Assembly: GCA_019314375.1 (NCBI GenBank)
Contig: JAFCZJ010000005.1
Coordinates: 6,910 to 70,909 of the forward strand
Source of the DNA: Deltaproteobacteria bacterium
Lineage (GTDB): Bacteria; Myxococcota; B64-G9
Length of the DNA: 64,000 nt
Direction of reading: 5' to 3'
A program made the translations under genes and the position numbers. Below are positions 1-64,000 of this stretch, piece by piece. How positions within the stretch are numbered: the stretch's first letter is position 1; every line of letters starts with the position of its first letter. The notes beneath the pieces were generated by a model, which made no database searches, was not told the DNA's origin, and worked only from the letters and a program-made list of their open reading frames with translations.

Positions 1-1024
1 CAATCGTTCCGCGCCGGGCCTTGGCGCGCAGGTGGGTTCTGTCCTTGAGCATACCGAATCGGTCGATGGAGGTGATGAGGATTCGCGATCGAGCAAGACC
101 ATCGGCTTGCAGGCTGGATGGCCATGCCCAAAGCCCGAGCTGATTGGTCTCCGGTAAAAATAAGTCCACGGATCGTGTTTTCTTGTTGCCTGCCCTGTCC
201 ACGCTGGTCGCCTTGGCTCGGCCGTAACCTGGAGGCACGAGGATCGGAAGCGTGAATTTTCCCAGATTGTCGGCACGTACGGGACCGTATCGTTTGCCCG
301 CAATCGACATGCTCATGCGAGTTCCGGGTTCGGTTCGGCCTGGTAATTCGATGCGGGCTGTGATGGGGATGACCGCGCGCGCTACCGCAATTCTATCCAT
401 TCGCGATAGCTTGGGGCTTGAGACCAGGATGATGGCCACCTGAGGAAAAGGGTCGCCTGGTGGATGATAGCGAATCTGATAGCGTCCTTGACCCATTTCC
501 TGCAAGGGATCCAGACGACCCACGTTGCAACTAACTTGCAGGGGAAGTCCAGACACGGGCTTATCTGCATGATCGAAAACCATGAGATCGAGGAGACTGC
601 TTTGGCCCAATCCCGCGATCAGCTGGGCAGGACGTACCTTCAGGGCGATGCGTCCGGCTGGATGTCTGCACAGGGGGAAGGATTCGCTCGGCAAGTAGGC
701 CTGGTCACCCTCCAATTTGGCTTTGAGCTTGATCTCACTTGCCTTGGAATCAGAGGGTGGCCAGAAACGCATGCGGTAGAGCCCCTGCCCCAACGCCTTT
801 ACCTCATCGATTCGCCCGAAGTTGCTTTCAAAGTGGACGCTTTTTGTGGGGATTTCTCTGCCCCAGAATATCGCGTGAAGGTCCACCGGCGGTCCACCAT
901 CCGATGGCAGGCAGTCGCCGGGTGGCAAGAATCGCAAACCAGCACTGTCATTAGCCAGGCCTGTTGCGGGGAGGCAAACAAGAAAAAACAACGCCAACAG
1001 ACGTCGGCGAATCTGGGGGCTCAG
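1..1024 (-). CDS. Secreted protein with probable Ig-like/invasin-type repeats, partial (runs off left edge)
   Basis: Manual translation gives a stop-free minus-strand frame from about 1024 to 1 (SPQIRRRLLALFFLVCLPATGLA signal-like segment; repeated motifs LGQGLYRMRFWPP and MGQGRYQIRYHPP). It is absent from the ORF track because it has no stop in the window. Start uncertain (CTG overlapping the upstream TGA, or a nearby TTG). Confidence 0.7.
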   Translation of the reverse strand, partial: MSPQIRRRLLALFFLVCLPATGLANDSAGLRFLPPGDCLPSDGGPPVDLHAIFWGREIPTKSVHFESNFGRIDEVKALGQGLYRMRFWPPSDSKASEIKLKAKLEGDQAYLPSESFPLCRHPAGRIALKVRPAQLIAGLGQSSLLDLMVFDHADKPVSGLPLQVSCNVGRLDPLQEMGQGRYQIRYHPPGDPFPQVAIILVSSPKLSRMDRIAVARAVIPITARIELPGRTEPGTRMSMSIAGKRYGPVRADNLGKFTLPILVPPGYGRAKATSVDRAGNKKTRSVDLFLPETNQLGLWAWPSSLQADGLARSRILITSIDRFGMLKDRTHLRAKARRGTI

Positions 1025-1491
1025 CCTTTGCCCACGAACAGGCCACATTCTGAACATTCCTCAGCGTCAGCCGGCATCGGAGTGCCACAGGCAGGGCAGT
1101 GTTCCGTGCTCATATCCTGCTGTCCTCCCAAGCCCTCCTGGTCGACCATGTTCTGGAAGTTTTTTCCAAGCAATTCCGCTGAGGCCTCTACTTCTTCCTG
1201 GCTGACCACCAGGAGCATCATTTTGGGCGCACCCGGGATGGCTTGCGCATTGTCATCGGGGACGATGACAGAGGCCACTCGACCTTGAGCGAGCAGGGCC
1301 TTGTTTTCGCGCAAAGCATCCAGGGGGCCACGGGCGATGGGAATGAGGTCCTTGCCTTCGATGGCTTTGGCGATGGCCTCTTCGTTCAGATTCATGGTCT
1401 CGGGCAATTGCTCAACCAGGTGTACGTCGCAGGCGGCACAACGGGTGAATCCTTTGCGATATTCATCATGGCAATTGGGACAGAATGGCAT
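1021..1491 (-). CDS. Hypothetical protein with N- and C-terminal zinc ribbons
   Basis: CPNC..CAAC at the N-terminus and CPAC..CSEC at the C-terminus; GGAG RBS upstream. Confidence 0.8.
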   Translation of the reverse strand: MPFCPNCHDEYRKGFTRCAACDVHLVEQLPETMNLNEEAIAKAIEGKDLIPIARGPLDALRENKALLAQGRVASVIVPDDNAQAIPGAPKMMLLVVSQEEVEASAELLGKNFQNMVDQEGLGGQQDMSTEHCPACGTPMPADAEECSECGLFVGKG

Positions 1492-1515
1492 GTCGGAGAC
1501 TCCAAGAAGCGATGG

Positions 1516-1779
1516 TCACGGGCCATCGGGGGGTTCGGTATCCAAACTGACCTGCAGTTCGCCAAGTGCCGCTTCATATTTCAGACGCCAATGCCGACCG
1601 TCTGAGCCTTTGAAGCTTGCGCTTCGCGAGAAGCTGGTCTTGGCCTCGGTAATCAAGAAGCGCAAGAAATCCTTGCGTTCCTCTTTGATTTTTTTGAGCT
1701 CTTGGAGCCCGGTTGGATCCCCAACTAAATTCATGGGTGCTCCCTGGAATCGAACTTGGGGAGATGCTATCGGTTTCAT
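1516..1779 (-). CDS. Small hypothetical protein
   Basis: 87 aa ORF fitting the gap between co-oriented neighbours. Confidence 0.65.
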   Translation of the reverse strand: MKPIASPQVRFQGAPMNLVGDPTGLQELKKIKEERKDFLRFLITEAKTSFSRSASFKGSDGRHWRLKYEAALGELQVSLDTEPPDGP

Positions 1780-1809
1780 CTTGTAGGGTCAAGCAGGCCT
1801 TCTGGCCTA

Positions 1810-3411
1810 TCAAAAGTCGAATATTTCCACCTTCACCCCGCTTGGCAATTCGGGTTCAAACTGACGGACACGATCAGCCAGCATGACCGCTGCTTTGCGG
1901 TTGGTGGCAAAAAAAGAAATACCGTCAAAGGCGCAGCTTTCGTTGTTCTGGATGGTCCAGCGGCTCACTCGGAACCAATTTTCAGGCAGTCCTCCAATTG
2001 AAGGTTTGGAAAACCATTCTTCATACAGAATGGCGATTTCCACATTGGCTTCTTTTGTGATGCGATCGATTGCCCGCCGGTTGTATTGACCGCTGTTTTT
2101 CAGATCGAGTACCTCGATATCAGCCAAACCGAATAGATCGACGCAGTGGATGTCGGCCAGGTGGTTGGGTGCGCCGATGTCATTAAGAGCTACTGTCTTT
2201 CCTGTATAAAATCGGTCCAAAAACCGGGCGGTTTGAATTTGCTGGTCGTGTATGCTCCGGCTGGATGCGGGCAGCAGGTAGACCGAAGCCACCGCGCGAA
2301 TGGCCATCAGGCACAAGGTGATGACCGCCAAGCTAAACCCCAGGCGGCGGGTCCAATTTCCGTTCAATTTCTTACGCAGCAGGTAGACCGGTTCGATCAT
2401 TGCGGCCATGCCCATGGCCACCAGATAGGCTTCGTAACGAAATAGCCAACCTGTCCGCGCGAACTGCAGGTGCATGGTGCAGGTCACAAGGAAAATCAAC
2501 GGCCCGAAGAGGATGGACTGCTTGTCACGAGGCCCACGCTTGAGGTGAAGAATCAGCGCAAACCCCAAGATTCCCATCAAGGCCATCAGGTGCGGGTTGG
2601 AGAGCAGTTGGATTGGCCCGGTTGAGATAAACGTCAAGAACCCCGCCATGGAGTTCAGATCCGGCAAGTTGCCCTTCATCAGCAGGGAGTTGGGAAAAAA
2701 ATGCCAACCCTTATGGATGGCCATCAGTCCGATGGCCGTGATGCCTGAGAGGCTCAGAAAACCGGTGACAAGGGCAAGCCGAAAACGGCGACGGAAAAGA
2801 AGCAATACAACCACCGTTGCAACCAGAAACAGACCCTCATACCGAGCAGCCACCAGCAGCGGAGCCAAGGCAGGCAGCAAATAGCGACCCCGTCTGGTTT
2901 CTTTGGAGTCCAGGGCTTTGGCCGCGAGAAAAGCAAACCAGATGCTAAGCAAGGTGTGCAAGCTGTGCTCCATGCCGCTATAGATCAAGGCGGGCAAGGG
3001 CACGAAAAAAGCGAACAAGAGCAGGAACAGGAAAACAAGTGGCTTGCTGAGAGGCATGCGCGCCAGCCATCCGTAAACTGAAAGACAGACCAGCGATGCC
3101 AGGATCAGGTTCCAGGCGAGTGGGATGATTTCGCTGTTGCCGAAGACAAATACCGAACAAGCCAGCAGAGAGGTCCACAAGGGAGAGGAAGAAGACGATG
3201 TGAATTCATAGGGGGTGATGCCCCAGACACCATGATGGGCCAGACTGTCGGCCATGGCCAAGTGAATGTAGGGGTCGTCCAGAGGATAGACAAGCCAAGC
3301 GATTCCGCTCCAGGCACCTGCGCTGAAAACGCCGGCCATCACCCCATACAGAATGAGCAAACAAGTCCAAAAAGGCCAGCCCGGCCATCTCGAGATGGGG
3401 GATCGAGTCAA
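1810..3411 (-). CDS. Polytopic membrane protein, probable GT-C fold glycosyltransferase
   Basis: Many hydrophobic segments, DDPYIH motif after TM1, SSSPLW, SGME, ARYEG, DLFGL; 4-nt overlap with the upstream stop. Confidence 0.7.
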   Translation of the reverse strand: MTRSPISRWPGWPFWTCLLILYGVMAGVFSAGAWSGIAWLVYPLDDPYIHLAMADSLAHHGVWGITPYEFTSSSSSPLWTSLLACSVFVFGNSEIIPLAWNLILASLVCLSVYGWLARMPLSKPLVFLFLLLFAFFVPLPALIYSGMEHSLHTLLSIWFAFLAAKALDSKETRRGRYLLPALAPLLVAARYEGLFLVATVVVLLLFRRRFRLALVTGFLSLSGITAIGLMAIHKGWHFFPNSLLMKGNLPDLNSMAGFLTFISTGPIQLLSNPHLMALMGILGFALILHLKRGPRDKQSILFGPLIFLVTCTMHLQFARTGWLFRYEAYLVAMGMAAMIEPVYLLRKKLNGNWTRRLGFSLAVITLCLMAIRAVASVYLLPASSRSIHDQQIQTARFLDRFYTGKTVALNDIGAPNHLADIHCVDLFGLADIEVLDLKNSGQYNRRAIDRITKEANVEIAILYEEWFSKPSIGGLPENWFRVSRWTIQNNESCAFDGISFFATNRKAAVMLADRVRQFEPELPSGVKVEIFDF

Positions 3412-4856
3412 TGGGCCTTACGTCGTCTCAACACCATCGGCGCAACCAGAAGGAGCAGGAACATACCCCCGGCAGGCCAGGAGCCCTGCCCTGGGTTTGT
3501 GGTGGCGCAAGAGATGATGAAATCGTCATCCGGGTTGGGCACGATGACGACCCGCAGGGTCATCTGGCTATCGGGCGCGCCTCGAAGTTGAACGGCCATC
3601 AGATTGCCTGAGTCGAGAGTTACCGGCATTTCCAATTCGTCAACCTCTCTACTGAAATCGCAGGGTCCGAAGACCTGTCCACCATTCAAGGCCACCAGTG
3701 CTGAAGTCACACGGGCGCTTCCATCTTCAAGGCCGTTCTCCAAGCAAATGTAGGCCTGGCCCGTCAAACCCGGTTGAGTGAAGGCGTCAAGGAAGGTGAC
3801 GGGCTTGCCCCTCGACCGAAGATAGGTCTTGGGTCCGAAGACCGGAATGGCCGCTGAGTTTTGACAACCTTCTCCAGTGGGGGGGGGATCATCAAAGACA
3901 AACTCAAAGAGGTAGATGTCCAAATTTTCGTTGCGATTATCGGTGAAGACCAGCCGATTGCCCGACAGGTCGTGCAAATATTGCTGGGCTGGATCGATGG
4001 TCACCTGTTCGCTGACATGCAAAACCAAAGAGTGAATCCAGATGTCGGAATCGCCCGAACCCCAGTCCTCATAGGCCACAAAGTCGCCGCTGACCGCCGG
4101 GTTGCGCTGGTACTCTGGGTCATCGGTGATCATATGAGTCGTCCCGTCGCTGATGCGATAAGCAAAAACGTCGCCCGGACTTGATCGGTTGCTGGTGAAA
4201 ACAATCCAGTCGCCATCCACATCCGGCTCCCTGTCCGAGGCCAAGTCCGTGGCTACAGCCGATTCGATGCCGGTGGCCAAGTCCAACATGAAAATATCTG
4301 CGTTGTCGTTGCGATAGTCTTCCCAAACCACGATTTGCCCGCTGATGACCGGTTTGATTTGCTGCGCAGGTGAATCGGTCAGGCGAGACTCTTCTCCGGT
4401 GACCAGGTTGATGAGGTAAACGTCGGAATCACCGTTGCGATTGTCTTCAAAGACCACATAGTCACCAGAAATTGCCGGGTTGCGCTGGGCCGCCGTGTCG
4501 TCTGTCAGTTGGACGGAGCTGGCCGAGTCGATGTCGTACAAAATGATATCTGCGTTGCCTTCGCCATAGTTTGTATACACAACATGCTGACCTGAAACGT
4601 CATTCAGGAGTTGATCACCGCCACCGGAGGTGATCTGCTGCTCCACCCCCGCCTCCAAATCATAGTAGTAGATGTCCGCGTCGGGGTTGCGCAAATCCGA
4701 GTAAACGGTGATAGCCCCCGAGATGGACGGATCGAATTGGTCAGCCGAATCCGTTGTGATCTGAGTTTCTATCCCATCGAAGCGGTATGCCAGTGCTGGT
4801 GCAGCCATCAAAGCGATCATGAACAGGGCCAAGGTCAATCGAAACATCTTTGTCAT
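3408..4856 (-). CDS. Cell-surface beta-propeller repeat protein (TolB-like/methanogen-type repeats) with MYXO-CTERM-like sorting signal
   Basis: Signal peptide MTKMFRLTLALFMIALMAAPALA; about 7 repeats like Q.NPAISGDYVVFEDNRNGDSDVYL; C-terminus SCATT..GGMFLLLLVAPMVLRRRKAH; ATG 4856 with AAGGAG RBS. Confidence 0.85.
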   Translation of the reverse strand: MTKMFRLTLALFMIALMAAPALAYRFDGIETQITTDSADQFDPSISGAITVYSDLRNPDADIYYYDLEAGVEQQITSGGGDQLLNDVSGQHVVYTNYGEGNADIILYDIDSASSVQLTDDTAAQRNPAISGDYVVFEDNRNGDSDVYLINLVTGEESRLTDSPAQQIKPVISGQIVVWEDYRNDNADIFMLDLATGIESAVATDLASDREPDVDGDWIVFTSNRSSPGDVFAYRISDGTTHMITDDPEYQRNPAVSGDFVAYEDWGSGDSDIWIHSLVLHVSEQVTIDPAQQYLHDLSGNRLVFTDNRNENLDIYLFEFVFDDPPPTGEGCQNSAAIPVFGPKTYLRSRGKPVTFLDAFTQPGLTGQAYICLENGLEDGSARVTSALVALNGGQVFGPCDFSREVDELEMPVTLDSGNLMAVQLRGAPDSQMTLRVVIVPNPDDDFIISCATTNPGQGSWPAGGMFLLLLVAPMVLRRRKAH

Positions 4857-4901
4857 GGCATGCGCTCCTTGGTATTTGCTTCGTCCCAAAAACAAAAGCC
4901 C

Positions 4902-4946
4902 AAAAAAACAAAACAGCGAAAGCTTCATCCGAAAAGCCTTCGCCGC
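4902..4946 (-). terminator. Intrinsic terminator (riboswitch expression platform)
   Basis: Minus-strand hairpin GCGGCGAAGGCTTT-loop-GAAGCTTTCGCTGT followed by TTTGTTTTTTT. Confidence 0.8.
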
Positions 4947-4960
4947 GCAAGCCCTGCATG

Positions 4961-5050
4961 ACCATCTTCGGCGGCCTGTCTACCGCAAAATAATCCTATG
5001 CGGCCATGGCTTTGCGCTCCAAGTTACCCTGGATTGCCTTTTCGGATGGT
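4961..5050 (-). ncRNA. c-di-GMP-I (GEMM) riboswitch aptamer
   Basis: Minus strand ACCATCCGAAAAGGCAATCCAGG-GTAA-CTTGGAGCGCAAAGCCATGGCCGCA..TGCGGTAGACAGGCCGCCGAAGATGGT shows P1 (ACCATC/GATGGT), P2 with a GNRA loop, the CGCAAAGCC junction, P3 and a GCCG 3' motif, matching the GEMM-I consensus. Confidence 0.85.
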
Positions 5051-5068
5051 ACAACTAAATTCCAGTTC

Positions 5069-5097
5069 AGTATAAAATGATAATTGGAAGATGTCAA
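5069..5097 (-). promoter_or_regulatory. sigma70-type promoter for the riboswitch leader
   Basis: TTGACA (5097-5092), 17 nt spacer, TATACT (5074-5069). Confidence 0.8.
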
Positions 5098-5120
5098 GAA
5101 GTAATATTCTTCGGTTTTCC

Positions 5121-6098
5121 TTATGGTTTCTTGTCCCGCCACATTTCGGGCGAGGTCTTTATCTGGAATGAATCAGCTCGGGTATCAACCGTGAATGAAT
5201 GCGATCGGATTTCTTTGACGTTGTTCCCCACATCCTCGGCTTTTATTGCAACTCGATGTTTTCCATCCCCAAGTTGCAGAACCTGGCGAAATTTGCCTCT
5301 CGGGTCCACTTCCACCACCACGCCAGCGACTCTCACCCGAGCGCCTGGCTGACAGCGACCCTTCACCAAAAGTCGTCCCGATGAGAGATTTCGCTCTTTG
5401 GGCCAGCGTACCTTGAGAAGCAGTTGTTTTGGGATGCGTATCGGATCCTCGGGCGGGCTGCCCTGCTCTACTCGCGCCATGTAGCCCGCATCAATCTGAA
5501 CGATCTTGCCTTCCGCCTCCAATTCAACCCGGCCCTTGCTGGCACCGACCGAGACCATCCCGGATTTATCCGCGTGCATCTTGAACTGACCACCCTGGGA
5601 ACGCGCCACCGCTCGTACCGCGGCCACCTCAACCAAATGTTTTGTGGCAGGCACCACGCTCGCATCAATCATGCCCTCTGCCAGAAGAAAGCGGAAAAGA
5701 TTCTCCGTTAAGGATTGAACCAAGAACTCTGAGTCTGAATCCATACGTACGGCAAATACGCCTGGCATCGACAAAGTCGCGCTTGATAAATTGCCTGTCC
5801 GGATTCTGTCTTGCGCTTGCAGCACCATGCCTTCTTCGGCATGAGACCAGTTTTTCCCATCACCACTGGCAACCTCAACCTGACCCTTAACCTGGTTGAG
5901 AGACAGAGCCATGGGAGCGGCTTGGGCCTGGGCTTCGATTTCGGGCAGTAGTCTGACCTTTAGCCCGGTGGGCGCGATGGGTGCCTCCTGATTTGTCCTG
6001 CTCACCGAGAGCCCGTGCTCGAACAAGATGAGGTACACGATGGGAACGCTGACGACAAACAAAATGATGGCGGATATGAAAAGCAATCGTTCCCGCAT
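5121..6098 (-). CDS. Membrane-anchored FecR-domain protein with C-terminal Ig-like domain
   Basis: N-terminal TM; FecR-like GMVLQAQDRIRTG..SATL; start overlaps the kinase stop (TGATG). Confidence 0.75.
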   Translation of the reverse strand: MRERLLFISAIILFVVSVPIVYLILFEHGLSVSRTNQEAPIAPTGLKVRLLPEIEAQAQAAPMALSLNQVKGQVEVASGDGKNWSHAEEGMVLQAQDRIRTGNLSSATLSMPGVFAVRMDSDSEFLVQSLTENLFRFLLAEGMIDASVVPATKHLVEVAAVRAVARSQGGQFKMHADKSGMVSVGASKGRVELEAEGKIVQIDAGYMARVEQGSPPEDPIRIPKQLLLKVRWPKERNLSSGRLLVKGRCQPGARVRVAGVVVEVDPRGKFRQVLQLGDGKHRVAIKAEDVGNNVKEIRSHSFTVDTRADSFQIKTSPEMWRDKKP

Positions 6099-7933
6099 CA
6101 GGAATTTCCGATCCAAGGCAACTCGATGCGGAATAGACTGCCCTCGCCCAGCTTGCTTTCCACGTCGATCCTCCCGCCATGATCCGTAATGATGCGATAG
6201 CTTTCGCTTAATCCCAAGCCTGTATTGGTCCAAACATCCTTGCTTGTGAAGAAGGGATCAAAAATTTTATCCACGCAATCCGACGGGATCCCAACCCCAT
6301 CGTCTCTCACCTCGACGAGCAGCCTCTCTTTTCCTTCGGTCATGGTTTGAATGTTTAGCTTGCCTCCATCCGGCATGGCCGTCAATGCATTGGAGAATAG
6401 ATTGAGAAAAACCTGCATCAATTGCCGATGATCACCAAGAATTTCAGGCAATTGCTCATCGAGCAACCAGTCGCTTTTTATACCCTGGGACAAGAGCCGC
6501 TGCTCCATCAAGGAATGGGCATCGAGAAGAACCTGATTGATGTCACAGGCGCTGTGCTCGGATTCAGCATCAAGCTCGCTGAAGCGCAACAGCCTCTGGA
6601 TGACATCCCGGCAGCGCTTTGCAGCGCCTTCCATTTCTTCCAGCACCTCCTGGCGCTTGGGCCATTCAGGGCCCTTGAGCTTGAGCAACTGCACGTTGCC
6701 GAGGATGCCGACAAGTGGATTGTTCACTTCATGAGCTACACCAGCACCGAGTTGACCGATGGCCGCCAGCTTGTTTGTTTGCAGCAAACGTTGATGGGCA
6801 ACGGCCAGTTCGTGGGTGCGCTCTTCGACTCGTTGCGCCAATTCTCGATTGAATCCTTCAATTTCCTCTCGAGAGGCTTGCAACTCTTCGCCCATGAGGT
6901 TGAAAGTCTTGGCCAACAAGCCCAACTCATCCCGGGTTTTTACCTCCACCCGAGTCGAAAGGTCGCCTCTGGCAAATGCTTCGGCACCAGCAGCCATTTT
7001 TCTGAGATTTTTGTTGATTCGGCCGGTGAACAATCCCCCAAGCAACAACAAGGCAAGGATGGAGAACCCAGTGCCCGTCATGGTGACCAAACGAGATCTT
7101 TTTACCTCGGCCCAAGCTGAATCGTGCTTCTCGTGCAGCACAACGCCCCATCCGGTCAGGCCCACCCGCGAATATGCGATCAGTCTGTCTTTATCAAAAA
7201 AAGCGTCTGCAATCATTCCAGCCTGCATCCTTGTCACGGCAGATTGCGTGGCCTGCAGGATACGCTCCTCCCTTTCTGCAAACCCGCCAAGAAACTGGCC
7301 GTTTTCGTCTACCAACGTGACGTTGAAACCTTGGGTGAAGGCGCTGTCCTGGATACGCTGGAGAACCCTCGACAGGCTCCACTGCAGTGCCAAAAGTTGG
7401 CCTGGCTTGCTCAGCGGAAAAAGCATGTTTAGCGAAGGGGCAGCGTTTGGGGATTTGCTAATTGAACCCAATACGACGCTTCCGGGTCCAGCCGCCTCCG
7501 CTCTGCGCATGGGCAATTGTTTGAGAAATTTTCGATGCTCGACTGCCGAAATCGCCTTTCGATGTCGATACTCTGGATACTTCTCAGGATGCGCCAAATA
7601 CACACCCGGCACGAGGGCTTCTGCCTGCGGATCTACCAGGGCCACCTGAGAAATGGTTTCGCTTTGCTTGTAGATGATGCCGAGCAAACCCTTCCACTCT
7701 TCTTTATTCATATCTGAAGTCGACATGTAGCCAAGCGCAGCCTGCACCCGCTCCAAAACTTCCCTGCTCTCATCGTTCGCAATTCCGGCAAGGTGCTTCG
7801 CCGCATCCAGCCTCGCGGCGATCAGCTGTTGAGCCATCTGTTGTTCACTGTGATGCAGCACCCCTAGACCCACCAGCATCGGGATGGCGGTAGCGGCCAC
7901 GACAAACAAAATCAACTGTTGATAAAGTTTCAT
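6098..7933 (-). CDS. Membrane sensor histidine kinase (periplasmic sensor, HAMP, HisKA, HATPase)
   Basis: Two TMs, HAMP (DELGLLAKTFN), H-box AHEVNNPL, NLFSNA, DDGVG, FDPFF, GLGL. Confidence 0.92.
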   Translation of the reverse strand: MKLYQQLILFVVAATAIPMLVGLGVLHHSEQQMAQQLIAARLDAAKHLAGIANDESREVLERVQAALGYMSTSDMNKEEWKGLLGIIYKQSETISQVALVDPQAEALVPGVYLAHPEKYPEYRHRKAISAVEHRKFLKQLPMRRAEAAGPGSVVLGSISKSPNAAPSLNMLFPLSKPGQLLALQWSLSRVLQRIQDSAFTQGFNVTLVDENGQFLGGFAEREERILQATQSAVTRMQAGMIADAFFDKDRLIAYSRVGLTGWGVVLHEKHDSAWAEVKRSRLVTMTGTGFSILALLLLGGLFTGRINKNLRKMAAGAEAFARGDLSTRVEVKTRDELGLLAKTFNLMGEELQASREEIEGFNRELAQRVEERTHELAVAHQRLLQTNKLAAIGQLGAGVAHEVNNPLVGILGNVQLLKLKGPEWPKRQEVLEEMEGAAKRCRDVIQRLLRFSELDAESEHSACDINQVLLDAHSLMEQRLLSQGIKSDWLLDEQLPEILGDHRQLMQVFLNLFSNALTAMPDGGKLNIQTMTEGKERLLVEVRDDGVGIPSDCVDKIFDPFFTSKDVWTNTGLGLSESYRIITDHGGRIDVESKLGEGSLFRIELPWIGNS

Positions 7934-10900
7934 GCCTGGTCTTTGGACCCCTCTTTATTCCCGGTTTCCTCCAGTTCTCCCTGCACCAGGACGCTGCCGG
8001 CCTGTTTTTTGGCCTCGGCTTTCAGCTGGGCTGCCATTTTCGCAATCTCAGCGTGACTGCACACCTGCCCCGGCTTCACGAGAATCGACGCCAAAGAGAT
8101 GCTCATGATAGGAAATCGGCGCAACTCGTCAAAACGGTCAGTCGTCTCAATATATCCTTTCGACTGATCTTCCTGTTTGTAATAGAGGGGGATCAGGCTA
8201 TCGAAATTCTTGATGATGCCATGGCAAATGGCCTGGAGGGATCCTGTCTCGGTCACCAACACAAAATCGTCACCCGCGATGTGACCGACAAAGTCGCTCG
8301 GCGTACCATGTTTTTCGACCGCTTTTCGAATCACGTCCCCAGTCTGTTGAATGACACCGTCTGCCTTGGCGTATCCGTAGTAATCATTGAAGGCCTTCAG
8401 ATTGTCCAAATCAAGGTAGCAAAGGCTAAAGCCTCGCAGGTCGAGCAAACGTCGATTGATTTCTCGGTCGAGAGCCAATGATCCGGGCAGCTTGGTGGTC
8501 GGGCTCGAGTCAAGCTCGCGCTCTTTCCGTTGGATGATCGTATCGACACGCGCTCCGAGTTCCAGGGTATCGAAAGGCTTGACCATGTAATCATCGCCGC
8601 CCAATTTAAGAGCCTTAACCTTGTCTTTTGTCTGGCCCCTGGCCGAGATGAAAATGATGGGCAGGTCCTTAAGCTTTCTGTCGGAACGAATTTGTTCGGT
8701 GACTTGAAATCCGTCCATGTCCGGCAGCATGACGTCGAGCAGGACCACATCCACTTGCTCGCGTTCAAGCCGCTTGAGCGCTTCTTCTCCACTTCCAGCC
8801 TCAACGACCGCGTAACCTTGCTCCTCCAGTACCCCTCGAGAGACTTCGCGAATGGCCGGGTCGTCATCCACGATAAGCACCTTGAACATTCTCTTGACCA
8901 GACGTCGTTTCTCGAGCAACTCCAAAACTTGTTCGAGGAGATTCGGCACGTCCACCGGCTTGGAGAGAAATGCAGCAGCGCCCGCCTCGTAGGCCGCATG
9001 TTCTTCCTGGGCCACGCTCAATACCAAGACAGGAATTTCGCGAGTCTCGGGATCGTGGTGAAGAATATCCGTAATCTGCAATCCGTCCACATCGGGCATG
9101 CGAATATCCATCAGGATCAGGGAGGGCAGGCGTTCTCGGGCCAATTCGAGGGCTTCCTTGCCCGAATGGGCAACGTAGACGTGGTAGCCCTGACTCATCA
9201 TCAGTCCCTTGATGACGTAGGTTGTGTTGACGTCGTCGTCCACCACCAGCAAACTCGGTGCCGTCTTGAATTTGGGCAGGCTGGGCATCAGACCGGGCAA
9301 GGTCCGAGCCTCTTCTGTCCCTTTCTGACCATCGTAAGCGGGCAGCGTGATGATAAACTCGGTCCCCTGCCCTCTTCCGCTCTCGACCCAGATGCTGCCG
9401 CCGTGGGCATCCACAATGTTTTTCGAGATGCTCAGGCCCAGGCCCGAACCGGAAACCGCGCCAGACCGGGCTCGTTTGGCCTGCTCGAATTTGTCAAAAA
9501 TTCGAGCGTGGTCTTGCTCGACAATTTCCTCCCCGTCGTTATACACACTCAATCCAATTAAGTCTGAGGTCAATGGGCTTGAGAGGACCTGGACCCGGAT
9601 GGTGCCGTCCTTTTGTGTGAACTTCAGGGCGTTGGATAGAAGGTTATTCAAGACCTGGTGCAAACGATTCCGATCACCCCAGACATGCACCATGTCCTCT
9701 GGCCGACGCAATTCCAGATGCACTTGGCGTTCTTCGGCAGCAGCCTGGTATTGGTCGATTGCCTCTTTGGCCAGTGCGTTCAAATCCAAGCGCGTCATGC
9801 GCATGTCCATTTTGCCGGAGGCATAGCGATTCAGGTCAAGCAGGTCGCTGATGATGGTGTTGAGCTTGTCGCAGCCGCCTCTCGCCAACTCGAGATATCG
9901 TTCCTGCTTCTCGTTGAGTTCTCCGGCGTAACGGTGGATCAGCAGGTCCAAGGCCCCGCCGATGCTGGTCAATGGAGTCCTGAGTTCATGGCTGACGATG
10001 GAGACGAACTCGTCCTTGCGCTCCTCCAGTCGCTTTTCCTCGGTGATGTCTCTGAGCACGACGGCCACACCCAGCAATTTGTCGTCCAGAGAGACCGGCG
10101 ACACAATGGATTGGAGAACACGATCAAAAACCTGGATTTCTTCACGCAGCGCTTCCCTGTCCCGGATGGCCCAGCCTCGCACCAGATCAAAAGGATAAAA
10201 TCCCAAGGTATCCTTCAAAAATCGTGTATCCACCTCTGCATCCGGCGAGAGGTGCAAAAGCTTCCGCGCCGCCGGGTTGATGACGAAGACGCTGTCTTGA
10301 TCATCGACCATGATGACCCCATCGGGCAGGCTCTGAACCATCAAGCGCAAGCGCTCTTGTTCCGTTGAAAGCTGCTTGCGCAGGCCATCGACGATCTCGG
10401 CGGTTTGGTTGGCCAGGATGTCGAGCATCTGCCCCGCATCCTCGCCCAAGCTGTCTTTTCGACTGTCGAACAACATGATCAGGCCAAGTGGTTTGTCATC
10501 CGCCTTGTGCAATACGGTGGCCACCTGAGATACAAATTCGCCATGCTCTACGTCACCAGGTTCTTGACCTGTCACCTGCAAAAGCAGTTCTTCTTCCGAG
10601 ATCAATCGTCCGGTGCGTTCTCGATATGCCTCAAGTGTTTGTTTTCTGATTTCGAACAACTGTTTTTGCCCCATTGGCTTGCGGCGATGGATGTACAAGA
10701 AAGCCTTGGCACCGCCGCCTTGTTCCAGCAGGGCGGCACAGGCGTCGAACTCGAGCATGAAGGGCAGGTATTTGAGGATCGCTCTGATGATCTCGGGATA
10801 TGAATTGGCCCGCGCGGCTTCCTTGCTCAGGTCCAAAAATACCGTCATGGCGTTAAGTCGAAGCTCGAGGTCGCTCAAGAGCTTTTCTTTGTCGCGGCGA

Positions 10901-11277
10901 AGCTGATAGGTCTCCAATCCATTGCGGATGGTGAAGAGCAGGTCGTTTAGATCCCAGGGTTTGGTGATGTAGCGATAGACTTGGCCCCGGTTGATGGCAT
11001 CGATGAGATCCTTGGGCTCGGTATAGCCGGTCAGAATGATACGCATCATCTGGGGTTGAATCTTGCGGGCATGTTCAATGAGTTCGATGCCCGTCATCTC
11101 GGGCATGCGCTGGTCGGTCAGCAGCAGATCCACCTGCTGTACTCGTAAAATTTCCAGTGCTTCCGCCCCGCTCCCGGCGGTCAAAATCTCATAATCGTCT
11201 TCCAGGGCCCGCTCAAGCACATTCAGAGCGTCCTTTTCGTCGTCCACGGCCAAGATGCGATAGCGATGTGTCGTCAT
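7930..11277 (-). CDS. Cytoplasmic hybrid kinase: REC-GAF-like-PAS-HisKA-HATPase-REC-REC-GGDEF
   Basis: REC (LTDQRMP), SHELRTPL, NLLSNA, GSGLGL, two more REC domains (MDIRMP, LDVMLP), DLDNLKAFNDYYG and GHIAGDDF; start MTTHRY with GGAG RBS. Confidence 0.9.
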   Translation of the reverse strand: MTTHRYRILAVDDEKDALNVLERALEDDYEILTAGSGAEALEILRVQQVDLLLTDQRMPEMTGIELIEHARKIQPQMMRIILTGYTEPKDLIDAINRGQVYRYITKPWDLNDLLFTIRNGLETYQLRRDKEKLLSDLELRLNAMTVFLDLSKEAARANSYPEIIRAILKYLPFMLEFDACAALLEQGGGAKAFLYIHRRKPMGQKQLFEIRKQTLEAYRERTGRLISEEELLLQVTGQEPGDVEHGEFVSQVATVLHKADDKPLGLIMLFDSRKDSLGEDAGQMLDILANQTAEIVDGLRKQLSTEQERLRLMVQSLPDGVIMVDDQDSVFVINPAARKLLHLSPDAEVDTRFLKDTLGFYPFDLVRGWAIRDREALREEIQVFDRVLQSIVSPVSLDDKLLGVAVVLRDITEEKRLEERKDEFVSIVSHELRTPLTSIGGALDLLIHRYAGELNEKQERYLELARGGCDKLNTIISDLLDLNRYASGKMDMRMTRLDLNALAKEAIDQYQAAAEERQVHLELRRPEDMVHVWGDRNRLHQVLNNLLSNALKFTQKDGTIRVQVLSSPLTSDLIGLSVYNDGEEIVEQDHARIFDKFEQAKRARSGAVSGSGLGLSISKNIVDAHGGSIWVESGRGQGTEFIITLPAYDGQKGTEEARTLPGLMPSLPKFKTAPSLLVVDDDVNTTYVIKGLMMSQGYHVYVAHSGKEALELARERLPSLILMDIRMPDVDGLQITDILHHDPETREIPVLVLSVAQEEHAAYEAGAAAFLSKPVDVPNLLEQVLELLEKRRLVKRMFKVLIVDDDPAIREVSRGVLEEQGYAVVEAGSGEEALKRLEREQVDVVLLDVMLPDMDGFQVTEQIRSDRKLKDLPIIFISARGQTKDKVKALKLGGDDYMVKPFDTLELGARVDTIIQRKERELDSSPTTKLPGSLALDREINRRLLDLRGFSLCYLDLDNLKAFNDYYGYAKADGVIQQTGDVIRKAVEKHGTPSDFVGHIAGDDFVLVTETGSLQAICHGIIKNFDSLIPLYYKQEDQSKGYIETTDRFDELRRFPIMSISLASILVKPGQVCSHAEIAKMAAQLKAEAKKQAGSVLVQGELEETGNKEGSKDQA

Positions 11278-11367
11278 GGATGTCTCCCGTGCCGATGCTA
11301 ACACAACAGGGCGTTTTGGCAACATGAGGGCTTGCAGATGATGACAACCTCGGTCATCATGGCCACG

Positions 11368-12114
11368 ATGGAAAATCTTCAATTTAGAGTGAAGTATCGA
11401 TCATGGACTGCCCTGCGCAAGGACATCGAAGAGCAAATGTCTATGTGGGGATTGCTGCTCCGCACGGAGATTCAAGCCGAGCTCTATACGCCGGTCGAAC
11501 TGAACATCATCGCACCGGACGGACGATTGTTGGAGTTCAAAGCTCAGGTGCTGCAGCACATTCCGGGTCAGGGCCTCGCCTTGAAGCTAGAGCAAACGGA
11601 TCCAGAGGTCCGGCGAGAGTTGGAAGCATGGCTTGCCGTGGACATCGACGACGCGGTCGATGGCGAGGATCCCAAAGTACGGCTTGCGGGCGAGGAAAGC
11701 CCTGAGCAACCTGAAAGCGCCATTCAGAAAATCGACCAAATGACCGTTACGGAAAAGCGGAGGGCCGCACTTCGAGGCAAGAAGGACATGAGGACCCTGC
11801 TCATCCGTGATCGCAACAAGACGATCCATCCCTTCATTCTCAAGAACCCGTCCATCACTTTGGACGAGATAGAGCAAATCGCAAAGATGCCGGGGGTCAA
11901 TCCGGATGTGCTTCGCTTGATCGCCCGCAACCGGGACTGGACCCGCTCGACCACGGTGGTGCGCAATTTGGTGCGAAATCCCAAGACGCCCATGAAAGAG
12001 GCCCTGACTCTGCTGAAAAAGCTACCCAAAAACGACATTCGAGCCATGGCCAAGACAGGCAACGTGCGTACCGCCATCCAGACGGCTGCTCGTAAGATCG
12101 TAAGGGAACTTTAG
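11368..12114 (+). CDS. PilZ-like N-terminal domain plus helical repeat C-terminal domain
   Basis: N-terminal beta-rich segment resembling myxobacterial PilZ domains; C-terminal region (EKRRAALRG..LIRDRNK..LVRNPKTP) of a kind common in deltaproteobacterial proteins. Confidence 0.65.
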   Translation: MENLQFRVKYRSWTALRKDIEEQMSMWGLLLRTEIQAELYTPVELNIIAPDGRLLEFKAQVLQHIPGQGLALKLEQTDPEVRRELEAWLAVDIDDAVDGEDPKVRLAGEESPEQPESAIQKIDQMTVTEKRRAALRGKKDMRTLLIRDRNKTIHPFILKNPSITLDEIEQIAKMPGVNPDVLRLIARNRDWTRSTTVVRNLVRNPKTPMKEALTLLKKLPKNDIRAMAKTGNVRTAIQTAARKIVREL

Positions 12115-12119
12115 GACTT

Positions 12120-12740
12120 TTAGCGCTCGGCCCGAACCGCTTCCACCGTGAAACTAATCTGCCAGGCACCGTAAGCCGCGCTGGCAATGCCGAATCGGCT
12201 GCTTGCGCGATAACTGCTTTGCCCCGGAAGCACCCTGACCTTGACAATCCCTTTTTGACCCGGTTTGAGTGCTCCACTATGAACAGCGGCCGTGCCCAAA
12301 TGGGAGTCGCTGGTGTATACCTCATCACCCCAGATGGAACCCGTGGTGCTGCCCCGTACCTCAAAGAGCAAAATCCGATCCATCTGGTTTTCGGTCAGAT
12401 GCAAGACGCCCGGATCCGGACGAATGCCCAGGATCCTTCGAATCGTGTCCCTGAGAGCCACGGCCTCGTCGAGCCTGCCGAGTTTGGTGTACTTCTCTTG
12501 CAGTGCCTGGAGCTTCACCGAGGCTTTCTTTTTGGCTGGACCCAACTCATGATCCGCCTGATCTTGGATCTCTCGAATCCGGATCTGGGCTTTGGCCATG
12601 ACCGCTTTTTCCACCCTATCGAATTCCTTCACTGCAGCCATCGCCTCTTCAGGCAAGTTCGCCTGACCGGCTCGAACTTGTGCAAGGCCGGTCCACAGCA
12701 GGCCCAAAATCACCAATCCCGATAATATGTATCGATTCAT
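12120..12740 (-). CDS. Secreted LCCL-domain protein
   Basis: Signal peptide; IWGDEVYTSDSHLGTAAVHSG is LCCL-like; GGAG RBS before ATG 12740. Confidence 0.8.
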   Translation of the reverse strand: MNRYILSGLVILGLLWTGLAQVRAGQANLPEEAMAAVKEFDRVEKAVMAKAQIRIREIQDQADHELGPAKKKASVKLQALQEKYTKLGRLDEAVALRDTIRRILGIRPDPGVLHLTENQMDRILLFEVRGSTTGSIWGDEVYTSDSHLGTAAVHSGALKPGQKGIVKVRVLPGQSSYRASSRFGIASAAYGAWQISFTVEAVRAER

Positions 12741-12755
12741 GGTTCTCTCCAATGC

Positions 12756-12825
12756 GATTTTTCTTGAATGCCCGATTTTTCTTGAATGCCCGATTTTTCT
12801 TGAATGCCCGATTTTTCTTGAATGC
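12756..12825. repeat. Intergenic tandem repeat, 18 nt x about 4
   Basis: GATTTTTCTTGAATGCCC repeated with no spacers. Confidence 0.95.
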
Positions 12826-12862
12826 ATAGTAAGCAGGGACGCATCGGGATGGCAAAAGGTCT

Positions 12863-14143
12863 TTATTGGCCCGCGGTGGTGAAGAGGAAGGGATAGGTGA
12901 CGATGACTTGACCGCCGCCTCGGGGCTTGGGAAAGCGGATTCTTCGGATGACCCTGAGCAGGCAGCCTTCTACGTTGGCGTCGCCCATGGAACTGGCCAT
13001 GGTTTGGGCGTCATCAACACGTCCGCTGCCGTCGATGACGAAGGTGGTGGTGACTTTGCCGTACAGGTTCGGCCGTCTTCCCAGCTCACGTTCGTAACAA
13101 AATTTGAACTGGGCCCAATAACGATGGATTGCCGTGCCCACCACCTTCTGGCTCAGGCCGCCGATGATGCGGCTGCGCTTTTTCGAAAAAGTCACATTGG
13201 CTTTGCCGCGGTGCCCCGGGCTCAGGTTTGTTGTGCTGTCAGCAGCCAGATTCCAGCCACCTGGGCCACCGCTTCCCCCGAGGTCGATTCCTGGTGCGCC
13301 TCCGCCCATGGGACCACCGCGCATCTCCATCCCGGCGAATCCACTTCCTGAAGCAGAGGCCGTCCCCGAGAGGGCTTCGAGTTGGGCATCCAGGTCCGGC
13401 GCCGAAGTGCCCCCGAATATGCTGCCGCCTTGTTTCCCTGCCCCGCCGCCGTGTTTTTTCAGAAGCTCCAAGATGCCCGAGCTGGTGGCCACTTTTCGGT
13501 CATGGGCTCGTCGCTTCTCGCGGGGAATGGCGCTCTTCCCTGAGAGGCTGCTCTTCGTGAGGCTGGCCTGCTTCTTGGTCTCTTCGACGGGTTGGAAGCT
13601 CTTTTTATCCACCGTGGGCAAGGGCATGAGCATTCGTGAAAAGCGGGCCGGATCCTTGAGGTAGTCGGAGGACATGGCTTCGGCGGAGGGCGTGGTTTGG
13701 ATCATGGCCCAAAGACCCAGAGCCACGATGAAAAACATGCTCCACCAGGTGGTCATGGACAGGTCTCTGACACCCATGCGGCTTCCCAGGACAGGCCGAG
13801 GGGATTTGACGACCCGAATTTCGAGCTTGAGTTGACCCAAGCGGATATCGGCCCGGTCGCCTTCCTGCATGGCGATGTGGCTGGGCGAGAGTCGAATCGA
13901 ATCCCGGTTACGCTCTGCACGATGTATGGAAAATTCCGCGTCGGGCCAGAGATGGATCAGGTAGCCTCCAAGCCCGTTTGCGGTGGCCAATCGATGCATG
14001 GGATTTGGGATTTGATCGTCGTCCAGTTGAATGTCGGCTTTTGGACTGTGGCCGATGAATACATCCTTGTCATCGGAAAAAACTTTTGCATCCAGCGCAA
14101 CGGCTCCCCAGCACAATTTGATCGACAACTGTTCTTCTGGCAT
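12863..14143 (-). CDS. GltG/PglI-like protein, second copy (TM, Gly-rich linker, AgmX/PglI-type TonB-C domain)
   Basis: C-terminal FKFCYERELGRRPNLYGKV..CLLRVIRRIRFPKPRGGGQVIVTYPFLF; closely similar to 14912-16843. Confidence 0.85.
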   Translation of the reverse strand: MPEEQLSIKLCWGAVALDAKVFSDDKDVFIGHSPKADIQLDDDQIPNPMHRLATANGLGGYLIHLWPDAEFSIHRAERNRDSIRLSPSHIAMQEGDRADIRLGQLKLEIRVVKSPRPVLGSRMGVRDLSMTTWWSMFFIVALGLWAMIQTTPSAEAMSSDYLKDPARFSRMLMPLPTVDKKSFQPVEETKKQASLTKSSLSGKSAIPREKRRAHDRKVATSSGILELLKKHGGGAGKQGGSIFGGTSAPDLDAQLEALSGTASASGSGFAGMEMRGGPMGGGAPGIDLGGSGGPGGWNLAADSTTNLSPGHRGKANVTFSKKRSRIIGGLSQKVVGTAIHRYWAQFKFCYERELGRRPNLYGKVTTTFVIDGSGRVDDAQTMASSMGDANVEGCLLRVIRRIRFPKPRGGGQVIVTYPFLFTTAGQ

Positions 14144-14219
14144 GACGGACCCCTCTCATGGCGAACGGCCTTGAGACAGACTCAGGCCGGAGAGGTTCCG
14201 GTTGTGAGAGGATCGTCAG

Positions 14220-14900
14220 TTAGAAATTATAAATAATCGAGCCGGAGGCACTCAATGCGGGGATCATGGTGGGTATGACGTAGTAGAAGTTGGATTCTAT
14301 GGCCACCGTGAAGTGTCTCAGAAGAGTGTAGTACTCGAATCGGAAGCCGCCGAAGACATCGCCGTCCACCACTCCCTGATCCGGATCGGCTTCGGGGTTG
14401 ATGATGACGACCCCGCCACCCAGACGGGCTTCTATGGCCCAGCGTTCCGCGCCATAGAGATCGTAGTCGGCTGACAAGTTGATGAAAGTCATGCCGAAAT
14501 CGTAATGATAATCAGGATGGTCATAAGGATCTTGCAAGGGGTTGGCCGCCTGGTATCCCGAGGCATAGGCCAATTGGACACTGAGTTCCTCGTTGATGTC
14601 GTATCCAAATTCGAAGCCGAAGAAGGGTTGTCCGTCCGAATATCCTCGGCTGCCTCCAAAGGTCAGGAACACGCCACCTCGGCCTTCAAAATAGAAGCCC
14701 GTCAGACGTTCGAAAATGATTTCTTCACTTACGTCCACGACAGCAGGGGCTTTCACTTCAGGCTTCACTTCAGGCTTCGCTTCAGGCTTCGCTTCAGGCT
14801 TCGCTTCAGCTTCCGTTGCCTCCGTTTCGCCCTGAGCAAAAGCAGCTGTGGCGAAGCAGGTCAAGAGCAATACAAGCAGGGGAAGGGATCTCGATTTCAT
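14220..14900 (-). CDS. gltH: Outer membrane beta-barrel, GltH/CglE (NfsH)-like
   Basis: Signal peptide, amphipathic strands, EYYTLLRHF, C-terminal YNF; directly follows gltG as in the M. xanthus gltDEFGH order. Confidence 0.7.
   Translation of the reverse strand: MKSRSLPLLVLLLTCFATAAFAQGETEATEAEAKPEAKPEAKPEVKPEVKAPAVVDVSEEIIFERLTGFYFEGRGGVFLTFGGSRGYSDGQPFFGFEFGYDINEELSVQLAYASGYQAANPLQDPYDHPDYHYDFGMTFINLSADYDLYGAERWAIEARLGGGVVIINPEADPDQGVVDGDVFGGFRFEYYTLLRHFTVAIESNFYYVIPTMIPALSASGSIIYNF
14749..14808. repeat. 12-nt coding tandem repeat (KPEA/KPEV linker)
   Basis: GGCTTC(A/G)CTTCA x5. Confidence 0.85.
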
Positions 14901-14911
14901 CTTGTCGGACC

Positions 14912-16843
14912 TCAGCCAGCCGTGGTGAACATGAAGGGATAGGTGACGATGACCTGACCACCACCGCGCGGGGTCGGGAAGCGAATGCGGCGAATGACGC
15001 GCAGCAAGCAATTTTCCACGTTGGCGTTGTGCATGGAACTCTGGATCACTTGAGCCTCGGTCACCCGACCGTTGCCGGCGATGGTGAAGGTGGTCGTGAT
15101 CTTACCGTAGAGATTGGGTGCCTTGGACAATTCGCGTTCGTAACAGAATTTGAACTGGGCCCAATAGCGTTTGATGTATTTGCCGACAACTTCTTGGCTC
15201 AAACCGCCAACAATGCGCGTCCGACCCTTGACCACCCTGACGCCGGCCTTGCCGCGATGGCCAATCTTGACCGAGCCATAACCCGCGCCTGAACCACGAC
15301 CATAACCGGCCGTACCCATGCCGCCCAATCCCAGACCACCACCACCGCCGCCAGGACCGCCTCCGCGAGTGCCCAGACCACCAAAGCCACTGGAGTCCAT
15401 GCCTCCCTTGGAAAGCCCTTCCAGTTGGTCATCCAGGCTGGTCATGGCCGCGCCACCAAAAACGCTGGAGGCATTGTCGCCGGTGCTGCCACCGCGACCT
15501 TTAAGAAGGCCCAGGATACCTGCGTTGGTTGCCGCTTTGCGATCTTGCTCCCGCTTGACTTCTCGTGGGACTTCCGCGGAATCCTTGGTTTTGTTTTTTG
15601 CGATGACTTTTTTCCATTTGGCGTCGTCCGCGGTCTTTGGCTCTTCTTCCTTCTTCTTCTTGATCTCGTCGAAAGTCTTCTTATCTTCGGTTTGTTGCGC
15701 AGGCAAGATCATCTTGGCGAAGCGTGAAGGATCCTTAAGATAATCCGAGGCATCCAACTCTGCTTTTGGGGTCGCCTCGATCATGAACCACACACCGGCG
15801 GCGATAATGAAAAACATGCCCCACCAGGAAGTCATGGTCAGGTCTTTGGAGGCCATGCCCGCCGGGCGAATGCCTTTGGCCTGGGACACATACTCGACCA
15901 CGAAGGCGACTTGCCCAATCATGATTCGAGCCCTGTCACCAAGCCTCAAGGAATAGGAACGAACCGCGCCCTGGCTTGGCAAATCGCCAACGTCAACCAG
16001 CTTGCCCTCGTGGCGGACTTCCAATTCCATACCCGAAGCGATGTGAATCACATGACCGTCTTTGCCGCCTGGGCTTGCCAGCGTGAAAAGTTCTCCAGGA
16101 AAGCGGTCCGTCGAGAGCTGAAAACTGGCCTTGGGATGTTCGCCGACCGTGATGACGGAACCCTCGACAAAGTGTTTGGACTCTAAGGCAATTCGTCCCC
16201 AGAGAACTTTGACTTCCAGGGCCTTGTCTCCCTGCCGTGCTTTTTCGAGCGAGTTGACTTCCCGCTGGAAAAAGACCTCACCAGACTTCGGTGCTTTTGT
16301 GTCAATTTGGCGCGGAATTTCACGCTTGCGGACAATTTGAGTACCGGTACCCGTCTCGACCGCTCGGGCGGGTGCGGGTTTTGGCTGCGTCTTTTTGGCC
16401 GCTTCGCGAACCGGCGGCTTGCGAGGCGGTTTGGCCTTGGGGGATGCTTTTTTTTGACCTGCATCGGGCCTGGTGGGACCATCCTTCATGGCTTTCTTCG
16501 GAGCCCTTTCGGCCTTGGTTTCTACCGCATCAGAACCAACGCCGATGACAAAGACTTCCACATCGCCGATGCGGATGGTATCGCCTCGCTGCACATTGGC
16601 TTCTCGGAGGACCTCTTGGTCGTTGACCGTGGTGCCCTCTTCTGAACCCAAGTCGCTGATCAGGGCCACGCCCTCATCCGGACTTGCCCGAAGAATGGCG
16701 TGAACGCCGGATACCGACTCGTCATCGACCTGAAGGTTGGCACCAGGTCCGGAGCCCAGGATGACGCTCTTTTCTCCCTTGAACTCGCGTCGTTCACCAG
16801 CATGTTCGATGATAATTGTAAGCATTTCGCTTTTTTTAGCCAT
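14912..16843 (-). CDS. gltG: GltG/PglI (NfsG)-like: FHA, TM, TonB-C type domain
   Basis: N-terminal FHA-like (VSGVHA, DLGSEEGTTVN), single TM, Gly-rich linker, CYERELSKAPNLYGK..YPFMF. Confidence 0.85.
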   Translation of the reverse strand: MAKKSEMLTIIIEHAGERREFKGEKSVILGSGPGANLQVDDESVSGVHAILRASPDEGVALISDLGSEEGTTVNDQEVLREANVQRGDTIRIGDVEVFVIGVGSDAVETKAERAPKKAMKDGPTRPDAGQKKASPKAKPPRKPPVREAAKKTQPKPAPARAVETGTGTQIVRKREIPRQIDTKAPKSGEVFFQREVNSLEKARQGDKALEVKVLWGRIALESKHFVEGSVITVGEHPKASFQLSTDRFPGELFTLASPGGKDGHVIHIASGMELEVRHEGKLVDVGDLPSQGAVRSYSLRLGDRARIMIGQVAFVVEYVSQAKGIRPAGMASKDLTMTSWWGMFFIIAAGVWFMIEATPKAELDASDYLKDPSRFAKMILPAQQTEDKKTFDEIKKKKEEEPKTADDAKWKKVIAKNKTKDSAEVPREVKREQDRKAATNAGILGLLKGRGGSTGDNASSVFGGAAMTSLDDQLEGLSKGGMDSSGFGGLGTRGGGPGGGGGGLGLGGMGTAGYGRGSGAGYGSVKIGHRGKAGVRVVKGRTRIVGGLSQEVVGKYIKRYWAQFKFCYERELSKAPNLYGKITTTFTIAGNGRVTEAQVIQSSMHNANVENCLLRVIRRIRFPTPRGGGQVIVTYPFMFTTAG

Positions 16844-16867
16844 GTCTTAGCCCTCTTCCTGTTCCGC

Positions 16868-17143
16868 TCAGAGGTTGTCTACACTTTTGATCATTTCGGG
16901 CAAAAAGTTGTCTCTGACCCGAATGAGCAAGTTGAAATTGGCCTTTTTCTTGTTCATCAAATAAGACCCCTCCGGTTTGGTTAACTCGCCGGTGATGGTC
17001 ACATCCGAAAAATCGATGATGGTGGTCTGCTTGTAAACCTTTTGGACTTCACCTTCTTCGGCGCCCTGCGCAAAAGAGGGCTGGGCTGAAAGAAGCAGTC
17101 CGAGGGCGGCTGTTATAATGAGAATCCACTTCATCACTGTCAT
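16868..17143 (-). CDS. gltF: GltF/CglF-like small periplasmic protein
   Basis: Signal peptide; TIIDFSDVTITGELTKPEGSY..FNLLIRVRDNFLPEM; AGGAGG RBS; lies between gltE and gltG. Confidence 0.85.
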   Translation of the reverse strand: MTVMKWILIITAALGLLLSAQPSFAQGAEEGEVQKVYKQTTIIDFSDVTITGELTKPEGSYLMNKKKANFNLLIRVRDNFLPEMIKSVDNL

Positions 17144-17245
17144 CTTTTCCTCCTTGGGGAACCTGATGCAAGCGAGTGTAGCTTGCGACATCCAACCTGT
17201 CTTTAGGTTCCGAAACATCACCAAATTCTTTCAAAAAACAAGATC

Positions 17246-18802
17246 TCAGCCAGCCTTTTTGTCTTCTTTCGCCTTGGCTGGAGCATCCTTTTTCGTATCC
17301 TCAGCCTTGGGCTTGTCGGCAGCTTTGTCCTTGGCAGCCTTGTCCTTGGGCTTGTCGGCAGCTTTGTCCTTGGGCTTGTCGGCAGCCTTGTCCTTGGGCT
17401 TGTCGGCAGCTTTGTCCTTGGGCTTGTCGGCGGCTTTGTCCTTGGACCCTTCTGTACCCGTATCCGGCAGTGTCTCTCCCTCAGTCGGGACAGGTTCGGC
17501 GTCTTCTCCGGCCTTCAGCATTTCCTGTAGTTTTTGCTGACCGGCTTTGCCCTTCGTGGTGTCCTTCTTCGCAGCCGCTGCTCGGGCTTTACGTTTCTTT
17601 TTTTCTTCTTCTTGTTGCTTCCGGTCGTCCTCTGCCTGATCTACCTTCATCTGGCGAGCCATTTCAAGGCGAGCCTGAGCACCTTGCAGGCGGTTGTGGA
17701 CGGGATCGCTTTTGCTTACCTTCCCCACTACTTTCTTGTACCGTTTGTAGTACTCAACAGCCTTGGCGTAATTCCTGAGCAGACTGTCTTGAATGAGGCC
17801 CACCGCATAGATGCTTTGGGCATCCTTGGGCTCGCGGTGCAAAACCTTCTCGAACATTTCAAGGGATTTTTTGCCGTCTCCCAAACCGAATACGGCAAAG
17901 GCAAGCCCTTTGATGGCGATCAAGTTGTTCCTGTCTTTTGAGAGAACCTGCTCGTATGCCTTGCTTGCGCGCTGATAGTCGCGGAAGCGATGCGCCATGG
18001 CCGCGATATTGATCAGGGCTTCATTGTAATTCGGATCAATTTTCAAGGCCTTCTCAAACTGGGACTGGGCCTCTCGGAATCGTTTTTGGCCGATAAATAT
18101 CATGCCCAAATTGTTGTAGATGCCCGCGTCCTCAGGAATGGACTTGTCTTCTTTCCTGAGCTTCTCAAGCATTTTGCCGGCATTGATGGCCAGCAACTCG
18201 GCCTTTTTGAACTCCTTCTGATCGTAGTAGATAAGGGTCATGTTCTTGTAGGCTTCCACGTTGGTGGGTGCCCTGGCCAGAAGCTTGTAACCCGTTTTGA
18301 CTGCCTTGTTGTATTCCTTGTTCAGTCGATAGACCACGATGAGATTATTCATCAACTGGGGGTCGCGGGGTACCGTTTTCAGGGCTTCGCGATAATGGGC
18401 GATGGCCTTGTCGAACTTGTTTTGCCGCCTGAACACCACACCCAAATTCAGCAGGGCCTGACGGTGATCGGGTTTGATCTTGAGCGTCTCAGCATATTCC
18501 GTGGCTGCACCATTCAGGTCATTTTGTTTCATCAGAATCACGCCCACGTTGAAGTGTGCGTCGACCAGTTTTCCGTCATTGCCCTTGTAATGGGTCAGTG
18601 ATTTCCTGAGCAGAGCCACTCCCTGCTCCAGTTTTCCCGCTTCAATGGCCGCCAGCCCTTCATTGAAATAGGCCTCGGCGGGTTTGATCTTGATTACTTT
18701 TTGTATTTTCGTGTCGGGCTTGACCACCACCTTTTCGGGGCAGCCCGTCGCAAATACCGCAGCAACGACGACGATGGGCAGGATCGAATGATTCATGCGC
18801 AT
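17246..18802 (-). CDS. gltE: GltE/AglT-like TPR lipoprotein
   Basis: Lipobox FATGC, TPR array, charged C-terminal tail; synteny. Confidence 0.8.
   Translation of the reverse strand: MRMNHSILPIVVVAAVFATGCPEKVVVKPDTKIQKVIKIKPAEAYFNEGLAAIEAGKLEQGVALLRKSLTHYKGNDGKLVDAHFNVGVILMKQNDLNGAATEYAETLKIKPDHRQALLNLGVVFRRQNKFDKAIAHYREALKTVPRDPQLMNNLIVVYRLNKEYNKAVKTGYKLLARAPTNVEAYKNMTLIYYDQKEFKKAELLAINAGKMLEKLRKEDKSIPEDAGIYNNLGMIFIGQKRFREAQSQFEKALKIDPNYNEALINIAAMAHRFRDYQRASKAYEQVLSKDRNNLIAIKGLAFAVFGLGDGKKSLEMFEKVLHREPKDAQSIYAVGLIQDSLLRNYAKAVEYYKRYKKVVGKVSKSDPVHNRLQGAQARLEMARQMKVDQAEDDRKQQEEEKKKRKARAAAAKKDTTKGKAGQQKLQEMLKAGEDAEPVPTEGETLPDTGTEGSKDKAADKPKDKAADKPKDKAADKPKDKAADKPKDKAAKDKAADKPKAEDTKKDAPAKAKEDKKAG
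17305..17445. repeat. 24-nt coding tandem repeat (KDKAADKP)
   Basis: CCTTGGGCTTGTCGGCAGCTTTGT-type units, about 5-6 copies. Confidence 0.85.
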
Positions 18803-18842
18803 GGCTAGACTTCCTCGTTTCGCTTGTCGTTCCATCAGGGCC

Positions 18843-21800
18843 TCAAGAGGTCGGCTCAGCGCCGGTTTCCTGTCCAGGAGCACCTGGGGTTCCCTTGACT
18901 GCCGGCACCACCGGAACTTCCTTCGGCTCCGGCACGTCAAGCTTGTTCAGTTGAGGGCCCGCATCATAGAAAAACTCGGTGGACACCAGCCCGGCCGAAT
19001 AGACAGCCGGGTATTTATTGGTCTCGAAAGTACGCACCAGGTCTTGGGCCATCAAGGTCCAGCTGCCGTAAATGCCTTTCGCGTTGGACACGCTGATCGC
19101 CTTGTTCAGGAAAACAATGGCTTTTTCTTCCAGCGGCAAGGCCTGTTTCTGTAGTTCTTCTACATAAATGTCCTGTTGTTCCATCGTCAAACCGCCTGGC
19201 ACCGGGGCGTCCAGCATGGCCCGGCCAAGATCCTTGCTCAGTTCGGCGATGCGAACGAGGGCCGCCACCGACCAGTCAGGATCCCCGAATCCGATGATTT
19301 CTTGATACTTCTTTTCCAGCTTGGGGCGGATGTCGATTTTCTTGAACAGGTTGCGCTTGAGTGTGCGTGGCGGCAAAACCAGCTTCAAGGCGATGAACTC
19401 TTCAAACTCGGGCTGAACCTGCAAGAAGCGGGAGTGAGCCGCGGCCAGACGCGCCTCCGGATTTCGAGCCTTTTCTTCAAGCTTGTTGTAGCCCTCGATG
19501 ATCTTGTCCAGCAGCTTGTCTGAGTCTTTGGTCTTGCCCATCTTCCGGAGGGCCATGGCATGTCGATACAAGACGTTGAGCATACGCCCAGGACTTGAGC
19601 GCTCGACGAATTTCTCCAAATAACCATCAAAAACGCGATCGGCGTTGCGCCATTTGCCCTGTTGCTCGTAGATTTTGCCAACCTTCAAGAAGAGGTCAGG
19701 GGTGTCGTCCTTGTCAGGGAAGTGCTTGATGTAGAGTCCGTAGTTTTTGATGGCCTTGGCATACTGCCCCATGGATTCGCGCAGAAGTCCGGCGTTGAAT
19801 AGCGAGTCGGAGGCCTCTTTGTCCGTGATCAGGACGACCTTCGTCTCCTCTTTCTTCTTTCCGCGTCGACGCCGACTTCTCTTTTTGGCCTTTTTTCTTT
19901 TCCCTTTTTTACCCTTTTTGACCGTCTTGCCCTCTTGTTCGAGCCATTTGTTGAAAAGTTTTTCATTAAAGACCGCGGCCGTCCCGAAGTCGGCGATCCG
20001 ATCGTAAAACGATGCCAGGTAGCCGATGGTCGGGTTGATGCGATCCGACTTCTTGTAATTTTTCAGCAATCGCTTGCCCGCACGGATGGCCAGATCCAGT
20101 TGGTTTGCTTCGTCGTAGATGACCATGGCCGCGTACAAGGCCCGATGCGAGTATTTGCTCTTGGGAAAATCGTTGGCGAATTTGTCGAATCCGGTTGCGG
20201 CCCCCAAGGAATCGGTCTTCCGCAAGGCCAAGACCACGTTGTAGCCGGACTCTTCCACGAGACTTTGGATCTCGGGGGCGAATTTTTGTTTCTTGGCCAC
20301 CGGGCTTTTCATCAAAACTTCGTTCTTTTGGAAGGTCAGGGCCCAATAATTGACCGCCTTCCATGATGCGTTTCGATCCTTTTCCTCGTCGGACAAGGTG
20401 GCCTTCATGTACAGGCTGTTCAGCGAGAGGCGCACGGCTTTCAGTGCGTATTCGTTCCGCGGATAGCGTTCGATGATCTCGCCAAAGCGTTTGGCCATCT
20501 CCGCAAAGTGCCGGTACTTGTAAAAGACGAAGGCGCTCTTGAAGCGAATGGGGATGTACATGTCATGCTTGGCGGCTGCGCTCGAATATACATCCGCCGC
20601 GGCCAAGAACTTCTTTTCAAAGAATGGGATGTCTTTTTTGACCAGTTTGTCCTTGGACACCGTGCCGGATTGGACAAAGGACATTTTCTGGTGCTTGATG
20701 ATTTTGCTCTCTTCTTTTCCGAGTTTGCCTTTGCCTCTTTTGGCTTTCCAATCACGGCAATCCTTTTTCTGGGTGTCGCGCATGACCATGCACTTCTCCC
20801 AGCAAAGCACCGCATTGTAAGAGGCCTCGGGCGAGTACACACCATCCCGCTTCTTTTCCACCACCAGGGCATACTGCTGACCAGCGGTGTAAAAGTCGCC
20901 CATCTTGTAAAGGATGTCAGAGTAGTACCAGCGCAACTTGTACGCATACAGACTATCCGGGAAGGTCTCCAGGTACTTGGCATAAATGCTCTTGGCCAAA
21001 TTGTAGGTATCCCAGCTTTTGGTCTCCTGTGCCTCTTTGTGGTAGCTGGTCACGAGGTCCCGAAGTGACTCTTCCACCATGGTGTTGGCCTTGGCGATGG
21101 CCATTTTGTTGGCTTTGTTGACTTCAGCCCAATGGGAGCCCGGTCGGTACTGATCGATCAGTCGGTTGACTTCTTGTTTGACCTTGTTCCGCTTGTTCAT
21201 CTTGCGATAAGCCATGACGACGGAGTTGTGGAAGGCAGGACAATTGGGATCCGTGGGGTACTCGTTAAGCAACAAGCGGTTGGACTTGACGGTCATCTCC
21301 GCCTTGCCCTGTTTTTCATAGGTTCGGGCCAGCTTGCGAAGAAACCTGAGTGTTTCTTTCTTGCCCACTTGGCTCAGATAGTACTCTTGTGCTGATTCCA
21401 GCGCTTCGATTTGGGCGAAAGACAGGACCATGTCCTGCAGGGCCTCACGCTTAAGCTGGATCTTATTCTTGTCACCGCCCGATTTTTGCGATTCCTGGGT
21501 GGCCAGTTCCGCCACCAACTTGAACTTCTCCAGCGCTTTTTCGTACTCGCCCAGGTTGTAGTCACACCAACTCAGCTTATAAAGAGCAAAAGTGTAAACC
21601 TTGGATTCCTTGAATTTAAGCGCCCGCTCGTAGGCCTTCTTGGCGTTGAAGACGTCGTCCGCGTTGAAGTAATGCTCGCCCATGGCCAGGTAGGCATCGG
21701 GCACGAAACGGCTCTCCGGATGGCCCTTGATTAAGTCCCAGTACATCTTGACGCCTTCGGACTTGTTGCCACTCTCGTAGAGGTTGTAGCCCATCGTGAA

Positions 21801-22457
21801 GAGTACTTCGTCCCGGCGGTGATAGTTCTTGTACTTTTTCAAGATGACGGAATACACGTCCATGGTCTGCTTTGTGTAAACTTGGCTTTTCCGATTGTCG
21901 ATCTTGGGTTCGGCGGCGTTGGGATCGGTTTCGCGCTTGGCGAACCATGCCTGAACGGCCTTGTCGTATGTCTGCATCTCCGTGTAGTAGATGGAGCGAG
22001 CTTTTTCGTAGTAACGCTCAGCCAATCGGAAAAGCAGATCGGCTTTGATCGGGCCGTCGGACGTGGTTTGGATAATCTCGCGCAGCTGGCCGATCTCGTC
22101 GTCCAACAACTTCTCTTCCAGGGTGGCGCCCGCGGCCTTTTTCTCTTCGACCATGGGCAGCTTGATCTTGGCGGGACCTGCGTCTTCTTCTTTCTCGTCT
22201 TGTTTCTTTTCTTTCTTTTTGTCGAATTCCGGTACCTCGGAGAACTCGAGACTACGACCCCGTTTCTTCTTTTTTCTTTTCTTCCTCTTCTTGCGTTTTG
22301 ATCTTTTCTTTTTTCTCTTTTTCTTTTTCTTGCTTTTGGCCACCAGCGTACCTTCGTGAAAAACGCCGGCCTGAATAGTCGTCGGGGCCAAGGCACCAAG
22401 GCCAAAGGCTATGATCAGGCAAAGGACCCAGGTTTTCATTGTGCCAAACAGGTTCAT
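18843..22457 (-). CDS. gltD: GltD/AgmU-like large TPR protein
   Basis: Signal peptide, LLFRLAERY, FALYKLSWC, LKREALQD, many TPRs; GGAGG RBS; synteny. Confidence 0.82.
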   Translation of the reverse strand: MNLFGTMKTWVLCLIIAFGLGALAPTTIQAGVFHEGTLVAKSKKKKKRKKKRSKRKKRKKRKKKKRGRSLEFSEVPEFDKKKEKKQDEKEEDAGPAKIKLPMVEEKKAAGATLEEKLLDDEIGQLREIIQTTSDGPIKADLLFRLAERYYEKARSIYYTEMQTYDKAVQAWFAKRETDPNAAEPKIDNRKSQVYTKQTMDVYSVILKKYKNYHRRDEVLFTMGYNLYESGNKSEGVKMYWDLIKGHPESRFVPDAYLAMGEHYFNADDVFNAKKAYERALKFKESKVYTFALYKLSWCDYNLGEYEKALEKFKLVAELATQESQKSGGDKNKIQLKREALQDMVLSFAQIEALESAQEYYLSQVGKKETLRFLRKLARTYEKQGKAEMTVKSNRLLLNEYPTDPNCPAFHNSVVMAYRKMNKRNKVKQEVNRLIDQYRPGSHWAEVNKANKMAIAKANTMVEESLRDLVTSYHKEAQETKSWDTYNLAKSIYAKYLETFPDSLYAYKLRWYYSDILYKMGDFYTAGQQYALVVEKKRDGVYSPEASYNAVLCWEKCMVMRDTQKKDCRDWKAKRGKGKLGKEESKIIKHQKMSFVQSGTVSKDKLVKKDIPFFEKKFLAAADVYSSAAAKHDMYIPIRFKSAFVFYKYRHFAEMAKRFGEIIERYPRNEYALKAVRLSLNSLYMKATLSDEEKDRNASWKAVNYWALTFQKNEVLMKSPVAKKQKFAPEIQSLVEESGYNVVLALRKTDSLGAATGFDKFANDFPKSKYSHRALYAAMVIYDEANQLDLAIRAGKRLLKNYKKSDRINPTIGYLASFYDRIADFGTAAVFNEKLFNKWLEQEGKTVKKGKKGKRKKAKKRSRRRRGKKKEETKVVLITDKEASDSLFNAGLLRESMGQYAKAIKNYGLYIKHFPDKDDTPDLFLKVGKIYEQQGKWRNADRVFDGYLEKFVERSSPGRMLNVLYRHAMALRKMGKTKDSDKLLDKIIEGYNKLEEKARNPEARLAAAHSRFLQVQPEFEEFIALKLVLPPRTLKRNLFKKIDIRPKLEKKYQEIIGFGDPDWSVAALVRIAELSKDLGRAMLDAPVPGGLTMEQQDIYVEELQKQALPLEEKAIVFLNKAISVSNAKGIYGSWTLMAQDLVRTFETNKYPAVYSAGLVSTEFFYDAGPQLNKLDVPEPKEVPVVPAVKGTPGAPGQETGAEPTS

Positions 22458-22470
22458 CGACTTCCTCCGG

Positions 22471-24069
22471 TCACTTCGATGCCTCAGATGGACAAGCACG
22501 CCGTACTGTGTATTCGTAGAAACCCATCTCGTCGTCCCAATACTCTCTCTTGAACGGCCAGTAGTTGTGGGTTTCGTCGGGAACTTTGGGACGCGGGGCC
22601 AACTTCCCGCGTTGTTCAGCCTTGATATTCAGGCCCGCCTTGAGCAAGAGGCGCTCACGGGTCGTGATCTCCAGATTGACCATCTTGGCATGCCCAACGA
22701 AGCCTAAGATGGTTTGGTAGCTCTGCATCAAGTTGGCTTTGACGAAGCCACCGGCTGTCTTTTCAAGCAGGCTGCGCTGCATCGTCACGACACCGCCCAG
22801 CTCTTCAGCCAAGCGACTGCCTTTCCACTCACCAACCTGAACGATGGCCTTGGCTTCCCGGTCCAGTGAACGCAGGAAATGGCGAAAGTTTTCCACGCGG
22901 GGATTGTCGAGCAAAGCCTGGCGCACTTTCCCGGGCACCTTGGCCATCGGATCAGAAGCGTCCAACTTATCTCTGAGCAAGAGAGAAGCAAATTGCTCAT
23001 TGGTCAAGGAGCCGCCGACCAGGTTTTTCAATGTAGGCAGCAAGACTTCATAGTTGTCTCTGTAATAGGCCAGAGCCGTTTTGGCCTCGTCGTAGAGGCA
23101 AACCTGGAAGTAAACCGTGGCTTTGAGTATCCAGCTCTCGGGATGCAGCAGGTCTTTGTATCGTGGTGCATGCAGAGAATGCAGAGCGCCCAGGGCCTTG
23201 CCGTATTCTTGTCGCATATAGAAGGCCCAGCCGATTTCAAACATGGAGTCGGCCCAATCCTGGCTAAGGCGCGGGATGCGTGAGTAGTACATCACCGCCT
23301 TGTCGTAGTCACCCTTGCCGTAATACGATCGCGCCAAATTCAAGGTGCAAAGTTGCCAAATGCGCTGGATATCCTCGTAAGTTGCCAGGGCGCGAAGGGC
23401 TTTGGCCTTTGTGCGTCCCGACAGGTCCACGATTTGCTCGAATAGCTTGATGGCCAAGTCGTATTCTTGCTGCATTTTCGATTCCGAGCCGGCCAGATTG
23501 TAGCGCACACCCAAGCGGGTGTGAATGATGGCTTGCAAGAAGAGCGACTTGGCAAAGACAGGGCTCTTGGTGTCCACGGCCCCGAGGAAGGCCAGGCTCT
23601 CCGCATATTTTTCCTGACGGTACAACAACAAGCCCACGTAAAAGTTGATCCGACTTAATGACATGGGATCCATGCCGGCAAACTCTTGGCTGTTGTAATA
23701 TTTGTTAATTTGCGAAGGGATCAGGGTGTCGTCTCTGAGCGACTTGGCAACTTTGATCAGGCCCTCGGCACCCTTAAGGTAATAGGGGTGCGCCGGACCC
23801 GCGACAAAGACCGCATTATAATAGGCCAAGGCCGATTGGTACATCCCCATCTTGAACAGGGACTGGGCAAGGTAGTATTCGGCCTGGGTCCGATTGGCTG
23901 CCACGGTATCGGTCATGCGAACCTGGTAGAAAAGCAAGGATGCGCGACCGAGGTCTTCGTTGTTGTAGGCCTCAACGGCCTGGTTGAGCATGCCCCCTGC
24001 CCCCTGGGCCATAGCCAGGGATGGAGCTGCGAGAGCGATCAATACGAACAAGGCAATGTGCCGTCTCAT
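22471..24069 (-). CDS. gltC: GltC-like TPR protein
   Basis: Signal peptide, TPRs, C-terminal YWPFKREYWDDEMGFYEYT..C motif. Confidence 0.82.
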   Translation of the reverse strand: MRRHIALFVLIALAAPSLAMAQGAGGMLNQAVEAYNNEDLGRASLLFYQVRMTDTVAANRTQAEYYLAQSLFKMGMYQSALAYYNAVFVAGPAHPYYLKGAEGLIKVAKSLRDDTLIPSQINKYYNSQEFAGMDPMSLSRINFYVGLLLYRQEKYAESLAFLGAVDTKSPVFAKSLFLQAIIHTRLGVRYNLAGSESKMQQEYDLAIKLFEQIVDLSGRTKAKALRALATYEDIQRIWQLCTLNLARSYYGKGDYDKAVMYYSRIPRLSQDWADSMFEIGWAFYMRQEYGKALGALHSLHAPRYKDLLHPESWILKATVYFQVCLYDEAKTALAYYRDNYEVLLPTLKNLVGGSLTNEQFASLLLRDKLDASDPMAKVPGKVRQALLDNPRVENFRHFLRSLDREAKAIVQVGEWKGSRLAEELGGVVTMQRSLLEKTAGGFVKANLMQSYQTILGFVGHAKMVNLEITTRERLLLKAGLNIKAEQRGKLAPRPKVPDETHNYWPFKREYWDDEMGFYEYTVRRACPSEASK

Positions 24070-24116
24070 CTTAGGGTCTCCTCCGCTGCGTCTGCGTCCG
24101 TTGTCCGCCCTGGCCA

Positions 24117-24920
24117 TCACTTATACGGGCTCCAGATTTCGACAGGGTCCTCACCGCCGAACAGGAAGCTCAAGCCCAGATTGACGAACAAGGTGTTGCG
24201 AATCTTGGTCTCATCCTGGGCGATGGTGGCCGCGGATGCTTCACCCTTAACCCGAGCGGCGAAGGTGTAATCTCGCACATCCAAGCGAATGGCGAACCAT
24301 CGGCTAAGGAAGATACGGAAGCCCAGACCGAAGGTGCCCACGAAGTAGTTGCCCGTGTCGACCCAGTAGCCGCTTGCGTTTTTGAACTCGGTGGAGGCCA
24401 TGCCGCCGCCTGCGCTCAGGTAGAAGTCAGCGTGGCCCAAAACTCGATTGAACAGGGTCCACTTGCCGTAAATGGGGCTGAACTGGATGTTGATGCCCAC
24501 GAAGTTGTTGATCATGGCCAAGTCGGCGTTGGATGGGCTGAGCTGGGCGTCTTTTTTCACTTCGTCGTAAGCCGTGGTGTAGTGGTTGCCGAAGCGCAGG
24601 CCATCACCCTTGTAAGTGGCCGGGTCGCTGCCTTCAACCTTGTCGCCCATGGCGAAAGGCACCTTGCAGGACATCCAAATGGCCTCCAGGGCAAAGGCCT
24701 CGTCCAGGTGGTAGTCGAAAGCCAGGGTGCCCGAGTAATGCTGGGTGAAGATGTCGTCCACGCTCAGGCCACCGAAAAGCGCCACTTCAAATTTGTTCTT
24801 GACCGAATAATCACGTTTCTGAATCACGTGCACACGTTCGTTCTGGCTCTGTGCCCAGACCGTCGGGGCCAGTAAGCAGACCGTCAAGATGGCGAACAGG
24901 ACTCGCGTAATCCGCGTCAT
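24117..24920 (-). CDS. GltA/GltB (NfsA/B)-like outer membrane beta-barrel
   Basis: Signal peptide, VIQKR, FSPIYGK, GLGFRIF, RLDVRDY, GLSFLF. Confidence 0.82.
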   Translation of the reverse strand: MTRITRVLFAILTVCLLAPTVWAQSQNERVHVIQKRDYSVKNKFEVALFGGLSVDDIFTQHYSGTLAFDYHLDEAFALEAIWMSCKVPFAMGDKVEGSDPATYKGDGLRFGNHYTTAYDEVKKDAQLSPSNADLAMINNFVGINIQFSPIYGKWTLFNRVLGHADFYLSAGGGMASTEFKNASGYWVDTGNYFVGTFGLGFRIFLSRWFAIRLDVRDYTFAARVKGEASAATIAQDETKIRNTLFVNLGLSFLFGGEDPVEIWSPYK

Positions 24921-24940
24921 GGTGTCACCTCGCTCCCATT

Positions 24941-25669
24941 CTAAAAGGCATAACACACGCCGAGACGGAACATGACGACGTGGACAAAGTCCTCGAGCAT
25001 CTTGTCTTCCACGGTCGTGCCCGAAGGTTTGTGTTGGGCATCGTATTTGTCGTAGATGAATTGGTCACGGATTTCCACCCGGAGACTCCAGTCCTCGACG
25101 AAGTGCAGGCGCAGTCCGCCGCCGAAATAGACCATGGGTTGGAAACCCGCATCCACTTTGATTTTTTGGTAGGTCCCGCCAGACCAATTCAATTCGGAGT
25201 AATTGTAGTGCGCAATTCCCGCCCCGCCCACCAGGTATAGGTGGAAGCTGACGGCAAGCTCAGCCGACAGGTTGAGCTTGCCGTAGAGAGGATTGAGCAC
25301 GAAGCCGGCCGTGGACCAAAAGTCGAAATATTTCAGATCGGTCAGCGGCAGGCGTTGGATGCCGTCCAGGTTCTCGGCGGTGCCTAAGATCTCGTCTAAC
25401 AGTTTTCGATCCCCGTTGATGAAGGCATAGCCGATATCCAACTCCAGACCGATGTAATCGTTGAAGTAGTACGCTACACCGGCCGAGGTCCCGATATGCC
25501 GAGTATACTTATCGAAGGTCGAGAGGGATGGCGTAAGCATGATCTCCAGCCGTCCATCCATGTTGTAGAGTTGGTTTGCCACGGTCAGGCCGTCCGCCCG
25601 GCTTGTGGCCGGTGCCGCCAGGACCAGGCAACATAACAAGAATTTGGGTAGAATCCGCAGGTTTCGCAT
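24941..25669 (-). CDS. GltA/GltB (NfsA/B)-like outer membrane beta-barrel
   Basis: Signal peptide, NPLYGKL, GGGLRL, RVEIRD, terminal GVCYAF. Confidence 0.82.
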   Translation of the reverse strand: MRNLRILPKFLLCCLVLAAPATSRADGLTVANQLYNMDGRLEIMLTPSLSTFDKYTRHIGTSAGVAYYFNDYIGLELDIGYAFINGDRKLLDEILGTAENLDGIQRLPLTDLKYFDFWSTAGFVLNPLYGKLNLSAELAVSFHLYLVGGAGIAHYNYSELNWSGGTYQKIKVDAGFQPMVYFGGGLRLHFVEDWSLRVEIRDQFIYDKYDAQHKPSGTTVEDKMLEDFVHVVMFRLGVCYAF

Positions 25670-25859
25670 GTTCCGGTATTCTCCGCTGCGCGTGGGTGAA
25701 GTGAACAATCTCATGGTCGAAATTGTGTATAATAGAGGCCCTGCCAACGCAAGGAAATTCTTTGTTTCCTTAGTGCTTATCCTACAGCTCGCACAGATTC
25801 ACACAAAGGATCACAGGGGGGTTGAAGGGGGGTACAAGAGGACAGCAGGGTCAAAAATT

Positions 25860-26531
25860 CTATTTCAGAAGAGCCTTCTTTTTGGCGCTACGCTGCTTTT
25901 TGACGGCTTTTTGCACCATCACCAGCCCGTTTTTGGCACCAGGGATAGCGCCCTTGATGAGTAGGAGGTTGCGCTCGGTGTCCACCTTGAGCAGACGCAG
26001 GTTTTGGATGGTCACCCGCTTGTTGCCCATCTGACCAGGCAAGCGGCGACCCTTCCAGACCTTGCCGGGGAACTCGCAGTTGCCGATGGAGCCCGGATGG
26101 CGCATGTTTTCGTGGGTGCCGCGTGTCGCGGTGCCACCAGCCATGCCGTACTTTTTGACGACACCCTGAAATCCGCGACCCTTGCTGACGGCCACGACAT
26201 CGACGAAATCCCCATCTTCGAAAATGGACACGGTGATCTGATCACCGATTTTATACGCATCCACTTCTTCAGGGGTCATGCGCACCTCGCGCAGATAGCG
26301 CTGGGTTTTCAGATCGAGACGCTCAAAGGTACCCAGCCTGGGCTTGTTGAGTTTGCGGCCCGGGATTTCTTCGAAGCCAATTTGAATCGCGCTATATTTG
26401 TGCTTGGCGGGGGTACGCTTCTGCACCACAATGTTCGGCGAAGCAGCCAGCACGGTCACCGGAATTCGGTGTCCGACATCGTCAAAGATTTGCGTCATAC
26501 CCAATTTCTTTCCAAGAATTGCTCTAGACAT
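25860..26531 (-). CDS. rplC: 50S ribosomal protein L3
   Basis: ILGKKLGMTQIF, SKGRGFQGVVK, PGSIG, GQMGN, IKGAIPG. Confidence 0.98.
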   Translation of the reverse strand: MSRAILGKKLGMTQIFDDVGHRIPVTVLAASPNIVVQKRTPAKHKYSAIQIGFEEIPGRKLNKPRLGTFERLDLKTQRYLREVRMTPEEVDAYKIGDQITVSIFEDGDFVDVVAVSKGRGFQGVVKKYGMAGGTATRGTHENMRHPGSIGNCEFPGKVWKGRRLPGQMGNKRVTIQNLRLLKVDTERNLLLIKGAIPGAKNGLVMVQKAVKKQRSAKKKALLK

Positions 26532-26618
26532 CTCAAATGCTCCTTCGTGTGCTTTTGTGCCTGCACTTACCAGTTTTCGCGCCGGTCCTTCATGAGACCG
26601 AAGCCCAGCGAGCGTGGA

Positions 26619-26646
26619 ATTATATTCAGAAGCAATAGGAAATCAA
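26619..26646 (-). promoter_or_regulatory. sigma70-type promoter for rplC
   Basis: TTGATT (26646-26641), 16 nt spacer, TATAAT (26624-26619), with an A-rich upstream tract. Confidence 0.65.
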
Positions 26647-26676
26647 GCTTTTTTTGAGTTTTCCTTCAGATTTCCT

Positions 26677-28278
26677 TTAGTTCGCATCCGGGATTGAGTC
26701 CCAAATGGGCAGGACTTCCAAACGAAGGCTGAGTTGTTCCTCGGGCATCGAACTGGGCGCCTGAATCAGCCAAACCTCCACACCCCGCTGGAAATAGATT
26801 TCCTGCATCCTTCCCCTAGCCGCCCCTTTAAGCCACCAGGCCTGAACGTCTCCAATTTCTTTCAGGATAACCCCCATATCATAATTGACTTTTTTCTTTC
26901 GAAGTTCGGTCTGGATATGCACCTGGCGGGGGTTCACCCAGGCTTGCTCAAAAGCCTGGGTCGCCCTGGCCTCGTCGCCCAGATCAACCCATGTCATTTG
27001 CCAGGCCTGACCGCTCTTGCTGTTGCGGTATCCGACTGAATGCACATCATTATTTTCCTTTTGATGATTCATCCATGGCTGATTTCGGTGCTTTCGATAA
27101 CGATGACTCAGTGGCTGGCTCCCGAGTGAGCGCAGTTCTTCTCCTTCCGCGATGGCTTCTGGCAGTTTGGACCAGAAAGAGGCCATCCGAAGGTCGTAGG
27201 TCAGACCCGTGGGTTCGGCAAGGCTGTCGACAGTGATAAGCCTTTCGAGCAAGTCCGAGTCATTAAAGATCATCATCCAGAGACGCTTGCCATCCGGCCC
27301 AAGGCACATCCAGGCTGTCATCGAGCCGCCTTCCTTGATTGCCCGGTGTTTTGATCCCAAGTGGATGTGTTCGACAACCCAGAGTTTCATCTTGCCCCAA
27401 GGCATGAGCCTGCTTGCATGTACCGGCAACTCTTTGAGCACCAGCGGCGCTTTGGGCTTTTTGATGGGCACCTTTTTCCGGCGGCGCTTTGTCCTGCGTT
27501 TACTCCTGCGTTTGCGTTTGCGCTTGCGTTTGCGCTTGTGCTTGAGCTTGGCTTTCGCTTCGGCTTCCAGTGCCTCTTCTGATATGGGCTCTACCACGAA
27601 TTTCAGCAACCAATTATAGGCCGATTTGATCTGCTCGGGGGAGGCTGGCTCCTCGAATCGACCAGCAAGCCAAAGGACCTGTCCATCACCTTCGCCATCA
27701 GTGTTGTATTGTGCCTCGGCGGTGCCGGCAAAACCCAACTTGCCAAAACCCTTCGACAGACGGGGCGGGGACAGGCGCCCAGGGGGCACGGGTATGCCCC
27801 TCAATCCTTTCGGATCTTCTGTGATCAAAAATCGATGCAAGCGATCCTGGCCCGGGGTTGGCAGGAGGCGGGCCATGTTTTCGATGGCCTCCAGCCCTTC
27901 TGGACTTGTTGCTGAGGCACTCTTCTCTTCATCGAGAAGAGTATAAGCACGGAAGTCCAGTACCTCGAGTCGATTCCCCAGACCCCCGCTAAGTTGTTTG
28001 CTCCGGGAACGCGCTTCTCCTTTCGAGGAAAAGCCACAGAGCGTCACCCGATGCAATACCCCCTGCCCCTTCTTGCTCAGACTCAAGGCAATCGCTCGCT
28101 CAAATTGCTTGCCTTGGTTCTGATATTGCTCTGCTCGCTTGGCCGCAACCGCCGCTGAAGGACTCCTCTCCAGCACGATGAAGTAGGGCGATTTCTCATC
28201 CGGACCTGATTTTTGGCAGGCCATCAACAGGCCGGTGATGCATAGCGTGATGGCCAGGCCCATTGCCGCACGGGCCAT
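26677..28278 (-). CDS. Hypothetical lipoprotein with SPOR-like N-terminal region and Lys/Arg tract
   Basis: LLMAC lipobox; HRVTLCGFSSKGEAR is SPOR-like; central KHKRKRKRKRKRRSKRR. Confidence 0.65.
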   Translation of the reverse strand: MARAAMGLAITLCITGLLMACQKSGPDEKSPYFIVLERSPSAAVAAKRAEQYQNQGKQFERAIALSLSKKGQGVLHRVTLCGFSSKGEARSRSKQLSGGLGNRLEVLDFRAYTLLDEEKSASATSPEGLEAIENMARLLPTPGQDRLHRFLITEDPKGLRGIPVPPGRLSPPRLSKGFGKLGFAGTAEAQYNTDGEGDGQVLWLAGRFEEPASPEQIKSAYNWLLKFVVEPISEEALEAEAKAKLKHKRKRKRKRKRRSKRRTKRRRKKVPIKKPKAPLVLKELPVHASRLMPWGKMKLWVVEHIHLGSKHRAIKEGGSMTAWMCLGPDGKRLWMMIFNDSDLLERLITVDSLAEPTGLTYDLRMASFWSKLPEAIAEGEELRSLGSQPLSHRYRKHRNQPWMNHQKENNDVHSVGYRNSKSGQAWQMTWVDLGDEARATQAFEQAWVNPRQVHIQTELRKKKVNYDMGVILKEIGDVQAWWLKGAARGRMQEIYFQRGVEVWLIQAPSSMPEEQLSLRLEVLPIWDSIPDAN

Positions 28279-28280
28279 GC

Positions 28281-29087
28281 TTACCTCCCCTGCAGGCTGT
28301 CGATGAGAGCGGCGACCTTGTCCAAGTCTTGATAGTATTTGCTGAGCACGGAATGCTTGATTTTTTTGTCGTAGAGATCTTCCCCGACATCGGCCAGCAC
28401 GTCTTTTAGATGCATCTGGCTTCGCTTGATATCGGATTCTTTCTCCAGCATTTGTTTCTCAAGTTCCTCCCGCAAACTGCCTGAATCCTTCGCGCCTTTA
28501 CTCTTCTCTTCGTATTCGGCAATCTGCTTTTTCAGTTCCTCTACATCTTTGTCCAGTTGCTTGGCTGGATTTTCGTATTGCTTGATTTCTTTTTTCATAT
28601 TCCGCAAGGCCTTCTTGCGCTTAAGTATCTCGATTTTGATGCGCTTGACATTTGTCTGGTAATCATTGGCCTTGTCGAATTCTTCTCGCTCTTTATAGCG
28701 TTTCACTTTGTCCATCTCATCGCGCAAGCCCTTCTCCACGAATTTGATATCGTATTCGGCACCCGCGAGTTTGGACCGCAATGGGCTGGCTTTGCCCTTC
28801 TTGGCATCCCGCTTCCCCGTTTTGATGCGCAATTCTTCTTTGATTTGGGCCATCTCTTCTTCCTGGTTTTCCTTGGCCTGCCCCGTGTCTTCAATCGTCC
28901 GTTTGATTTCCGATTCCAGCATTTCCAATTCAAACTTGCGATCGCCAAGGGCTTCTTTGGCGCGAAGGTACTTTTTGTGAATTGTCGGATCCGCCTTGTC
29001 GAGTTCGTCGACCATCTCCGCGCGGGTTCCCAATTCTCTAAGAAGTCTTTCGTAGGCGATCTGGGCTTTTTCGAGTTTGGTGGCCAT
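28281..29087 (-). CDS. Coiled-coil hypothetical protein
   Basis: K/E-rich heptad pattern; GGAGG RBS before MATKLE. Confidence 0.75.
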   Translation of the reverse strand: MATKLEKAQIAYERLLRELGTRAEMVDELDKADPTIHKKYLRAKEALGDRKFELEMLESEIKRTIEDTGQAKENQEEEMAQIKEELRIKTGKRDAKKGKASPLRSKLAGAEYDIKFVEKGLRDEMDKVKRYKEREEFDKANDYQTNVKRIKIEILKRKKALRNMKKEIKQYENPAKQLDKDVEELKKQIAEYEEKSKGAKDSGSLREELEKQMLEKESDIKRSQMHLKDVLADVGEDLYDKKIKHSVLSKYYQDLDKVAALIDSLQGR

Positions 29088-29113
29088 AAGGGACACCCTC
29101 CATGTCATTCGAC

Positions 29114-30625
29114 TTATTTAAAACTATCGGCAGTCCAGTCCTGGAAAACCTGGATCTCCATCTTCTTGCCGCTGGCTTCCCAGTCTGCAGGCAGGACCAT
29201 GCGTGAGTGGGGCGTGTATCCCTCCATGGTCATCACCAGTTCATATTCCTTTGCGGGGTTTATGTTGCGAATTCGCATGTTGGTCGTGCCTTGTTTCTGA
29301 TTGCCGAAATAAACGGCGGCACCACTGGGCCTGGACCGGATGTACAGAGTGCCCAGTTCTTTTTGCGCCAGGCGCTCGGCACTCTCGTCGACCACGTTGC
29401 CGATGGTAGAAAAGATCCTTGCGATCTCCTGGCGATAAATCAGCCCGCCGGCGACCAGCACCGTCAGTACCACCAAGGTGATCATCCACCTGATGCGTCG
29501 ACCGGCACGCATATAGCTGAAGTCGTCATCAAGTTCGCCGTCTTCCAGAAGCATCAAATTCTGGTCGGCGGATTGCTGGGCCGCGGCAAGAAGAGAGTCA
29601 GGAGCAACCGGCGCTTGGACCGATGCTGGGGGTTGAGCCATTTGGGGTTGTACAACAGGCGCAGGAGGTTCCGAGGCCCTTAATGCTATGCTCTCCTGAA
29701 TCTCCTCGGCGAATACCTTTTTCATATACAGAGACAAGGTCTGGGATGAAGGCACATCGCGCAGGCTGAACAGCAAGCGTGACAATTCCGTACGCATTTC
29801 CCCGGCTGTCTGGAAGCGAGCAGCCGGGTCCCGAGCCAGGGCTTTGAAAAGAATGGCGTCCAGCCGCGGGGGCAAGGCCGGGTTGACCGAGCTGGGGGTG
29901 GGCACGTCCGCCCGCTTGACCCGGTCGATGACCACCGCGTCATTTTCAGCAAAGAAGAGCCGCTCCAGGGTCAACATTTCATAAAGGAGAATGCCGACCG
30001 CGAAGATGTCACTACGGGCATCAACAGCTTCGCCGCAGGCTTGTTCCGGGGACATGTACCCAAACTTGCCCTTGATCACCCCGGCCCGGGTTTCGTGTAC
30101 TTTGGTCGCTGCTCGGGCAATACCAAAGTCCACCACCTTCACCTCACCCTCATAAGAGATGAGGATGTTCTGTGGTGAGACATCACGATGGACAATGCCC
30201 ACTGGCCGGCCGGCATCGTCGGTCTTTCGGTGTGCATAATCCAAACCAGCAAGCATTTCCGAGGCGACATAAAGGCCATGGGGTATCGACAAGGGCACAT
30301 TCAGTTCGATGGTTTGGTCTAAGACTTCACCCAAGTTTTTGCCATCGATCCAGTCCATGGCGATGAAGTAAATGCCGTCGATTTGGCCCAACTCGAATAC
30401 CGGGACGATGTTGCCGTGGTTCAAAGAAACCGTGATCTTGGCTTCGTCGATGAACATCTGGATGAACTCGCGTTGCTTGGCGTATTGGGGAAGGATCTGC
30501 TTGACCACCAGGTTCTTTTCAAAACCATCTACGCCATGCATTTTGGCCCGAAAAATCTCGGCCATACCGCCGACTGCCACTCGCTCGTGGAGTATGTATT
30601 TACCAAAAGGCTGGGGGTTTTGCAT
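29114..30625 (-). CDS. Membrane Ser/Thr protein kinase with C-terminal PEGA-like domain
   Basis: GGMAEIF, VVKQI, HRDVSPQN, DFG, YMSPE, TM, SRPSGAAVY. Confidence 0.93.
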   Translation of the reverse strand: MQNPQPFGKYILHERVAVGGMAEIFRAKMHGVDGFEKNLVVKQILPQYAKQREFIQMFIDEAKITVSLNHGNIVPVFELGQIDGIYFIAMDWIDGKNLGEVLDQTIELNVPLSIPHGLYVASEMLAGLDYAHRKTDDAGRPVGIVHRDVSPQNILISYEGEVKVVDFGIARAATKVHETRAGVIKGKFGYMSPEQACGEAVDARSDIFAVGILLYEMLTLERLFFAENDAVVIDRVKRADVPTPSSVNPALPPRLDAILFKALARDPAARFQTAGEMRTELSRLLFSLRDVPSSQTLSLYMKKVFAEEIQESIALRASEPPAPVVQPQMAQPPASVQAPVAPDSLLAAAQQSADQNLMLLEDGELDDDFSYMRAGRRIRWMITLVVLTVLVAGGLIYRQEIARIFSTIGNVVDESAERLAQKELGTLYIRSRPSGAAVYFGNQKQGTTNMRIRNINPAKEYELVMTMEGYTPHSRMVLPADWEASGKKMEIQVFQDWTADSFK

Positions 30626-30774
30626 CGACGGCTGCACCTCTTTCGCAGTGTCAAAACGGCTTGAAAGATAACAGGCACAGGTGTGGGCCGTCAAGCGCAT
30701 CTGCTGCTAAGCAGGTCAGATTCTTGCACTTTGCCCCCCTTCAGACTACGATTAATTGACGGGAAGTGAAAGAC

Positions 30775-31785
30775 ATGAGCAGCGGGCCCAAGAAACCCCG
30801 ATACATCGTGCCCAGAAAAACTGGGAAGAAGCGGAAGCCCACCGATTCTACCCGCATGGCGCCCAATCCAGGCAAACCGCAGGCTCTCCCCACGATCGAA
30901 GATGATTTTGATCTGGATATCGACATCACGGATTGGGGAAATGCGCCACCTCCTCCCCTGGCCGAAGCCGATCCCGAGCAGGTTCCGGACGTCTCTGATT
31001 TTTTCGGAGATGAGGACGAAGCGACCGTGGAGCTCTCCGCTTTCCAGGACCAGCAAGCGAGCGAGCGGGGCACCCGGGCTGAGCCCGTGCGTAAACCCGG
31101 GCCGAAAGCCAGAAGCGAGCCGGAAGAGTATCAACTTGAAGCCCCCCTTCAATCAGAAGACCTCCAGCCCTTGTACCGGCCGGCCATCGGCGCGGAAGGA
31201 GTCATCGCCGAACCCGTCGAGACCCTGTCCACACCGGATATGTCCGATCGCTCGGCGCCCAAAGGGGGGCGGCTGAAACGGGGCGGTCTTTTTGATGATC
31301 TTTCTGAAGAGAAGTCCATGAAGACCGTGTCGGTGGCCCCAGCACCGAAAAGGCCACCCAATCCCCAAACCACGCCACCGCCGGTGAAGCTTTCTTCCAA
31401 GAAACCGAAGCGCAAGGGTCGTTTCAGCACTGGACTAACAGCCGGCATGCAGCCTCTGGACCTGAGTCGCTTCGGCGGCGGGTCCTTGCCTGAAAAGAAC
31501 CAACAAAAGATCACCCCACGCAGCTTCGACGATCGACCTGATGATCTTCTTCCCATGGCTCATGCCAGGCGGGTTCGACGTCGACGCATCGGTCTGCAAG
31601 AGGTCTTGCTGCTGTTTTTGATCCTCATGCTGGGTCTGGGCGTATGGGTGGGCTACAAGATCTACCGCAGCCACCAATTCGAAAAAGAGGCAGCGGCCAT
31701 GGATGTAAGTCGAGAGCAGTTTCAAAAATTGAAAGATGACGTCATCAAAAGCAACAAGCCAAAAAAAGAAATGGATGCGCCATAG
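30775..31785 (+). CDS. Pro-rich disordered protein with C-terminal TM
   Basis: Low-complexity P/K/D-rich ORF followed by VLLLFLILMLGLGVWVGY. Confidence 0.7.
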   Translation: MSSGPKKPRYIVPRKTGKKRKPTDSTRMAPNPGKPQALPTIEDDFDLDIDITDWGNAPPPPLAEADPEQVPDVSDFFGDEDEATVELSAFQDQQASERGTRAEPVRKPGPKARSEPEEYQLEAPLQSEDLQPLYRPAIGAEGVIAEPVETLSTPDMSDRSAPKGGRLKRGGLFDDLSEEKSMKTVSVAPAPKRPPNPQTTPPPVKLSSKKPKRKGRFSTGLTAGMQPLDLSRFGGGSLPEKNQQKITPRSFDDRPDDLLPMAHARRVRRRRIGLQEVLLLFLILMLGLGVWVGYKIYRSHQFEKEAAAMDVSREQFQKLKDDVIKSNKPKKEMDAP

Positions 31786-31802
31786 TATCCACTACAAAAA
31801 GA

Positions 31803-33236
31803 TTATGGTGCCGACTTGAGCTTGCTGGTGACACTGTAGGCCCAAACCGCGCCCATCAGACCCCCCAGTGTTCGACTGACCAGTGGTCCTCCACTACCAA
31901 ACAGCCCGAAGAAAAAACCACCCAAGATCGCGCCAAGCAGCCTTCCGCTTGATGAACCGATGCCGTAAGCCCAGGCGCTGCTCAGTGCGGCCTTCCAAGG
32001 CTTTGCCGCGCCGATGACCTTGGCCTGTTTGCGCCGCAGCAAGATCCATTCCGCCAGGCCCAGTAGCAAGGCTGCAATCGGAATCGCCAGGAAAGGCATG
32101 AAGGGATGCAGCAAGCCTTCGAACAACCAGGCAAGGGTCAAAGGGCCTCGGGCCAGGTTTTTCAGACCCCCGGTGTGCAAAGCAAGAAAGCTGCCCAAGG
32201 CTGCGCCGATATACATCCAGGAAAAGTAGCCCAAAGAAGCGCCCCAGAGTGCCGAACCCACCTCGCTACGCGCCAGCAAGTGGCCCAGGGCCGCGCCGGC
32301 AGAAGCCAAAATGGCCGTGTGTAACGACAGGCGCGCGGCGGCACTCCAGCGATTGTCTACGATTTCCGGCGCAGGTCCTTTCTTTTGCCGGCGCGGGCCG
32401 GCGGCAGCAAGCGCCGCGGCGACCACCAACAGGGCCCCCGACATGCGCAAGATCGAGCCCAGCGCAACCATGATGGTGTTTGCTTCATGGAAGGCCTGCA
32501 TCGCTGACAAAATTCCATAAGCCTCCATCGCCGCCACCATGCCGAAAACCATGCCGAGGGACCGGGGAATGCGCTGCCAGTTCGGGTCCAGCGGGAAGCG
32601 AACCCGACATGACTCCGCCCTGCCCGCGGCCTCTTGGAGAGCTGGTTCAAATGCCGTCCAGAGTCTGGCCACCAGAAACAAAACAACGAATGCCACCACC
32701 ATCTTGGGCAGCCATCCAGGCCCGCCCATCAGTTCGAAGGCCAAAAGGTCGACCATAAAAGTCATCAGAGCGATGCCGATGATGCAGGTCGTTACGGCCA
32801 GGCCACATAGCAATACGAAACGGCTTCGAGCAGAGCCAGCCGAAACCCGAAGGGACCCCGCACAAATATTTCCTTTGCAAGCGTCTACCAGAGCCCAGTT
32901 TCCTGTCCGGTCAGGCTCACCGAAGACCCAGAATGGAGCAAAGAGGATCTTGTCGCCGTTTTTGATTTCCAGGGCCTGCCCCTGGCGGGCTGGTGGTTCG
33001 CCGGAGCACGCTCTCTTGCGAACCGTCTGTGCCGGCATGGACAGCGTGGAAAGAAGTGGATGATCGTCTGAATCCAGTGCTGCTTTGCGTTGACTCAGGT
33101 TGAAAGGCACCCAAATGAGCTTGGCCTTTAATCCCTCAATCTCTTCGTCGAAAGCCTGGGCCCAGTCCAGCCGGAGCAGGCGCCTGCGGGCCGCATTCTC
33201 GGCCAGGGCCACGGGGCTGTGTAGAGAACTTGTCAC
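31803..33236 (-). CDS. Hypothetical polytopic membrane protein
   Basis: Multiple hydrophobic segments; GTGA overlap with the upstream gene. Confidence 0.65.
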   Translation of the reverse strand: MTSSLHSPVALAENAARRRLLRLDWAQAFDEEIEGLKAKLIWVPFNLSQRKAALDSDDHPLLSTLSMPAQTVRKRACSGEPPARQGQALEIKNGDKILFAPFWVFGEPDRTGNWALVDACKGNICAGSLRVSAGSARSRFVLLCGLAVTTCIIGIALMTFMVDLLAFELMGGPGWLPKMVVAFVVLFLVARLWTAFEPALQEAAGRAESCRVRFPLDPNWQRIPRSLGMVFGMVAAMEAYGILSAMQAFHEANTIMVALGSILRMSGALLVVAAALAAAGPRRQKKGPAPEIVDNRWSAAARLSLHTAILASAGAALGHLLARSEVGSALWGASLGYFSWMYIGAALGSFLALHTGGLKNLARGPLTLAWLFEGLLHPFMPFLAIPIAALLLGLAEWILLRRKQAKVIGAAKPWKAALSSAWAYGIGSSSGRLLGAILGGFFFGLFGSGGPLVSRTLGGLMGAVWAYSVTSKLKSAP

Positions 33237-33946
33237 TTGCCCATGCCGCCCAGCAGAATGCCGAAGCCATCACCGCCCATGCCGAAAAAGACCAGCGACC
33301 AAGCCACGGACAGGAAGATCAAAATAGACAGCATCGTACGCAGGACAGGGTTCTGCCGGAGCAAAGGAGTCCTTTTTAGCAAGTTCTTGAGTCCCAGAAC
33401 AAAACGATGCGCGGTGGCAGCAAGGGCCATGCCGGTCCAGCCTTTCCAGCGCCAGGCGGAGAAGAGCAAGCCCAGCAAAGCAAAGGCGGCAAACAACAAG
33501 GCCTCTTTCCACAGTGGCTGTATGATCAGATGCTCTGTTTTTTCGGACAGCATCAATCCGCGTTGCATGGCCATGACTTTTCTGTTGGCCTGCATGTGGC
33601 AAAAAACCGAGGCTGAATTGCTTTCATAAGAAGGATGCTCTTTCTGGCATCGTTTGATCAGGATCGCCAAGGTCGTCATGCGTTCATTGTACAATTGCTG
33701 GGTTGAGGCCTTGGGGTCCAGATCCGAGGACCTCAGAAACCTGTGCGGTCCGTACACCGGCAACGATTCCAGCTCTGCATGTCCACGAGGCGTCTTGGGC
33801 GGAAGCCTGCGCGCATAGTCACGCTGAACTTTCTCCCACATCGCATGAATCTTATCTTGTTCGGAGACCTGCCCCTGGCCGCAGGTGCACAGCAGTAACA
33901 GGCTGGCCAGCAGAAGAACCAATCTTCTCATCATGTAGGCAGTCAT
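33233..33946 (-). CDS. Hypothetical membrane protein/lipoprotein
   Basis: MMRRLVLLLASLLLLCTC signal and two C-terminal TMs; start 33946 or 33934. Confidence 0.6.
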   Translation of the reverse strand: MTAYMMRRLVLLLASLLLLCTCGQGQVSEQDKIHAMWEKVQRDYARRLPPKTPRGHAELESLPVYGPHRFLRSSDLDPKASTQQLYNERMTTLAILIKRCQKEHPSYESNSASVFCHMQANRKVMAMQRGLMLSEKTEHLIIQPLWKEALLFAAFALLGLLFSAWRWKGWTGMALAATAHRFVLGLKNLLKRTPLLRQNPVLRTMLSILIFLSVAWSLVFFGMGGDGFGILLGGMGK

Positions 33947-33977
33947 GAAGACATTCAATAACACAGATTCTGTTGCT

Positions 33978-35597
33978 TCACTCGAAGGAAATAAGACGAA
34001 GACCGTAGGGGGGCAATTCTTCCAGCATGTGCCTGGATCGTTCTGCCGGGAAGCTGAGTTCCCTGTCGTCAAACAGGTCCCTGCCTTTCAGGACCTCTCC
34101 CGTCCGTCCCACCCCGCTCAAATCAACGGTGCTTGTTTTTTCGGTTTCAGAGAAGTTAAGCAACACGAGAATCGATCCGGCTCCTCGCCCGCGCAACATG
34201 GCATAGACTGCGCTTTGATCCGTCGTCAGCATGACCCGCTCATCCGAGCGCATTGCCGGCCATTGTCGGCGCAAGGCGATCATCCTTCGGGTCAGGTTCA
34301 ACAAACTGTCCGGATTCGCGGCCTGGGTTTCTACGTTGACGGTCGCCGAATCCTCCGCCGGCGCAGTCCAGGGCTCGACCGAGGAGAAGCCCGCCCCCGG
34401 GCCAGCTTGCCAGGCCATGGGGGCTCGTCGACAGACATCGCCCTGGCAGCTTAAGGCATTGGCCATGCCGAGCTCTTCTCCGTAATACAGGAAGGGCGTC
34501 CCCGGCAGACTGAGCAGGAGCGCCATGGCGGGCCGCAATGGGCCTGTCGCTCCATTCAGGGAAGTGCGCAGTCTGTCCATGTCGTGGTTGGTCAGAAAAG
34601 GTGCGTCGAAACCTCTTTTAGAAAAGCCCTGTTCTGTCCGGCGCAGGCAGCGTTCGATTTCCAAAGGCTCCTCGGCCATCAGGGCGATGGGGATTACCTG
34701 GGCCAAGTCGAAATTGAAGGCCAGATCAAACTCGTCGTTGTCGCCAGCGTATGTGGCCACGATTTCGGTTGTGGTCCAGGCTTCTGCCAACCACAGTCCG
34801 TCCTCGTCCACCTCGCGCAAATGTCTCTTGAGATCCTTGGCCAGGGCATGGGTGGCATGCGTGTCTGCCTGTTCTCCGCTCTCTTCCTCGATGAGGTAGC
34901 GAGCGGCGTCCACCCTGAAACCATCCACGCCCTGTTCGGACCAAAAGTGCATGGCCTCGATCATGGCCTTGACCGTAAGCGGTTGGCGCAGGTTGAGATC
35001 CGGCATGCCGGACCAAAACAAGCCGTAGTAGTAGTGCTCAGCCTGCGGATGCCAAACAGGGCCACCACCCCAGGGTCGGGTCCAACCTGGATCCGAATCT
35101 CGCCAGATGTACCAGTCCCGCTTTGACTCGTCCGCAAACCAAGGATGCGCGATGGAACTGTGGTTCAAGACCCAGTCGATGATTACCCTCATGCCTCGTT
35201 GATGCGCTTCTTTGCAAAGTCTTTTGAAATCTTCCAGGCTTCCATATTGCGGATTGATGGCCTGGTAGTCGGTCACGTCATAGCCGTGGTATGAGGGCGA
35301 GGGATGGATGGGCATCAGGTAAAGCAGATTCACCTCAAGGTCGGTCCCGCCGGCCTTTCCGTCGTTCAAATAGTCCAGCTTGGAAATGAGCCCATTCAGG
35401 TCGCCGATGCCATCGCCATTCGAATCGGCGAAGGAACGAACGAAAATCTGGTATCCCACCGCATCCCGGGTCCAGTCCGGAGAAGACAGGTCCACCCTGC
35501 TGCCTGATCTTGGCTGGCAGGTCATGCCCATGGACAACAAAGCGAAAACCAAAGCGAGCAGAAGTACAGAATATCGCCTTTTGCGGGCTGATTTCAT
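33978..35597 (-). CDS. GH13 alpha-amylase family protein, exported or lipoprotein
   Basis: FADSNGDGIGD, YHGYDVTDY, DWVLNH, GFRVDAA, AEAW, FLTNHD, YYGEELG. Confidence 0.93.
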   Translation of the reverse strand: MKSARKRRYSVLLLALVFALLSMGMTCQPRSGSRVDLSSPDWTRDAVGYQIFVRSFADSNGDGIGDLNGLISKLDYLNDGKAGGTDLEVNLLYLMPIHPSPSYHGYDVTDYQAINPQYGSLEDFKRLCKEAHQRGMRVIIDWVLNHSSIAHPWFADESKRDWYIWRDSDPGWTRPWGGGPVWHPQAEHYYYGLFWSGMPDLNLRQPLTVKAMIEAMHFWSEQGVDGFRVDAARYLIEEESGEQADTHATHALAKDLKRHLREVDEDGLWLAEAWTTTEIVATYAGDNDEFDLAFNFDLAQVIPIALMAEEPLEIERCLRRTEQGFSKRGFDAPFLTNHDMDRLRTSLNGATGPLRPAMALLLSLPGTPFLYYGEELGMANALSCQGDVCRRAPMAWQAGPGAGFSSVEPWTAPAEDSATVNVETQAANPDSLLNLTRRMIALRRQWPAMRSDERVMLTTDQSAVYAMLRGRGAGSILVLLNFSETEKTSTVDLSGVGRTGEVLKGRDLFDDRELSFPAERSRHMLEELPPYGLRLISFE

Positions 35598-35642
35598 GTC
35601 GATGGCAATCTGGAACTTGGGTCCTGCCTGCCGCGGGCAGAA

Positions 35643-35798
35643 TCAGGTCACTTGTTCCCAATCCTTGACGAGTTGCTTCATCGCGGCTTTCGTGGGGGGC
35701 TTCTTCTGGTTCTGCGTGCTGGTGGTACGGCGTTTGCTGGTGGTCGATTTCGTTTTGCGGGTTCCGTTTCCGCCCTTGCCGGCTTTCGCGTCAGCCAT
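35643..35798 (-). CDS. Small basic protein (51 aa), not in ORF track
   Basis: MADAKAGKGGNGTRKTKSTTSKRRTTSTQNQKKPPTKAAMKQLVKDWEQVT preceded by AGGAGGT. Confidence 0.65.
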   Translation of the reverse strand: MADAKAGKGGNGTRKTKSTTSKRRTTSTQNQKKPPTKAAMKQLVKDWEQVT

Positions 35799-35945
35799 AT
35801 TAAGAACACCTCCTGAGATAAGTTACCGCAGTCTTTTACTTGTTTTCGGCCAGCCATGAACACGAATAGTCGCGATCGTGGCGCAGAAGATCGAAAATAA
35901 TGATTATCGAGGCATCTGTCAAGTGGAGCGAGGGAAAACAGGTAC

Positions 35946-37751
35946 TTAGGCCTGCCTGGTCCCCCTTCGTCGAAGGAAAATCATCGCCAAGAAGAAGAAG
36001 GCGAGACCGCCGGTGGGGCTTCCCGCGCCGGCGCAGCCGCAAGATTCTTCGCTCTCCGGCTCCCAGCCCGGAGGGGCACAACCGATTCCCTCGTAGTCCA
36101 CCAGACCATCCGGGCAATTGGAGCCGGTCTGGTCGCCCGACGAGCTGCCCGCATCTTCTAATCCGGCGTCTACCTCACCGGCGTCTTCTCCACCGGCGTC
36201 TACCCCGCCAGCGTCTACCCCACCAGCGTCTACCCCACCGGCGTCTACCCCACCGGCGTCTACCCCACCAGCGTCTACCCCACCAGCGTCTACCCCACCA
36301 GCGTCCACCCCACCGGCGTCCACCCCACCGGCGTCTACCCCACCAGCGTCCACCCCACCGGCGTCTACCCCACCAGCGTCCACCCCACCGGCATCCTCGG
36401 TGCCTGCGTCAGGAAAACCCCCGTCGAGATCACCTGCGTCCACATCACCACCGTCGGGTTCCGGGGCCTCACAGAAGCTTGAGGGAAGACAGTAGAAATC
36501 GTTGTCATCGATGTCGGCGCAGCATCCGCCAGGGAAATCCGCCAGGCAATCCGACTCGCTCTCACAGGGCTTGGAGCAGAATGAGTCGGTCGAACTATAC
36601 AGGCAAGTCAGGGCACCCAGGTTGGGGTTGCAAAAAGGGCCGTCTGAATCATAGGGATTGCCGCAGGGCTCGCCCAGTGCCCCCATGAAATCGTAGGTCG
36701 TCTGCGTTTGACAGCTTCCAGCACCCGGGGTGAATTCGACTTCGAGGTGGTACAGGCCTGCCTGTTCCACGCCGCTGGAGTTGACGAAAGTGTCCGCCAC
36801 CAAATAATAGCGACCGCAGACATCGATGGGCAGATCCAGCATGCTGTCATGCCGAGCAAAACAATCGCGCTCGGCGACATCCCGATACAGATGCACGTCG
36901 ATGTCGACCCCGGTGCCGTCTGTGACCGTCACGAAAAGCTGTCCCGGTTGTTGAATATCGAAGACATAGATGAACTCTCGTCCCGATTCGTTGGTGCCCG
37001 GCATGGCCCCGCAGGCATCCAGCAAGTCGGAAGGCGCATTGAGGGTGTTGCGATCATCGCTATAAGGAAAAGAACTGATAACGATGGGGTTGCTCAAGGT
37101 ACCCAGATCGGAGCCGCCGTCGGTGATGTCATCAAAGCGGATTCGGTCGAAGCCGGACACGCCGGACCAACTCGACACCGGGTTGAGCCAGGTCACCGGC
37201 GGCATGGCCTCGAAGTAGCGAAGGCTGCCATCGGGCAGTCGGTCGTAAAACAAAGTAATGTGGTAGCCCGGTTCGTTGAAGGCGTCCCCAGGCAGCAGAT
37301 CGTTGTCCGAGGTGAAAACCGAGGTTACTGCCTCAATGGTCCAGGTGCCGTAGTGGCCGGTGTTCCAGACCACGCTCACGTAACCCGAGCAATCCACGCC
37401 CGTCGTACAACTCGCGACGTCGCCGCCCACCGGCGTGCCCGCCCCGTATCCATTGGCGATTCGTTCATCAAAATCATGCAAAGTCACATAGCCGCCCCAA
37501 TCGTAGGGCAAGCCCATGTGATCGCCGATGACGAATTCGCTGGAATAGCCCGACAGGCAACTCGCTTGCAGGTTGTCCGAGTCGCAAGTCCAGGGATGAA
37601 GACAATAAGCCCGAGCCCGGTCGATGACCTCGGCGCGGGAAATGGCTTGGCTGGTGGATGGCCAGAAGGCGACCAAAACCGCCATGAGAAATAATGAATG
37701 CATCAAAGACTTCAGCAAAGACTTCAGCAAAGACTTCAGCAAAGACTTCAT
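35946..37751 (-). CDS. NlpC/P60-like domain surface protein with PPC-like and Cys-rich domains and MYXO-CTERM-like tail
   Basis: PYDWGG, GVDCSGYVS, PGDAFNEPGYHI; DIDVHLY; DAGGV repeats; SCGCAGAG..LAFFFLAMIFLRRR. Confidence 0.8.
   Translation of the reverse strand: MKSLLKSLLKSLLKSLMHSLFLMAVLVAFWPSTSQAISRAEVIDRARAYCLHPWTCDSDNLQASCLSGYSSEFVIGDHMGLPYDWGGYVTLHDFDERIANGYGAGTPVGGDVASCTTGVDCSGYVSVVWNTGHYGTWTIEAVTSVFTSDNDLLPGDAFNEPGYHITLFYDRLPDGSLRYFEAMPPVTWLNPVSSWSGVSGFDRIRFDDITDGGSDLGTLSNPIVISSFPYSDDRNTLNAPSDLLDACGAMPGTNESGREFIYVFDIQQPGQLFVTVTDGTGVDIDVHLYRDVAERDCFARHDSMLDLPIDVCGRYYLVADTFVNSSGVEQAGLYHLEVEFTPGAGSCQTQTTYDFMGALGEPCGNPYDSDGPFCNPNLGALTCLYSSTDSFCSKPCESESDCLADFPGGCCADIDDNDFYCLPSSFCEAPEPDGGDVDAGDLDGGFPDAGTEDAGGVDAGGVDAGGVDAGGVDAGGVDAGGVDAGGVDAGGVDAGGVDAGGVDAGGVDAGGVDAGGVDAGGEDAGEVDAGLEDAGSSSGDQTGSNCPDGLVDYEGIGCAPPGWEPESEESCGCAGAGSPTGGLAFFFLAMIFLRRRGTRQA
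36166..36390. repeat. 15-nt coding tandem repeat (DAGGV) x about 15
   Basis: GCGTC(T/C)ACCCCACC(A/G) units with mainly synonymous variation. Confidence 0.95.
37705..37750. repeat. 12-nt tandem repeat in signal-peptide coding region (KSLL x about 4)
   Basis: AAAGACTTCAGC x3 plus AAAGACTTCA. Confidence 0.9.
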
Positions 37752-38677
37752 GGCATCCCCCAAGCCCAGACCTGAAGCCCGTCAGCTACCGGGTGCAGCA
37801 TCACGCAGCGTTGATCGCGACAGGAGAAGCGACCATAGGGGACATAGAGCCAATCGGAAGCAAGATCGAGACGAGCGCCGACCTGACCATCCTCAATGCG
37901 CACAACAGAACGCCTGACAGTACTCGGGCCGTCGGCCACTTCCAGCTCAAGCAGCAAGTCCTTTCCCATGCAAGGAGATGCAAAACGGACCGAGCGCAAA
38001 CCCTCACCCAGGTCAAGCTCAGTCCAACGCTGCCCATCGCCCTCTCTCCCCCGCACCGGCCCCGTCGTGCCTTCCTTCAAGGCGAGCCGCACGAGACCAT
38101 CCTGCTCCAGTCTCAGCCCGCATCCTTGCAAGCTCCCAACCGGTCCATGTCGCCTGTCCAAGCGGACCGCCTTAAGACCCCGAGGCGCATCAGGCCCCCC
38201 AAGCATAAACCGCTCACCAAAGGCGTTTTCCATTTCCACTTCGCCTAAGGGGGTTATGGCCAAACTGCGCACGGTACCCAAATGCAAAGAAACCGGCAGG
38301 CTGCCCAGATGATCACCATCCGAGTCCAAAACCTCCACAGCCCGAAGATGCCTGCGCCAAAGCGCCACACGTCCGTCCGAGCCCACCGCCAAAAGATCAC
38401 AATGTCCCGGCAGTTTGATGCTGCGCAACAAGCGCCCAGATTCGCTAAGCACCTGCACCCGATCGTCCAGGCCATCCAAAATCCAGATCTCGCCCTCGGG
38501 CCCCAAGCTCACCGCCCCCGGCCCCTGCACCGGCCGCCCCTCACCACCCGAATCCAAATAAAACGGTGCCGCGGCCCAAGGCAGTTCAAAAAGAAGCTCA
38601 GCCGACGGAGCAGCCGAAACGGTCCCAAAGCCAGTCAGCAAAAACAAAAGAAATGAAATCCCAAGCGATCGATACAA
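37748..38677 (-). CDS. Exported protein with NHL-like beta-propeller repeats
   Basis: Signal-like N-terminus; GPGAVSLGPEGEIWILDGLDDRVQVL; its stop overlaps the downstream ATG. Confidence 0.7.
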   Translation of the reverse strand: MYRSLGISFLLFLLTGFGTVSAAPSAELLFELPWAAAPFYLDSGGEGRPVQGPGAVSLGPEGEIWILDGLDDRVQVLSESGRLLRSIKLPGHCDLLAVGSDGRVALWRRHLRAVEVLDSDGDHLGSLPVSLHLGTVRSLAITPLGEVEMENAFGERFMLGGPDAPRGLKAVRLDRRHGPVGSLQGCGLRLEQDGLVRLALKEGTTGPVRGREGDGQRWTELDLGEGLRSVRFASPCMGKDLLLELEVADGPSTVRRSVVRIEDGQVGARLDLASDWLYVPYGRFSCRDQRCVMLHPVADGLQVWAWGMP

Positions 38678-38925
38678 AATACCCTCCCAGGCGAGCTGCG
38701 ATTCCTACCAAATTCTTATGAAAGAGGCAATGCCAGGAAACGGAGGAACCGCGTTGTCAGATGTGTTCTGCAAAAAAGGATGGGACGCTGTGGGGTTTTC
38801 ATTATCGAAAGGGTTTGCTTGTCCGTAAACGTCCGACCGACCACGTCGAATATGCCCGACACAATGTGGCACTCAACCAATGCCAGTCGCGGGTGTAGTA
38901 AATCGGCGATTGGCGTTGCAAGACA

Positions 38926-39537
38926 TTACCTCCGCCCCCGATTTCTGTCCCGATTTCTCTTGTTGCCTTGTTGGGGATTGGGGTAACCACCCAGGCGGAC
39001 AATCTTGAAGACAACTTTCGGAGATAATGCATATGGAGGTCTCAATGTTTCTTTCCATTCTGCCAACAGGATTTGAAGAGGAATTTTTCGGTACCAAGCA
39101 TCTGCACATTTCTCGTTACGGACTTTCGGCCCCAGCGATGAGCTAACTCTTTTTTGCTTCAAGAATGCCAAATCTTTGTCCCCCACCAGTAAGACAACGG
39201 CCTGTCCCCAAACTTCATCATCTGAGGTGTCGACCTCTTGTTCCCAACAGCAAGTCATCTTGTACCTGTATGGCGATTTCGCCAACCCGGCACCAGGTGT
39301 TCGGAAAGGCCCCCCCAAGAGTAATTGGGGACGAGAACAAGGAATTGTTCTTTCAATTATTTTATTCTGATAGCTGTTTTGGTTGAGGGCAAGCTCCTCA
39401 AGGCCTACTACTCCATTCTGATCCAGGCTCACCCTTTCCAAATTGTCCACAACTGCTTCTTGAGCACGAACCTCTTCAGCATCCTGCCTACAAGAAACAC
39501 ATAAGACTAGGAAAACCATCGCGGTCTTCAAACCCAT
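38926..39537 (-). CDS. Hypothetical lipoprotein in lower-GC DNA
   Basis: AGGAG RBS; MGLKTAMVFLVLCVSC lipobox-like. Confidence 0.5.
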   Translation of the reverse strand: MGLKTAMVFLVLCVSCRQDAEEVRAQEAVVDNLERVSLDQNGVVGLEELALNQNSYQNKIIERTIPCSRPQLLLGGPFRTPGAGLAKSPYRYKMTCCWEQEVDTSDDEVWGQAVVLLVGDKDLAFLKQKRVSSSLGPKVRNEKCADAWYRKIPLQILLAEWKETLRPPYALSPKVVFKIVRLGGYPNPQQGNKRNRDRNRGRR

Positions 39538-39642
39538 TACCAACTCCTGCAATTTGATACGAGCATTCCGACCCCAAAAAGGTGCCATACGAGTCGTACT
39601 ATTGTTGGGGTTCTCGGTCACTTCTAGGGATTCTCGACTACC

Positions 39643-40155
39643 TTATTTTTCGGAAGCGACCAATTTCCTTGCGGTCTCGTCGAGGTACCATTTCCATCGT
39701 TCGAACAGTCGTTTCACGTTTGCCTCTCGGCTCCCAAGATCCGGCCCGTCCATCGGCATGTACCTGACGAACTTCACTATTTGCTCCGGGTAATCAAAAT
39801 CTGCGTAAACTTCCTCGACTTTTTGCAAAGGGTCTTGGTGCGCATCACGATTCTCGTAGAGCCACGCCAGTACGAGGTAAAGCCATCTGTTGCGAATATC
39901 ATTCTCTGAGCGAGGGGGGTCACCATCCGCAAGTTTGTTGATTGGCCCCATTATTGGATTGTCTTTTTCTGCGCTGGCAAGGTCAACTAAAGCTGCCGAT
40001 GGCTGTTCGAGTCCGGCGGCCTGTTCGATGGCTAGCTCGACCGGTGCCCAAGGGTCGAGCAGCTCTTTATCGAGTCCGAAGCGAACCTCTCGCCAACTCA
40101 TACGAACCAGCCCCCTGATAAATTCGTATGGGATACTCAAACGCACAATGTCCAT
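39643..40155 (-). CDS. DUF2247-like putative toxin immunity protein
   Basis: WLYLVLAWLYENR..DPLQKVEEVYADFDYPEQIVKFVRYMP motif; GAGGT RBS. Confidence 0.75.
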   Translation of the reverse strand: MDIVRLSIPYEFIRGLVRMSWREVRFGLDKELLDPWAPVELAIEQAAGLEQPSAALVDLASAEKDNPIMGPINKLADGDPPRSENDIRNRWLYLVLAWLYENRDAHQDPLQKVEEVYADFDYPEQIVKFVRYMPMDGPDLGSREANVKRLFERWKWYLDETARKLVASEK

Positions 40156-40171
40156 ATCATCACCTCGTAAT

Positions 40172-40264
40172 TTAGTTCGGTAAGCCGGTTATGCTCCCAC
40201 CAGGAATGAAGCGTTGATGAGTTACAGCGCCACTCGCTTCGAGTATATATTCGAATATCCCAGC
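40172..40264 (-). pseudogene. Remnant C-terminus of a polymorphic toxin
   Basis: [30 protein letters not shown] ends 16 nt before the immunity gene and resembles CdiA/Rhs nuclease-type C-termini. Confidence 0.6.
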
Positions 40265-40273
40265 TCGACTTGG

Positions 40274-40286
40274 TCTTGCAAAAGTC
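40274..40286. mobile_element. Possible isolated IS terminal inverted repeat (IS5/IS1182-like)
   Basis: TCTTGCAAAAGTC next to the point where the toxin-like sequence begins; no transposase in the window. Confidence 0.3.
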
Positions 40287-40347
40287 GCACAACGGAAAGA
40301 CATCCGGTTAGGCTGCTGGTCTTCGTTTTTTCATCGTGGGATGTTCA

Positions 40348-40770
40348 TTATCGGAAGGGATTGTTTATCCGGACACCGTGGATGATTTGGCCGTCGGACA
40401 TGTCTTCGGACAGCAGCACCTCCGCGCCGCCGCGGACCGCGGCCTGGACGATCATGGAATCCCAGAATGACAGTTTGTAGCGGTTATAGATGTCGATGGC
40501 CGCCAGTATCGAATCGCCGTCGTTGATGACCACGGTCCACTTGAGCAGGTCCTCGATGACTTGTCTTGCGCTTGCGGATTCTACGGGTTTGGCGATCTTT
40601 CTCGTCAAGGTTGTGAAAAATTCCTGAAGAACCTGCGTGCTGAGAATGCCCATGCCGCTTTCCCACAGCTCCAAGAGGGTATCACGAGCGATCTCATTCT
40701 TGCGGCCTGCCGAATTGTCATGGGCATACACGAGTACATTCGTGTCCAGAAAGATTCTAGTCCCTTTCAT
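40348..40770 (-). CDS. vapC: PIN-domain toxin (VapC family)
   Basis: FLDTNVLVY, STQVLQEF, SFWDSMI, LLSEDM. Confidence 0.92.
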   Translation of the reverse strand: MKGTRIFLDTNVLVYAHDNSAGRKNEIARDTLLELWESGMGILSTQVLQEFFTTLTRKIAKPVESASARQVIEDLLKWTVVINDGDSILAAIDIYNRYKLSFWDSMIVQAAVRGGAEVLLSEDMSDGQIIHGVRINNPFR

Positions 40771-41002
40771 GCAGTTCCTCCCTGGATACCTTGATCTGCC
40801 CCTTTGTGCCGAGATCGAAGGAGTGCATTAATGTGTGCCTGTGCCGTCGGCGTGCTTTGCGATAACCCGAATCCTCTTGGACTCGCTCTTCGATAGACTC
40901 TCGGACGAGCTCGCTCAGTGAAATCTCTTTGCGTGCAGCAAGTATTTTTGCCTTTTTCAACAAGCCCTTGGGCAAAGAAAGGGTCAAATTCTGCTTTTCC
41001 AT
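40757..41002 (-). CDS. Ribbon-helix-helix antitoxin
   Basis: NLTLSLPKGLLKKAKILAARKEISLSELV; overlaps the PIN gene. Confidence 0.85.
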   Translation of the reverse strand: MEKQNLTLSLPKGLLKKAKILAARKEISLSELVRESIEERVQEDSGYRKARRRHRHTLMHSFDLGTKGQIKVSREELHERD

Positions 41003-41026
41003 GCTTTGTTTTCCTCCTCTCCTGTG

Positions 41027-41059
41027 TCACATTAATATGTGTACCACATATTAATGTGA
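41027..41059. promoter_or_regulatory. Perfect inverted repeat, probable TA operator
   Basis: TCACATTAATATGTG-TAC-CACATATTAATGTGA, 24 nt upstream of the antitoxin ATG. Confidence 0.75.
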
Positions 41060-41183
41060 TCTTCAACCACGCCGAACGCTGCCGGTATCAAATGAGGCTT
41101 CGGCCGACGTACTTGACCCGGCATGTCGGCCTGGATACTGTTTTGGAGAAGACGCGCTTTTGCCCCAAAAAGGACGACGGTCC

Positions 41184-41585
41184 ATGAACGAAACGCTTTC
41201 ACTCGAAGCCCTTAAAAAGGCGCTGGCTCAGCTGGAAAAGGGAATCGAACAAGCCGGCCTGAATCCTGGCGACGAGCTGATGCGGGACGGCGTGATCCAG
41301 CGATTCGAATACAGCATGGACATCTGCTGGAAAACCATTCAGCGCTACTTGAAGACCGTCGCTGGAGTGCAAGACTCAGCCATTCGCTCCAAGAAAGATC
41401 TTTTTCGCGAAGCGGCCCGGCTTGCTCTGGTCCAAAGCGCCGAAGCCTGGATCGGTCATTACGAAGCGCGCAACGTAACCTCCCATTCCTACAATGCCCG
41501 GATGGCGCAACAGGTCTTTGAGCGAGCCCAACTTTTCCTCGTTGACGCAAAGTCCCTGCTTGCCGAATTGCAAAATGACGCTTGA
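41184..41585 (+). CDS. HEPN/nucleotidyltransferase substrate-binding protein (HI0074 family)
   Basis: RDGVIQRFEY and RxxxxH motif RNVTSH. Confidence 0.9.
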   Translation: MNETLSLEALKKALAQLEKGIEQAGLNPGDELMRDGVIQRFEYSMDICWKTIQRYLKTVAGVQDSAIRSKKDLFREAARLALVQSAEAWIGHYEARNVTSHSYNARMAQQVFERAQLFLVDAKSLLAELQNDA

Positions 41586-41898
41586 CGTCCGAGCCGATCA
41601 TCTGGCGATGGTCCAGTCCATCCTCGGCAAACGCATCCCAAACCAGGAGGTCTGGGCCTTTGGTTCCCGGGTGACCGGTGGCGCAAACGCCGTGTCAGAT
41701 CTGGATCTGGTCATCATCTCGGATGAGGCCCTCTCCTTTGAAACCCTGGCCGCCCTGCGAGATGATTTCAGCGAATCAAACATCCCCTACAAGGTCGATG
41801 TACTCGATTGGGCCATGACCGATCCGTCTTTCCAAACAATCATCCGCCAACAACACCTGGTCCTGCAAAAGTCCCACGAGGGAAAGACATCCGATTAG
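41575..41898 (+). CDS. Minimal nucleotidyltransferase (MNT) antitoxin
   Basis: AFGSRVTG..SDLDL..KVDVLD; overlaps the HEPN gene. Confidence 0.9.
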   Translation: MTLDVRADHLAMVQSILGKRIPNQEVWAFGSRVTGGANAVSDLDLVIISDEALSFETLAALRDDFSESNIPYKVDVLDWAMTDPSFQTIIRQQHLVLQKSHEGKTSD

Positions 41899-41910
41899 GC
41901 TACTACTCCC

Positions 41911-43245
41911 ATGCGCAGACTTTTCCTTTTGCTCCTGCTGTGTTTGACCATGCTGGCCTGCCAGGATAAAAACGATCCGGCCAAGGCGACCGGAGACAAG
42001 ACCGCTTCGGCGATTGACGACTTTCCCGTCCCCGAGCAGCGCTTCGCCCAGGCGACGCCGCCTGCCCAGCACAGGCCCTTCACCCCGCCGGCCAGCGACT
42101 TGCCCCTCTATGTTTCAAAGGGTTTCGGTGCCTTGTTCGATATGGGCATGGCCGATCCCCGCGACTGCGCCTATCGGCAGGTGAAGGTGCGCCTGGCCGA
42201 CTCGGAGGACGGGGACGCGGGCCTGCACGGCATCCACGCCTGGGTCTACACGCAGCCCAAGACGGGGCCTCGGGCCATCGCCTGGAACGGCCTGGTCTAT
42301 CCGACCGAAGAGCTGGGCCCGCCCGCCGACCTGGTGGCCGACGTGGAGGCCATGTTGATACGGGACAGCCAGCCCAGCCCCCATGGGCCCTACCGCCGGG
42401 GGCTTTTGCTGGAAGACTTCGAAAGCGCGTCCCATGAAGTCTTGCTGCCCGGCCGGGCAGCCCTGCTCCACCGCCTGGGCCGAGGCGAGCTGGCCCAGCG
42501 GGTCTGGGGGCAATGGGCCAAGAGCGTGCGCCCGGACCTCAAAGCAAAAATATTGCTGCCCATGCGCCACGACTTCATGTGGGCTTTGTTCGTCCGGGGC
42601 TTCGGTGCCCACATGCGCGGCGACGACGCCCGGGCCCTGCCCTATCTGCGCCAGTCCCTGGCGGCCTGGAACCATTCGGGCACGACCGTGATGGATGATG
42701 TCGCCCGGGCCGCCAAGTGGCTGTATCTGGATCAGCGCCGCCGCCAAAAGCAAAAGCCCCACCCCTCGGCTCTAAGCCAGGGACGCCAAGCCTTTGCCCG
42801 CCAGCAGGACTGGATCGACGCCTTGATCGTGGATCTGGAAAACGTGCGGCTTCGCCCCCGGGACGCCTCCCCCCGAGATCCCGTGTGCCTGGCCCTGCTG
42901 GACGAAGGCCCGGCCGCGGTGGAGGCCCTGCTGAAAACCCTGGCCTGGGACCCGCGCCTGACCCGCCTGGTCAAGCGGGAAGGTCCCAGGAATTTCCATC
43001 GCCGACTTTTTTTCACCCAGGACATCGCCTACGAGCTGCTGGTGCGCATCTTCGACTACAAGGACTTCCCCACCCTGCCCCTCTGGGACGACATCTCAAA
43101 AAACACCGCGGCCCGCTACCGGGAACAAGCCCGCATCATGGGCGAGTGGTGGAAGCGTTACGGCCTCTTGAGCCCGGTCCAACGCAAGCTGAAACAATGG
43201 GTCGACGAGCTGTCATATTCCGACGTCTTGTTCGGCAGAAGATAG
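41911..43245 (+). CDS. Hypothetical lipoprotein in GC-richer DNA
   Basis: MRRLFLLLLLCLTMLAC lipobox; long ORF. Confidence 0.7.
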   Translation: MRRLFLLLLLCLTMLACQDKNDPAKATGDKTASAIDDFPVPEQRFAQATPPAQHRPFTPPASDLPLYVSKGFGALFDMGMADPRDCAYRQVKVRLADSEDGDAGLHGIHAWVYTQPKTGPRAIAWNGLVYPTEELGPPADLVADVEAMLIRDSQPSPHGPYRRGLLLEDFESASHEVLLPGRAALLHRLGRGELAQRVWGQWAKSVRPDLKAKILLPMRHDFMWALFVRGFGAHMRGDDARALPYLRQSLAAWNHSGTTVMDDVARAAKWLYLDQRRRQKQKPHPSALSQGRQAFARQQDWIDALIVDLENVRLRPRDASPRDPVCLALLDEGPAAVEALLKTLAWDPRLTRLVKREGPRNFHRRLFFTQDIAYELLVRIFDYKDFPTLPLWDDISKNTAARYREQARIMGEWWKRYGLLSPVQRKLKQWVDELSYSDVLFGRR

Positions 43246-43357
43246 CTGCGATGCGCGCCAGGCAAATGCGTCTTTTGTGGATCGCTTGATCGAAATTCCC
43301 ATGTATCATCGGCGATTTGGGTTTGACATGGATTGGGGCTCGGCATAATCTGCCGCC

Positions 43358-43813
43358 ATGGGCGCAGCCAGCAACAGGCGCCGTTTTTGGGCCCTTGTTT
43401 TCTGTCTTGTGGGCTTGGGTTCGGCCTGTGGAACCGTGGATCCGGGTGAGGTGACTTTGGCCCGACCACAACGGCTGCCGGACCCGGTTCGTTTTGCTTC
43501 TGCTGTTCATCCTGCCTTGACCCAGGATTCAGGCTGCGCCGCGACTGAATGCCATGCGCGTTCGGCTTTGTTTCCTTTGCATACGGCGGATGCCTTGCCT
43601 TCGGATAGCGAGATTGCGCATCCCTTGGATTTGCCCGAGCCCTTTCGCTCCGATTACTACACGGTCTTGTCGCGGGTGAACTTTGATAACCCGACGGCCA
43701 GTGTTTTGTTTCGCTGGGCGGATGGAGATGAGGCCGACCACCCTGGCGGTGATGCGCTCGACGCCGCAAGCCGACAGATGCTCTTGGATTGGCTGGCCGG
43801 GGTTGGGCCATGA
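43358..43813 (+). CDS. Lipoprotein with CxxxxCH motif (possible c-type cytochrome-like)
   Basis: LGSAC lipobox; GCAATECH; distal HPGG. Confidence 0.6.
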   Translation: MGAASNRRRFWALVFCLVGLGSACGTVDPGEVTLARPQRLPDPVRFASAVHPALTQDSGCAATECHARSALFPLHTADALPSDSEIAHPLDLPEPFRSDYYTVLSRVNFDNPTASVLFRWADGDEADHPGGDALDAASRQMLLDWLAGVGP

Positions 43814-44589
43814 ATTGGGCCGTAAGGTTGTTGCTGCTGGGGACCAGCCTGTTTTTGTGCTCAGGTCTTGTTCAAGCTGCTGATTACTCGGCCCGGGATG
43901 TGCAACTTCGGGTCATGGCCACTTCGGTCCCCGTCAGAGCAGGTCCCGGGGGCTCGTATCAGGAATTGGGCCGGGTTGGGAAGGGACAAGTTTATCAAGC
44001 CCTGGATCGAAGCCCGGATGGTGCCTGGTATCGCATTCGTTTGGCCCGAGGAGTCAGTGGATGGGTTTTGTCCGAGTTGGTCTGGCCCTTTGAGGTGGTG
44101 GACGAAGGCGCAACGGCTCGAGCCAGGGGTTGGATGCGGCAAAACGTCCTGGGAAAAAGCCCGATAGGTGACGGTGGTCTGCGGTTTGCTTTCGCGGGCG
44201 GTGCTTTGGATAGCGATGGTTATTTCGCTCTTCGACTGGGTTATGCCCCGAGTCGACATTATGCCTTCGAACTTTTGGCCAGTCAGTCTTCCGGGGGATT
44301 GGGCAGCTTAAGTCTCTATGGTGCTGAGTTGGTCGTGTCCTTCGGTCCCTGGCGCTCTTTGGTGCCCTTTGCAGCGGTGGGCGGCGGGGGCGCCACCGCC
44401 CTGCCCCACCGCGAAAGTCGCCTTTTCGCCGAGCGCACCCTGCCCATGCTCATGGCGGGCGGCGGTTTGATGTTGGCGCTAAAGGGTGGGTTCTCTTTGC
44501 GCTTCGACGCGCGACGAGTGATGGTTTTTTCCGCCGACGAGACCTGGGGCATGGTGGCTTTGCTGGGTGGTTTGATGTTGACGTATTGA
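43810..44589 (+). CDS. SH3b domain plus outer membrane beta-barrel
   Basis: VRAGPGGSYQELG..WYRIRL..GWV; C-terminal strands ending GGLMLTY. Confidence 0.8.
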   Translation: MNWAVRLLLLGTSLFLCSGLVQAADYSARDVQLRVMATSVPVRAGPGGSYQELGRVGKGQVYQALDRSPDGAWYRIRLARGVSGWVLSELVWPFEVVDEGATARARGWMRQNVLGKSPIGDGGLRFAFAGGALDSDGYFALRLGYAPSRHYAFELLASQSSGGLGSLSLYGAELVVSFGPWRSLVPFAAVGGGGATALPHRESRLFAERTLPMLMAGGGLMLALKGGFSLRFDARRVMVFSADETWGMVALLGGLMLTY

Positions 44590-44620
44590 ATCGGCCCGAA
44601 AGGGCTGCGAGGAGTCTGTT

Positions 44621-45277
44621 TTGTTGAGAATTGCCCGATGCGCGTTCCTGATGGTCCTTTGGCTGGCCTGCCTTGCGGTGCCGCCGGCGCAGGCCCGATG
44701 CCCAGAACCGCCCGAAACCGATCAAGGTGGACGGAAAGGTCTTGCCCAACGGCTTTTCGCCAAAAAACTGAGGCATGAGATTCATGTCTTCGGGGGGCTT
44801 TACGCCAGCGACTTGATGGGGACGGCACCCTATGCAGGGCTGAGTTACAGTTTTCATCTGAATGAGGATTTTGCTCTGGAAGCCGGCCTGGCTTGGGCCC
44901 ATTTTGCCTCCAGTCTTCAGGGCCCCGTGGAAGATTTCACAGGCTACACCTTGCTGGAAAGCCATCATGCGATGATGTATTCGGGCGCTCTGGTTTGGCA
45001 CCCCATTCACGGCAAGTTCATGCTCTTTCATCGATTCATTCCCCACTTTGACATCTACCTGAGCGCCGGTCTGGGCGTGACCGATAGCCGCAGCGCCAAA
45101 GGTTTGACTTACAATCTGGGTCTTGGCATCAAGATTTTCTCGACCTCCTGGATGTCCGTACGCGTCGATCTCAGGGATCACATTTATGTCCAACAGTTGA
45201 TGGCCTCCGAAACCATCACCAACAACATTTCGGTGACCCTGGGAGCCGGTTTTTGGATTCCATTCGAAAACACCTGA
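44621..45277 (+). CDS. GltA/B-like outer membrane beta-barrel
   Basis: WHPIHGK, HFDIYLSAGLG, GLGIKIF, RVDLRDH; GAGGAG RBS before TTG. Confidence 0.8.
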   Translation: MLRIARCAFLMVLWLACLAVPPAQARCPEPPETDQGGRKGLAQRLFAKKLRHEIHVFGGLYASDLMGTAPYAGLSYSFHLNEDFALEAGLAWAHFASSLQGPVEDFTGYTLLESHHAMMYSGALVWHPIHGKFMLFHRFIPHFDIYLSAGLGVTDSRSAKGLTYNLGLGIKIFSTSWMSVRVDLRDHIYVQQLMASETITNNISVTLGAGFWIPFENT

Positions 45278-46593
45278 GCTGGGTTTGGCTCTTATTCTTC
45301 TGTGCCGGACTGCTGCAAGGCGCTTGCACGGCTGAGCGCACCGCGGCGCGCGAGGTCCTGGCCGATCCGCTCATGCGCTTTGGCCCGGCACGGGCCATCG
45401 ATGCGCCGAACGCCCCCCCGGTCAGGGATGACTCAAGCTTGCCGGTGGACACGGTTCGCGCCTCGGTGGACATGAGCATGGAACCAGGCAGCGATGTGCA
45501 GGCGACTCACCTTGTGAGCGGGATAAGAACCGCCGTGGGCATCTGGGCGGGCTTGGGCTTAGAGGCCGGCTACGGCACCGACTTGGACAAGCTCAAGGTC
45601 TTCAAACGAGACGGTGTGGCGGATCCGCTTCCTTTGGATCGTCTGTCCCACGGACCGGACGCAGCCATCGTCTACGATGACGGCACCAGTGTTTTGCGCT
45701 TGGGATATCGCTATCGCCACGCCTGGGACGGCGACCTGCATGAGCCCTCCATCCGCGCCCGGACCGCCGTCTTGAGACGAGATACCGTGATCGAGGTCGA
45801 CTATCGCCACAAGCGTCAGGCTCTGCAAGTGGGCTCCGGGCATCACCCCGCTGAAGAGGCCGTGGATGCTAAAGCCCAATCGGATGCATTCTCCTTGGCC
45901 CTGGAGCAGGGCTGGGTCCCTGGCTGGAACCTGCGTTTGGAAGTGCTCGGCCGGGTCGAGTCGGGCTTCTTGCAAGACCCTTATCGCCTGGTGTCTCTTT
46001 GGAGTCATCGGGCCGAAGACCTGCTCGATGGGCCGGCCGACACGCCTCGCTCGGAGGCCGAACGGCATCCTGGCGAACGTGTTCGTTGGGCTTCCATGCT
46101 GCGTTTGCGCAAAGCCATCCCCGCATGGGGCAGCGTGCTCGAACTGGGCATCGGCAGGGGATCGGGCTCCTGGCGGGTTGAACAAAGTCGGGCCCTGATC
46201 GGCTGGTCACAAAGGATGGGAAACCATGTTCGCCTGGGACTGACCGGCGGGGCCTACCACCAAACCCGGGCGTCGTTTTACCGTGACGACTATCCGGCGG
46301 GTCCCCCAGGTGCCTACTGGAGCGCGGACCGAAGCCTGAGTTCTTACTGGGCCTGGTGGTCGAGCCTGGAACTCTGTCTGGGTTGGTTGGCCGGTGACGG
46401 GCGATTGATGGGCATGTTCAAGTACATCGATTTGCGCTTGGCCGGTCGCTTGCTGCGGGCGGATTACAATTTCGAGGGTCTGGATTCGGCCAACGGCTTT
46501 ACGGATTATGCCGATGAGGACTTCACCGACCGGCAGGTTTTCGACGGCGCTTGGGTTTTTGGCGGCTTGTTTGTTTTCGAAGCTGGTTTTTGA
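45253..46593 (+). CDS. Outer membrane beta-barrel, DUF3570-like
   Basis: GFLQDPYR, ERHPGERVR, YWSADRSLS, C-terminal F; start uncertain. Confidence 0.6.
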   Translation: MDSIRKHLSWVWLLFFCAGLLQGACTAERTAAREVLADPLMRFGPARAIDAPNAPPVRDDSSLPVDTVRASVDMSMEPGSDVQATHLVSGIRTAVGIWAGLGLEAGYGTDLDKLKVFKRDGVADPLPLDRLSHGPDAAIVYDDGTSVLRLGYRYRHAWDGDLHEPSIRARTAVLRRDTVIEVDYRHKRQALQVGSGHHPAEEAVDAKAQSDAFSLALEQGWVPGWNLRLEVLGRVESGFLQDPYRLVSLWSHRAEDLLDGPADTPRSEAERHPGERVRWASMLRLRKAIPAWGSVLELGIGRGSGSWRVEQSRALIGWSQRMGNHVRLGLTGGAYHQTRASFYRDDYPAGPPGAYWSADRSLSSYWAWWSSLELCLGWLAGDGRLMGMFKYIDLRLAGRLLRADYNFEGLDSANGFTDYADEDFTDRQVFDGAWVFGGLFVFEAGF

Positions 46594-47399
46594 TGAAGCG
46601 AGAGGGACACATGAAAAGGAAAGCTGGAAGCTGCCTTCCCAGATCTCCTACCTCAGCAGCCCGGGCTTCCAGATGTGCCTGTAATGCAAGGAGGAGCAGT
46701 AGATTCGGCCGGAGGCGTGGTCTCTCCACGTCGAGGACCGAATCTGCTGATTCGACGAAGCAGTACAGGTGCAGCTGGGAGATCCGGGGCCTTGCGGTCC
46801 TGTTGGCGCTATCCCTTTGCACGACGGCCACGGCGGGACCAAAAGACGGGGAAAAGACAGAATCGCCGACGGTCGCGGAGAAAAAGCCCATACAGCCCCT
46901 GGATCCCAAAGCCCTTCGCGAATTGGGTTTGGAGCACAGCCGCAGCCGGGATGCCCTGCTCGCGGCCGAGGCTCGACTGAGCCTTTTGGCCGAAAAACTC
47001 TTCGACAGTCGGCTGGAGGTGGTTTATCGGGGCGAGTTGGATTCTCCTTTCTCTCTGGCGCGGGTTGAGCTCTGGTTGGATGGCGGCTTGGCCTATCGCA
47101 AGGATTTCTCCAAAGCGCCAAGCGTTCAGATGCTCAAACTTTTTGACGGGTATTTGCCCCCAGGTTCTCATCTCTTGGAAGTGAAAGTCTTCGCGCATGG
47201 ACCGAAGGCCGCCAAGTCCGACCTGCCCGGTTACGTGGCCGGCAGCGGCCTGGTGGTTTTGCTTAAGGAAAAAACACAGGGCAGTTTGGTTTTCGAGGCC
47301 GAACAAGATGGAGAACCGGCCGAAGCTTCGGATGCGGAACCCGAAGCCAGTTGGGACGTGGAAATCGAAGCGCGGTTTGAGACCCAGGCAAAGGAGTGA
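46593..47399 (+). CDS. Exported hypothetical protein (coiled coil plus beta-sandwich)
   Basis: TGATG overlap with the upstream gene; hydrophobic signal GLAVLLALSLCTTATA lies after a palindrome-encoded segment; LFDGYLPPGSHLLEV. Confidence 0.6.
   Translation: MKREGHMKRKAGSCLPRSPTSAARASRCACNARRSSRFGRRRGLSTSRTESADSTKQYRCSWEIRGLAVLLALSLCTTATAGPKDGEKTESPTVAEKKPIQPLDPKALRELGLEHSRSRDALLAAEARLSLLAEKLFDSRLEVVYRGELDSPFSLARVELWLDGGLAYRKDFSKAPSVQMLKLFDGYLPPGSHLLEVKVFAHGPKAAKSDLPGYVAGSGLVVLLKEKTQGSLVFEAEQDGEPAEASDAEPEASWDVEIEARFETQAKE
46660..46787. repeat. Long imperfect palindromic element
   Basis: Nested arms TTCCAGATGTGCCTGTAATGC/GCAGTACAGGTGCAGCTGGGA, AGTAGATTCGG/CCGAATCTGCT and GGCGTGG/CCACGTC. Confidence 0.8.
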
Positions 47400-47409
47400 C
47401 GCGGAAAAG

Positions 47410-49269
47410 ATGAAGATTGGAAGATACAGCTTCTTGCTGATCGTGGCGCTGCTCTTGGATTACGGCGTGGCCGGTGCCCAGATGCCTACTTTCGGCTCCG
47501 CCGAGGCACAGCTTCGCGCCTGGTTGCTGCGCCAGCAAAGCGGCAAACAGCCAGCGACGCCCAAAGAGTTAGGCACCATTCTGCAGTCGCTTGAAATTGT
47601 CCGACTTGACGGAGGAGACAGGTCCGCGGCCGTCCGCTTCGGCGCTTTGGTGCTGGACCCCGCTTTTCAGAAACTGGCTGGGACGCCGGATTTTGATGCG
47701 GTTCGTTTTCATCTTGCGGCTTCCCTGGCCCGGCAAGGGGCCATGGGGCAGGCCCGGGAAATCTTGCTGGGCCTTTTGGCCGCCAAGCCGGCCTCTTCCA
47801 TGCGCGCGCCTGCTTGGCGAAAGCTTTCCGACATCAGCCTGGCAAGCGGGCAATTGGATGCCAGCCTGGGTGCCCTGGCTCGACTGGGAAGTCTCAACGA
47901 GCCGGATGCAATCAGCGAAGTGGCTTATCTCAAGGGCAAGGCTCTGGCCTTGATGGGCCATACTGATGCCGCCCTGAGCGCGCTCAAGGTGGTGGAGCGA
48001 AACAGCAGACGATTTGCCCAGGCGGTTTTCCTGACCGGCGCGCTCAAACTGGAATCCGGCCAGGCAGAGGCTGCCGAGGACGCTTTCTGTCGACTGGTGC
48101 ACCAGCCGGGCGATGGACGCTTTACTTTCTATTTTAACGAGATGACCGACGCGGTTTTGCAACAGACCTGGTTGGCCCTGGCCAGAATGCGACATGACGC
48201 CGGTGAATTCGGCCGTGCCTTGGAAACCTACGCACGGGTCCCCGAAGGTGGGTCGGCGGGTCGTCGCGCTCTTTATGAATCGAGTTGGACCTTGTTTCGT
48301 ATGGGCCGCATGCGTGAAGTCAGGCTCCGCCTGCGGCGTTTACTGAGCGGCTCATTGCTTCCTTCGGAATCCCCTTCCGCTCGTCTGTTGTTGGCTTATG
48401 CAAGCTTGGGTGATTGCATGTTCGATGAATCTCGAAGCTTGCTCGACAGACTCGACAAAGACCTGGTTGGGGTTTCAGAAACCGCCGACGACCTCCTGGG
48501 TGCCGGACTAAACGAGCCCTGGCCCTTGCCGAGCAAAGCCCGACATTGGATGCCGCTTGAGGCAAGTCAACGCCGATTGCAGGCCTTGGCCGACAAGATC
48601 CGCGATGCACTGATCCGGAGTCGCTTGGCCCAGGGGGCCTTGGCGAATTTGGCCCAGTCCGAACTGGAAACGTCCGTGCAACTTCCAGGGCAGATCAAAG
48701 CAGCGGCGCTTACCAGGGATCTGGCCAAGGCGCGCTCATTGCAGCAGCGCATCGCAAATCTTCGAGCACAGATCGGTTCGGCCAAGGGCGAGCAAAACAA
48801 ACGTCAGCGATTGATTGAGCTCAGCCGCCAGGTTGACGAGGCCGCCCACCGGGCCCGGCAGGCCTTGAACAAGCTCAGGGGTTTGCAGGTGGGCAGTTTG
48901 CCGACGGGATTCGTCAAAGGCGCCGACCTGCCCGCGGCATATCTGCAGGCGGAGATGACGGCTTTAGCCAAATTGGGGGGAGACCTGGTGAAACAGCTGC
49001 AGCGTGTCCAGTCTCTTGGAAAAGACGACATTCGGCACCGCAGTTTTGAATTGTCCACCAAGGTTAAAGGATGGACCCGCCAGGCTGCCCTGGGGCGCAT
49101 TGACGCAATCTTGGGTGAAAAGCAGGCCCTGGAGCTCGAGGTGCAGAACTTGGCTTTGGGCCGCTATCCCTTGAGCTTGCTTCGCGAGCTTATCGAGGCG
49201 GGGCAATTGGATGCCGATTTGGAGTACTGGCCTTACGACGGAGAAGAGTGGCCGGATGAGTTTGAGTAA
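47410..49269 (+). CDS. GltC-like TPR protein (second cluster)
   Basis: Signal peptide, TPRs, C-terminal EYWPYDGEEWPDE matching the GltC tail of 22471-24069. Confidence 0.75.
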   Translation: MKIGRYSFLLIVALLLDYGVAGAQMPTFGSAEAQLRAWLLRQQSGKQPATPKELGTILQSLEIVRLDGGDRSAAVRFGALVLDPAFQKLAGTPDFDAVRFHLAASLARQGAMGQAREILLGLLAAKPASSMRAPAWRKLSDISLASGQLDASLGALARLGSLNEPDAISEVAYLKGKALALMGHTDAALSALKVVERNSRRFAQAVFLTGALKLESGQAEAAEDAFCRLVHQPGDGRFTFYFNEMTDAVLQQTWLALARMRHDAGEFGRALETYARVPEGGSAGRRALYESSWTLFRMGRMREVRLRLRRLLSGSLLPSESPSARLLLAYASLGDCMFDESRSLLDRLDKDLVGVSETADDLLGAGLNEPWPLPSKARHWMPLEASQRRLQALADKIRDALIRSRLAQGALANLAQSELETSVQLPGQIKAAALTRDLAKARSLQQRIANLRAQIGSAKGEQNKRQRLIELSRQVDEAAHRARQALNKLRGLQVGSLPTGFVKGADLPAAYLQAEMTALAKLGGDLVKQLQRVQSLGKDDIRHRSFELSTKVKGWTRQAALGRIDAILGEKQALELEVQNLALGRYPLSLLRELIEAGQLDADLEYWPYDGEEWPDEFE

Positions 49270-52200
49270 AATACAGCACCTGTTTATGGCTTTTGGGCTC
49301 TTGGCCCTTTGGCTTTGCAGCCAGCCGGCTTTGGCGGCTGAGGCATCAGCCCAGCCCCGCTGTGCTCCTCAGCCTGGGGAGCCCGGCTGGCTTGAGTTCC
49401 AGTTGCAGCGAAAAGAAGGGTCCTTGGCGCAGCGGCGAAACGAAGCCATCCGTTTGCTGAAGCAGTTTTTGGCCGAACACCCCAAGGCCTCCCAGCGAGC
49501 CGATGCCCTCTATCGCCTGGCCGAGCTGAGTTGGGAACAAGCCGAGGCCGATCTTTTGGTCGCCATGCGGGAATACGAACGCAGGCTCGAGGAGTTCAGG
49601 CTCGGTCAACTCAAGAAACGTCCGCCCGAACCGAGTATCCAGCTCGATGCCTCCATTCTTATTTATGAAGAGATGTTGGAAAAGCACCCGAACTTCGATC
49701 GATGCGACATGGTGCTGTATCTTTACGGTTTCGCTTTGAATGAGCAAGGAGACGAAGACACGGCCTTGGCCATCTATCGTTCTTTGCTCAAGCGCTTTCC
49801 GCACAGTACCTTCGCGGCGGACGCCAATCTGGCCATCGCCGAGTTTCACTTCGCAAAGGCCCAGTACAAACCTGCCCTGAAGGCTTATGCCCGTGTTTTG
49901 GCCTTTCCCAAATCGGTGCTTTTGGATCTGGCGCTCTACAAAACGGCCTGGTGTCATTTCAAATTGGGCCGAGCCAAGGATGCCGCCAAATTTTTCAAGC
50001 GGGTATTGGACCGCTCGCGCAAACAGAAAACAGAAGGCAACAAGCAGGCTTCGCCCGGCGGCGATTTGGAACGGGAAGCATTAGAAGATCTGGCTTTGAC
50101 TTTCAGCGAATACGGCGGCGCCAAAGAAGCCTACCTATTTATGAAGCAGGTGGGCGGCGAGCAGTACTCGATCCGGGTTTTGGAAAACCTGGGCGAGGTC
50201 TTTTTTCGCCAGGCCCGATACGACAAGGCCATCGACAGCTATCGCATGTTGGTTCAGCGTTTTCCCTTGGCCAAAGACAGCCCGGGGCACCAGCAACAAA
50301 TCGCTTTGGCCTTTGAAAAGGAAGGCAAGCTGGAAGCCTCTTTGACCGAGCGCAATCGGCTGGCGGACAGCTATGGTCCCGGGTCTTCTTGGGCCAAGCA
50401 TCACGCGGCCAAGCCCGAGGTCCAAAAGATGGGTTTGGGTCTCGCGGAAAACGCCTTGCGTTACGTCGCGATGGCTCGACACAAACAAGCCCAGAAAGGC
50501 ACAAGCGACAAGGCCTACAAGAAGGCGGAGCAAGCCTATCGAAAATACCTGGAGCGATTCGGCAAAACCGAACAAGCACCCCGGATTCACTTTTATCTCG
50601 GCGAAGTTTTGTTCAAGCTCAAGCGATTCGATAAGGCGGCTGAGCATTACAGCAAAGCGGTTCACTCCGGCAAAGAACAAGCGCTGAAACAAGAAGCGGC
50701 TTATGCCGCGATTTTGGCCTGGGACAAACAAAGAGACTTACAGCCCAAGAATGAAAAGCCCCCGGCCAAACCTCAGGACTTGAGTCCGGCTGAACAGGGA
50801 TTTTTGCGCACGGTGAATGAATTCACCAAGCTTGCGCCCGACGATCCCAAGCTTGCCCAACTTCGATTTGAAGTGGGTCGAATCCATCATCTTCGGGGAC
50901 AATTTCCCAGGGCGGCCAAGCATCTTTTGGCTTTGGTTGCGGCCAAGCCCAAGGGCGAATATTCGGAAGCGGCCGCGGACCTGGCCCTGGATTGTTATGC
51001 CAAGGCCGGCCTTTGGACCGATGTAGAACGCGAGGCTCGTCGTTTTGACAAGGAAGGATGGTATCGAGGCAAGGACTTAGGCGGTCTACTCAAGGACATC
51101 ATGGCCGGGGCTATTTTTCAGCATGCCGCGTCGAGGTCCAAAGCGGACGAGCATGGCAAGGCCGCGAAAGAGTACCTGCGCATGGCGCAGGAGTTTCCAA
51201 AAAATGAACGCGCTTCCAAGGCCCTGTACAATGCGGCGGTGGCCCAGGAAAAGGCGGGAGAGAAAGCCCAGGCGGTCAAGCTGTATCAGCGAGTCATCGC
51301 CGAATACCCCACTCGCGCGGCGGATGCCTTGTTCGTCATCGCCGGCATTCATGAACGGCAGTATGACTACCAACAGGCATCGGATAGTTTTGCGAAATTC
51401 AGCAAGCAATTCGACTCGGACAAGCGAGCGCAGGACGCCTTGTTGCAAGCGGCCTTGCTCCTTGGCGCTCTCGGACAATTCGACCGGGAAGCGGCCCTTT
51501 TGCAGGATTTCACCAAACGATTTGCGGCCCATGCCAAAGCGCCAGAAGCCCTATTTCGGGCGGGTTTGGCCCAGGAAAAAGCCAAAAAATTCAAGAAAGC
51601 TGAAAAACTCTTTTTTGTCTATCAACGAAAACATGGTCTCAAGCTGGGGCATGCTCGAGAGGCCGGCCTTCATCTCGGACGCTGTCTTTTGGCGCAAAAA
51701 CGTACGCGCTCGGCAAAAAAGTGGTTTGAACGATGCGGAAAATTCAAAGCCAGGCGCTCGCCTGCCGGCTCGGAGCTTGCCGCCGCTGCTGAATGTCGCT
51801 TCCTCTTGGGTGAGTTGGTTTTTGAGGAATACGAAAAGATTGTTTTGCGACCGCCCATGCGCAGGCTGGCCAAATTGTTGAACCACAAGGCCACCATGCT
51901 GAAGAAAGCGGAGGCCTTATTCGCCAAGGTGGTGGAGGCGGGGCATCCCGAATGGGCCTCGGCGGCTCTTTACCGCATCGGTGACATGTACTCCAAGTTT
52001 GCTCGCGCCATCTACGACGCGCCTTTGCCCAAGGGTTTGAGCGAGCGTGAATTGGAGATCTACCGACAAGAACTACAGACCTTGGCCTTCCCCATCGAAG
52101 ACAAGGCGCTCAACGCTTTCGTCATCAGCCTGGGGGTCGCGCAAAAGCAACGCTACTTCAGCACCTGGAGCAACAAAACCTTGCAGATGTTACGCAAGCT

Positions 52201-52342
52201 GGATCCGGCTCAATACCCGAAAGAAGAAGAGATCCGTCCGGGTACGGGTTGGGCTGACTCTTTCACCCGTTTCCCCCTGAATCTCAAGCGCATCAAGGTG
52301 CCCCAAAAGCCCGCCAAGAAGAAAAAAGGGGGCGCTTCATGA
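49256..52342 (+). CDS. GltD-like large TPR protein (second cluster)
   Basis: ALYRLAELSW, LALYKTAWC, LEREALEDL and PEWASAALYRIG parallel motifs in 18843-22457. Confidence 0.8.
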   Translation: MSLSKIQHLFMAFGLLALWLCSQPALAAEASAQPRCAPQPGEPGWLEFQLQRKEGSLAQRRNEAIRLLKQFLAEHPKASQRADALYRLAELSWEQAEADLLVAMREYERRLEEFRLGQLKKRPPEPSIQLDASILIYEEMLEKHPNFDRCDMVLYLYGFALNEQGDEDTALAIYRSLLKRFPHSTFAADANLAIAEFHFAKAQYKPALKAYARVLAFPKSVLLDLALYKTAWCHFKLGRAKDAAKFFKRVLDRSRKQKTEGNKQASPGGDLEREALEDLALTFSEYGGAKEAYLFMKQVGGEQYSIRVLENLGEVFFRQARYDKAIDSYRMLVQRFPLAKDSPGHQQQIALAFEKEGKLEASLTERNRLADSYGPGSSWAKHHAAKPEVQKMGLGLAENALRYVAMARHKQAQKGTSDKAYKKAEQAYRKYLERFGKTEQAPRIHFYLGEVLFKLKRFDKAAEHYSKAVHSGKEQALKQEAAYAAILAWDKQRDLQPKNEKPPAKPQDLSPAEQGFLRTVNEFTKLAPDDPKLAQLRFEVGRIHHLRGQFPRAAKHLLALVAAKPKGEYSEAAADLALDCYAKAGLWTDVEREARRFDKEGWYRGKDLGGLLKDIMAGAIFQHAASRSKADEHGKAAKEYLRMAQEFPKNERASKALYNAAVAQEKAGEKAQAVKLYQRVIAEYPTRAADALFVIAGIHERQYDYQQASDSFAKFSKQFDSDKRAQDALLQAALLLGALGQFDREAALLQDFTKRFAAHAKAPEALFRAGLAQEKAKKFKKAEKLFFVYQRKHGLKLGHAREAGLHLGRCLLAQKRTRSAKKWFERCGKFKARRSPAGSELAAAAECRFLLGELVFEEYEKIVLRPPMRRLAKLLNHKATMLKKAEALFAKVVEAGHPEWASAALYRIGDMYSKFARAIYDAPLPKGLSERELEIYRQELQTLAFPIEDKALNAFVISLGVAQKQRYFSTWSNKTLQMLRKLDPAQYPKEEEIRPGTGWADSFTRFPLNLKRIKVPQKPAKKKKGGAS

Positions 52343-53472
52343 AGCGAATATCTTGGATGCTTGGTTTCTTGATGCTGCTTTTGTTTGTTGCGGCTTGCAC
52401 CACTACCAAAGCCCCGATCCGCAAAGGGCCTGATCCCCTGATGCAGCGACGCAAGGCTGTCTTGGCATACAACCGAGCGGTCAAGACCCTCGGCTCCAAA
52501 CGTGCGAACTACCACACAGCGGTCCAGGATTTGGAAAAGGCCTTGGCATTGGATCCAAAGTTTTACGAGGCTCATTACAACCTGGGGCTGCTCATGGCTC
52601 GCGGCAACGATCCAAAGCGCTCCGAGCAGGAATACAAAAAGGCCCTGAAGCTCAAACCAGGAGACCGCAAGACCCTCTTCAATCTAACCGAGCTCTTCGT
52701 ATCACTAAAACGCTACGATGCGGCCGTGGAGGTCTTGGAAGCCTTGGTGGAAGACAACCCGGGCGATCAAGAAGCCCGAAACAACCTGGCCGTCATCTAC
52801 CGCCTAAAAGGCGACCACAAGAAAGCCACCGAACAGGCCCGCTACGTGCTCGATCGCAATCCCAAGCAAGTCATGGCCTACAACAATCTGGCCACCATCT
52901 TCAGCGAGCAAGGTCGTCACGAAATGGCTGAGGACTTGTTCCGTCGCGCCCTGGCCTTGGAGCCTGACAACCCCCGAGTGCTGAACAACCTGGGCCTGGC
53001 ACGCCTGAAGCAGGGCAAGGTCCAAGAAGGCTTGGAAATGTTCGAAAAGGCCATCAAGGCCAACCCCCGCCTGACCGAAGCCGGCCTGAACGCCGCGGTC
53101 GTCTTCATGGCCTCCGGCGCTTACAACCGCGCTCGTTTGGCTTATCGCAAGGTAGTCCGCTCCGTCCCCGGATTCTTGCCCGCTTTGGTGGGTCAGGCTG
53201 TGGCGGAACGGGCCATGGGACGCTTCAACCAGGCGGAAAAAGCCTATCAGCAAATCTTAGGCCTCGATGCAGACAACACCGAAAGCCTCTTCAACCTGGG
53301 CTTGCTCTACATGCGCCACAAAGAAAAACCAGCCTGGGCCTGCGAGGCCTTCAAGAAAGCCCTGAACTCCAAAAGAATCAACAAAGAACAAGTCAAACAA
53401 GCCAAGGGTTTCTTAGAAGACCTGCGCTTGAACCACCCAAAAAAATGCGGCAAAGGGAGCAAAAGCCCATGA
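52339..53472 (+). CDS. GltE-like TPR lipoprotein (second cluster)
   Basis: FVAAC lipobox, TPR array, ATGA overlaps on both sides. Confidence 0.8.
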   Translation: MKRISWMLGFLMLLLFVAACTTTKAPIRKGPDPLMQRRKAVLAYNRAVKTLGSKRANYHTAVQDLEKALALDPKFYEAHYNLGLLMARGNDPKRSEQEYKKALKLKPGDRKTLFNLTELFVSLKRYDAAVEVLEALVEDNPGDQEARNNLAVIYRLKGDHKKATEQARYVLDRNPKQVMAYNNLATIFSEQGRHEMAEDLFRRALALEPDNPRVLNNLGLARLKQGKVQEGLEMFEKAIKANPRLTEAGLNAAVVFMASGAYNRARLAYRKVVRSVPGFLPALVGQAVAERAMGRFNQAEKAYQQILGLDADNTESLFNLGLLYMRHKEKPAWACEAFKKALNSKRINKEQVKQAKGFLEDLRLNHPKKCGKGSKSP

Positions 53473-53741
53473 GGTTTATCAGCCGATTGTTGCTAGCCTG
53501 CCTGGTCTTCGCAAGCCTCATCTTCGCCCCCGATTACGCCCAGGCCAAGACCAAAAAGCCAAAGGCAGGCTCCGTCCGAGTCTACCGCTTCGACAACCTG
53601 GACGTAGAGGGCAACGTAAAAACCCCCCAACTCATGTACTTCCTCAAAAGAATCCGCAAACGATTTCGTTCCTTCCGCCTACCCAAACAAAATTTCTCCA
53701 ATAAAATCCTGAAAGCCAAGGAAGAAGCCGACTTTCTCTAG
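53469..53741 (+). CDS. GltF-like small exported protein
   Basis: Signal peptide; VYRFDNLDVEGNVKTPQLMY resembles the GltF IDFSDVTITGELTKP motif. Confidence 0.7.
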   Translation: MRFISRLLLACLVFASLIFAPDYAQAKTKKPKAGSVRVYRFDNLDVEGNVKTPQLMYFLKRIRKRFRSFRLPKQNFSNKILKAKEEADFL

Positions 53742-53836
53742 GCTTGGGCTGATCTACGACTAAGAAAGAATACTTTATCAACGGAAAAGATATCTTTCTT
53801 TGAGGCCAGCCAAGAGAAGCAAAGGGCCTACTCAAA

Positions 53837-53895
53837 GGCACCCCGTTCCCCAACTATTCGCCTGGCACCCCGTTCTAGGGGCACCCCGTTCTAGG
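53837..53895. repeat. Short direct repeats GGCACCCCGTTC(TAGG) x3
   Basis: Copies at 53837, 53864 and 53880, at the edge of the inserted hydrolase gene. Confidence 0.8.
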
Positions 53896-53921
53896 GTTTT
53901 AGGCTCAGATGGTAACCAGGC

Positions 53922-55157
53922 TTAGAAATCGGGGAAGGTTTCCAGCTCTGCAAGGATGGTTTTGGCTAGGGAATAGAGCCCCTGAGTGTTCGCTGTGTTG
54001 GACAGTAACACCACCACGGCAGGGGGATTCAGGGTGAATACCACCTGGCTGCTGAAGCCTGGAACACCCCCGTTCTTGGAGTAGTAAGCCTTGCCTTCGG
54101 GATCCTCGATGTTAATAAGGAGGCCGGTTTTGGCGTCGACCCCGTTGGGGCTGTCTCGGTATGGGGTTATCACCAGGGTCCAGGCCGGGTCTGTTCCGGA
54201 GAGCGCACCCTCGAAGAAGCGCAACACCTCATCTCCTGTGGAACGTAGCATGCCGCCACCATGTAAAGGCTCACCGATGTCCACGGGGGGCGCTTCCGCA
54301 CCGCTGCTGTACCCCATTGCTTTGCGCAGGAGCTGGCTGGTGTCGAGTACAGTAGTAGTGTCAACAAGACCAAAGGGTTCGCAGATCTCACGATGCACCA
54401 GCGCATCGAAAGTGACCTCTCCAGAGGCCGTGACTGCAATGTAGCCCAAGATGCCGGAGCCAAGGTTAGAGTACGCATAGGTCGTTCCAGGCTCGTGTAA
54501 AAGCGTGGCGGTAGAAAGGTACTCTTCAAGCAAGGCCACAGTGTAGTTTCGGGCTGGGTTGATATCCCCAGGGTAAAGCACATTGTCAGGAAAGTTTTCC
54601 AAACCTGAGGTGTGGGTCGCGAGATCCAGCAACGAGATGGAGCGCTGGGTCCCGGTGGGAACGTTCAGACCGAAAGTATCCTCCAGACTGTCGGTGAGCG
54701 CTACCTCATTCCGGTCGATACCCCGGGCCAGGAGGTATCCGGAGTAAACCTTGGTCACTGAGCCGATCTCGTAAATAGAGTCGGCTCCTGGTGGGGTACT
54801 TCCTCTTAGCGTAGTCGCACCGAAGCCGGTCACATATCGAGAGCTAGGCGTAGCCACACCTACCACAAGGCCAATAGCCTTGCCCTGCGAGTAGTCTGGA
54901 TTCACAGAGCTTGCGGTGAGTTCTTGGAGCAGGCAGTGGATCGGTGGACCATCCTGGCATTCTGCGCCACCATCGTGGTCCGCATCCAGTCCGGCATCTT
55001 GCGCAGCATCCAGACCGGCATCTTGCGCAGCATCCAGTCCGGCATCTTGCGCAGCATCCAGTCCGGCATCAAAAGTAGCCGAAGAATCTGAGCACCCGGT
55101 CAGTATCGAGCTCAACACCAACACCATCACCAAAATAGAGAGTATGGGTGTCTTCAT
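53922..55157 (-). CDS. Serine hydrolase, beta-lactamase class C/D-Ala-D-Ala peptidase family lipoprotein
   Basis: LTGC lipobox; SVTK, LATHTSG, YSN and KNG motifs. Confidence 0.9.
   Translation of the reverse strand: MKTPILSILVMVLVLSSILTGCSDSSATFDAGLDAAQDAGLDAAQDAGLDAAQDAGLDADHDGGAECQDGPPIHCLLQELTASSVNPDYSQGKAIGLVVGVATPSSRYVTGFGATTLRGSTPPGADSIYEIGSVTKVYSGYLLARGIDRNEVALTDSLEDTFGLNVPTGTQRSISLLDLATHTSGLENFPDNVLYPGDINPARNYTVALLEEYLSTATLLHEPGTTYAYSNLGSGILGYIAVTASGEVTFDALVHREICEPFGLVDTTTVLDTSQLLRKAMGYSSGAEAPPVDIGEPLHGGGMLRSTGDEVLRFFEGALSGTDPAWTLVITPYRDSPNGVDAKTGLLINIEDPEGKAYYSKNGGVPGFSSQVVFTLNPPAVVVLLSNTANTQGLYSLAKTILAELETFPDF
54982..55070. repeat. 24-nt coding repeat (DAGLDAAQ)
   Basis: GCATCCAG(T/A)CCGGCATCTTGCGCA x about 3.7. 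Confidence 0.85.
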
Positions 55158-55364
55158 GCCGATTTCATTTTTCCAGGCCGCAAGGTTTTCAGGTCTAGAT
55201 TTTCCAACTCGAACTCGCATTTGTCGCATATCGAACCTGCTCATACTGTACCGCACCCGGTTCTTTGGACACAAGTAAGCACCAGGCCGCCTCAGTCAAG
55301 GCCAGGTTGATCGATGGTATGCAGATGGTGTTTGTGTTTCAAGGCCCGGGAACCTTATGACGGC

Positions 55365-55393
55365 TTGACACGTCAAAGACATTACACGAGAAT
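55365..55393 (+). promoter_or_regulatory. Putative sigma70 promoter for the distal gltG-like genes
   Basis: TTGACA, 17 nt spacer, GAGAAT, 12 nt before ATG 55406. Confidence 0.5.
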
Positions 55394-55405
55394 CCGGACC
55401 AAGAC

Positions 55406-56803
55406 ATGGCAAGCTCGACTCAAAGCATCTTGAACTGTTCGATCATCTGGCAAAATACCATGATGGAGGAACGAGCTTTCCCCGCCGGACGACGGATTAC
55501 CGTCGGCGAAGATCATCGAGCTACCTTCACCTTGCCCGCCAACCTGGGTAAAAAGCGCTGCTTATTCAGGCCCAAACCGAACTCTTGTGAGTTGTGGTTG
55601 CAGGAAGGGATGTTGGGTCGGGTTCAGATCAAGGGCCGCACCTGGGAGGTCGATGAGTTGTTGACGGACCCTCAGGGTTTGGCGGATCGAAAAGGCCAGT
55701 CGATAGTCTATGAGCTTGAGCCCGGCGATGGCGGCGTGCTTGTGTTCGGCTCGGTGGGCCTGGCGTTTCAATTGGGGAAGGCGGCGCCCGCCCTGCCCCC
55801 CTCCAGTGTTGGGCAAATCTTGGGGGCGGACAAGACGGTCACCCGTGCTTTTGGGGCCAGCGTCGCGCTTATGGTGATGCTCATGCTGGTGTCTCGGCTT
55901 TTGGGCGCGCCGGGAACGGCTTTTTCGATTGAGCAGTTGCCTGATCGATTTGTGTCTTTTGTGGTGGACGATCCGAGTTTGGTCAAGGATTTCAAAAAAG
56001 ACCTGAAGGAATTAGAGAAAAAACAGGCTGAAGAAATCAAGAAACGTCTGAAACCCAAGCGCAGCAGGCCCGAGGAACGCCGGCCCGAGAAGAAGGCGGT
56101 GGAATCGCCGGCGGATGATGCGGAAACCAAGCGCATCCGGGAAAAAGTGGCCAAAAAAGGCATGGTGGCTGAGTTATCCAAGGCCCGCAGGCGCAACAGC
56201 GCATTGGCGCATGTGCTCAACGACGGTGGTCTGGGCATGAGCATCGATTCCGCCATGTCGGCCATGCGCCACGGCAAGGCACGCGCCCGCTTGTTGACCT
56301 CCAAGGGTGCGGGCGGCATCGTCGTCCCCAGCTTGGTCTCGCGGCGCGGCAGCGAAGAGGCCCTGGGCGAAGGCATCTCCGACGCGGGCCCCAAGACGGG
56401 CCGAACCGCTCGTCGCGTGGCGAGCGGCAGCCGTTTGGCCGAGAGGGCCGAGGCCAGTTTGTCTTTGCCTTCAGCTGCCTCCACCACGGTCACCGGCGGC
56501 ACCCTGTCGAAGAAGGCCATCGCCAAGGTCATCATGCGCAACAAAGGTGCCATCAAGTACTGCTATGAGTCCCAGCTCACACGCTTCCCCACCCTGCGAG
56601 GCAAGGTGGTTGTGGATTTCATCATCGAAATGAACGGCAGCGTACGCACGGCCAAGGTTTCCAGCAACAAGCTCAACAAGGCTGCGGCCAAGGGAAAAGT
56701 GGCAAGCTGCCTCATGCGATTTGTTCGACGATGGCAGTTTCCCAAGCCGCAAGGCGGCAAGGTGCGCGTCATTTACCCTTTCACCTTTGGTCGAAAAAGA
56801 TGA
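55406..56803 (+). CDS. GltG-like protein with AgmX/PglI-type TonB-C domain (second cluster)
   Basis: Single TM; IKYCYESQLTRFPTLRGKV..WQFPKPQGGKVRVIYPFTF. Confidence 0.82.
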   Translation: MASSTQSILNCSIIWQNTMMEERAFPAGRRITVGEDHRATFTLPANLGKKRCLFRPKPNSCELWLQEGMLGRVQIKGRTWEVDELLTDPQGLADRKGQSIVYELEPGDGGVLVFGSVGLAFQLGKAAPALPPSSVGQILGADKTVTRAFGASVALMVMLMLVSRLLGAPGTAFSIEQLPDRFVSFVVDDPSLVKDFKKDLKELEKKQAEEIKKRLKPKRSRPEERRPEKKAVESPADDAETKRIREKVAKKGMVAELSKARRRNSALAHVLNDGGLGMSIDSAMSAMRHGKARARLLTSKGAGGIVVPSLVSRRGSEEALGEGISDAGPKTGRTARRVASGSRLAERAEASLSLPSAASTTVTGGTLSKKAIAKVIMRNKGAIKYCYESQLTRFPTLRGKVVVDFIIEMNGSVRTAKVSSNKLNKAAAKGKVASCLMRFVRRWQFPKPQGGKVRVIYPFTFGRKR

Positions 56804-57435
56804 AACGACGCAGCCTGAGAACACTTCTGTGCATGGGCTTGATGAGCATCGCCCTTTATGCTTGCGAGGCCGAGCGCTATTTCGGTCCCTATGATGTAGC
56901 GGTGCCGACGGCCTTCGGCGAGAGCTCGGCGGCGCGGACCTTCGAGATGCCCCTGGACGCCACGGATGTGTCCGAGTTGGAAGAATTGGATCTTTGCCTT
57001 GAGTTTGAGCTCGAGCGAGAGCTGCCCTGCATCTGCGATTACCCTGGAATCAGTCTGGATGAGCAAGACACCCGCATCGACTATCGACTGGCCCATGAAG
57101 GGGGGCAAGAGCTCAACGCCCTGGTGTGGATAGGGGTCGACAAGCGCCCGCAGGATTCTGACCCGGATTTACTCCCCGATCTTCCCTGGATCGAGGTCTT
57201 AGGAGAACACCTGCACCGGCTGAACCCTGGCCAAATTGTGGAGACCAGCTTTTTGGAAGAGGAAATAGCGGACATGGAATTGGCCTGGGCGATCGAACGC
57301 CACAGTGTCTGTGGCGAGGACGCGAACGCCTGGCCCGCGCCCATCAGTCTCTTTATCGGCGTCAGTCTGCCGGGAGAAGAGCCGGACGCGGCGCTCTCCC
57401 TGGAGTGGGTTGTGCGTGTGCGGGATGGGGGTTGA
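56800..57435 (+). CDS. Acidic hypothetical lipoprotein
   Basis: ALYAC lipobox; ATGA overlap. Confidence 0.65.
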   Translation: MKRRSLRTLLCMGLMSIALYACEAERYFGPYDVAVPTAFGESSAARTFEMPLDATDVSELEELDLCLEFELERELPCICDYPGISLDEQDTRIDYRLAHEGGQELNALVWIGVDKRPQDSDPDLLPDLPWIEVLGEHLHRLNPGQIVETSFLEEEIADMELAWAIERHSVCGEDANAWPAPISLFIGVSLPGEEPDAALSLEWVVRVRDGG

Positions 57436-57436
57436 G

Positions 57437-58015
57437 ATGCGTGGGTCCTTTTTTCTCGGCCTTTTGTTCTGCATGTGTCTGACGGGCGCTCCGGCTTCAG
57501 CCGAAGAGGCCTGTCCCAAGCCGAAGGATTCGATTCCTCGGGGGATGATCGTCAGCACCGGCGTCGGTCCTTCCTTCTGGTTGGGTGACGTGGGCTCGGA
57601 CAGTCAAGTCGGCATGAATTACCATTTCAATTTGGGCTATGAGTTATTGCCATACCTGGGCTTCGAGGCAAGCTGGACCACGGGCAGTCACAACACGGAT
57701 CAGCCCCATCCGCCGGCCGAAGGCAGCTACTCCACCTACGCGCTGCAAGGTCTCTTGCGCGTCAACCTGCCCCTGGGGCGTTTCGATCTCTTCGCTCACG
57801 GCGGCGCCGGCCTGATGTGGGCCCAGCCCGACATCCTGGTTCGGGTCGAAGATTTCAACTCGGATCTCCACCTGGCCTGGTCCGCCGACTTAGGCTTCGC
57901 CTGGCACAGCTCCCGCCGTCGAATCTGGCTGGGCGCACAAGCCGGCGTACTGGGCGGCGTAGATTTCCCAGGCTACCTCTTAAGCGCCTCGGTCGTGATT
58001 GGACTGAGTCTGTAG
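57437..58015 (+). CDS. Small outer membrane beta-barrel (GltH/CglE-like position)
   Basis: Signal peptide; strands NLGYEL, FAHGGAG, terminal IGLSL. Confidence 0.65.
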   Translation: MRGSFFLGLLFCMCLTGAPASAEEACPKPKDSIPRGMIVSTGVGPSFWLGDVGSDSQVGMNYHFNLGYELLPYLGFEASWTTGSHNTDQPHPPAEGSYSTYALQGLLRVNLPLGRFDLFAHGGAGLMWAQPDILVRVEDFNSDLHLAWSADLGFAWHSSRRRIWLGAQAGVLGGVDFPGYLLSASVVIGLSL

Positions 58016-58039
58016 ATCTTCTAAAAGGCGGGGCTTCTA
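57982..58039. repeat. 58-bp direct repeat, left copy
   Basis: AAGCGCCTCGGTCGTGATTGGACTGAGTCTGTAGATCTTCTAAAAGGCGGGGCTTCTA; one mismatch to 59680-59737. Confidence 0.95.
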
Positions 58040-59008
58040 ATCGCCGCTCAACTGTCGGAACAGCTTGTCAAGCCATGTGCGGATCGTCTCGCAAGCTTCG
58101 ACAAGCGAAATTCTTGGGCCCCAGTACATTGGCGCAATCTCAGCAAAGGCTTTGTCGATGGCCTTGCGCTTTTGCGGACTTGCCAGAAGAAGGGCGGGCT
58201 CGTCCGGGCTCGGGAGCTTAGCAATGTCCTTCTGTTTGAGCATGTCCTTTGCTAATTCGGCTGCGGTCATCCCCATATCGGGAAGTTTCTTTTCAGAGCG
58301 GATGATCTGGGCGGCGTCCTCATAGTGTCGGACAAAGCTATCCGAATCCATGTCCTCGCGCTTGTAGCGTCGGGCCATGGCGTCGAGTTTTTCGATGAGT
58401 GTGACCAGGGGATGGACACAGCGCACGCCATTGGGCCGGTTGTCATCGAATTCTTCGAGCATGCCTTGGCCCGCGAGCTGTTTGTGTACAAAAGAACTAA
58501 GCGATTTTTCGGTCCAAGGCAGCACACGGGCATGACCCACCTCGAGTCTAACAAATGGGGTCATGGTAGGTGCAAGTTCGGTGAGGAGGACGCCGGGGTA
58601 ATAACCCAGGTAGTCTGCTCCGCGAGCCCGCTTGTCGATCCGGCTAGCGTCCTGCTCGATGCGGACGCCAGGCACGGTGATGATGCTGGCAAGCGCATCG
58701 TAGAAAGCGCGACGCCTTGCAACAGGCCCTTTATTGGTGCTTGTCCAGTTCGTGACCTCGGGCAGGCCCTCAAAGGAACCCTGCTGGATCATCAGGTCGA
58801 GATCCTCGGAAAAACGCTGGATCAACCCGAAGCCCTTGGATAGAGACGTGCCGCCCTTGAACCAAATATCGAGTCCCAATTGATGCAGGGCCCAGAGGCA
58901 GTGGGTCACCCAATAGTCCTTCTCGATGAGGGCTGCCGCGATGCCTGTCTGGCGCGCCACGATCTGCACGAGTTCTGGGAATTCGGGGTCTTCGTGAACA
59001 AAGCTCAT
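58037..59008 (-). CDS. AbiEii/AbiGii-family nucleotidyltransferase toxin (type IV TA)
   Basis: IEKDYW, FKGGTSLSK, RFSEDLD, LIEKL, RHYED. Confidence 0.92.
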   Translation of the reverse strand: MSFVHEDPEFPELVQIVARQTGIAAALIEKDYWVTHCLWALHQLGLDIWFKGGTSLSKGFGLIQRFSEDLDLMIQQGSFEGLPEVTNWTSTNKGPVARRRAFYDALASIITVPGVRIEQDASRIDKRARGADYLGYYPGVLLTELAPTMTPFVRLEVGHARVLPWTEKSLSSFVHKQLAGQGMLEEFDDNRPNGVRCVHPLVTLIEKLDAMARRYKREDMDSDSFVRHYEDAAQIIRSEKKLPDMGMTAAELAKDMLKQKDIAKLPSPDEPALLLASPQKRKAIDKAFAEIAPMYWGPRISLVEACETIRTWLDKLFRQLSGD

Positions 59009-59014
59009 GAGGGG

Positions 59015-59608
59015 TCACTCGCCTCGCGTGTTGCGCAGGCAATCTGTTACCAGGGCCAGGGTCTTCTTGGTCCCGTAATGTTTTGCCATGTCGAAAAGAC
59101 GCTCCCTGTTCCATCGTTCCTGCTTCAAGGTAGCGACCAGTCCGTTTTGGAGTTCGGTCAGCGAGACGCCGGCCATGTCGTGATGCTGCAAGAGATCGAT
59201 GATGAACCACTCCGGTGAGGGGTTTTCAGGATAGAGCACCCTGCGTAACAGAAAACGCCGGCCGTCGAAAAAAAACTCTCCACTGCGTTTTTGATTGTAG
59301 ACCAGTGTCGATGAAAACATGGCCGTGGCCCCAAGCCCAAGGGCATTCCACTTAGGCGGCCCGGTGATCAGGAAGGGGCTGCCGTCCAAAAAGGCGCGCA
59401 TGAGTTCGGTTTCGCTTGGAGGTGCCTGACCGAAACGGCTTTCGACCGGAGCATAGTATATGCCGTGGGCAGCGTGGATGAGTCTGCCCTCGCGCACAAG
59501 GCGCTTGGCGAGGCGGGCTGGGTTGGCGCTGAAGCGGCGAAGATTGCGGGTTCGACGGGTTCGATAGGCTCGGCCCGGTTCAAATTCTGGTTCTGCTGCT
59601 CGGCTCAT
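59015..59608 (-). CDS. AbiEi-like antitoxin/transcriptional regulator
   Basis: RLVREGRLIHAAHGIYY wHTH-like; WNALGLG; directly upstream of the AbiEii gene. Confidence 0.75.
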   Translation of the reverse strand: MSRAAEPEFEPGRAYRTRRTRNLRRFSANPARLAKRLVREGRLIHAAHGIYYAPVESRFGQAPPSETELMRAFLDGSPFLITGPPKWNALGLGATAMFSSTLVYNQKRSGEFFFDGRRFLLRRVLYPENPSPEWFIIDLLQHHDMAGVSLTELQNGLVATLKQERWNRERLFDMAKHYGTKKTLALVTDCLRNTRGE

Positions 59609-59639
59609 GGCAATTTACCGTATTTAGTTTACTGGAGTT

Positions 59640-59668
59640 AAAGTACAGTACAGGGTGCCGAAAGTCAA
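59640..59668 (-). promoter_or_regulatory. Putative sigma70 promoter of the AbiE pair
   Basis: TTGACT, 17 nt spacer, TACTTT, inside the islet. Confidence 0.5.
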
Positions 59669-59679
59669 GGCTTGCTACC

Positions 59680-59734
59680 AAGCGCCTCGGTCGTGATTGG
59701 ACTGAGTCTGTAGATCTTCTAAAAGGCGGGGTTT

Positions 59735-59737
<3 letters not shown>
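59680..59737. repeat. 58-bp direct repeat, right copy
   Basis: Matches 57982-58039 at 57 of 58 positions; contains the eno stop codon. Confidence 0.95.
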
Positions 59738-61120
<1,383 letters not shown>

Positions 61121-61180
61121 TCAGACAATAACAGACGGATGGGCAGACGATGGTCGCCCTGGGAGGAAGGTCGATTGGGC

Positions 61181-61357
61181 TCAAGAACCGAAGTCGATGA
61201 TGATTACCCCGCGCTGTTCGTCGTCCGAGGGACGGCTGTCCTCTTTTTCGTTGGGCTCCTCTTCGAGGGGAAGCTCAACCACAGGACGTTCATCCCGGCG
61301 GCGCGCTTGCTCACGACGGCGTTTTTTGAGCTCTTCAATGATGTATGCATCTAACAT
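61181..61357 (-). CDS. Small charged protein (58 aa)
   Basis: MLDAYIIEELKKRRREQ..RPVVELP..RGVIIIDF; GAGG RBS. Confidence 0.7.
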   Translation of the reverse strand: MLDAYIIEELKKRRREQARRRDERPVVELPLEEEPNEKEDSRPSDDEQRGVIIIDFGS

Positions 61358-61410
61358 GGTCTTGCCCTCTTTGCTGGCCCTGATGTCAATATAGGCTCGC
61401 ACTTGTATAG

Positions 61411-61428
61411 ACGCAAGAAGCGTGCCTG
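61411..61428 (-). promoter_or_regulatory. sigma54 (-24/-12) promoter
   Basis: CAGGCACGCTTCTTGCGT matches GGCACG-N4-TTGC; AT-rich tract upstream. Confidence 0.7.
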
Positions 61429-61555
61429 GGGTTTTTTGCATGCTGAATTTTATTTACGTAGAATTACAGTGACTTAGCTATTTGGTCTCGTAAAAAAAAG
61501 ACAAAGGGGCCCAATAACTCTGCAATTTTTGCGGGGTTCCTGACAAAACCTGCGG

Positions 61556-62176
61556 TCAGTCTGTTCGGTGGAGGTACACGACGGCCAATACGCGGGACAG
61601 AAGCTGCCCATGATGGGTCACTCGATGAGGCATGTTGGCATCGTAGTAAAACGAATCGCCTGGCCCTAAGACGAATTCTTCATCCTGCAATTCGACGAGG
61701 ATTTGCCCCTCTAAGACGAAGAGAAATTCTTCGCCGGAATGGGATCCCAGTTCTTCGAATTCAATGGGCTTTTCGTCCTTGGAGGAAGGAGGTGAAATGG
61801 TGACTAAGAAGGGCTCCATGAAGCGTTCACGCTTTTCCGAGCCCAATGCATGATACTCGTAACCGAAATCGGCACCATTCTTCGACGCGAAACGCGCGGC
61901 CACTTTTTCATCGCCGGCTCTGAAAAGACTATAGAATTTCCTCGGGCCCTGTTCGAAAAAATGCCCCATTCGAACCCCAAGGCCATCGCAGATTTTGATC
62001 AAGGTACCAAGCGCTGGAGAAATCAAGTCCTCTTCGACATGCTGCAACTCTTTTTTGTCCAAGCCACAGCGCTCGGCCAACTGATCGAGGCTCAGACAGG
62101 CCCCCTCGCGTAAGCGCTTGATCCGCTCACCCACATGCAGCCCGTCATCCAATTCGTCTTTTTCGTGATCCCCCAC
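61556..62176 (-). CDS. XRE-family HTH plus cupin transcriptional regulator
   Basis: GERIKRLR..SLDQLAERCG; HSGEEFLFVLEG, GDSFYYDANMPH. Confidence 0.92.
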   Translation of the reverse strand: MGDHEKDELDDGLHVGERIKRLREGACLSLDQLAERCGLDKKELQHVEEDLISPALGTLIKICDGLGVRMGHFFEQGPRKFYSLFRAGDEKVAARFASKNGADFGYEYHALGSEKRERFMEPFLVTISPPSSKDEKPIEFEELGSHSGEEFLFVLEGQILVELQDEEFVLGPGDSFYYDANMPHRVTHHGQLLSRVLAVVYLHRTD

Positions 62177-62185
62177 GAAGACTCC

Positions 62186-62617
62186 TTAGGCCTCGGCCTT
62201 TTTTTTGAAAGAGCCCATCAATTCAGGCAACTCGCGCTCTACCATCACTTTGATGACGGATTTGGGTACGAGCATGCCGAATTTTATCTCAGCGGAATAG
62301 ACAGCCCGGGTTTTGCCCTCTCCCATTTCTTCTAGAGTCCAGCTCCCCTTGTTTTCCGACATCATTTGGCCCCGGATGAAGGTCCACTCCATTTTGTTGG
62401 GCGTGGGCCATTTGTATCGAAGCGTGTACTTAACGGTTTTGCCCATCTTCTTGACCGAATGCTCAACCACGGCTTCGTTGTCTGTGCGACTTTCAACGCG
62501 AACGTCAGTCATGCCCAGTCCGTCCAAAAATCCGGGATAGGCCTCAAAATCGGTGAGGACCTTCAAAAAATCAGCTGGCGAGGCGTTGACTTCGATGGTG
62601 CGAGTGGCAGCGGACAT
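62186..62617 (-). CDS. SRPBCC/START (polyketide cyclase-like) protein
   Basis: VLTDFEAYPGFL, NKGSWTL. Confidence 0.85.
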   Translation of the reverse strand: MSAATRTIEVNASPADFLKVLTDFEAYPGFLDGLGMTDVRVESRTDNEAVVEHSVKKMGKTVKYTLRYKWPTPNKMEWTFIRGQMMSENKGSWTLEEMGEGKTRAVYSAEIKFGMLVPKSVIKVMVERELPELMGSFKKKAEA

Positions 62618-62669
62618 ATTTTTCCCCTTCTTGTCTTAGCGCTAAGGGCCTATCAAATTTCGACGAACT

Positions 62670-63539
62670 CTATCCCCTGCTTGATCCATTTGCAAGACGC
62701 AGCGCATCCAAGACTTCCTTGGCCTGGTAAGAACTGCGCACCAGGGGGCCCGCCACCACATGGAGACCCAGGGAATGTCCCAAGGACCGCCAGGATGAAA
62801 AAGCCGATTCCGACACCTGCCGTTGTACGGCACATTGCGTTTTGCTCGGTTGTAAATACTGCCCGATGGTGACCACACGGCAGCCCGCATCGGCCAACTG
62901 TCCCAGGAGTTCGCCGACCTCGCTGTCTTCTTCTCCCAGACCCACCATCAAGCCGGATTTAACCACCGCATCCGAGGTCTCGGCCGCCTGCCGAAGCAGG
63001 GACAGGGAGCGTTTCAAGCTGGCACCGGGTCTTACCTGATCCACCAACCGAGCCACCGTCTCCACGTTGTGGTTGAGCACTTCCGGTTTTTCGAGCAGAA
63101 CAGTCGTCAAGCTCTCCTTGCGGCCGGCGAAGTCAGGCACCAAAACCTCGACCGTGGTTTCGGGCCGTCGATGCTTGATCTCCCGGATGCAGGCGGCGAA
63201 CATGGCCGCACCGCCATCGGGTAGATCATCCCGGGTCACCGAAGTGATGACGGTGTGGGCCAAATCCAATTCCACAACCGCCTCAGCCAATCTCCTGGCC
63301 TCGTCTGAGTCCGGTGCCTCCGGAGGCTGTCCTTTTTCGATGGCGCAGAAACGACACGACCGAGTGCAAACTTTCCCCATGATCAGGAAGGTGGCCGTCT
63401 GAGCGCCGAAACATTCGCAAACGTTTGGACAACGGGCTTCTTCGCAGACCGTGAGCAGGCCAGCGCGTCGAAGCCGAACCTTCACCTCATGACGCTGGGA
63501 AGGCCTGCCGGGCATTTTGGGGCGAACGCCATCTATCAT
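62670..63539 (-). CDS. lipA: Lipoyl synthase
   Basis: CEEARCPNVCEC, CTRSCRFC, NHNVETV, KSGLMVGLGE, GQYLQP, VRSSY. Confidence 0.97.
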   Translation of the reverse strand: MIDGVRPKMPGRPSQRHEVKVRLRRAGLLTVCEEARCPNVCECFGAQTATFLIMGKVCTRSCRFCAIEKGQPPEAPDSDEARRLAEAVVELDLAHTVITSVTRDDLPDGGAAMFAACIREIKHRRPETTVEVLVPDFAGRKESLTTVLLEKPEVLNHNVETVARLVDQVRPGASLKRSLSLLRQAAETSDAVVKSGLMVGLGEEDSEVGELLGQLADAGCRVVTIGQYLQPSKTQCAVQRQVSESAFSSWRSLGHSLGLHVVAGPLVRSSYQAKEVLDALRLANGSSRG

Positions 63540-63871
63540 TCATCAAACCCTGGAATGCGTTCCCCGCAATTGCGACAGCGCGATGTGGTCGATGGAACGG
63601 CGCAACTCGGGCAAAGGCGCGTGACGACCGCGTTATCGTCTATCTCCTCCCGAAAGATTTCGAGCATGATGCCGCAGCCCGCGCAAATGCGACCTTTCGC
63701 CTGCTCATGCCCGCAGCGATGGCACTTGTTGACTCGCATCTTGACACCTTTTTGAGCGTTGGCTCGGTCCGTCTTCTCCTCATCGTCGAGGAGAAGGCGA
63801 GTCATCATCCGCCCGCATCGCTCACAGAACTTTGCCGCGGTTTGTTCAAAGCCGCATTGCTCGCATTTCAT
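63536..63871 (-). CDS. Triple zinc-ribbon protein
   Basis: Six CxxC pairs; ATGA overlap with lipA. Confidence 0.75.
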   Translation of the reverse strand: MKCEQCGFEQTAAKFCERCGRMMTRLLLDDEEKTDRANAQKGVKMRVNKCHRCGHEQAKGRICAGCGIMLEIFREEIDDNAVVTRLCPSCAVPSTTSRCRNCGERIPGFDE

Positions 63872-63886
63872 GTTCCACCTTCCCTT

Positions 63887-64000
63887 TCAACCGACCTCGG
63901 CCAGTTGCAATCGTTCACCCCAGCGTGACCGAATGGCCCTTGCCAGCCCCAGGCTCTCCTTCATGCGTAACCCGGGATCTTGCTCGATCCATTCGAAAGC
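63887..64000 (-). CDS. 3' end of an unidentified gene (partial)
   Basis: Open frame AFEWIEQDPGLRMKESLGLARAIRSRWGERLQLAEVG* entering from the right edge. Confidence 0.5.
   Translation of the reverse strand, partial: AFEWIEQDPGLRMKESLGLARAIRSRWGERLQLAEVG

Follow-up and report, generated by a model that had tools for sequence, protein, structure and literature searches.

Introduction

In Cd1, the class I c-di-GMP riboswitch of the flgB operon of C. difficile, aptamer and terminator are described as coexisting and as competing with an anti-terminator (PMC9262584). Class I c-di-GMP OFF switches of the same organism precede a secreted protease, a putative adhesion protein and flagellar genes (PMC11477304). 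On the side of ligand recognition, G20 is reported to read G-alpha and C92 to pair with G-beta; wild-type Vc2, which carries G20, discriminates against cGAMP, aptamers for cGAMP have an A instead of G20, and some natural aptamers are bispecific (PMC6140456).

Here, we describe a leader in a 64,000-nt stretch of DNA, referred to as the window, to which all positions refer. Its region 5097-4885 on the minus strand is most likely a complete transcriptional c-di-GMP-I riboswitch unit ahead of a gene for a secreted beta-propeller protein. In our model, it is an OFF switch in which an 11-bp helix acts as anti-terminator and c-di-GMP is the ligand, and we assign this reading a probability of roughly 0.75. 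A narrow literature search returned nothing specific on this riboswitch in Myxococcota, which does not prove its absence in print.

Locus Layout and Aptamer

On the minus strand, a gap of 264 nt separates the stop of a FecR-domain gene (5121) from the ATG of the next gene (4856). Within this gap, promoter, c-di-GMP-I aptamer, terminator and U-rich tract follow each other in this order before AAGGAG and the ATG:

5069..5097, minus strand: sigma-70-type promoter, TTGACA at 5097-5092, 17-nt spacer, TATACT at 5074-5069; 11 of 12 consensus matches
4961..5050, minus strand: c-di-GMP-I (GEMM-I) aptamer including P1; Rfam match 5048-4967 plus P1
4913..4946, minus strand: intrinsic terminator hairpin, 14 pairs and a 6-nt loop, then TTTGTTTTTT; folds in the P1-enforced structure
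4885..4912, minus strand: U-rich tract 3' of the terminator, UUUGUUUUUUU GGGC UUUUGUUUUU
3408..4870, minus strand: regulated gene, RBS AAGGAG at 4870-4865, ATG at 4856, 482 aa

The near-consensus promoter, the GEMM-I aptamer with its GUAA loop and the terminator that a first-pass annotation of this DNA had read were thus all located. Between 4600 and 5400, the promoter at 5097-5069 is the only promoter-like site (shuffle mean 0.5), and transcription would start at about 5062.

The covariance-model check proposed in that annotation returned an RF01051 (c-di-GMP-I) match at 5048-4967 on the minus strand with 42.0 bits (E 7.9e-05, full model 1-87), above the gathering score of 35 bits. P1, which is unannotated in the Rfam model, is formed by ACCAUC (5050-5045) and GAUGGU (4966-4961), and the P2 hairpin at 5033-5018 reads UCCAGG-GUAA-CUUGGA. 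Among the 150 of 622 candidates that were scored in the 6.66-Mb, 370-contig genome, no other locus exceeded the cut-off. A regular-expression scan of the whole genome gave two matches, the studied locus and a loose match of 135 nt, and the latter was judged spurious as a second aptamer copy.

RNAalifold recovered P1, P2 and P3 from 20 related aptamers with 19 pairs, 8 of which changed on both sides, although such counts overstate the number of independent events in aptamers related by descent. Pair 3:131 of P1 occurs as GC (15), GU (3) and AU (1), and pair 24:38 of P2 as AU (9), GC (7), GU (2) and CG (1). The closing pair of P1 is A-U in the window, G-C in L003, L010, L011 and L040, and G-U in L004, the five leaders found before orthologs of the regulated gene. 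The identity as a class I aptamer is held with very high confidence. The window P3 deviates from the Rfam model by a deletion of positions 51-54 and a loop insertion. P2 has its GUAA loop, but the Rfam alignment shows the receptor side as deleted. A canonical tetraloop-receptor contact appears doubtful, since this P3 receptor region is altered and the P2 loops of the orthologous leaders vary between GNRA-type and UUUU or UUGU.

Ligand Specificity

In the Rfam alignment, the equivalents of G20, A47 and C92 are G5038 (position 11), A5013 (position 38) and C4971 (the first C of CCGAA). This assignment uses a presumed mapping of Vc2 numbers to Rfam positions; A47 is taken here to contact the ligand as well. 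G5038 is unpaired and lies directly 5' of the first P2 pair, while A5013 stands right after the closing GC. All 20 aligned aptamers, 15 from the family and 5 from metagenomes, agree in the three ligand columns. The first-pass annotation had read these nucleotides as apparently retained and predicted c-di-GMP rather than cGAMP; the invariant columns favor c-di-GMP as the ligand, and the 23 GGDEF matches of the genome count on the same side.

A leader that senses 3',3'-cGAMP, either in place of c-di-GMP or in addition to it, is distinctly unlikely. Aptamers of the GEMM-I family in deltaproteobacterial relatives (Geobacter) are reported to sense cGAMP (PMC6456294), and bispecific natural aptamers exist (PMC6140456). 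The base-reading motif is legible in 13 of the 23 GGDEF matches, with Asp in 12 and Ser in one, a GAF-GGDEF protein encoded on another contig. Ser combined with GGDEF is described as the Hypr signature of cGAMP-making enzymes (PMC6456294), and since one GGDEF protein bears it, cGAMP may be present in the organism. However, the adenine of the GEMM-Ib type was not found at the position of G20, which is G5038 in the window and G in all 20 related aptamers, whereas cGAMP aptamers are reported to have A there and G20 of Vc2 to discriminate against cGAMP (PMC6140456). Moreover, the cGAMP switches described for Geobacter are ON switches, unlike the platform of the window (PMC6456294, PMC9262584).

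Terminator and Complementarity

The terminator scan of the region found one candidate versus 0.8 expected, which alone is not significant. A hairpin with a U-tract was found at the equivalent place in four of the five orthologous leaders; in L003, the hairpin is GC-rich and the U-tract weak.

Direct reading shows that CATCCGAAAAG (5048-5038) and CTTTTCGGATG (4936-4926) are exact reverse complements of each other. These strands and the further segments considered in the folding model are as follows:

5038..5048, minus strand: 5' (P) strand of the modelled anti-terminator, CAUCCGAAAAG; four of six P1 nucleotides plus J1/2 including the G20 equivalent
5044-5038, minus strand: proposed toehold CGAAAAG, the J1/2 bases of the P strand
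4926..4936, minus strand: 3' (T) strand of the modelled anti-terminator, CUUUUCGGAUG; part of the terminator loop and inner stem
4945..4953, minus strand: core-complementary linker GGCUUGCGC, pairing with the aptamer core GCGCAA.GCC at 5017-5008

The perfect 11-bp complementarity inside the terminator that had been claimed for this leader is thus exact, with the refinement that the partner does not lie in one arm but spans the loop and both inner arm ends: the T strand runs from the inner end of the 5' arm (4936-4933) through the loop (4932-4927) to G4926. As the T strand is part of the terminator hairpin, the 11-bp helix and this hairpin cannot coexist.

When the 47 nt located 3' of the aptamer were dinucleotide-shuffled, a Watson-Crick run of at least 11 nt with the 92-nt aptamer appeared in 36 of 5000 shuffles. 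Owing to an A-rich aptamer and a U-rich platform, such runs are commoner than a naive estimate would give, but they are still uncommon.

The helix between linker and core is a secondary anti-aptamer helix that overlaps the terminator base by 1-2 nt, and in the equilibrium model the linker is dispensable for switching. Its counterparts in the other leaders are UUGCGC in L003, UUUGCG in L004, and CGCUCC versus GGAGCG in L010, L011 and L040.

Folding Model and Proposed Mechanism

The terminator begins 15 nt past P1 and does not overlap the aptamer, which makes the two compatible. For a transcript that ends with the terminator stem, the P1-enforced fold with full aptamer and terminator has an energy of -50.7 kcal/mol, and the anti-terminator fold, composed of the 11-bp helix, the core helix and a rearranged central hairpin, reaches -56.3 to -57.5 kcal/mol. 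In a length series of truncated transcripts, the minimum free energy (MFE) structure at 4961 consists of P1 and the aptamer, and the 11-bp helix enters the MFE structure once the transcript reaches 4926. The full-length MFE structure pairs the 5' strand of the aptamer with the U-tract; this fold was set aside as irrelevant to the termination decision.

In the equilibrium ensemble of the window, the probability of the terminator was read from its eight central pairs. It amounts to 0.144 without a ligand bonus and rises to 0.807 and 0.984 when aptamer-folded states receive a bonus of -8 and -10 kcal/mol, respectively. Barring J1/2 (5044-5038) from pairing results in 0.992, while blocking the aptamer core or the aptamer 3' strand yields 0.048 and 0.162, respectively. 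The model therefore supports the 11-bp helix as the operative anti-terminator in the window, because a block of the P strand raises termination and blocks of the core or the 3' strand do not. With the compatibility of aptamer and terminator, the exclusivity of helix and terminator, and the rise of termination with the bonus, these calculations agree in silico with the OFF-switch logic of the first-pass annotation (helix formed, ON; P1 locked by ligand, OFF).

It is unlikely that the leader, while still an OFF switch, operates through another anti-terminator, with the 11-bp helix being secondary or incidental. Two pairings come into question, the classical one of the aptamer 3' side (GCCGC..AAG with CUU..GCGGC) and that of the core, GCGCAA.GCC with GGCUUGCGC (4953-4945). 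The former would follow Cd1, for which an anti-terminator built from the 3' aptamer strand and a switching strand is described (PMC9262584), and the terminator-blocked fold of L003 does use classical 3'-strand pairing (GGCUGC with GCGGCC, AAGAU with GUCUU). A core-complementary segment lies just 5' of the terminator in six of six leaders, and the core duplex of the window (-17.8 kcal/mol) is equalled by 43 of 1000 shuffles. However, blocking the 3' strand or the core leaves the terminator at the 0.162 and 0.048 given above versus 0.992 for the P-strand block, the 3'-strand duplex of the window is ordinary (541 of 1000 shuffles are as good), and in one model fold the core helix and a terminator of 12 bp are present together.

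With the 11-bp helix as anti-terminator, the switch would proceed as follows. Transcription from about 5062 would make the aptamer (5050-4961) first. If c-di-GMP is bound, P1 and J1/2 including G5038 would be locked into the ligand pocket, so that, with the P strand held in this way, 4946-4913 would fold alone into the terminator and RNA polymerase would stop in the U-tract. In the ligand-free RNA, the single-stranded CGAAAAG (5044-5038) may serve as a toehold for the nascent CUUUUCG (4936-4930), from which pairing could spread into P1 (CAUC with GAUG) to complete the 11-bp helix. By the time the 3' arm is made, this helix would already have sequestered the loop and inner stem of the terminator and thereby allow readthrough into the gene. 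Sequence and computation establish the elements, how they complement and exclude each other, and the retention of this layout in orthologous leaders; the ligand, the toehold kinetics and termination itself are what we infer in this sequence of events.

As a counterpoint on geometry, the 11-bp helix closes a loop of about 100 nt and rivals a local hairpin within about 10-25 nt of transcription.

Orthologous and Related Leaders

The taxonomic family, which equals the whole order, comprises 18 genomes, and 11 of these contain an RF01051 match at E up to 0.001 (15 matches in total). Four leaders (L003, L004, L010 and L011) precede orthologs of the window gene with 52-63% identity over 376-403 residues, and a fifth, the metagenomic L040, precedes an ortholog with 53% identity. 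The metagenomes were scanned by an 18-mer, which gave 119 loci; 7 of them pass a core-motif filter, and only L040 precedes an ortholog. An earlier census of the metagenome loci (20 kept; 8 with a complement of at least 6 nt versus about 2.3 expected) was discarded as unsound, since most of the matches are not riboswitches.

In each of the six leaders, counting the window, the terminator lies clear of the aptamer, and the five others carry a promoter-like hexamer pair similar to that of the window at an equal distance from the aptamer. As L010, L011 and L040 are close kin, the six leaders represent about four lineages. For each leader, the first 22 nt of the aptamer were paired with the downstream platform and compared with 1000 shuffles. 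The P-strand duplex of the window (-21.3 kcal/mol) was matched by 4 of the shuffles, and those of L004, L010, L011 and L040 by 35, 1, 7 and 0, respectively. The duplex of L003 is ordinary (214 of 1000). This leader also lacks the element CGGAUG, the complement of CAUCCG, which the window, L004, L010, L011 and L040 have within their terminator hairpin. Additional pairing is found in L010, L011 and L040 (UGGAUUGCC versus GGCAAUCCA), and the best fold of L004 pairs GAAAGGGCA with UGCUCUUUC. Furthermore, 19 nt of the terminator 5' arm and loop are identical in L010, L011 and L040, while the 3' arm has diverged and pairs in another register, as expected if the 5' arm serves two partners. On the aptamer side of the anti-terminator, covariation is invisible owing to the conserved aptamer core. 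Two leaders with the same aptamer type before other genes, L100 and L065, carry GGAUUG(C/U)CC in the terminator 5' arm.

Between leaders, the terminator was compared by its outer eight pairs, a criterion used only for this purpose since it understates the window terminator, in which C4945 is shared with the core helix. By this definition, the bonus raises the probability of the terminator from 0.17 to 0.91 in L040 and from 0.32 to 0.84 in L003, barely moves it in L004 (0.72 to 0.83), and leaves it at 0.95 in L010 and L011. Clear equilibrium switching is hence limited to the window, L040 and L003, and any switching in L010 and L011 would need to be kinetic.

The constant 0.95 of these two leaders would also suit a constitutive attenuator, and a long-range helix is kinetically at a disadvantage against a local hairpin. 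Nevertheless, it is improbable that ligand-dependent termination is missing altogether, be it that the hairpin attenuates constitutively or that the aptamer acts through RNA stability, Rho or translation. Aptamer, terminator and complementarity are kept together before the same gene in about four lineages, and the window model switches strongly. The RBS (4870-4865) lies 43 nt past the terminator and outside all predicted alternative pairings.

An ON switch, in which ligand raises readthrough, is described for the related GEMM-Ib riboswitches of Geobacter (PMC9262584, PMC6456294). Such a design needs a terminator that overlaps the aptamer, whereas that of the window coexists with it at a distance of 15 nt from P1; in addition, the anti-terminator would consume P1 and the ligand-contacting G5038, and the bonus lowers termination in none of the six leaders. 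We therefore consider an ON switch highly improbable.

The three closest homologs outside the family (L016-L018, 55-63% identity) have no GEMM-I within 1.5 kb at E up to 0.1, and the association with the riboswitch is accordingly not universal for the gene family.

Regulated Gene

The product carries a signal peptide and is predicted to be a secreted or surface protein. It further comprises seven beta-propeller repeats, a C-terminal domain, and a hydrophobic tail with RRRK after it. TIGR04275 matches seven stretches of it with 262.5 bits, and MYXO-CTERM scores 16.4 bits on the tail, below the cut-off of 20. For residues ~334-468, no Pfam family was found at E up to 1, and the C-terminal domain gave only sub-threshold beta-sandwich look-alikes in Atlas. 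Among homologs, the only names are "beta propeller repeat protein" and "TolB protein", and one homolog is labelled Myxococcota. An upstream ATG at 4928, in the terminator loop and in frame, was rejected as the start, since the corresponding AUG of L010 is not in frame and 4856 is where the signal peptide starts.

The C-terminal domain recurs with 31-37% identity at the starts of lipoproteins downstream of the riboswitches L008, L014 and L015, and other riboswitch targets of the family likewise look secreted. Homologs of the zinc-ribbon ORF 1021-1491 and of ORF 2-1057 come after the gene in L145 and L146, and no homolog of the 533-aa ORF 1810-3411 was found there. A weak terminator-like site lies past the gene stop.

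Repression of a surface protein by c-di-GMP had been regarded as opposite to the usual adhesin logic. This view does not stand, as class I OFF switches on secreted or surface factors are described in C. difficile (PMC11477304), and the product is not an established adhesin.

Implications

As modelled, the leader belongs to a known class of riboswitches and follows a known regulatory logic, and its 5'-strand anti-terminator is less common. Knowledge of the class itself is unchanged by this, and c-di-GMP repression of secreted or surface factors has precedent. What is added is an apparently single-copy c-di-GMP-I riboswitch in a poorly studied, uncultured lineage, tied to a conserved target, a secreted seven-repeat beta-propeller protein with a MYXO-CTERM-like tail. 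Because of its short length and unusually legible alternative folds, the leader would make a handy test case for the competition of a 5'-strand anti-terminator with ligand binding.

Whether the leaders stand for a clade of class I switches in an uncultured, Myxococcota-like order with a "P-T" platform, in which the terminator carries the complement of the 5' strand and the ligand-contacting J1/2 is the toehold, is an even bet. If true, ligand binding and anti-terminator nucleation would compete for the same nucleotides, and the leader would be a compact natural model of toehold-gated riboswitch kinetics. The clade may further point to a small regulon of secreted proteins with a common, uncharacterised domain resembling a beta-sandwich.

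Comparison with Known Systems

With Vc2, the window shares the equivalents of G20, A47 and C92 and the two hairpins closed by P1, but its P3 differs in the tetraloop-receptor region (Rfam 51-54 deleted, loop insertion). The GEMM-Ib riboswitches of Geobacter (pilM/Gmet_0970, GSU1761) belong to the same Rfam family and the same deltaproteobacterial neighbourhood, and they are likewise described as terminator-based controls of extracellular or surface targets (PMC6456294, PMC9262584). However, these have A20, respond to cGAMP as ON switches and use a terminator that excludes the aptamer, whereas the window has a G and an aptamer-compatible terminator (PMC9262584, PMC6456294).

The likeness to Cd1 lies in the class I aptamer, the non-overlapping terminator and a ligand that favors termination (PMC9262584, PMC11477304). 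The Cd1 anti-terminator is described as strands A+T(+H), with A being the 3' aptamer strand (PMC9262584), and such a 3'-strand anti-terminator was not found in the window by either the duplex comparison (541 of 1000 shuffles) or the block (0.162). Instead, the modelled anti-terminator of the window pairs the 5' strand P and J1/2 with the terminator loop and inner stem and encloses the whole aptamer, in another phylum and ahead of another regulated gene. As modelled, the window resembles Cd1 in logic, not in wiring.

Regulated protein and reach of the riboswitch

The protein behind the riboswitch, the secreted beta-propeller protein P0001, carries the following additional domain:

3411-3899, minus strand: C-terminal domain of P0001, residues ~334-468

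No Pfam family was found for this domain, and its structural look-alikes in the Atlas, which were of beta-sandwich types, stayed under the bar for naming. The domain was seen again, with 31-37% identity, as the N-terminus of lipoproteins at three loci of the same taxonomic family (L008, L014 and L015), where each lipoprotein gene lies downstream of another GEMM-I riboswitch. This recurrence behind three other GEMM-I riboswitches hints at a small riboswitch regulon with one uncharacterised domain in common.

The closest beta-propeller homologs outside the family (L016, L017 and L018; 55-63% identity) originate from MAGs labelled Myxococcales or delta proteobacterium, and no GEMM-I match was found within 1.5 kb upstream of them at E up to 0.1. 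Therefore, the riboswitch-gene association is limited to part of the beta-propeller gene family. The 18-mer CATCCGAAARGGCAATCC matched exactly at 119 metagenome loci (L026-L144), 112 of which were not GEMM-I leaders as judged by a core-motif filter. Many of these non-GEMM-I matches came from gut metagenome records.

Neighboring genes

1810-3411, minus strand: ORF of 533 aa, immediately following the beta-propeller gene
5121-6233, minus strand: FecR-domain protein
6098-7933, minus strand: HAMP histidine kinase
7930-11382, minus strand: hybrid histidine kinase (three receiver domains, C-terminal partial GGDEF)

The 533-aa ORF matched nothing in Pfam or NCBIfam, and its counterpart is absent from the orthologous loci L145 and L146; there, homologs of the zinc-ribbon ORF 1021-1491 and of ORF 2-1057 come next after the propeller gene. 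The 533-aa ORF is either an insertion specific to this lineage or no gene. On the other side, the hybrid histidine kinase is the third gene upstream of the riboswitch and shares its strand, followed by the HAMP histidine kinase and then the FecR-domain protein. The terminal GGDEF of the hybrid kinase is degenerate, with the motif AGDDF and a Pfam match covering positions 6-94 of 161.

Leader elements

4986-5000, minus strand: P3-loop insertion GAUUAUUUU, unusual
4959-4968, minus strand: P1 3' strand region AAGAUGGUC
4926-4928, minus strand: AUG within the terminator loop

The insertion is complementary to the P1 3' strand region, G-U pairs included, and their pairing forms the central hairpin in the predicted anti-terminator fold. 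This hairpin would sequester the P1 3' strand once it is displaced. The AUG shares the reading frame of the regulated gene and is preceded by a weak AAGG; its equivalent in L010, the leader of a P0001 ortholog, is out of frame, and it is therefore probably no start codon.

Cyclases of the genome

C73:14676-15512 (another contig), minus strand: GAF-like and GGDEF protein, 278 aa

No A20-type GEMM aptamer, with A at the Vc2 G20 position as in cGAMP aptamers, was found in the genome. The base-reading position is Asp in the 12 other readable GGDEF domains and Ser in the C73 protein (FKNVNDAHGHLCGS), in which the GGDEF motif is present too. Judged by sequence, this combination is the Hypr signature, the type of cGAMP-producing cyclases.

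Follow-up and report, generated by a model that had tools for sequence, protein, structure and literature searches.

The window analysed here (the whole 64,000-nucleotide stretch of DNA) carries, at positions 43358-58015, a second set of genes resembling those of the Glt machine, which raises the question of whether this set (cluster 2) repeats a Myxococcus system that is already characterised or belongs to a machine of another kind. An earlier note, made from the sequence without database searches, had read it as a further Glt-like cluster, separate from the window's first operon and highly diverged, and our results agree: the first operon is Nfs-type by models and trees, and cluster 2 is a conserved set of 12 genes related to the Myxococcus envelope machines of gliding and of the spore coat. 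All 12 genes listed in that note (g1-g12) are real, co-directional on the plus strand and located where it had placed them, and all 12 ORFs are intact. The note had also called the run tightly coupled. This is correct for most junctions, which are overlaps or gaps of ≤31 nt (the stop of g3 overlaps the start codon of g4), but not for g4|g5, where a gap of ~200 nt holds a repeat, or g9|g10, where the gap is 1.66 kb. Since a minus-strand beta-lactamase-family gene lies between g9 and g10, the run consists of two units, g1-g9 and g10-g12. The ORF upstream of g1 (g0, 41911-43245) is not kept with the cluster in related loci.

NCBIfam searches matched the models of GltC, GltE, GltF, GltG and GltH to g6, g8, g9, g10 and g12, respectively, and TIGR04565 to g3. 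Since every equivalog score was far under its cut-off (GltC, 50.9 vs. 450 bits; GltE, 121.2 vs. 225; CglF, the GltF model, 17.1 vs. 90; GltG, 146.9 vs. 650; CglE, the GltH model, 37.3 vs. 70), the Glt names are used here by resemblance only.

Conservation was assessed across related genomes. Thirteen of the 14 related loci that include a left flank, spanning 12-13 genera, share the order g1-g9. Each of the 17 genomes from the family of the MAG carried a single copy of g4, which was found in none of the 383 other Myxococcota sampled, and strong orthologues of g1 occurred in 16 of the 17 family genomes. The accessory genes are thus kept with the core, and within the genomes sampled the cluster was found only in this one uncultured Myxococcota family, to which it appears restricted. 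Downstream, 13 loci have a right flank extending for 4.7 kb or more; g10 followed g9 in 8 of these, and g11-g12 followed g10 in 6/6 loci whose sequence extends beyond g10. In the other five right-flanked loci (L011, L017, L018, L021, and L023), no g10-g12 were detected in the vicinity of g1-g9, so the two units are separable. The conserved flanking genes are enolase, which is housekeeping and convergent, and, in four loci, a divergently oriented gene for a PEGA-domain Ser/Thr kinase. Cargo genes, such as those for a polysaccharide or an adhesin, were not conserved beside the cluster. In the window, an AbiE pair follows g12.

These patterns bear on whether g1-g4 (an outer-membrane set) and g5-g10 (a core like that of the M. 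xanthus G4 type) are two unrelated, functionally uncoupled neighbors, which we consider very unlikely. The nearest relative of cluster 2, locus L024, and the G4-type clusters do have the core (g5-like, C, D, E, F, G) with no detectable g11 or g12 downstream, and HMMs found no relatives of g1, g2, g4 or g11 in these loci. Yet the codons of g3 and g4 overlap, gaps within g1-g9 do not exceed 31 nt apart from the repeat insertion, and the gene order is fixed in 13/14 loci across those 12-13 genera. Furthermore, g1, g4, and the D gene share a contig at equal spacing in 13 of the 17 family genomes (contig breaks occur in the others), and neither g1 nor g4 was ever found away from the D gene in that family.

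The first four genes appear to encode outer-membrane components. The g1 product (43358-43813) is a small lipoprotein with a lipobox and the sequence CAATECH, a possible c-type-cytochrome-like domain, and no Pfam or NCBIfam family. In the alignment of its orthologues a C-x4-CH motif is invariant (CX4CH, 13/13; CXXCH, 0/13), as is a His within an HPG motif. Among haem c motifs, CX4CH is a known but less common form. Pfam cytochrome matches were weak and confined to 3 of 13 orthologues (best E, 0.028, in two of them), with none at a curated cut-off. The AF2 model (pLDDT 75.6) had no Foldseek matches, and its fold matches by VIA, to FoxE (Z 3.7), PccH (Z 2.8), and a dihaem cytochrome (Z 2.4), were all within noise. 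The g2 product (43810-44589) is exported, carries an SH3_3 domain (Pfam, 7e-11, residues 46-97), and is kept in 13 loci (51-64%). Its Gly-rich C-terminal part ends in an aromatic residue and is presumed to form a small outer-membrane barrel; the barrel match was weak (TIGR04565, 6e-4), as was the alignment with g3 (hhalign probability 3%). Thus, of the SH3b-barrel fusion that had been proposed, the SH3b half is clear and the barrel half is presumptive. A link of cluster 2 to the cell wall, also proposed, is possible on the basis of this single SH3_3 domain. The g3 product (44621-45277) is a barrel of the GltA/GltB/NfsA/NfsB type (TIGR04565 OMP_myx_plus, 2e-32; 112 bits vs. a cut-off of 60), and its HMM matched the barrels of Glt/Nfs-type loci. 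Finally, g4 (45253-46593) encodes a lipoprotein matching DUF3570 (PF12094, 2e-7; 30.6 bits vs. a cut-off of 25) over model positions 235-371 of 427, about one third. AF2 modeled 16 strands (pLDDT 77.9, pTM 0.77) and Foldseek returned generic barrels only; g4 is therefore predicted to be a DUF3570-like, 16-strand beta-barrel lipoprotein.

The gap between g4 and g5 holds a dispersed hairpin repeat (46670-46790) that lies outside the machine. It has 17 further copies in the genome (72-98% identity) and a fold of -85.4 kcal/mol (z -8.0), and an Rfam search gave no match. Neither this repeat nor the beta-lactamase-family gene appeared in the earlier note. As the repeat is inserted before g5, the g5 ORF is inflated; the gene spans about 46797-47399, its exact start being uncertain, and encodes an exported protein of no known family with a conserved helix and a beta domain. 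The g5 HMM matched the ORF directly upstream of the GltC-like gene in 3/3 G4-type loci and in L024, and had no match in six Glt/Nfs-type loci. Its neighbor g6 (47410-49269) encodes a periplasmic helical/TPR protein matching the GltC model (NF033756, 1e-13, far under cut-off), and the best matches of the g6 HMM were G4-type C-like and GltC proteins. Multimer prediction, which the earlier note had proposed, gave a g5-g6 interface with an ipSAE of 0.81 (three runs, 0.79-0.82), compared to 0.44 for the best of three controls; partner pLDDT was 70-71 and at least 78% of contacts were common to the runs. Of 157 solved complexes, 116 pass the mark used for such predictions, as do 2 of 215 mismatched pairs. 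These models predict that g5 is the partner of the GltC-like g6. With g5 relatives in G4-type loci and L024, g3 of GltA/B type and g12 GltH-like, the accessory genes that had been called novel reduce to g1, g2, g4, and g11.

The scaffold genes follow. The g7 product (49256-52342) is a long, GltD-like TPR protein (Pfam TPR families) belonging to the GltD homologue set, with YbgF/CpoB-like repeats (TIGR02795, 1.5e-46); its orthologue group shows 42-59% identity, after which identity drops to 31%. The TPR lipoprotein g8 (52339-53472) matched the GltE model NF033758 at 5e-35. The small exported protein g9 (53469-53741) matched CglF (NF033764) at 0.004, and its HMM matched proteins encoded at the F position, both in G4-type loci (5.5e-8) and in Nfs-type loci. 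Beyond g9, on the minus strand, lies the gene of a beta-lactamase/AmpH-family lipoprotein (53922-55157; PF00144, 3e-41) with no counterpart in related loci. Among the nine loci showing both g9 and g10, this F|G junction is empty in four and holds a TonB-dependent receptor in three, transposases in one, and the beta-lactamase-family gene in the window only; the junction is a variable slot and a hot spot for foreign genes. A promoter-like site (TTGACA-17-GAGAAT, 55365-55393, plus strand) precedes g10; since such sites are no commoner in the region than in shuffles, its position alone is suggestive.

The second unit opens with g10 (55406-56803), which encodes a protein of the inner membrane; besides its single TM segment it has a charged linker and, at the C terminus, a TonB-C-like AgmX/PglI domain (NF033768, 2e-28; 98 bits vs. 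a cut-off of 40). The GltG model matched it (NF033760, 8e-43) over model positions 204-645 only, and Pfam found no FHA domain. The acidic lipoprotein g11 (56800-57435; pI 4.2, range among orthologues 4.15-4.68) has an invariant PCxCD motif, with CXC in 7/7 orthologues, and two more invariant Cys; no family, PDB or HMM relatives were found. The last gene, g12 (57437-58015), encodes a small, GltH(CglE)-like outer-membrane barrel (NF033755, 2e-9; OMP_b-brl, 2e-8), and its HMM matched the GltH-position ORF of the genome's Glt orthologue cluster (C137:20059-20673, 7.8e-6). Foreign insertions occur in the window (the repeat ahead of g5, the gene in the F|G slot, and the AbiE pair after g12), and in the related locus L011 a restriction-modification/defence island has replaced g1-g5 and most of g6; on this basis cluster 2 could be viewed as a decaying, non-functional paralogue. 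With 12/12 ORFs intact in the window, other loci intact with matching starts and motifs, Cys, His and lipobox positions invariant, and a single copy in 17/17 family genomes, decay is exceedingly improbable.

A redox link had also been suggested for this cluster, and can be framed as a redox or haem/iron module in which g1 is a haem-binding lipoprotein, g4 a DUF3570-type barrel and g11 a CXC redox lipoprotein, served by g10 as a TonB-like transducer, in some relatives with a TonB-dependent receptor. We regard this reading as unlikely. The invariant CX4CH and HPG His of g1 and the weak cytochrome matches of its orthologues fit the module, as does the sole within-genome relative of g1 (HMM E 0.0067), a lipoprotein with two copies of the g1 domain, both carrying canonical CXXCH and an HP motif, that gives Pfam Cytochrome_CBB3 at 0.0034; the genome also has a cytochrome c assembly gene. 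Nevertheless, all matches of g1 itself fall under curated cut-offs or within noise, and a single haem would be unable to bridge the outer membrane. According to the available part of Meheust et al. (2021; PMC8238504), DUF3570 proteins are flavinylated by ApbE at two conserved [S/T]GA[S/T] motifs, and their genes neighbor thioredoxin-like ones and that of DUF4266, a small CXC protein. The CXC of g11 is in keeping with this, but the flavinylation motif is present in 0 of 14 g4 orthologues, and searches with Pfam and NCBIfam found no ApbE, thioredoxin-like, DsbD or DUF4266 gene in the cluster. Similarly, the receptor in the F|G slot is orthologous among the three loci that have it (52% identity between L009 and L022) but is missing from 6/9, the window included. 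The redox link is weak and stands on the Cys and His motifs of g1 and the CXC of g11, the g4 barrel lacking the flavinylation motifs.

A further reading, also unlikely, is a Glt-type machine, driven by the proton-motive force, whose outer-membrane platform incorporates a haem lipoprotein and its own 16-strand barrel. If true, these sediment-dwelling, uncultured Myxococcota would couple mechanical envelope work to surface redox chemistry or haem/iron handling, and cluster 2 would be a living intermediate between a barrel-less, G4-type core complex and the full Glt/Nfs machines, showing how the gliding apparatus gained its outer-membrane module.

A search of the genome for the MotA/ExbB family found six genes, none of them on the 86-kb contig of cluster 2, which thus has no TolQR-like motor nearby. 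One of the six belongs to an orphan, stand-alone TolQ-TolR-TolR set on another contig (C131:3343-5180). Since AglRQS drives Glt as well as Nfs in M. xanthus, according to the accessible portions of two reports (PMC12288465, PMC3858216), we infer by analogy that cluster 2 may be driven in trans by an AglRQS-like TolQ-TolR-TolR stator encoded elsewhere.

The relation of cluster 2 to the four M. xanthus types (Glt, Nfs, G4, and G5) was addressed with trees of the D and G proteins, both quick LG+G4 searches with composition warnings. In the D tree, the cluster 2 orthologues formed one clade (SH-aLRT 100) that paired with L024, P0030, and P0031 (99), apart from the G4 (97), Nfs and Glt clades. SH-aLRT for the position of this lineage was just 92, and an AU test did not reject a joint clade of the cluster 2 and G4 types (p = 0.226). 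In the G tree, cluster 2 grouped with L024 (95), and a split at 94 put both on the same side as the G4 type. A BLAST comparison of g7 with G009, a Myxococcus-like genome, gave the G4-type D protein as the best match (368-378 bits; other three types, 140-283 bits). On these data, cluster 2, with one Polyangiaceae locus, is placed as its own deep lineage between the G4 type and Glt/Nfs/G5. In these trees its D and G proteins fall outside all four types of the reference genome, and cluster 2 appears orthologous to none of them, in line with the earlier note, which had proposed a distinct system.

The same trees weigh against a second gliding apparatus duplicating the function of Agl-Glt, a highly improbable reading even though cluster 2 has homologues of GltA/B and of each Glt protein from GltC to GltH. 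A far better Glt orthologue is present on C137 (GltG model, 599 bits vs. 146 in cluster 2) and falls in the Glt clade of both trees, as the window's first operon falls in the Nfs clade. Moreover, g10 has no FHA domain, counterparts of GltI, GltJ, and GltK were not detected (GltJ matches came via the shared C-terminal domain only), and a peptidoglycan-binding SH3b on the platform would fit poorly with a travelling complex. In M. xanthus itself, none of the paralogous clusters replaces Glt, as far as the available text of PMC3169522 describes.

We therefore favor the reading that the cluster 2 products probably form a Glt/Nfs-type complex spanning the envelope, of a separate, family-restricted lineage. 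In such a complex, the FHA-less, GltG-like g10, with its TM segment and TonB-C-like domain, would sit in the inner membrane with the small GltF-like g9. The GltD-like g7 and GltE-like lipoprotein g8 would form the TPR scaffold in the periplasm, where a groove of the GltC-like g6 would hold the helix of g5. The outer-membrane platform would comprise g3, g2, g4, and g12, accompanied by lipoproteins g1 and g11, and the SH3b domain of g2 suggests that it is tied to peptidoglycan. A proton-motive, AglRQS-like stator acting in trans would supply the drive, and outer-membrane or surface cargo would be moved or remodeled. Gene content, conservation, the place in the trees, the predicted g4 barrel and the predicted g5-g6 interface come directly from the analyses above; assembly of the g1-g12 products as one complex, its energisation and any cargo are inferred.

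Cluster 2 can be compared with several known systems. It shares with Tol-Pal a TolA/TonB-like inner-membrane protein, YbgF/CpoB-like TPR repeats (g7), and a peptidoglycan-binding domain on one of the outer-membrane components; however, it has no TolB or Pal homologue, its peptidoglycan binder is SH3b rather than OmpA-like, and the genome has a complete, separate Tol-Pal operon on C366. With the DUF3570/DUF4266/thioredoxin-like/ApbE system, as described in the part of Meheust et al. (2021) cited above, it shares a PF12094 match above the gathering score (g4) and a small exported CXC protein in the same cluster (g11), but g4 is without both [S/T]GA[S/T] motifs, g11 has no DUF4266 match, and the partner genes ApbE, DsbD, thioredoxin-like and DUF4266 are missing from the cluster. 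The Nfs (NfsA-H, MXAN_3371-3378) and Agl-Glt (G1 and G2 clusters) machines resemble it in gene order: barrels come first, then genes C to H, all on one strand, which is the arrangement of nfsA-H in PMC3169522. Both kinds have GltA/B-type and GltH-like barrels, a TPR scaffold, a TonB-C-like inner-membrane protein, and no motor in cis, Glt and Nfs using AglRQS in trans. In contrast to them, cluster 2 has D and G proteins outside the Glt and Nfs clades, a G protein without the FHA domain found in that of the window's first operon, a predicted g5-like partner of GltC, and four extra genes (g1, SH3b-bearing g2, g4, and g11). With M. xanthus G4 (MXAN_1919-1923) and the counterpart of G4 on contig C338 of the genome that carries cluster 2, it shares the order g5-like, C-like, D, E, F, and short FHA-less G, and their G proteins lie on one side of the 94% split. 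Nevertheless, cluster 2 forms a separate clade in the unconstrained D and G trees, the C338 copy carries its own TolQ gene (C338:35080-35433) where cluster 2 has none, and the examined parts of G4-type loci show neither GltA/B-type nor GltH-type barrels, whereas cluster 2 has both. Its architecture is thus a hybrid, in which a G4-like core (g5-like, C, D, E, F, and short FHA-less G) is joined to Glt/Nfs-like barrels and to four family-specific genes.

The MAG (6.66-Mb, 370 contigs, 58% G+C), whose contig C139 supplies the window (C139:6910-70909), carries at 43358-58015 of the window a Glt-like cluster, cluster 2, of twelve ORFs (g1 to g12), whose start codons we adjusted by eye using signal peptides and lipoboxes. 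The first two genes encode a lipoprotein with a CAATECH motif and no Pfam or NCBIfam family (g1, 43358-43813) and a protein in which an SH3_3 domain (7e-11) precedes a Gly-rich C-terminal part (g2, 43810-44589). These are followed by genes for a GltA/B-type barrel (g3, 44621-45277; TIGR04565 OMP_myx_plus, 2e-32), a DUF3570-like lipoprotein (g4, 45253-46593; 2e-7), and an exported protein, again with no Pfam or NCBIfam family (g5, about 46797-47399). The core comprises GltC-like g6 (47410-49269; GltC model, 1e-13), GltD-like g7 (49256-52342), the GltE-like lipoprotein gene g8 (52339-53472; GltE model, 5e-35), GltF-like g9 (53469-53741; CglF model, 0.004), and GltG-like g10 (55406-56803; GltG model, 8e-43; AgmX/PglI C-terminal domain, 2e-28), in which searches of Pfam and NCBIfam found no FHA domain. 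An acidic lipoprotein without a Pfam or NCBIfam family (g11, 56800-57435) and a GltH-like barrel (g12, 57437-58015; CglE model, 2e-9) complete the cluster; we take CglE, CglF, and CglC to be alternative names of GltH, GltF, and GltK, respectively. All NCBIfam equivalog scores of the cluster were far under the curated cut-offs. The twelve ORFs are all on the plus strand and lie nearly end to end, in keeping with the tightly coupled run described in an earlier note, although two interruptions went unmentioned there. Between g9 and g10, on the minus strand, is a gene for a lipoprotein of the beta-lactamase/AmpH family of serine hydrolases (53922-55157), with a DAGLDAAQ tandem repeat following its lipobox. 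The gap between g4 and g5 (46670-46790) holds a dispersed palindromic repeat of ~120-150 nt, because of which the g5 ORF appears longer than the gene. This repeat has 17 further copies on 16 other contigs of the genome (72-98% identity), is predicted to fold into a long hairpin (-85.4 kcal/mol, z -8.0), and looks MITE- or REP-like; Rfam gave no match at E ≤0.1 across window positions 41000-59500, the repeat included. A promoter-like site (TTGACA-17-GAGAAT) is situated immediately 5' of g10, and a promoter scan of the region found 3 such sites vs 4.3 expected, i.e., no enrichment.

Orthologues of g7 (42-59% identity, followed by a fall to 31%) came from MAGs labelled Myxococcota, Myxococcales, or Deltaproteobacteria and from no others. 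An alignment of 25 proteins of this group yielded, from species-representative genomes, 15 orthologous loci plus a Polyangiaceae relative, L024 (32%). The order g1-g2-g3-g4-g5-g6-g7-g8-g9 was kept in 13 of the 14 loci having any left flank (L023 begins within g7), and the accessory genes thus go with the core, against an outcome that the earlier note held would refute its proposal. The sole exception is L011, in which g1-g5 are missing and g6 is cut to its final ~60-75 residues; their place is taken by a defence island (L011:1-7292) that combines type I restriction-modification with one RhuM-family and one AAA/DUF4143 gene. Of the 13 loci whose right flank extends 4.7 kb or more, 8 have g10, and in the other 5 (L011, L017, L018, L021, and L023) it was not found; L014 and L016 do not reach far enough to judge. 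Wherever sequence continues beyond g10 (6/6 loci; L013 and L020 stop at g10), g11 and g12 follow. Nine loci, the window included, have both g9 and g10, and the two are adjacent in four and interrupted in five. The intervening slot holds orthologous minus-strand genes for a TonB-dependent receptor in three loci (L009:16873-19173, L020:14695-17178, and L022:14687-16987), transposases in L013, and the beta-lactamase-family gene in the window; the L009 and L022 receptors are 52% identical, a divergence about that of the cluster genes. The MAG has a TonB-dependent receptor of its own at the end of contig C141, with 38-42% identity to those of the slot. Mere juxtaposition of two units, an outer-membrane gene set and a G4-like core, seems very improbable to us as an explanation of cluster 2.

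The flanks of the cluster are conserved as well. A convergent enolase gene lies directly 3' of g12 in all six relatives showing g12 (identified by Pfam in the window and L010 only, and by BLAST clustering in the remaining loci). In the window, the enolase gene (59735-61105, minus strand) is parted from g12 by an AbiE insertion (58037-59608, minus strand) made up of an AbiEii-family nucleotidyltransferase toxin gene and a downstream, same-strand ORF of 197 aa without a family match. A Ser/Thr kinase-PEGA gene and a 275-aa gene are located directly and divergently upstream of g1 in L014, L015, L020, and L022. Since their window orthologues are found at 28284-30706 (kinase-PEGA gene, 29117-30706; 275-aa gene, 28284-29117), the window has an insertion of ~12.6 kb (30707-43357), with an alpha-amylase, a MYXO-CTERM protein, DUF2247, and g0, a lipoprotein ORF upstream of g1. 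Neither g0, the beta-lactamase-family gene, nor the AbiEii gene has a counterpart among the related loci, and g0 was rejected as a cluster member on that ground. Such insertions might be read as signs of a decaying cluster. We give this reading hardly any credence. Identity to the window is 36-47% for g1, 45-56% for g4, 40-62% for g5, and 36-51% for g11, with 49-61% for g7.

The distribution of the cluster was surveyed in 400 other genomes across the phylum, 17 of them in the MAG's own uncultured Myxococcota family and 383 in 35 other families; since this sample overlaps the genomes of the related loci, distribution and locus counts are not independent. Results showed one copy of g4 in each of the 17 family genomes, spanning 12 genera besides the MAG's own, and none in the 383 genomes of other families at E ≤1e-5. 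The g1 profile gave strong matches (E ≤1e-27) in 16/17 family genomes and, outside the family, weak matches only (E ≥9e-10; 20/383 genomes). In 13 of the 17, g1, g4, and the gene for the GltD-like protein share one contig with equal spacing; in the remaining four, the contigs are broken in between or a query gave no match. A look-up of sequencing runs gave no RNA dataset and, among DNA runs, small shares only (0.05-0.15). BLAST found no paralogue of g1, g2, g4, g5, g9, g11, or g12 in the MAG.

Several products of the cluster are candidates for the outer membrane. The AlphaFold2 model of g4 (14 sequences; pLDDT 77.9, pTM 0.77) has a 16-strand barrel after the lipoprotein N-terminus. Its Foldseek matches were generic barrels only (porins, OccD, FadL, AlgE; BcsC, TM 0.43; PelB, 0.43/0.48), and therefore no substrate can be named. 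DUF3570 proteins are known to be extracytoplasmic and flavinylated by ApbE, carry two [S/T]GA[S/T] motifs, and are encoded near genes for DUF4266 (a small CXC protein), thioredoxin-like proteins, and DsbD (PMC8238504; 10.1101/2023.06.07.544157). That motif occurred in 0/14 g4 orthologues, and none of those neighbors was present beside g4 among the cluster genes. For g2, in which the SH3_3 domain is clear, a barrel is suggested by its Gly-rich, alternating C-terminal part, terminal aromatic residue, and weak TIGR04565 match. Homology of g2 to GltA/B was dropped (hhalign vs g3, probability 3%).

The lipoproteins g1 and g11 are marked by cysteine motifs. Thirteen g1 orthologues share the lipobox Cys, hP.L...C-x4-CH, invariant Tyr and Ser, an HPG with invariant His, and a C-terminal Trp; this pattern and the order of helices in the AF2 model (pLDDT 75.6) resemble a small cytochrome c domain, with thin support. 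Pfam matched Cytochrome_CBB3 in 2/13 (best E 0.028) and Cytochrom_C in 1/13, and a wide fold search (VIA) gave, among unrelated rows, FoxE (Z 3.7), PccH (2.8), and a dihaem cytochrome (2.4), the best overall being Z 3.8; Foldseek found no match to the model at E ≤0.001. The sole within-genome relative of g1 is a lipoprotein (C231:52012-52932, minus strand) with two tandem g1-type domains, each having a canonical CXXCH and an HP motif, and a Cys-rich stretch and DAG-rich linker between them. A cytochrome c assembly gene is present in the MAG. The g11 protein has a pI of 4.15-4.68 in 7/7 orthologues, and its alignment contains an invariant PCxCD, two further invariant Cys, and an EHxH motif. Profiles of g1, g5, and g11 found nothing in the PDB under E 0.18. 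In the ESM Atlas, the g11 model (pLDDT 0.50) had Ig-like or fn3-like neighbors at TM 0.31-0.55, and the look-alikes of g5 were only unnamed Myxococcota clusters; a family can be named for neither. The cytochrome-like features of g1 and the cysteines of g11 could speak for a redox or haem/iron role of the outer-membrane genes; considering also the missing flavinylation motif and redox neighbors of g4, we think such a role unlikely.

Our general reading is that cluster 2 probably encodes a trans-envelope complex of the Glt/Nfs kind. One contact within it was addressed by complex prediction. The pair g5-g6 gave an ipSAE of 0.81 (runs 0.79, 0.82, and 0.81; best of three controls, 0.44), with partner pLDDT of 70-71 and at least 78% of contacts common to the runs. 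This passes the tool's mark, which 116/157 solved complexes and 2/215 mismatched pairs reach, rates that hold only roughly with user-made alignments such as those used here. In the predicted interface, a conserved g5 helix (residues 32-68 in the 200-residue form) occupies a groove of the GltC-like protein. The PDB search gave g5 no solved relative, which makes it unlikely that the prediction draws on a known complex structure. The model supports binding of g5 to g6.

No MotA/ExbB/TolQ-family gene is present on the 86-kb contig that carries cluster 2. The MAG has six genes of this family, and its stator genes are found in Tol-Pal (C366), a TonB-ExbB-ExbD set (C206), a pair (C38), the Glt-like clusters of C338 and C258 (one in each), and a stand-alone TolQ-TolR-TolR set (C131:3343-5180, plus strand) that has the AglR-AglQ-AglS arrangement and adjoins no Glt-like gene. 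In M. xanthus, a single AglRQS motor powers both Glt and Nfs (PMC12288465; PMC3858216), and AglR contacts GltG (PMC3169522). By analogy, we propose g10 as the link between the complex and a trans-encoded stator. The periplasm would be bridged by the TPR proteins g6-g8 together with g5, and the outer-membrane end might consist of g2, g3, g4, and g12 plus the lipoproteins g1 and g11, with the SH3b domain possibly anchoring it to peptidoglycan. Our results cover gene content, conservation, lineage, the g4 barrel, and the predicted g5-g6 contact; assembly, energization, and any cargo are inferred.

The M. xanthus types listed by Luciano et al. (2011) are Glt (clusters G1 and G2), Nfs (G3, nfsA-H), G4 (MXAN_1919-1923), and G5 (MXAN_1327-1331), the last two of unknown function; in the authors' proposal, outer-membrane parts were added to an older core complex to give the machines for gliding and sporulation (PMC3169522). 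A 9-Mb genome in our sample (G009; GltG match, 1033 bits, above the cut-off) has four paralogous clusters whose gene sizes and spacing agree with Glt, Nfs, G4, and G5. The MAG has a Glt orthologue on C137 (GltG model, 599 bits), a cluster on C338 with its own TolQ gene that is G4-like in trees of the GltD-like (D) and GltG-like (G) proteins, and other Glt-like clusters on C258, C231, and C222. The separate Nfs-type operon of the window fell in the Nfs-type clade of both trees. In that operon (12120-25747, minus strand), two GltG-like genes stand in tandem (14912-16843, with FHA; 12863-14143, without) and are mutual closest relatives; they are followed by an LCCL-domain gene.

In the D tree (44 rows, 994 columns, quick LG+G4 search with composition warnings, rooted on six gammaproteobacterial homologues), G4-type proteins formed one clade (97) and cluster-2 orthologues another (100). 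The latter paired with L024 and two further rows, P0030 and P0031 (99), and this pair grouped with Glt/Nfs/G5 at 92; its union with G4 was not rejected by the AU test (p 0.226). In the unrooted G tree (26 rows, quick LG+G4), cluster 2 grouped with L024 at 95, on the same side as the G4 type and opposite Glt, Nfs, and G5 in a split of 94. A ladder from G4 through cluster 2/L024 to Glt/Nfs/G5 would accommodate both trees. In these free trees, the D and G proteins fell outside the Glt, Nfs, G4, and G5 clades, which speaks against orthology to a characterized system, the outcome that the earlier note held would undo its proposal. The Glt-like core might suggest a second gliding apparatus; with this placement and a separate Glt orthologue in the MAG, we find that prospect remote, and a distinct Glt/Nfs-kind complex remains our preferred reading.

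Gene content agrees with an intermediate place on this ladder. The ORF that immediately precedes the GltC-like gene was matched by the g5 HMM in 3/3 G4-type loci (L046:6495-7475, on G009:C49, L050:6044-7057, and L053:16009-16995; scores 7e-9 in G009, 2e-6 in G005, 1.6e-5 in G004) and also in L024 (1.6e-8); the HMM found no relatives in six Glt/Nfs-type loci. By these matches, cluster 2 has the order g5-like, C, D, E, F, and short, FHA-less G in common with G4 and L024. The likeness to Glt/Nfs lies in the GltA/B-type barrel g3 and GltH-like barrel g12. Profile HMMs of g1, g2, g4, and g11 found no relatives in G4-type, Glt/Nfs-type, or L024 loci; the earlier note had recognized none of the accessory genes, which is true of these four, whereas g3, g5, and g12 have Glt/Nfs or G4 relatives. 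L024 showed no g11, g12, or barrel family downstream of G, and its upstream side ends at the contig end; in the 400-genome sample, its D protein has no closer orthologue than the family's own cluster (32-35%). Judged by sequence, the architecture of cluster 2 thus fits an intermediate position between G4 and Glt/Nfs.

Cluster 2 is a real and conserved gene set that informs the evolutionary scenario of Glt/Nfs machines. It represents a third deep lineage, joining a G4-like core to Glt/Nfs-like barrels, and therefore bears directly on the core-complex scenario of Luciano et al. It also offers a testable lead for G4 of M. xanthus, since the GltC-like protein is predicted to be bound by a small exported protein whose gene immediately precedes its own; the g5-like gene of G4-type clusters is possibly an unrecognized G4 component. 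The cytochrome-like lipoprotein, putative SH3b-barrel, 16-strand lipoprotein barrel, and CXC lipoprotein are the only handles on the role of the machine in the family. Open-access papers and preprints on MXAN_1327, DUF3570, Glt/Nfs/Myxococcota gene clusters, and GltD/GltG in MAGs contained no description of a cluster of this type. In make-up, cluster 2 has its core order as in G4, its barrels as in Glt/Nfs, and four genes of its own; it is built, and would work, like a Glt/Nfs machine, yet stands outside all four types described in M. xanthus.
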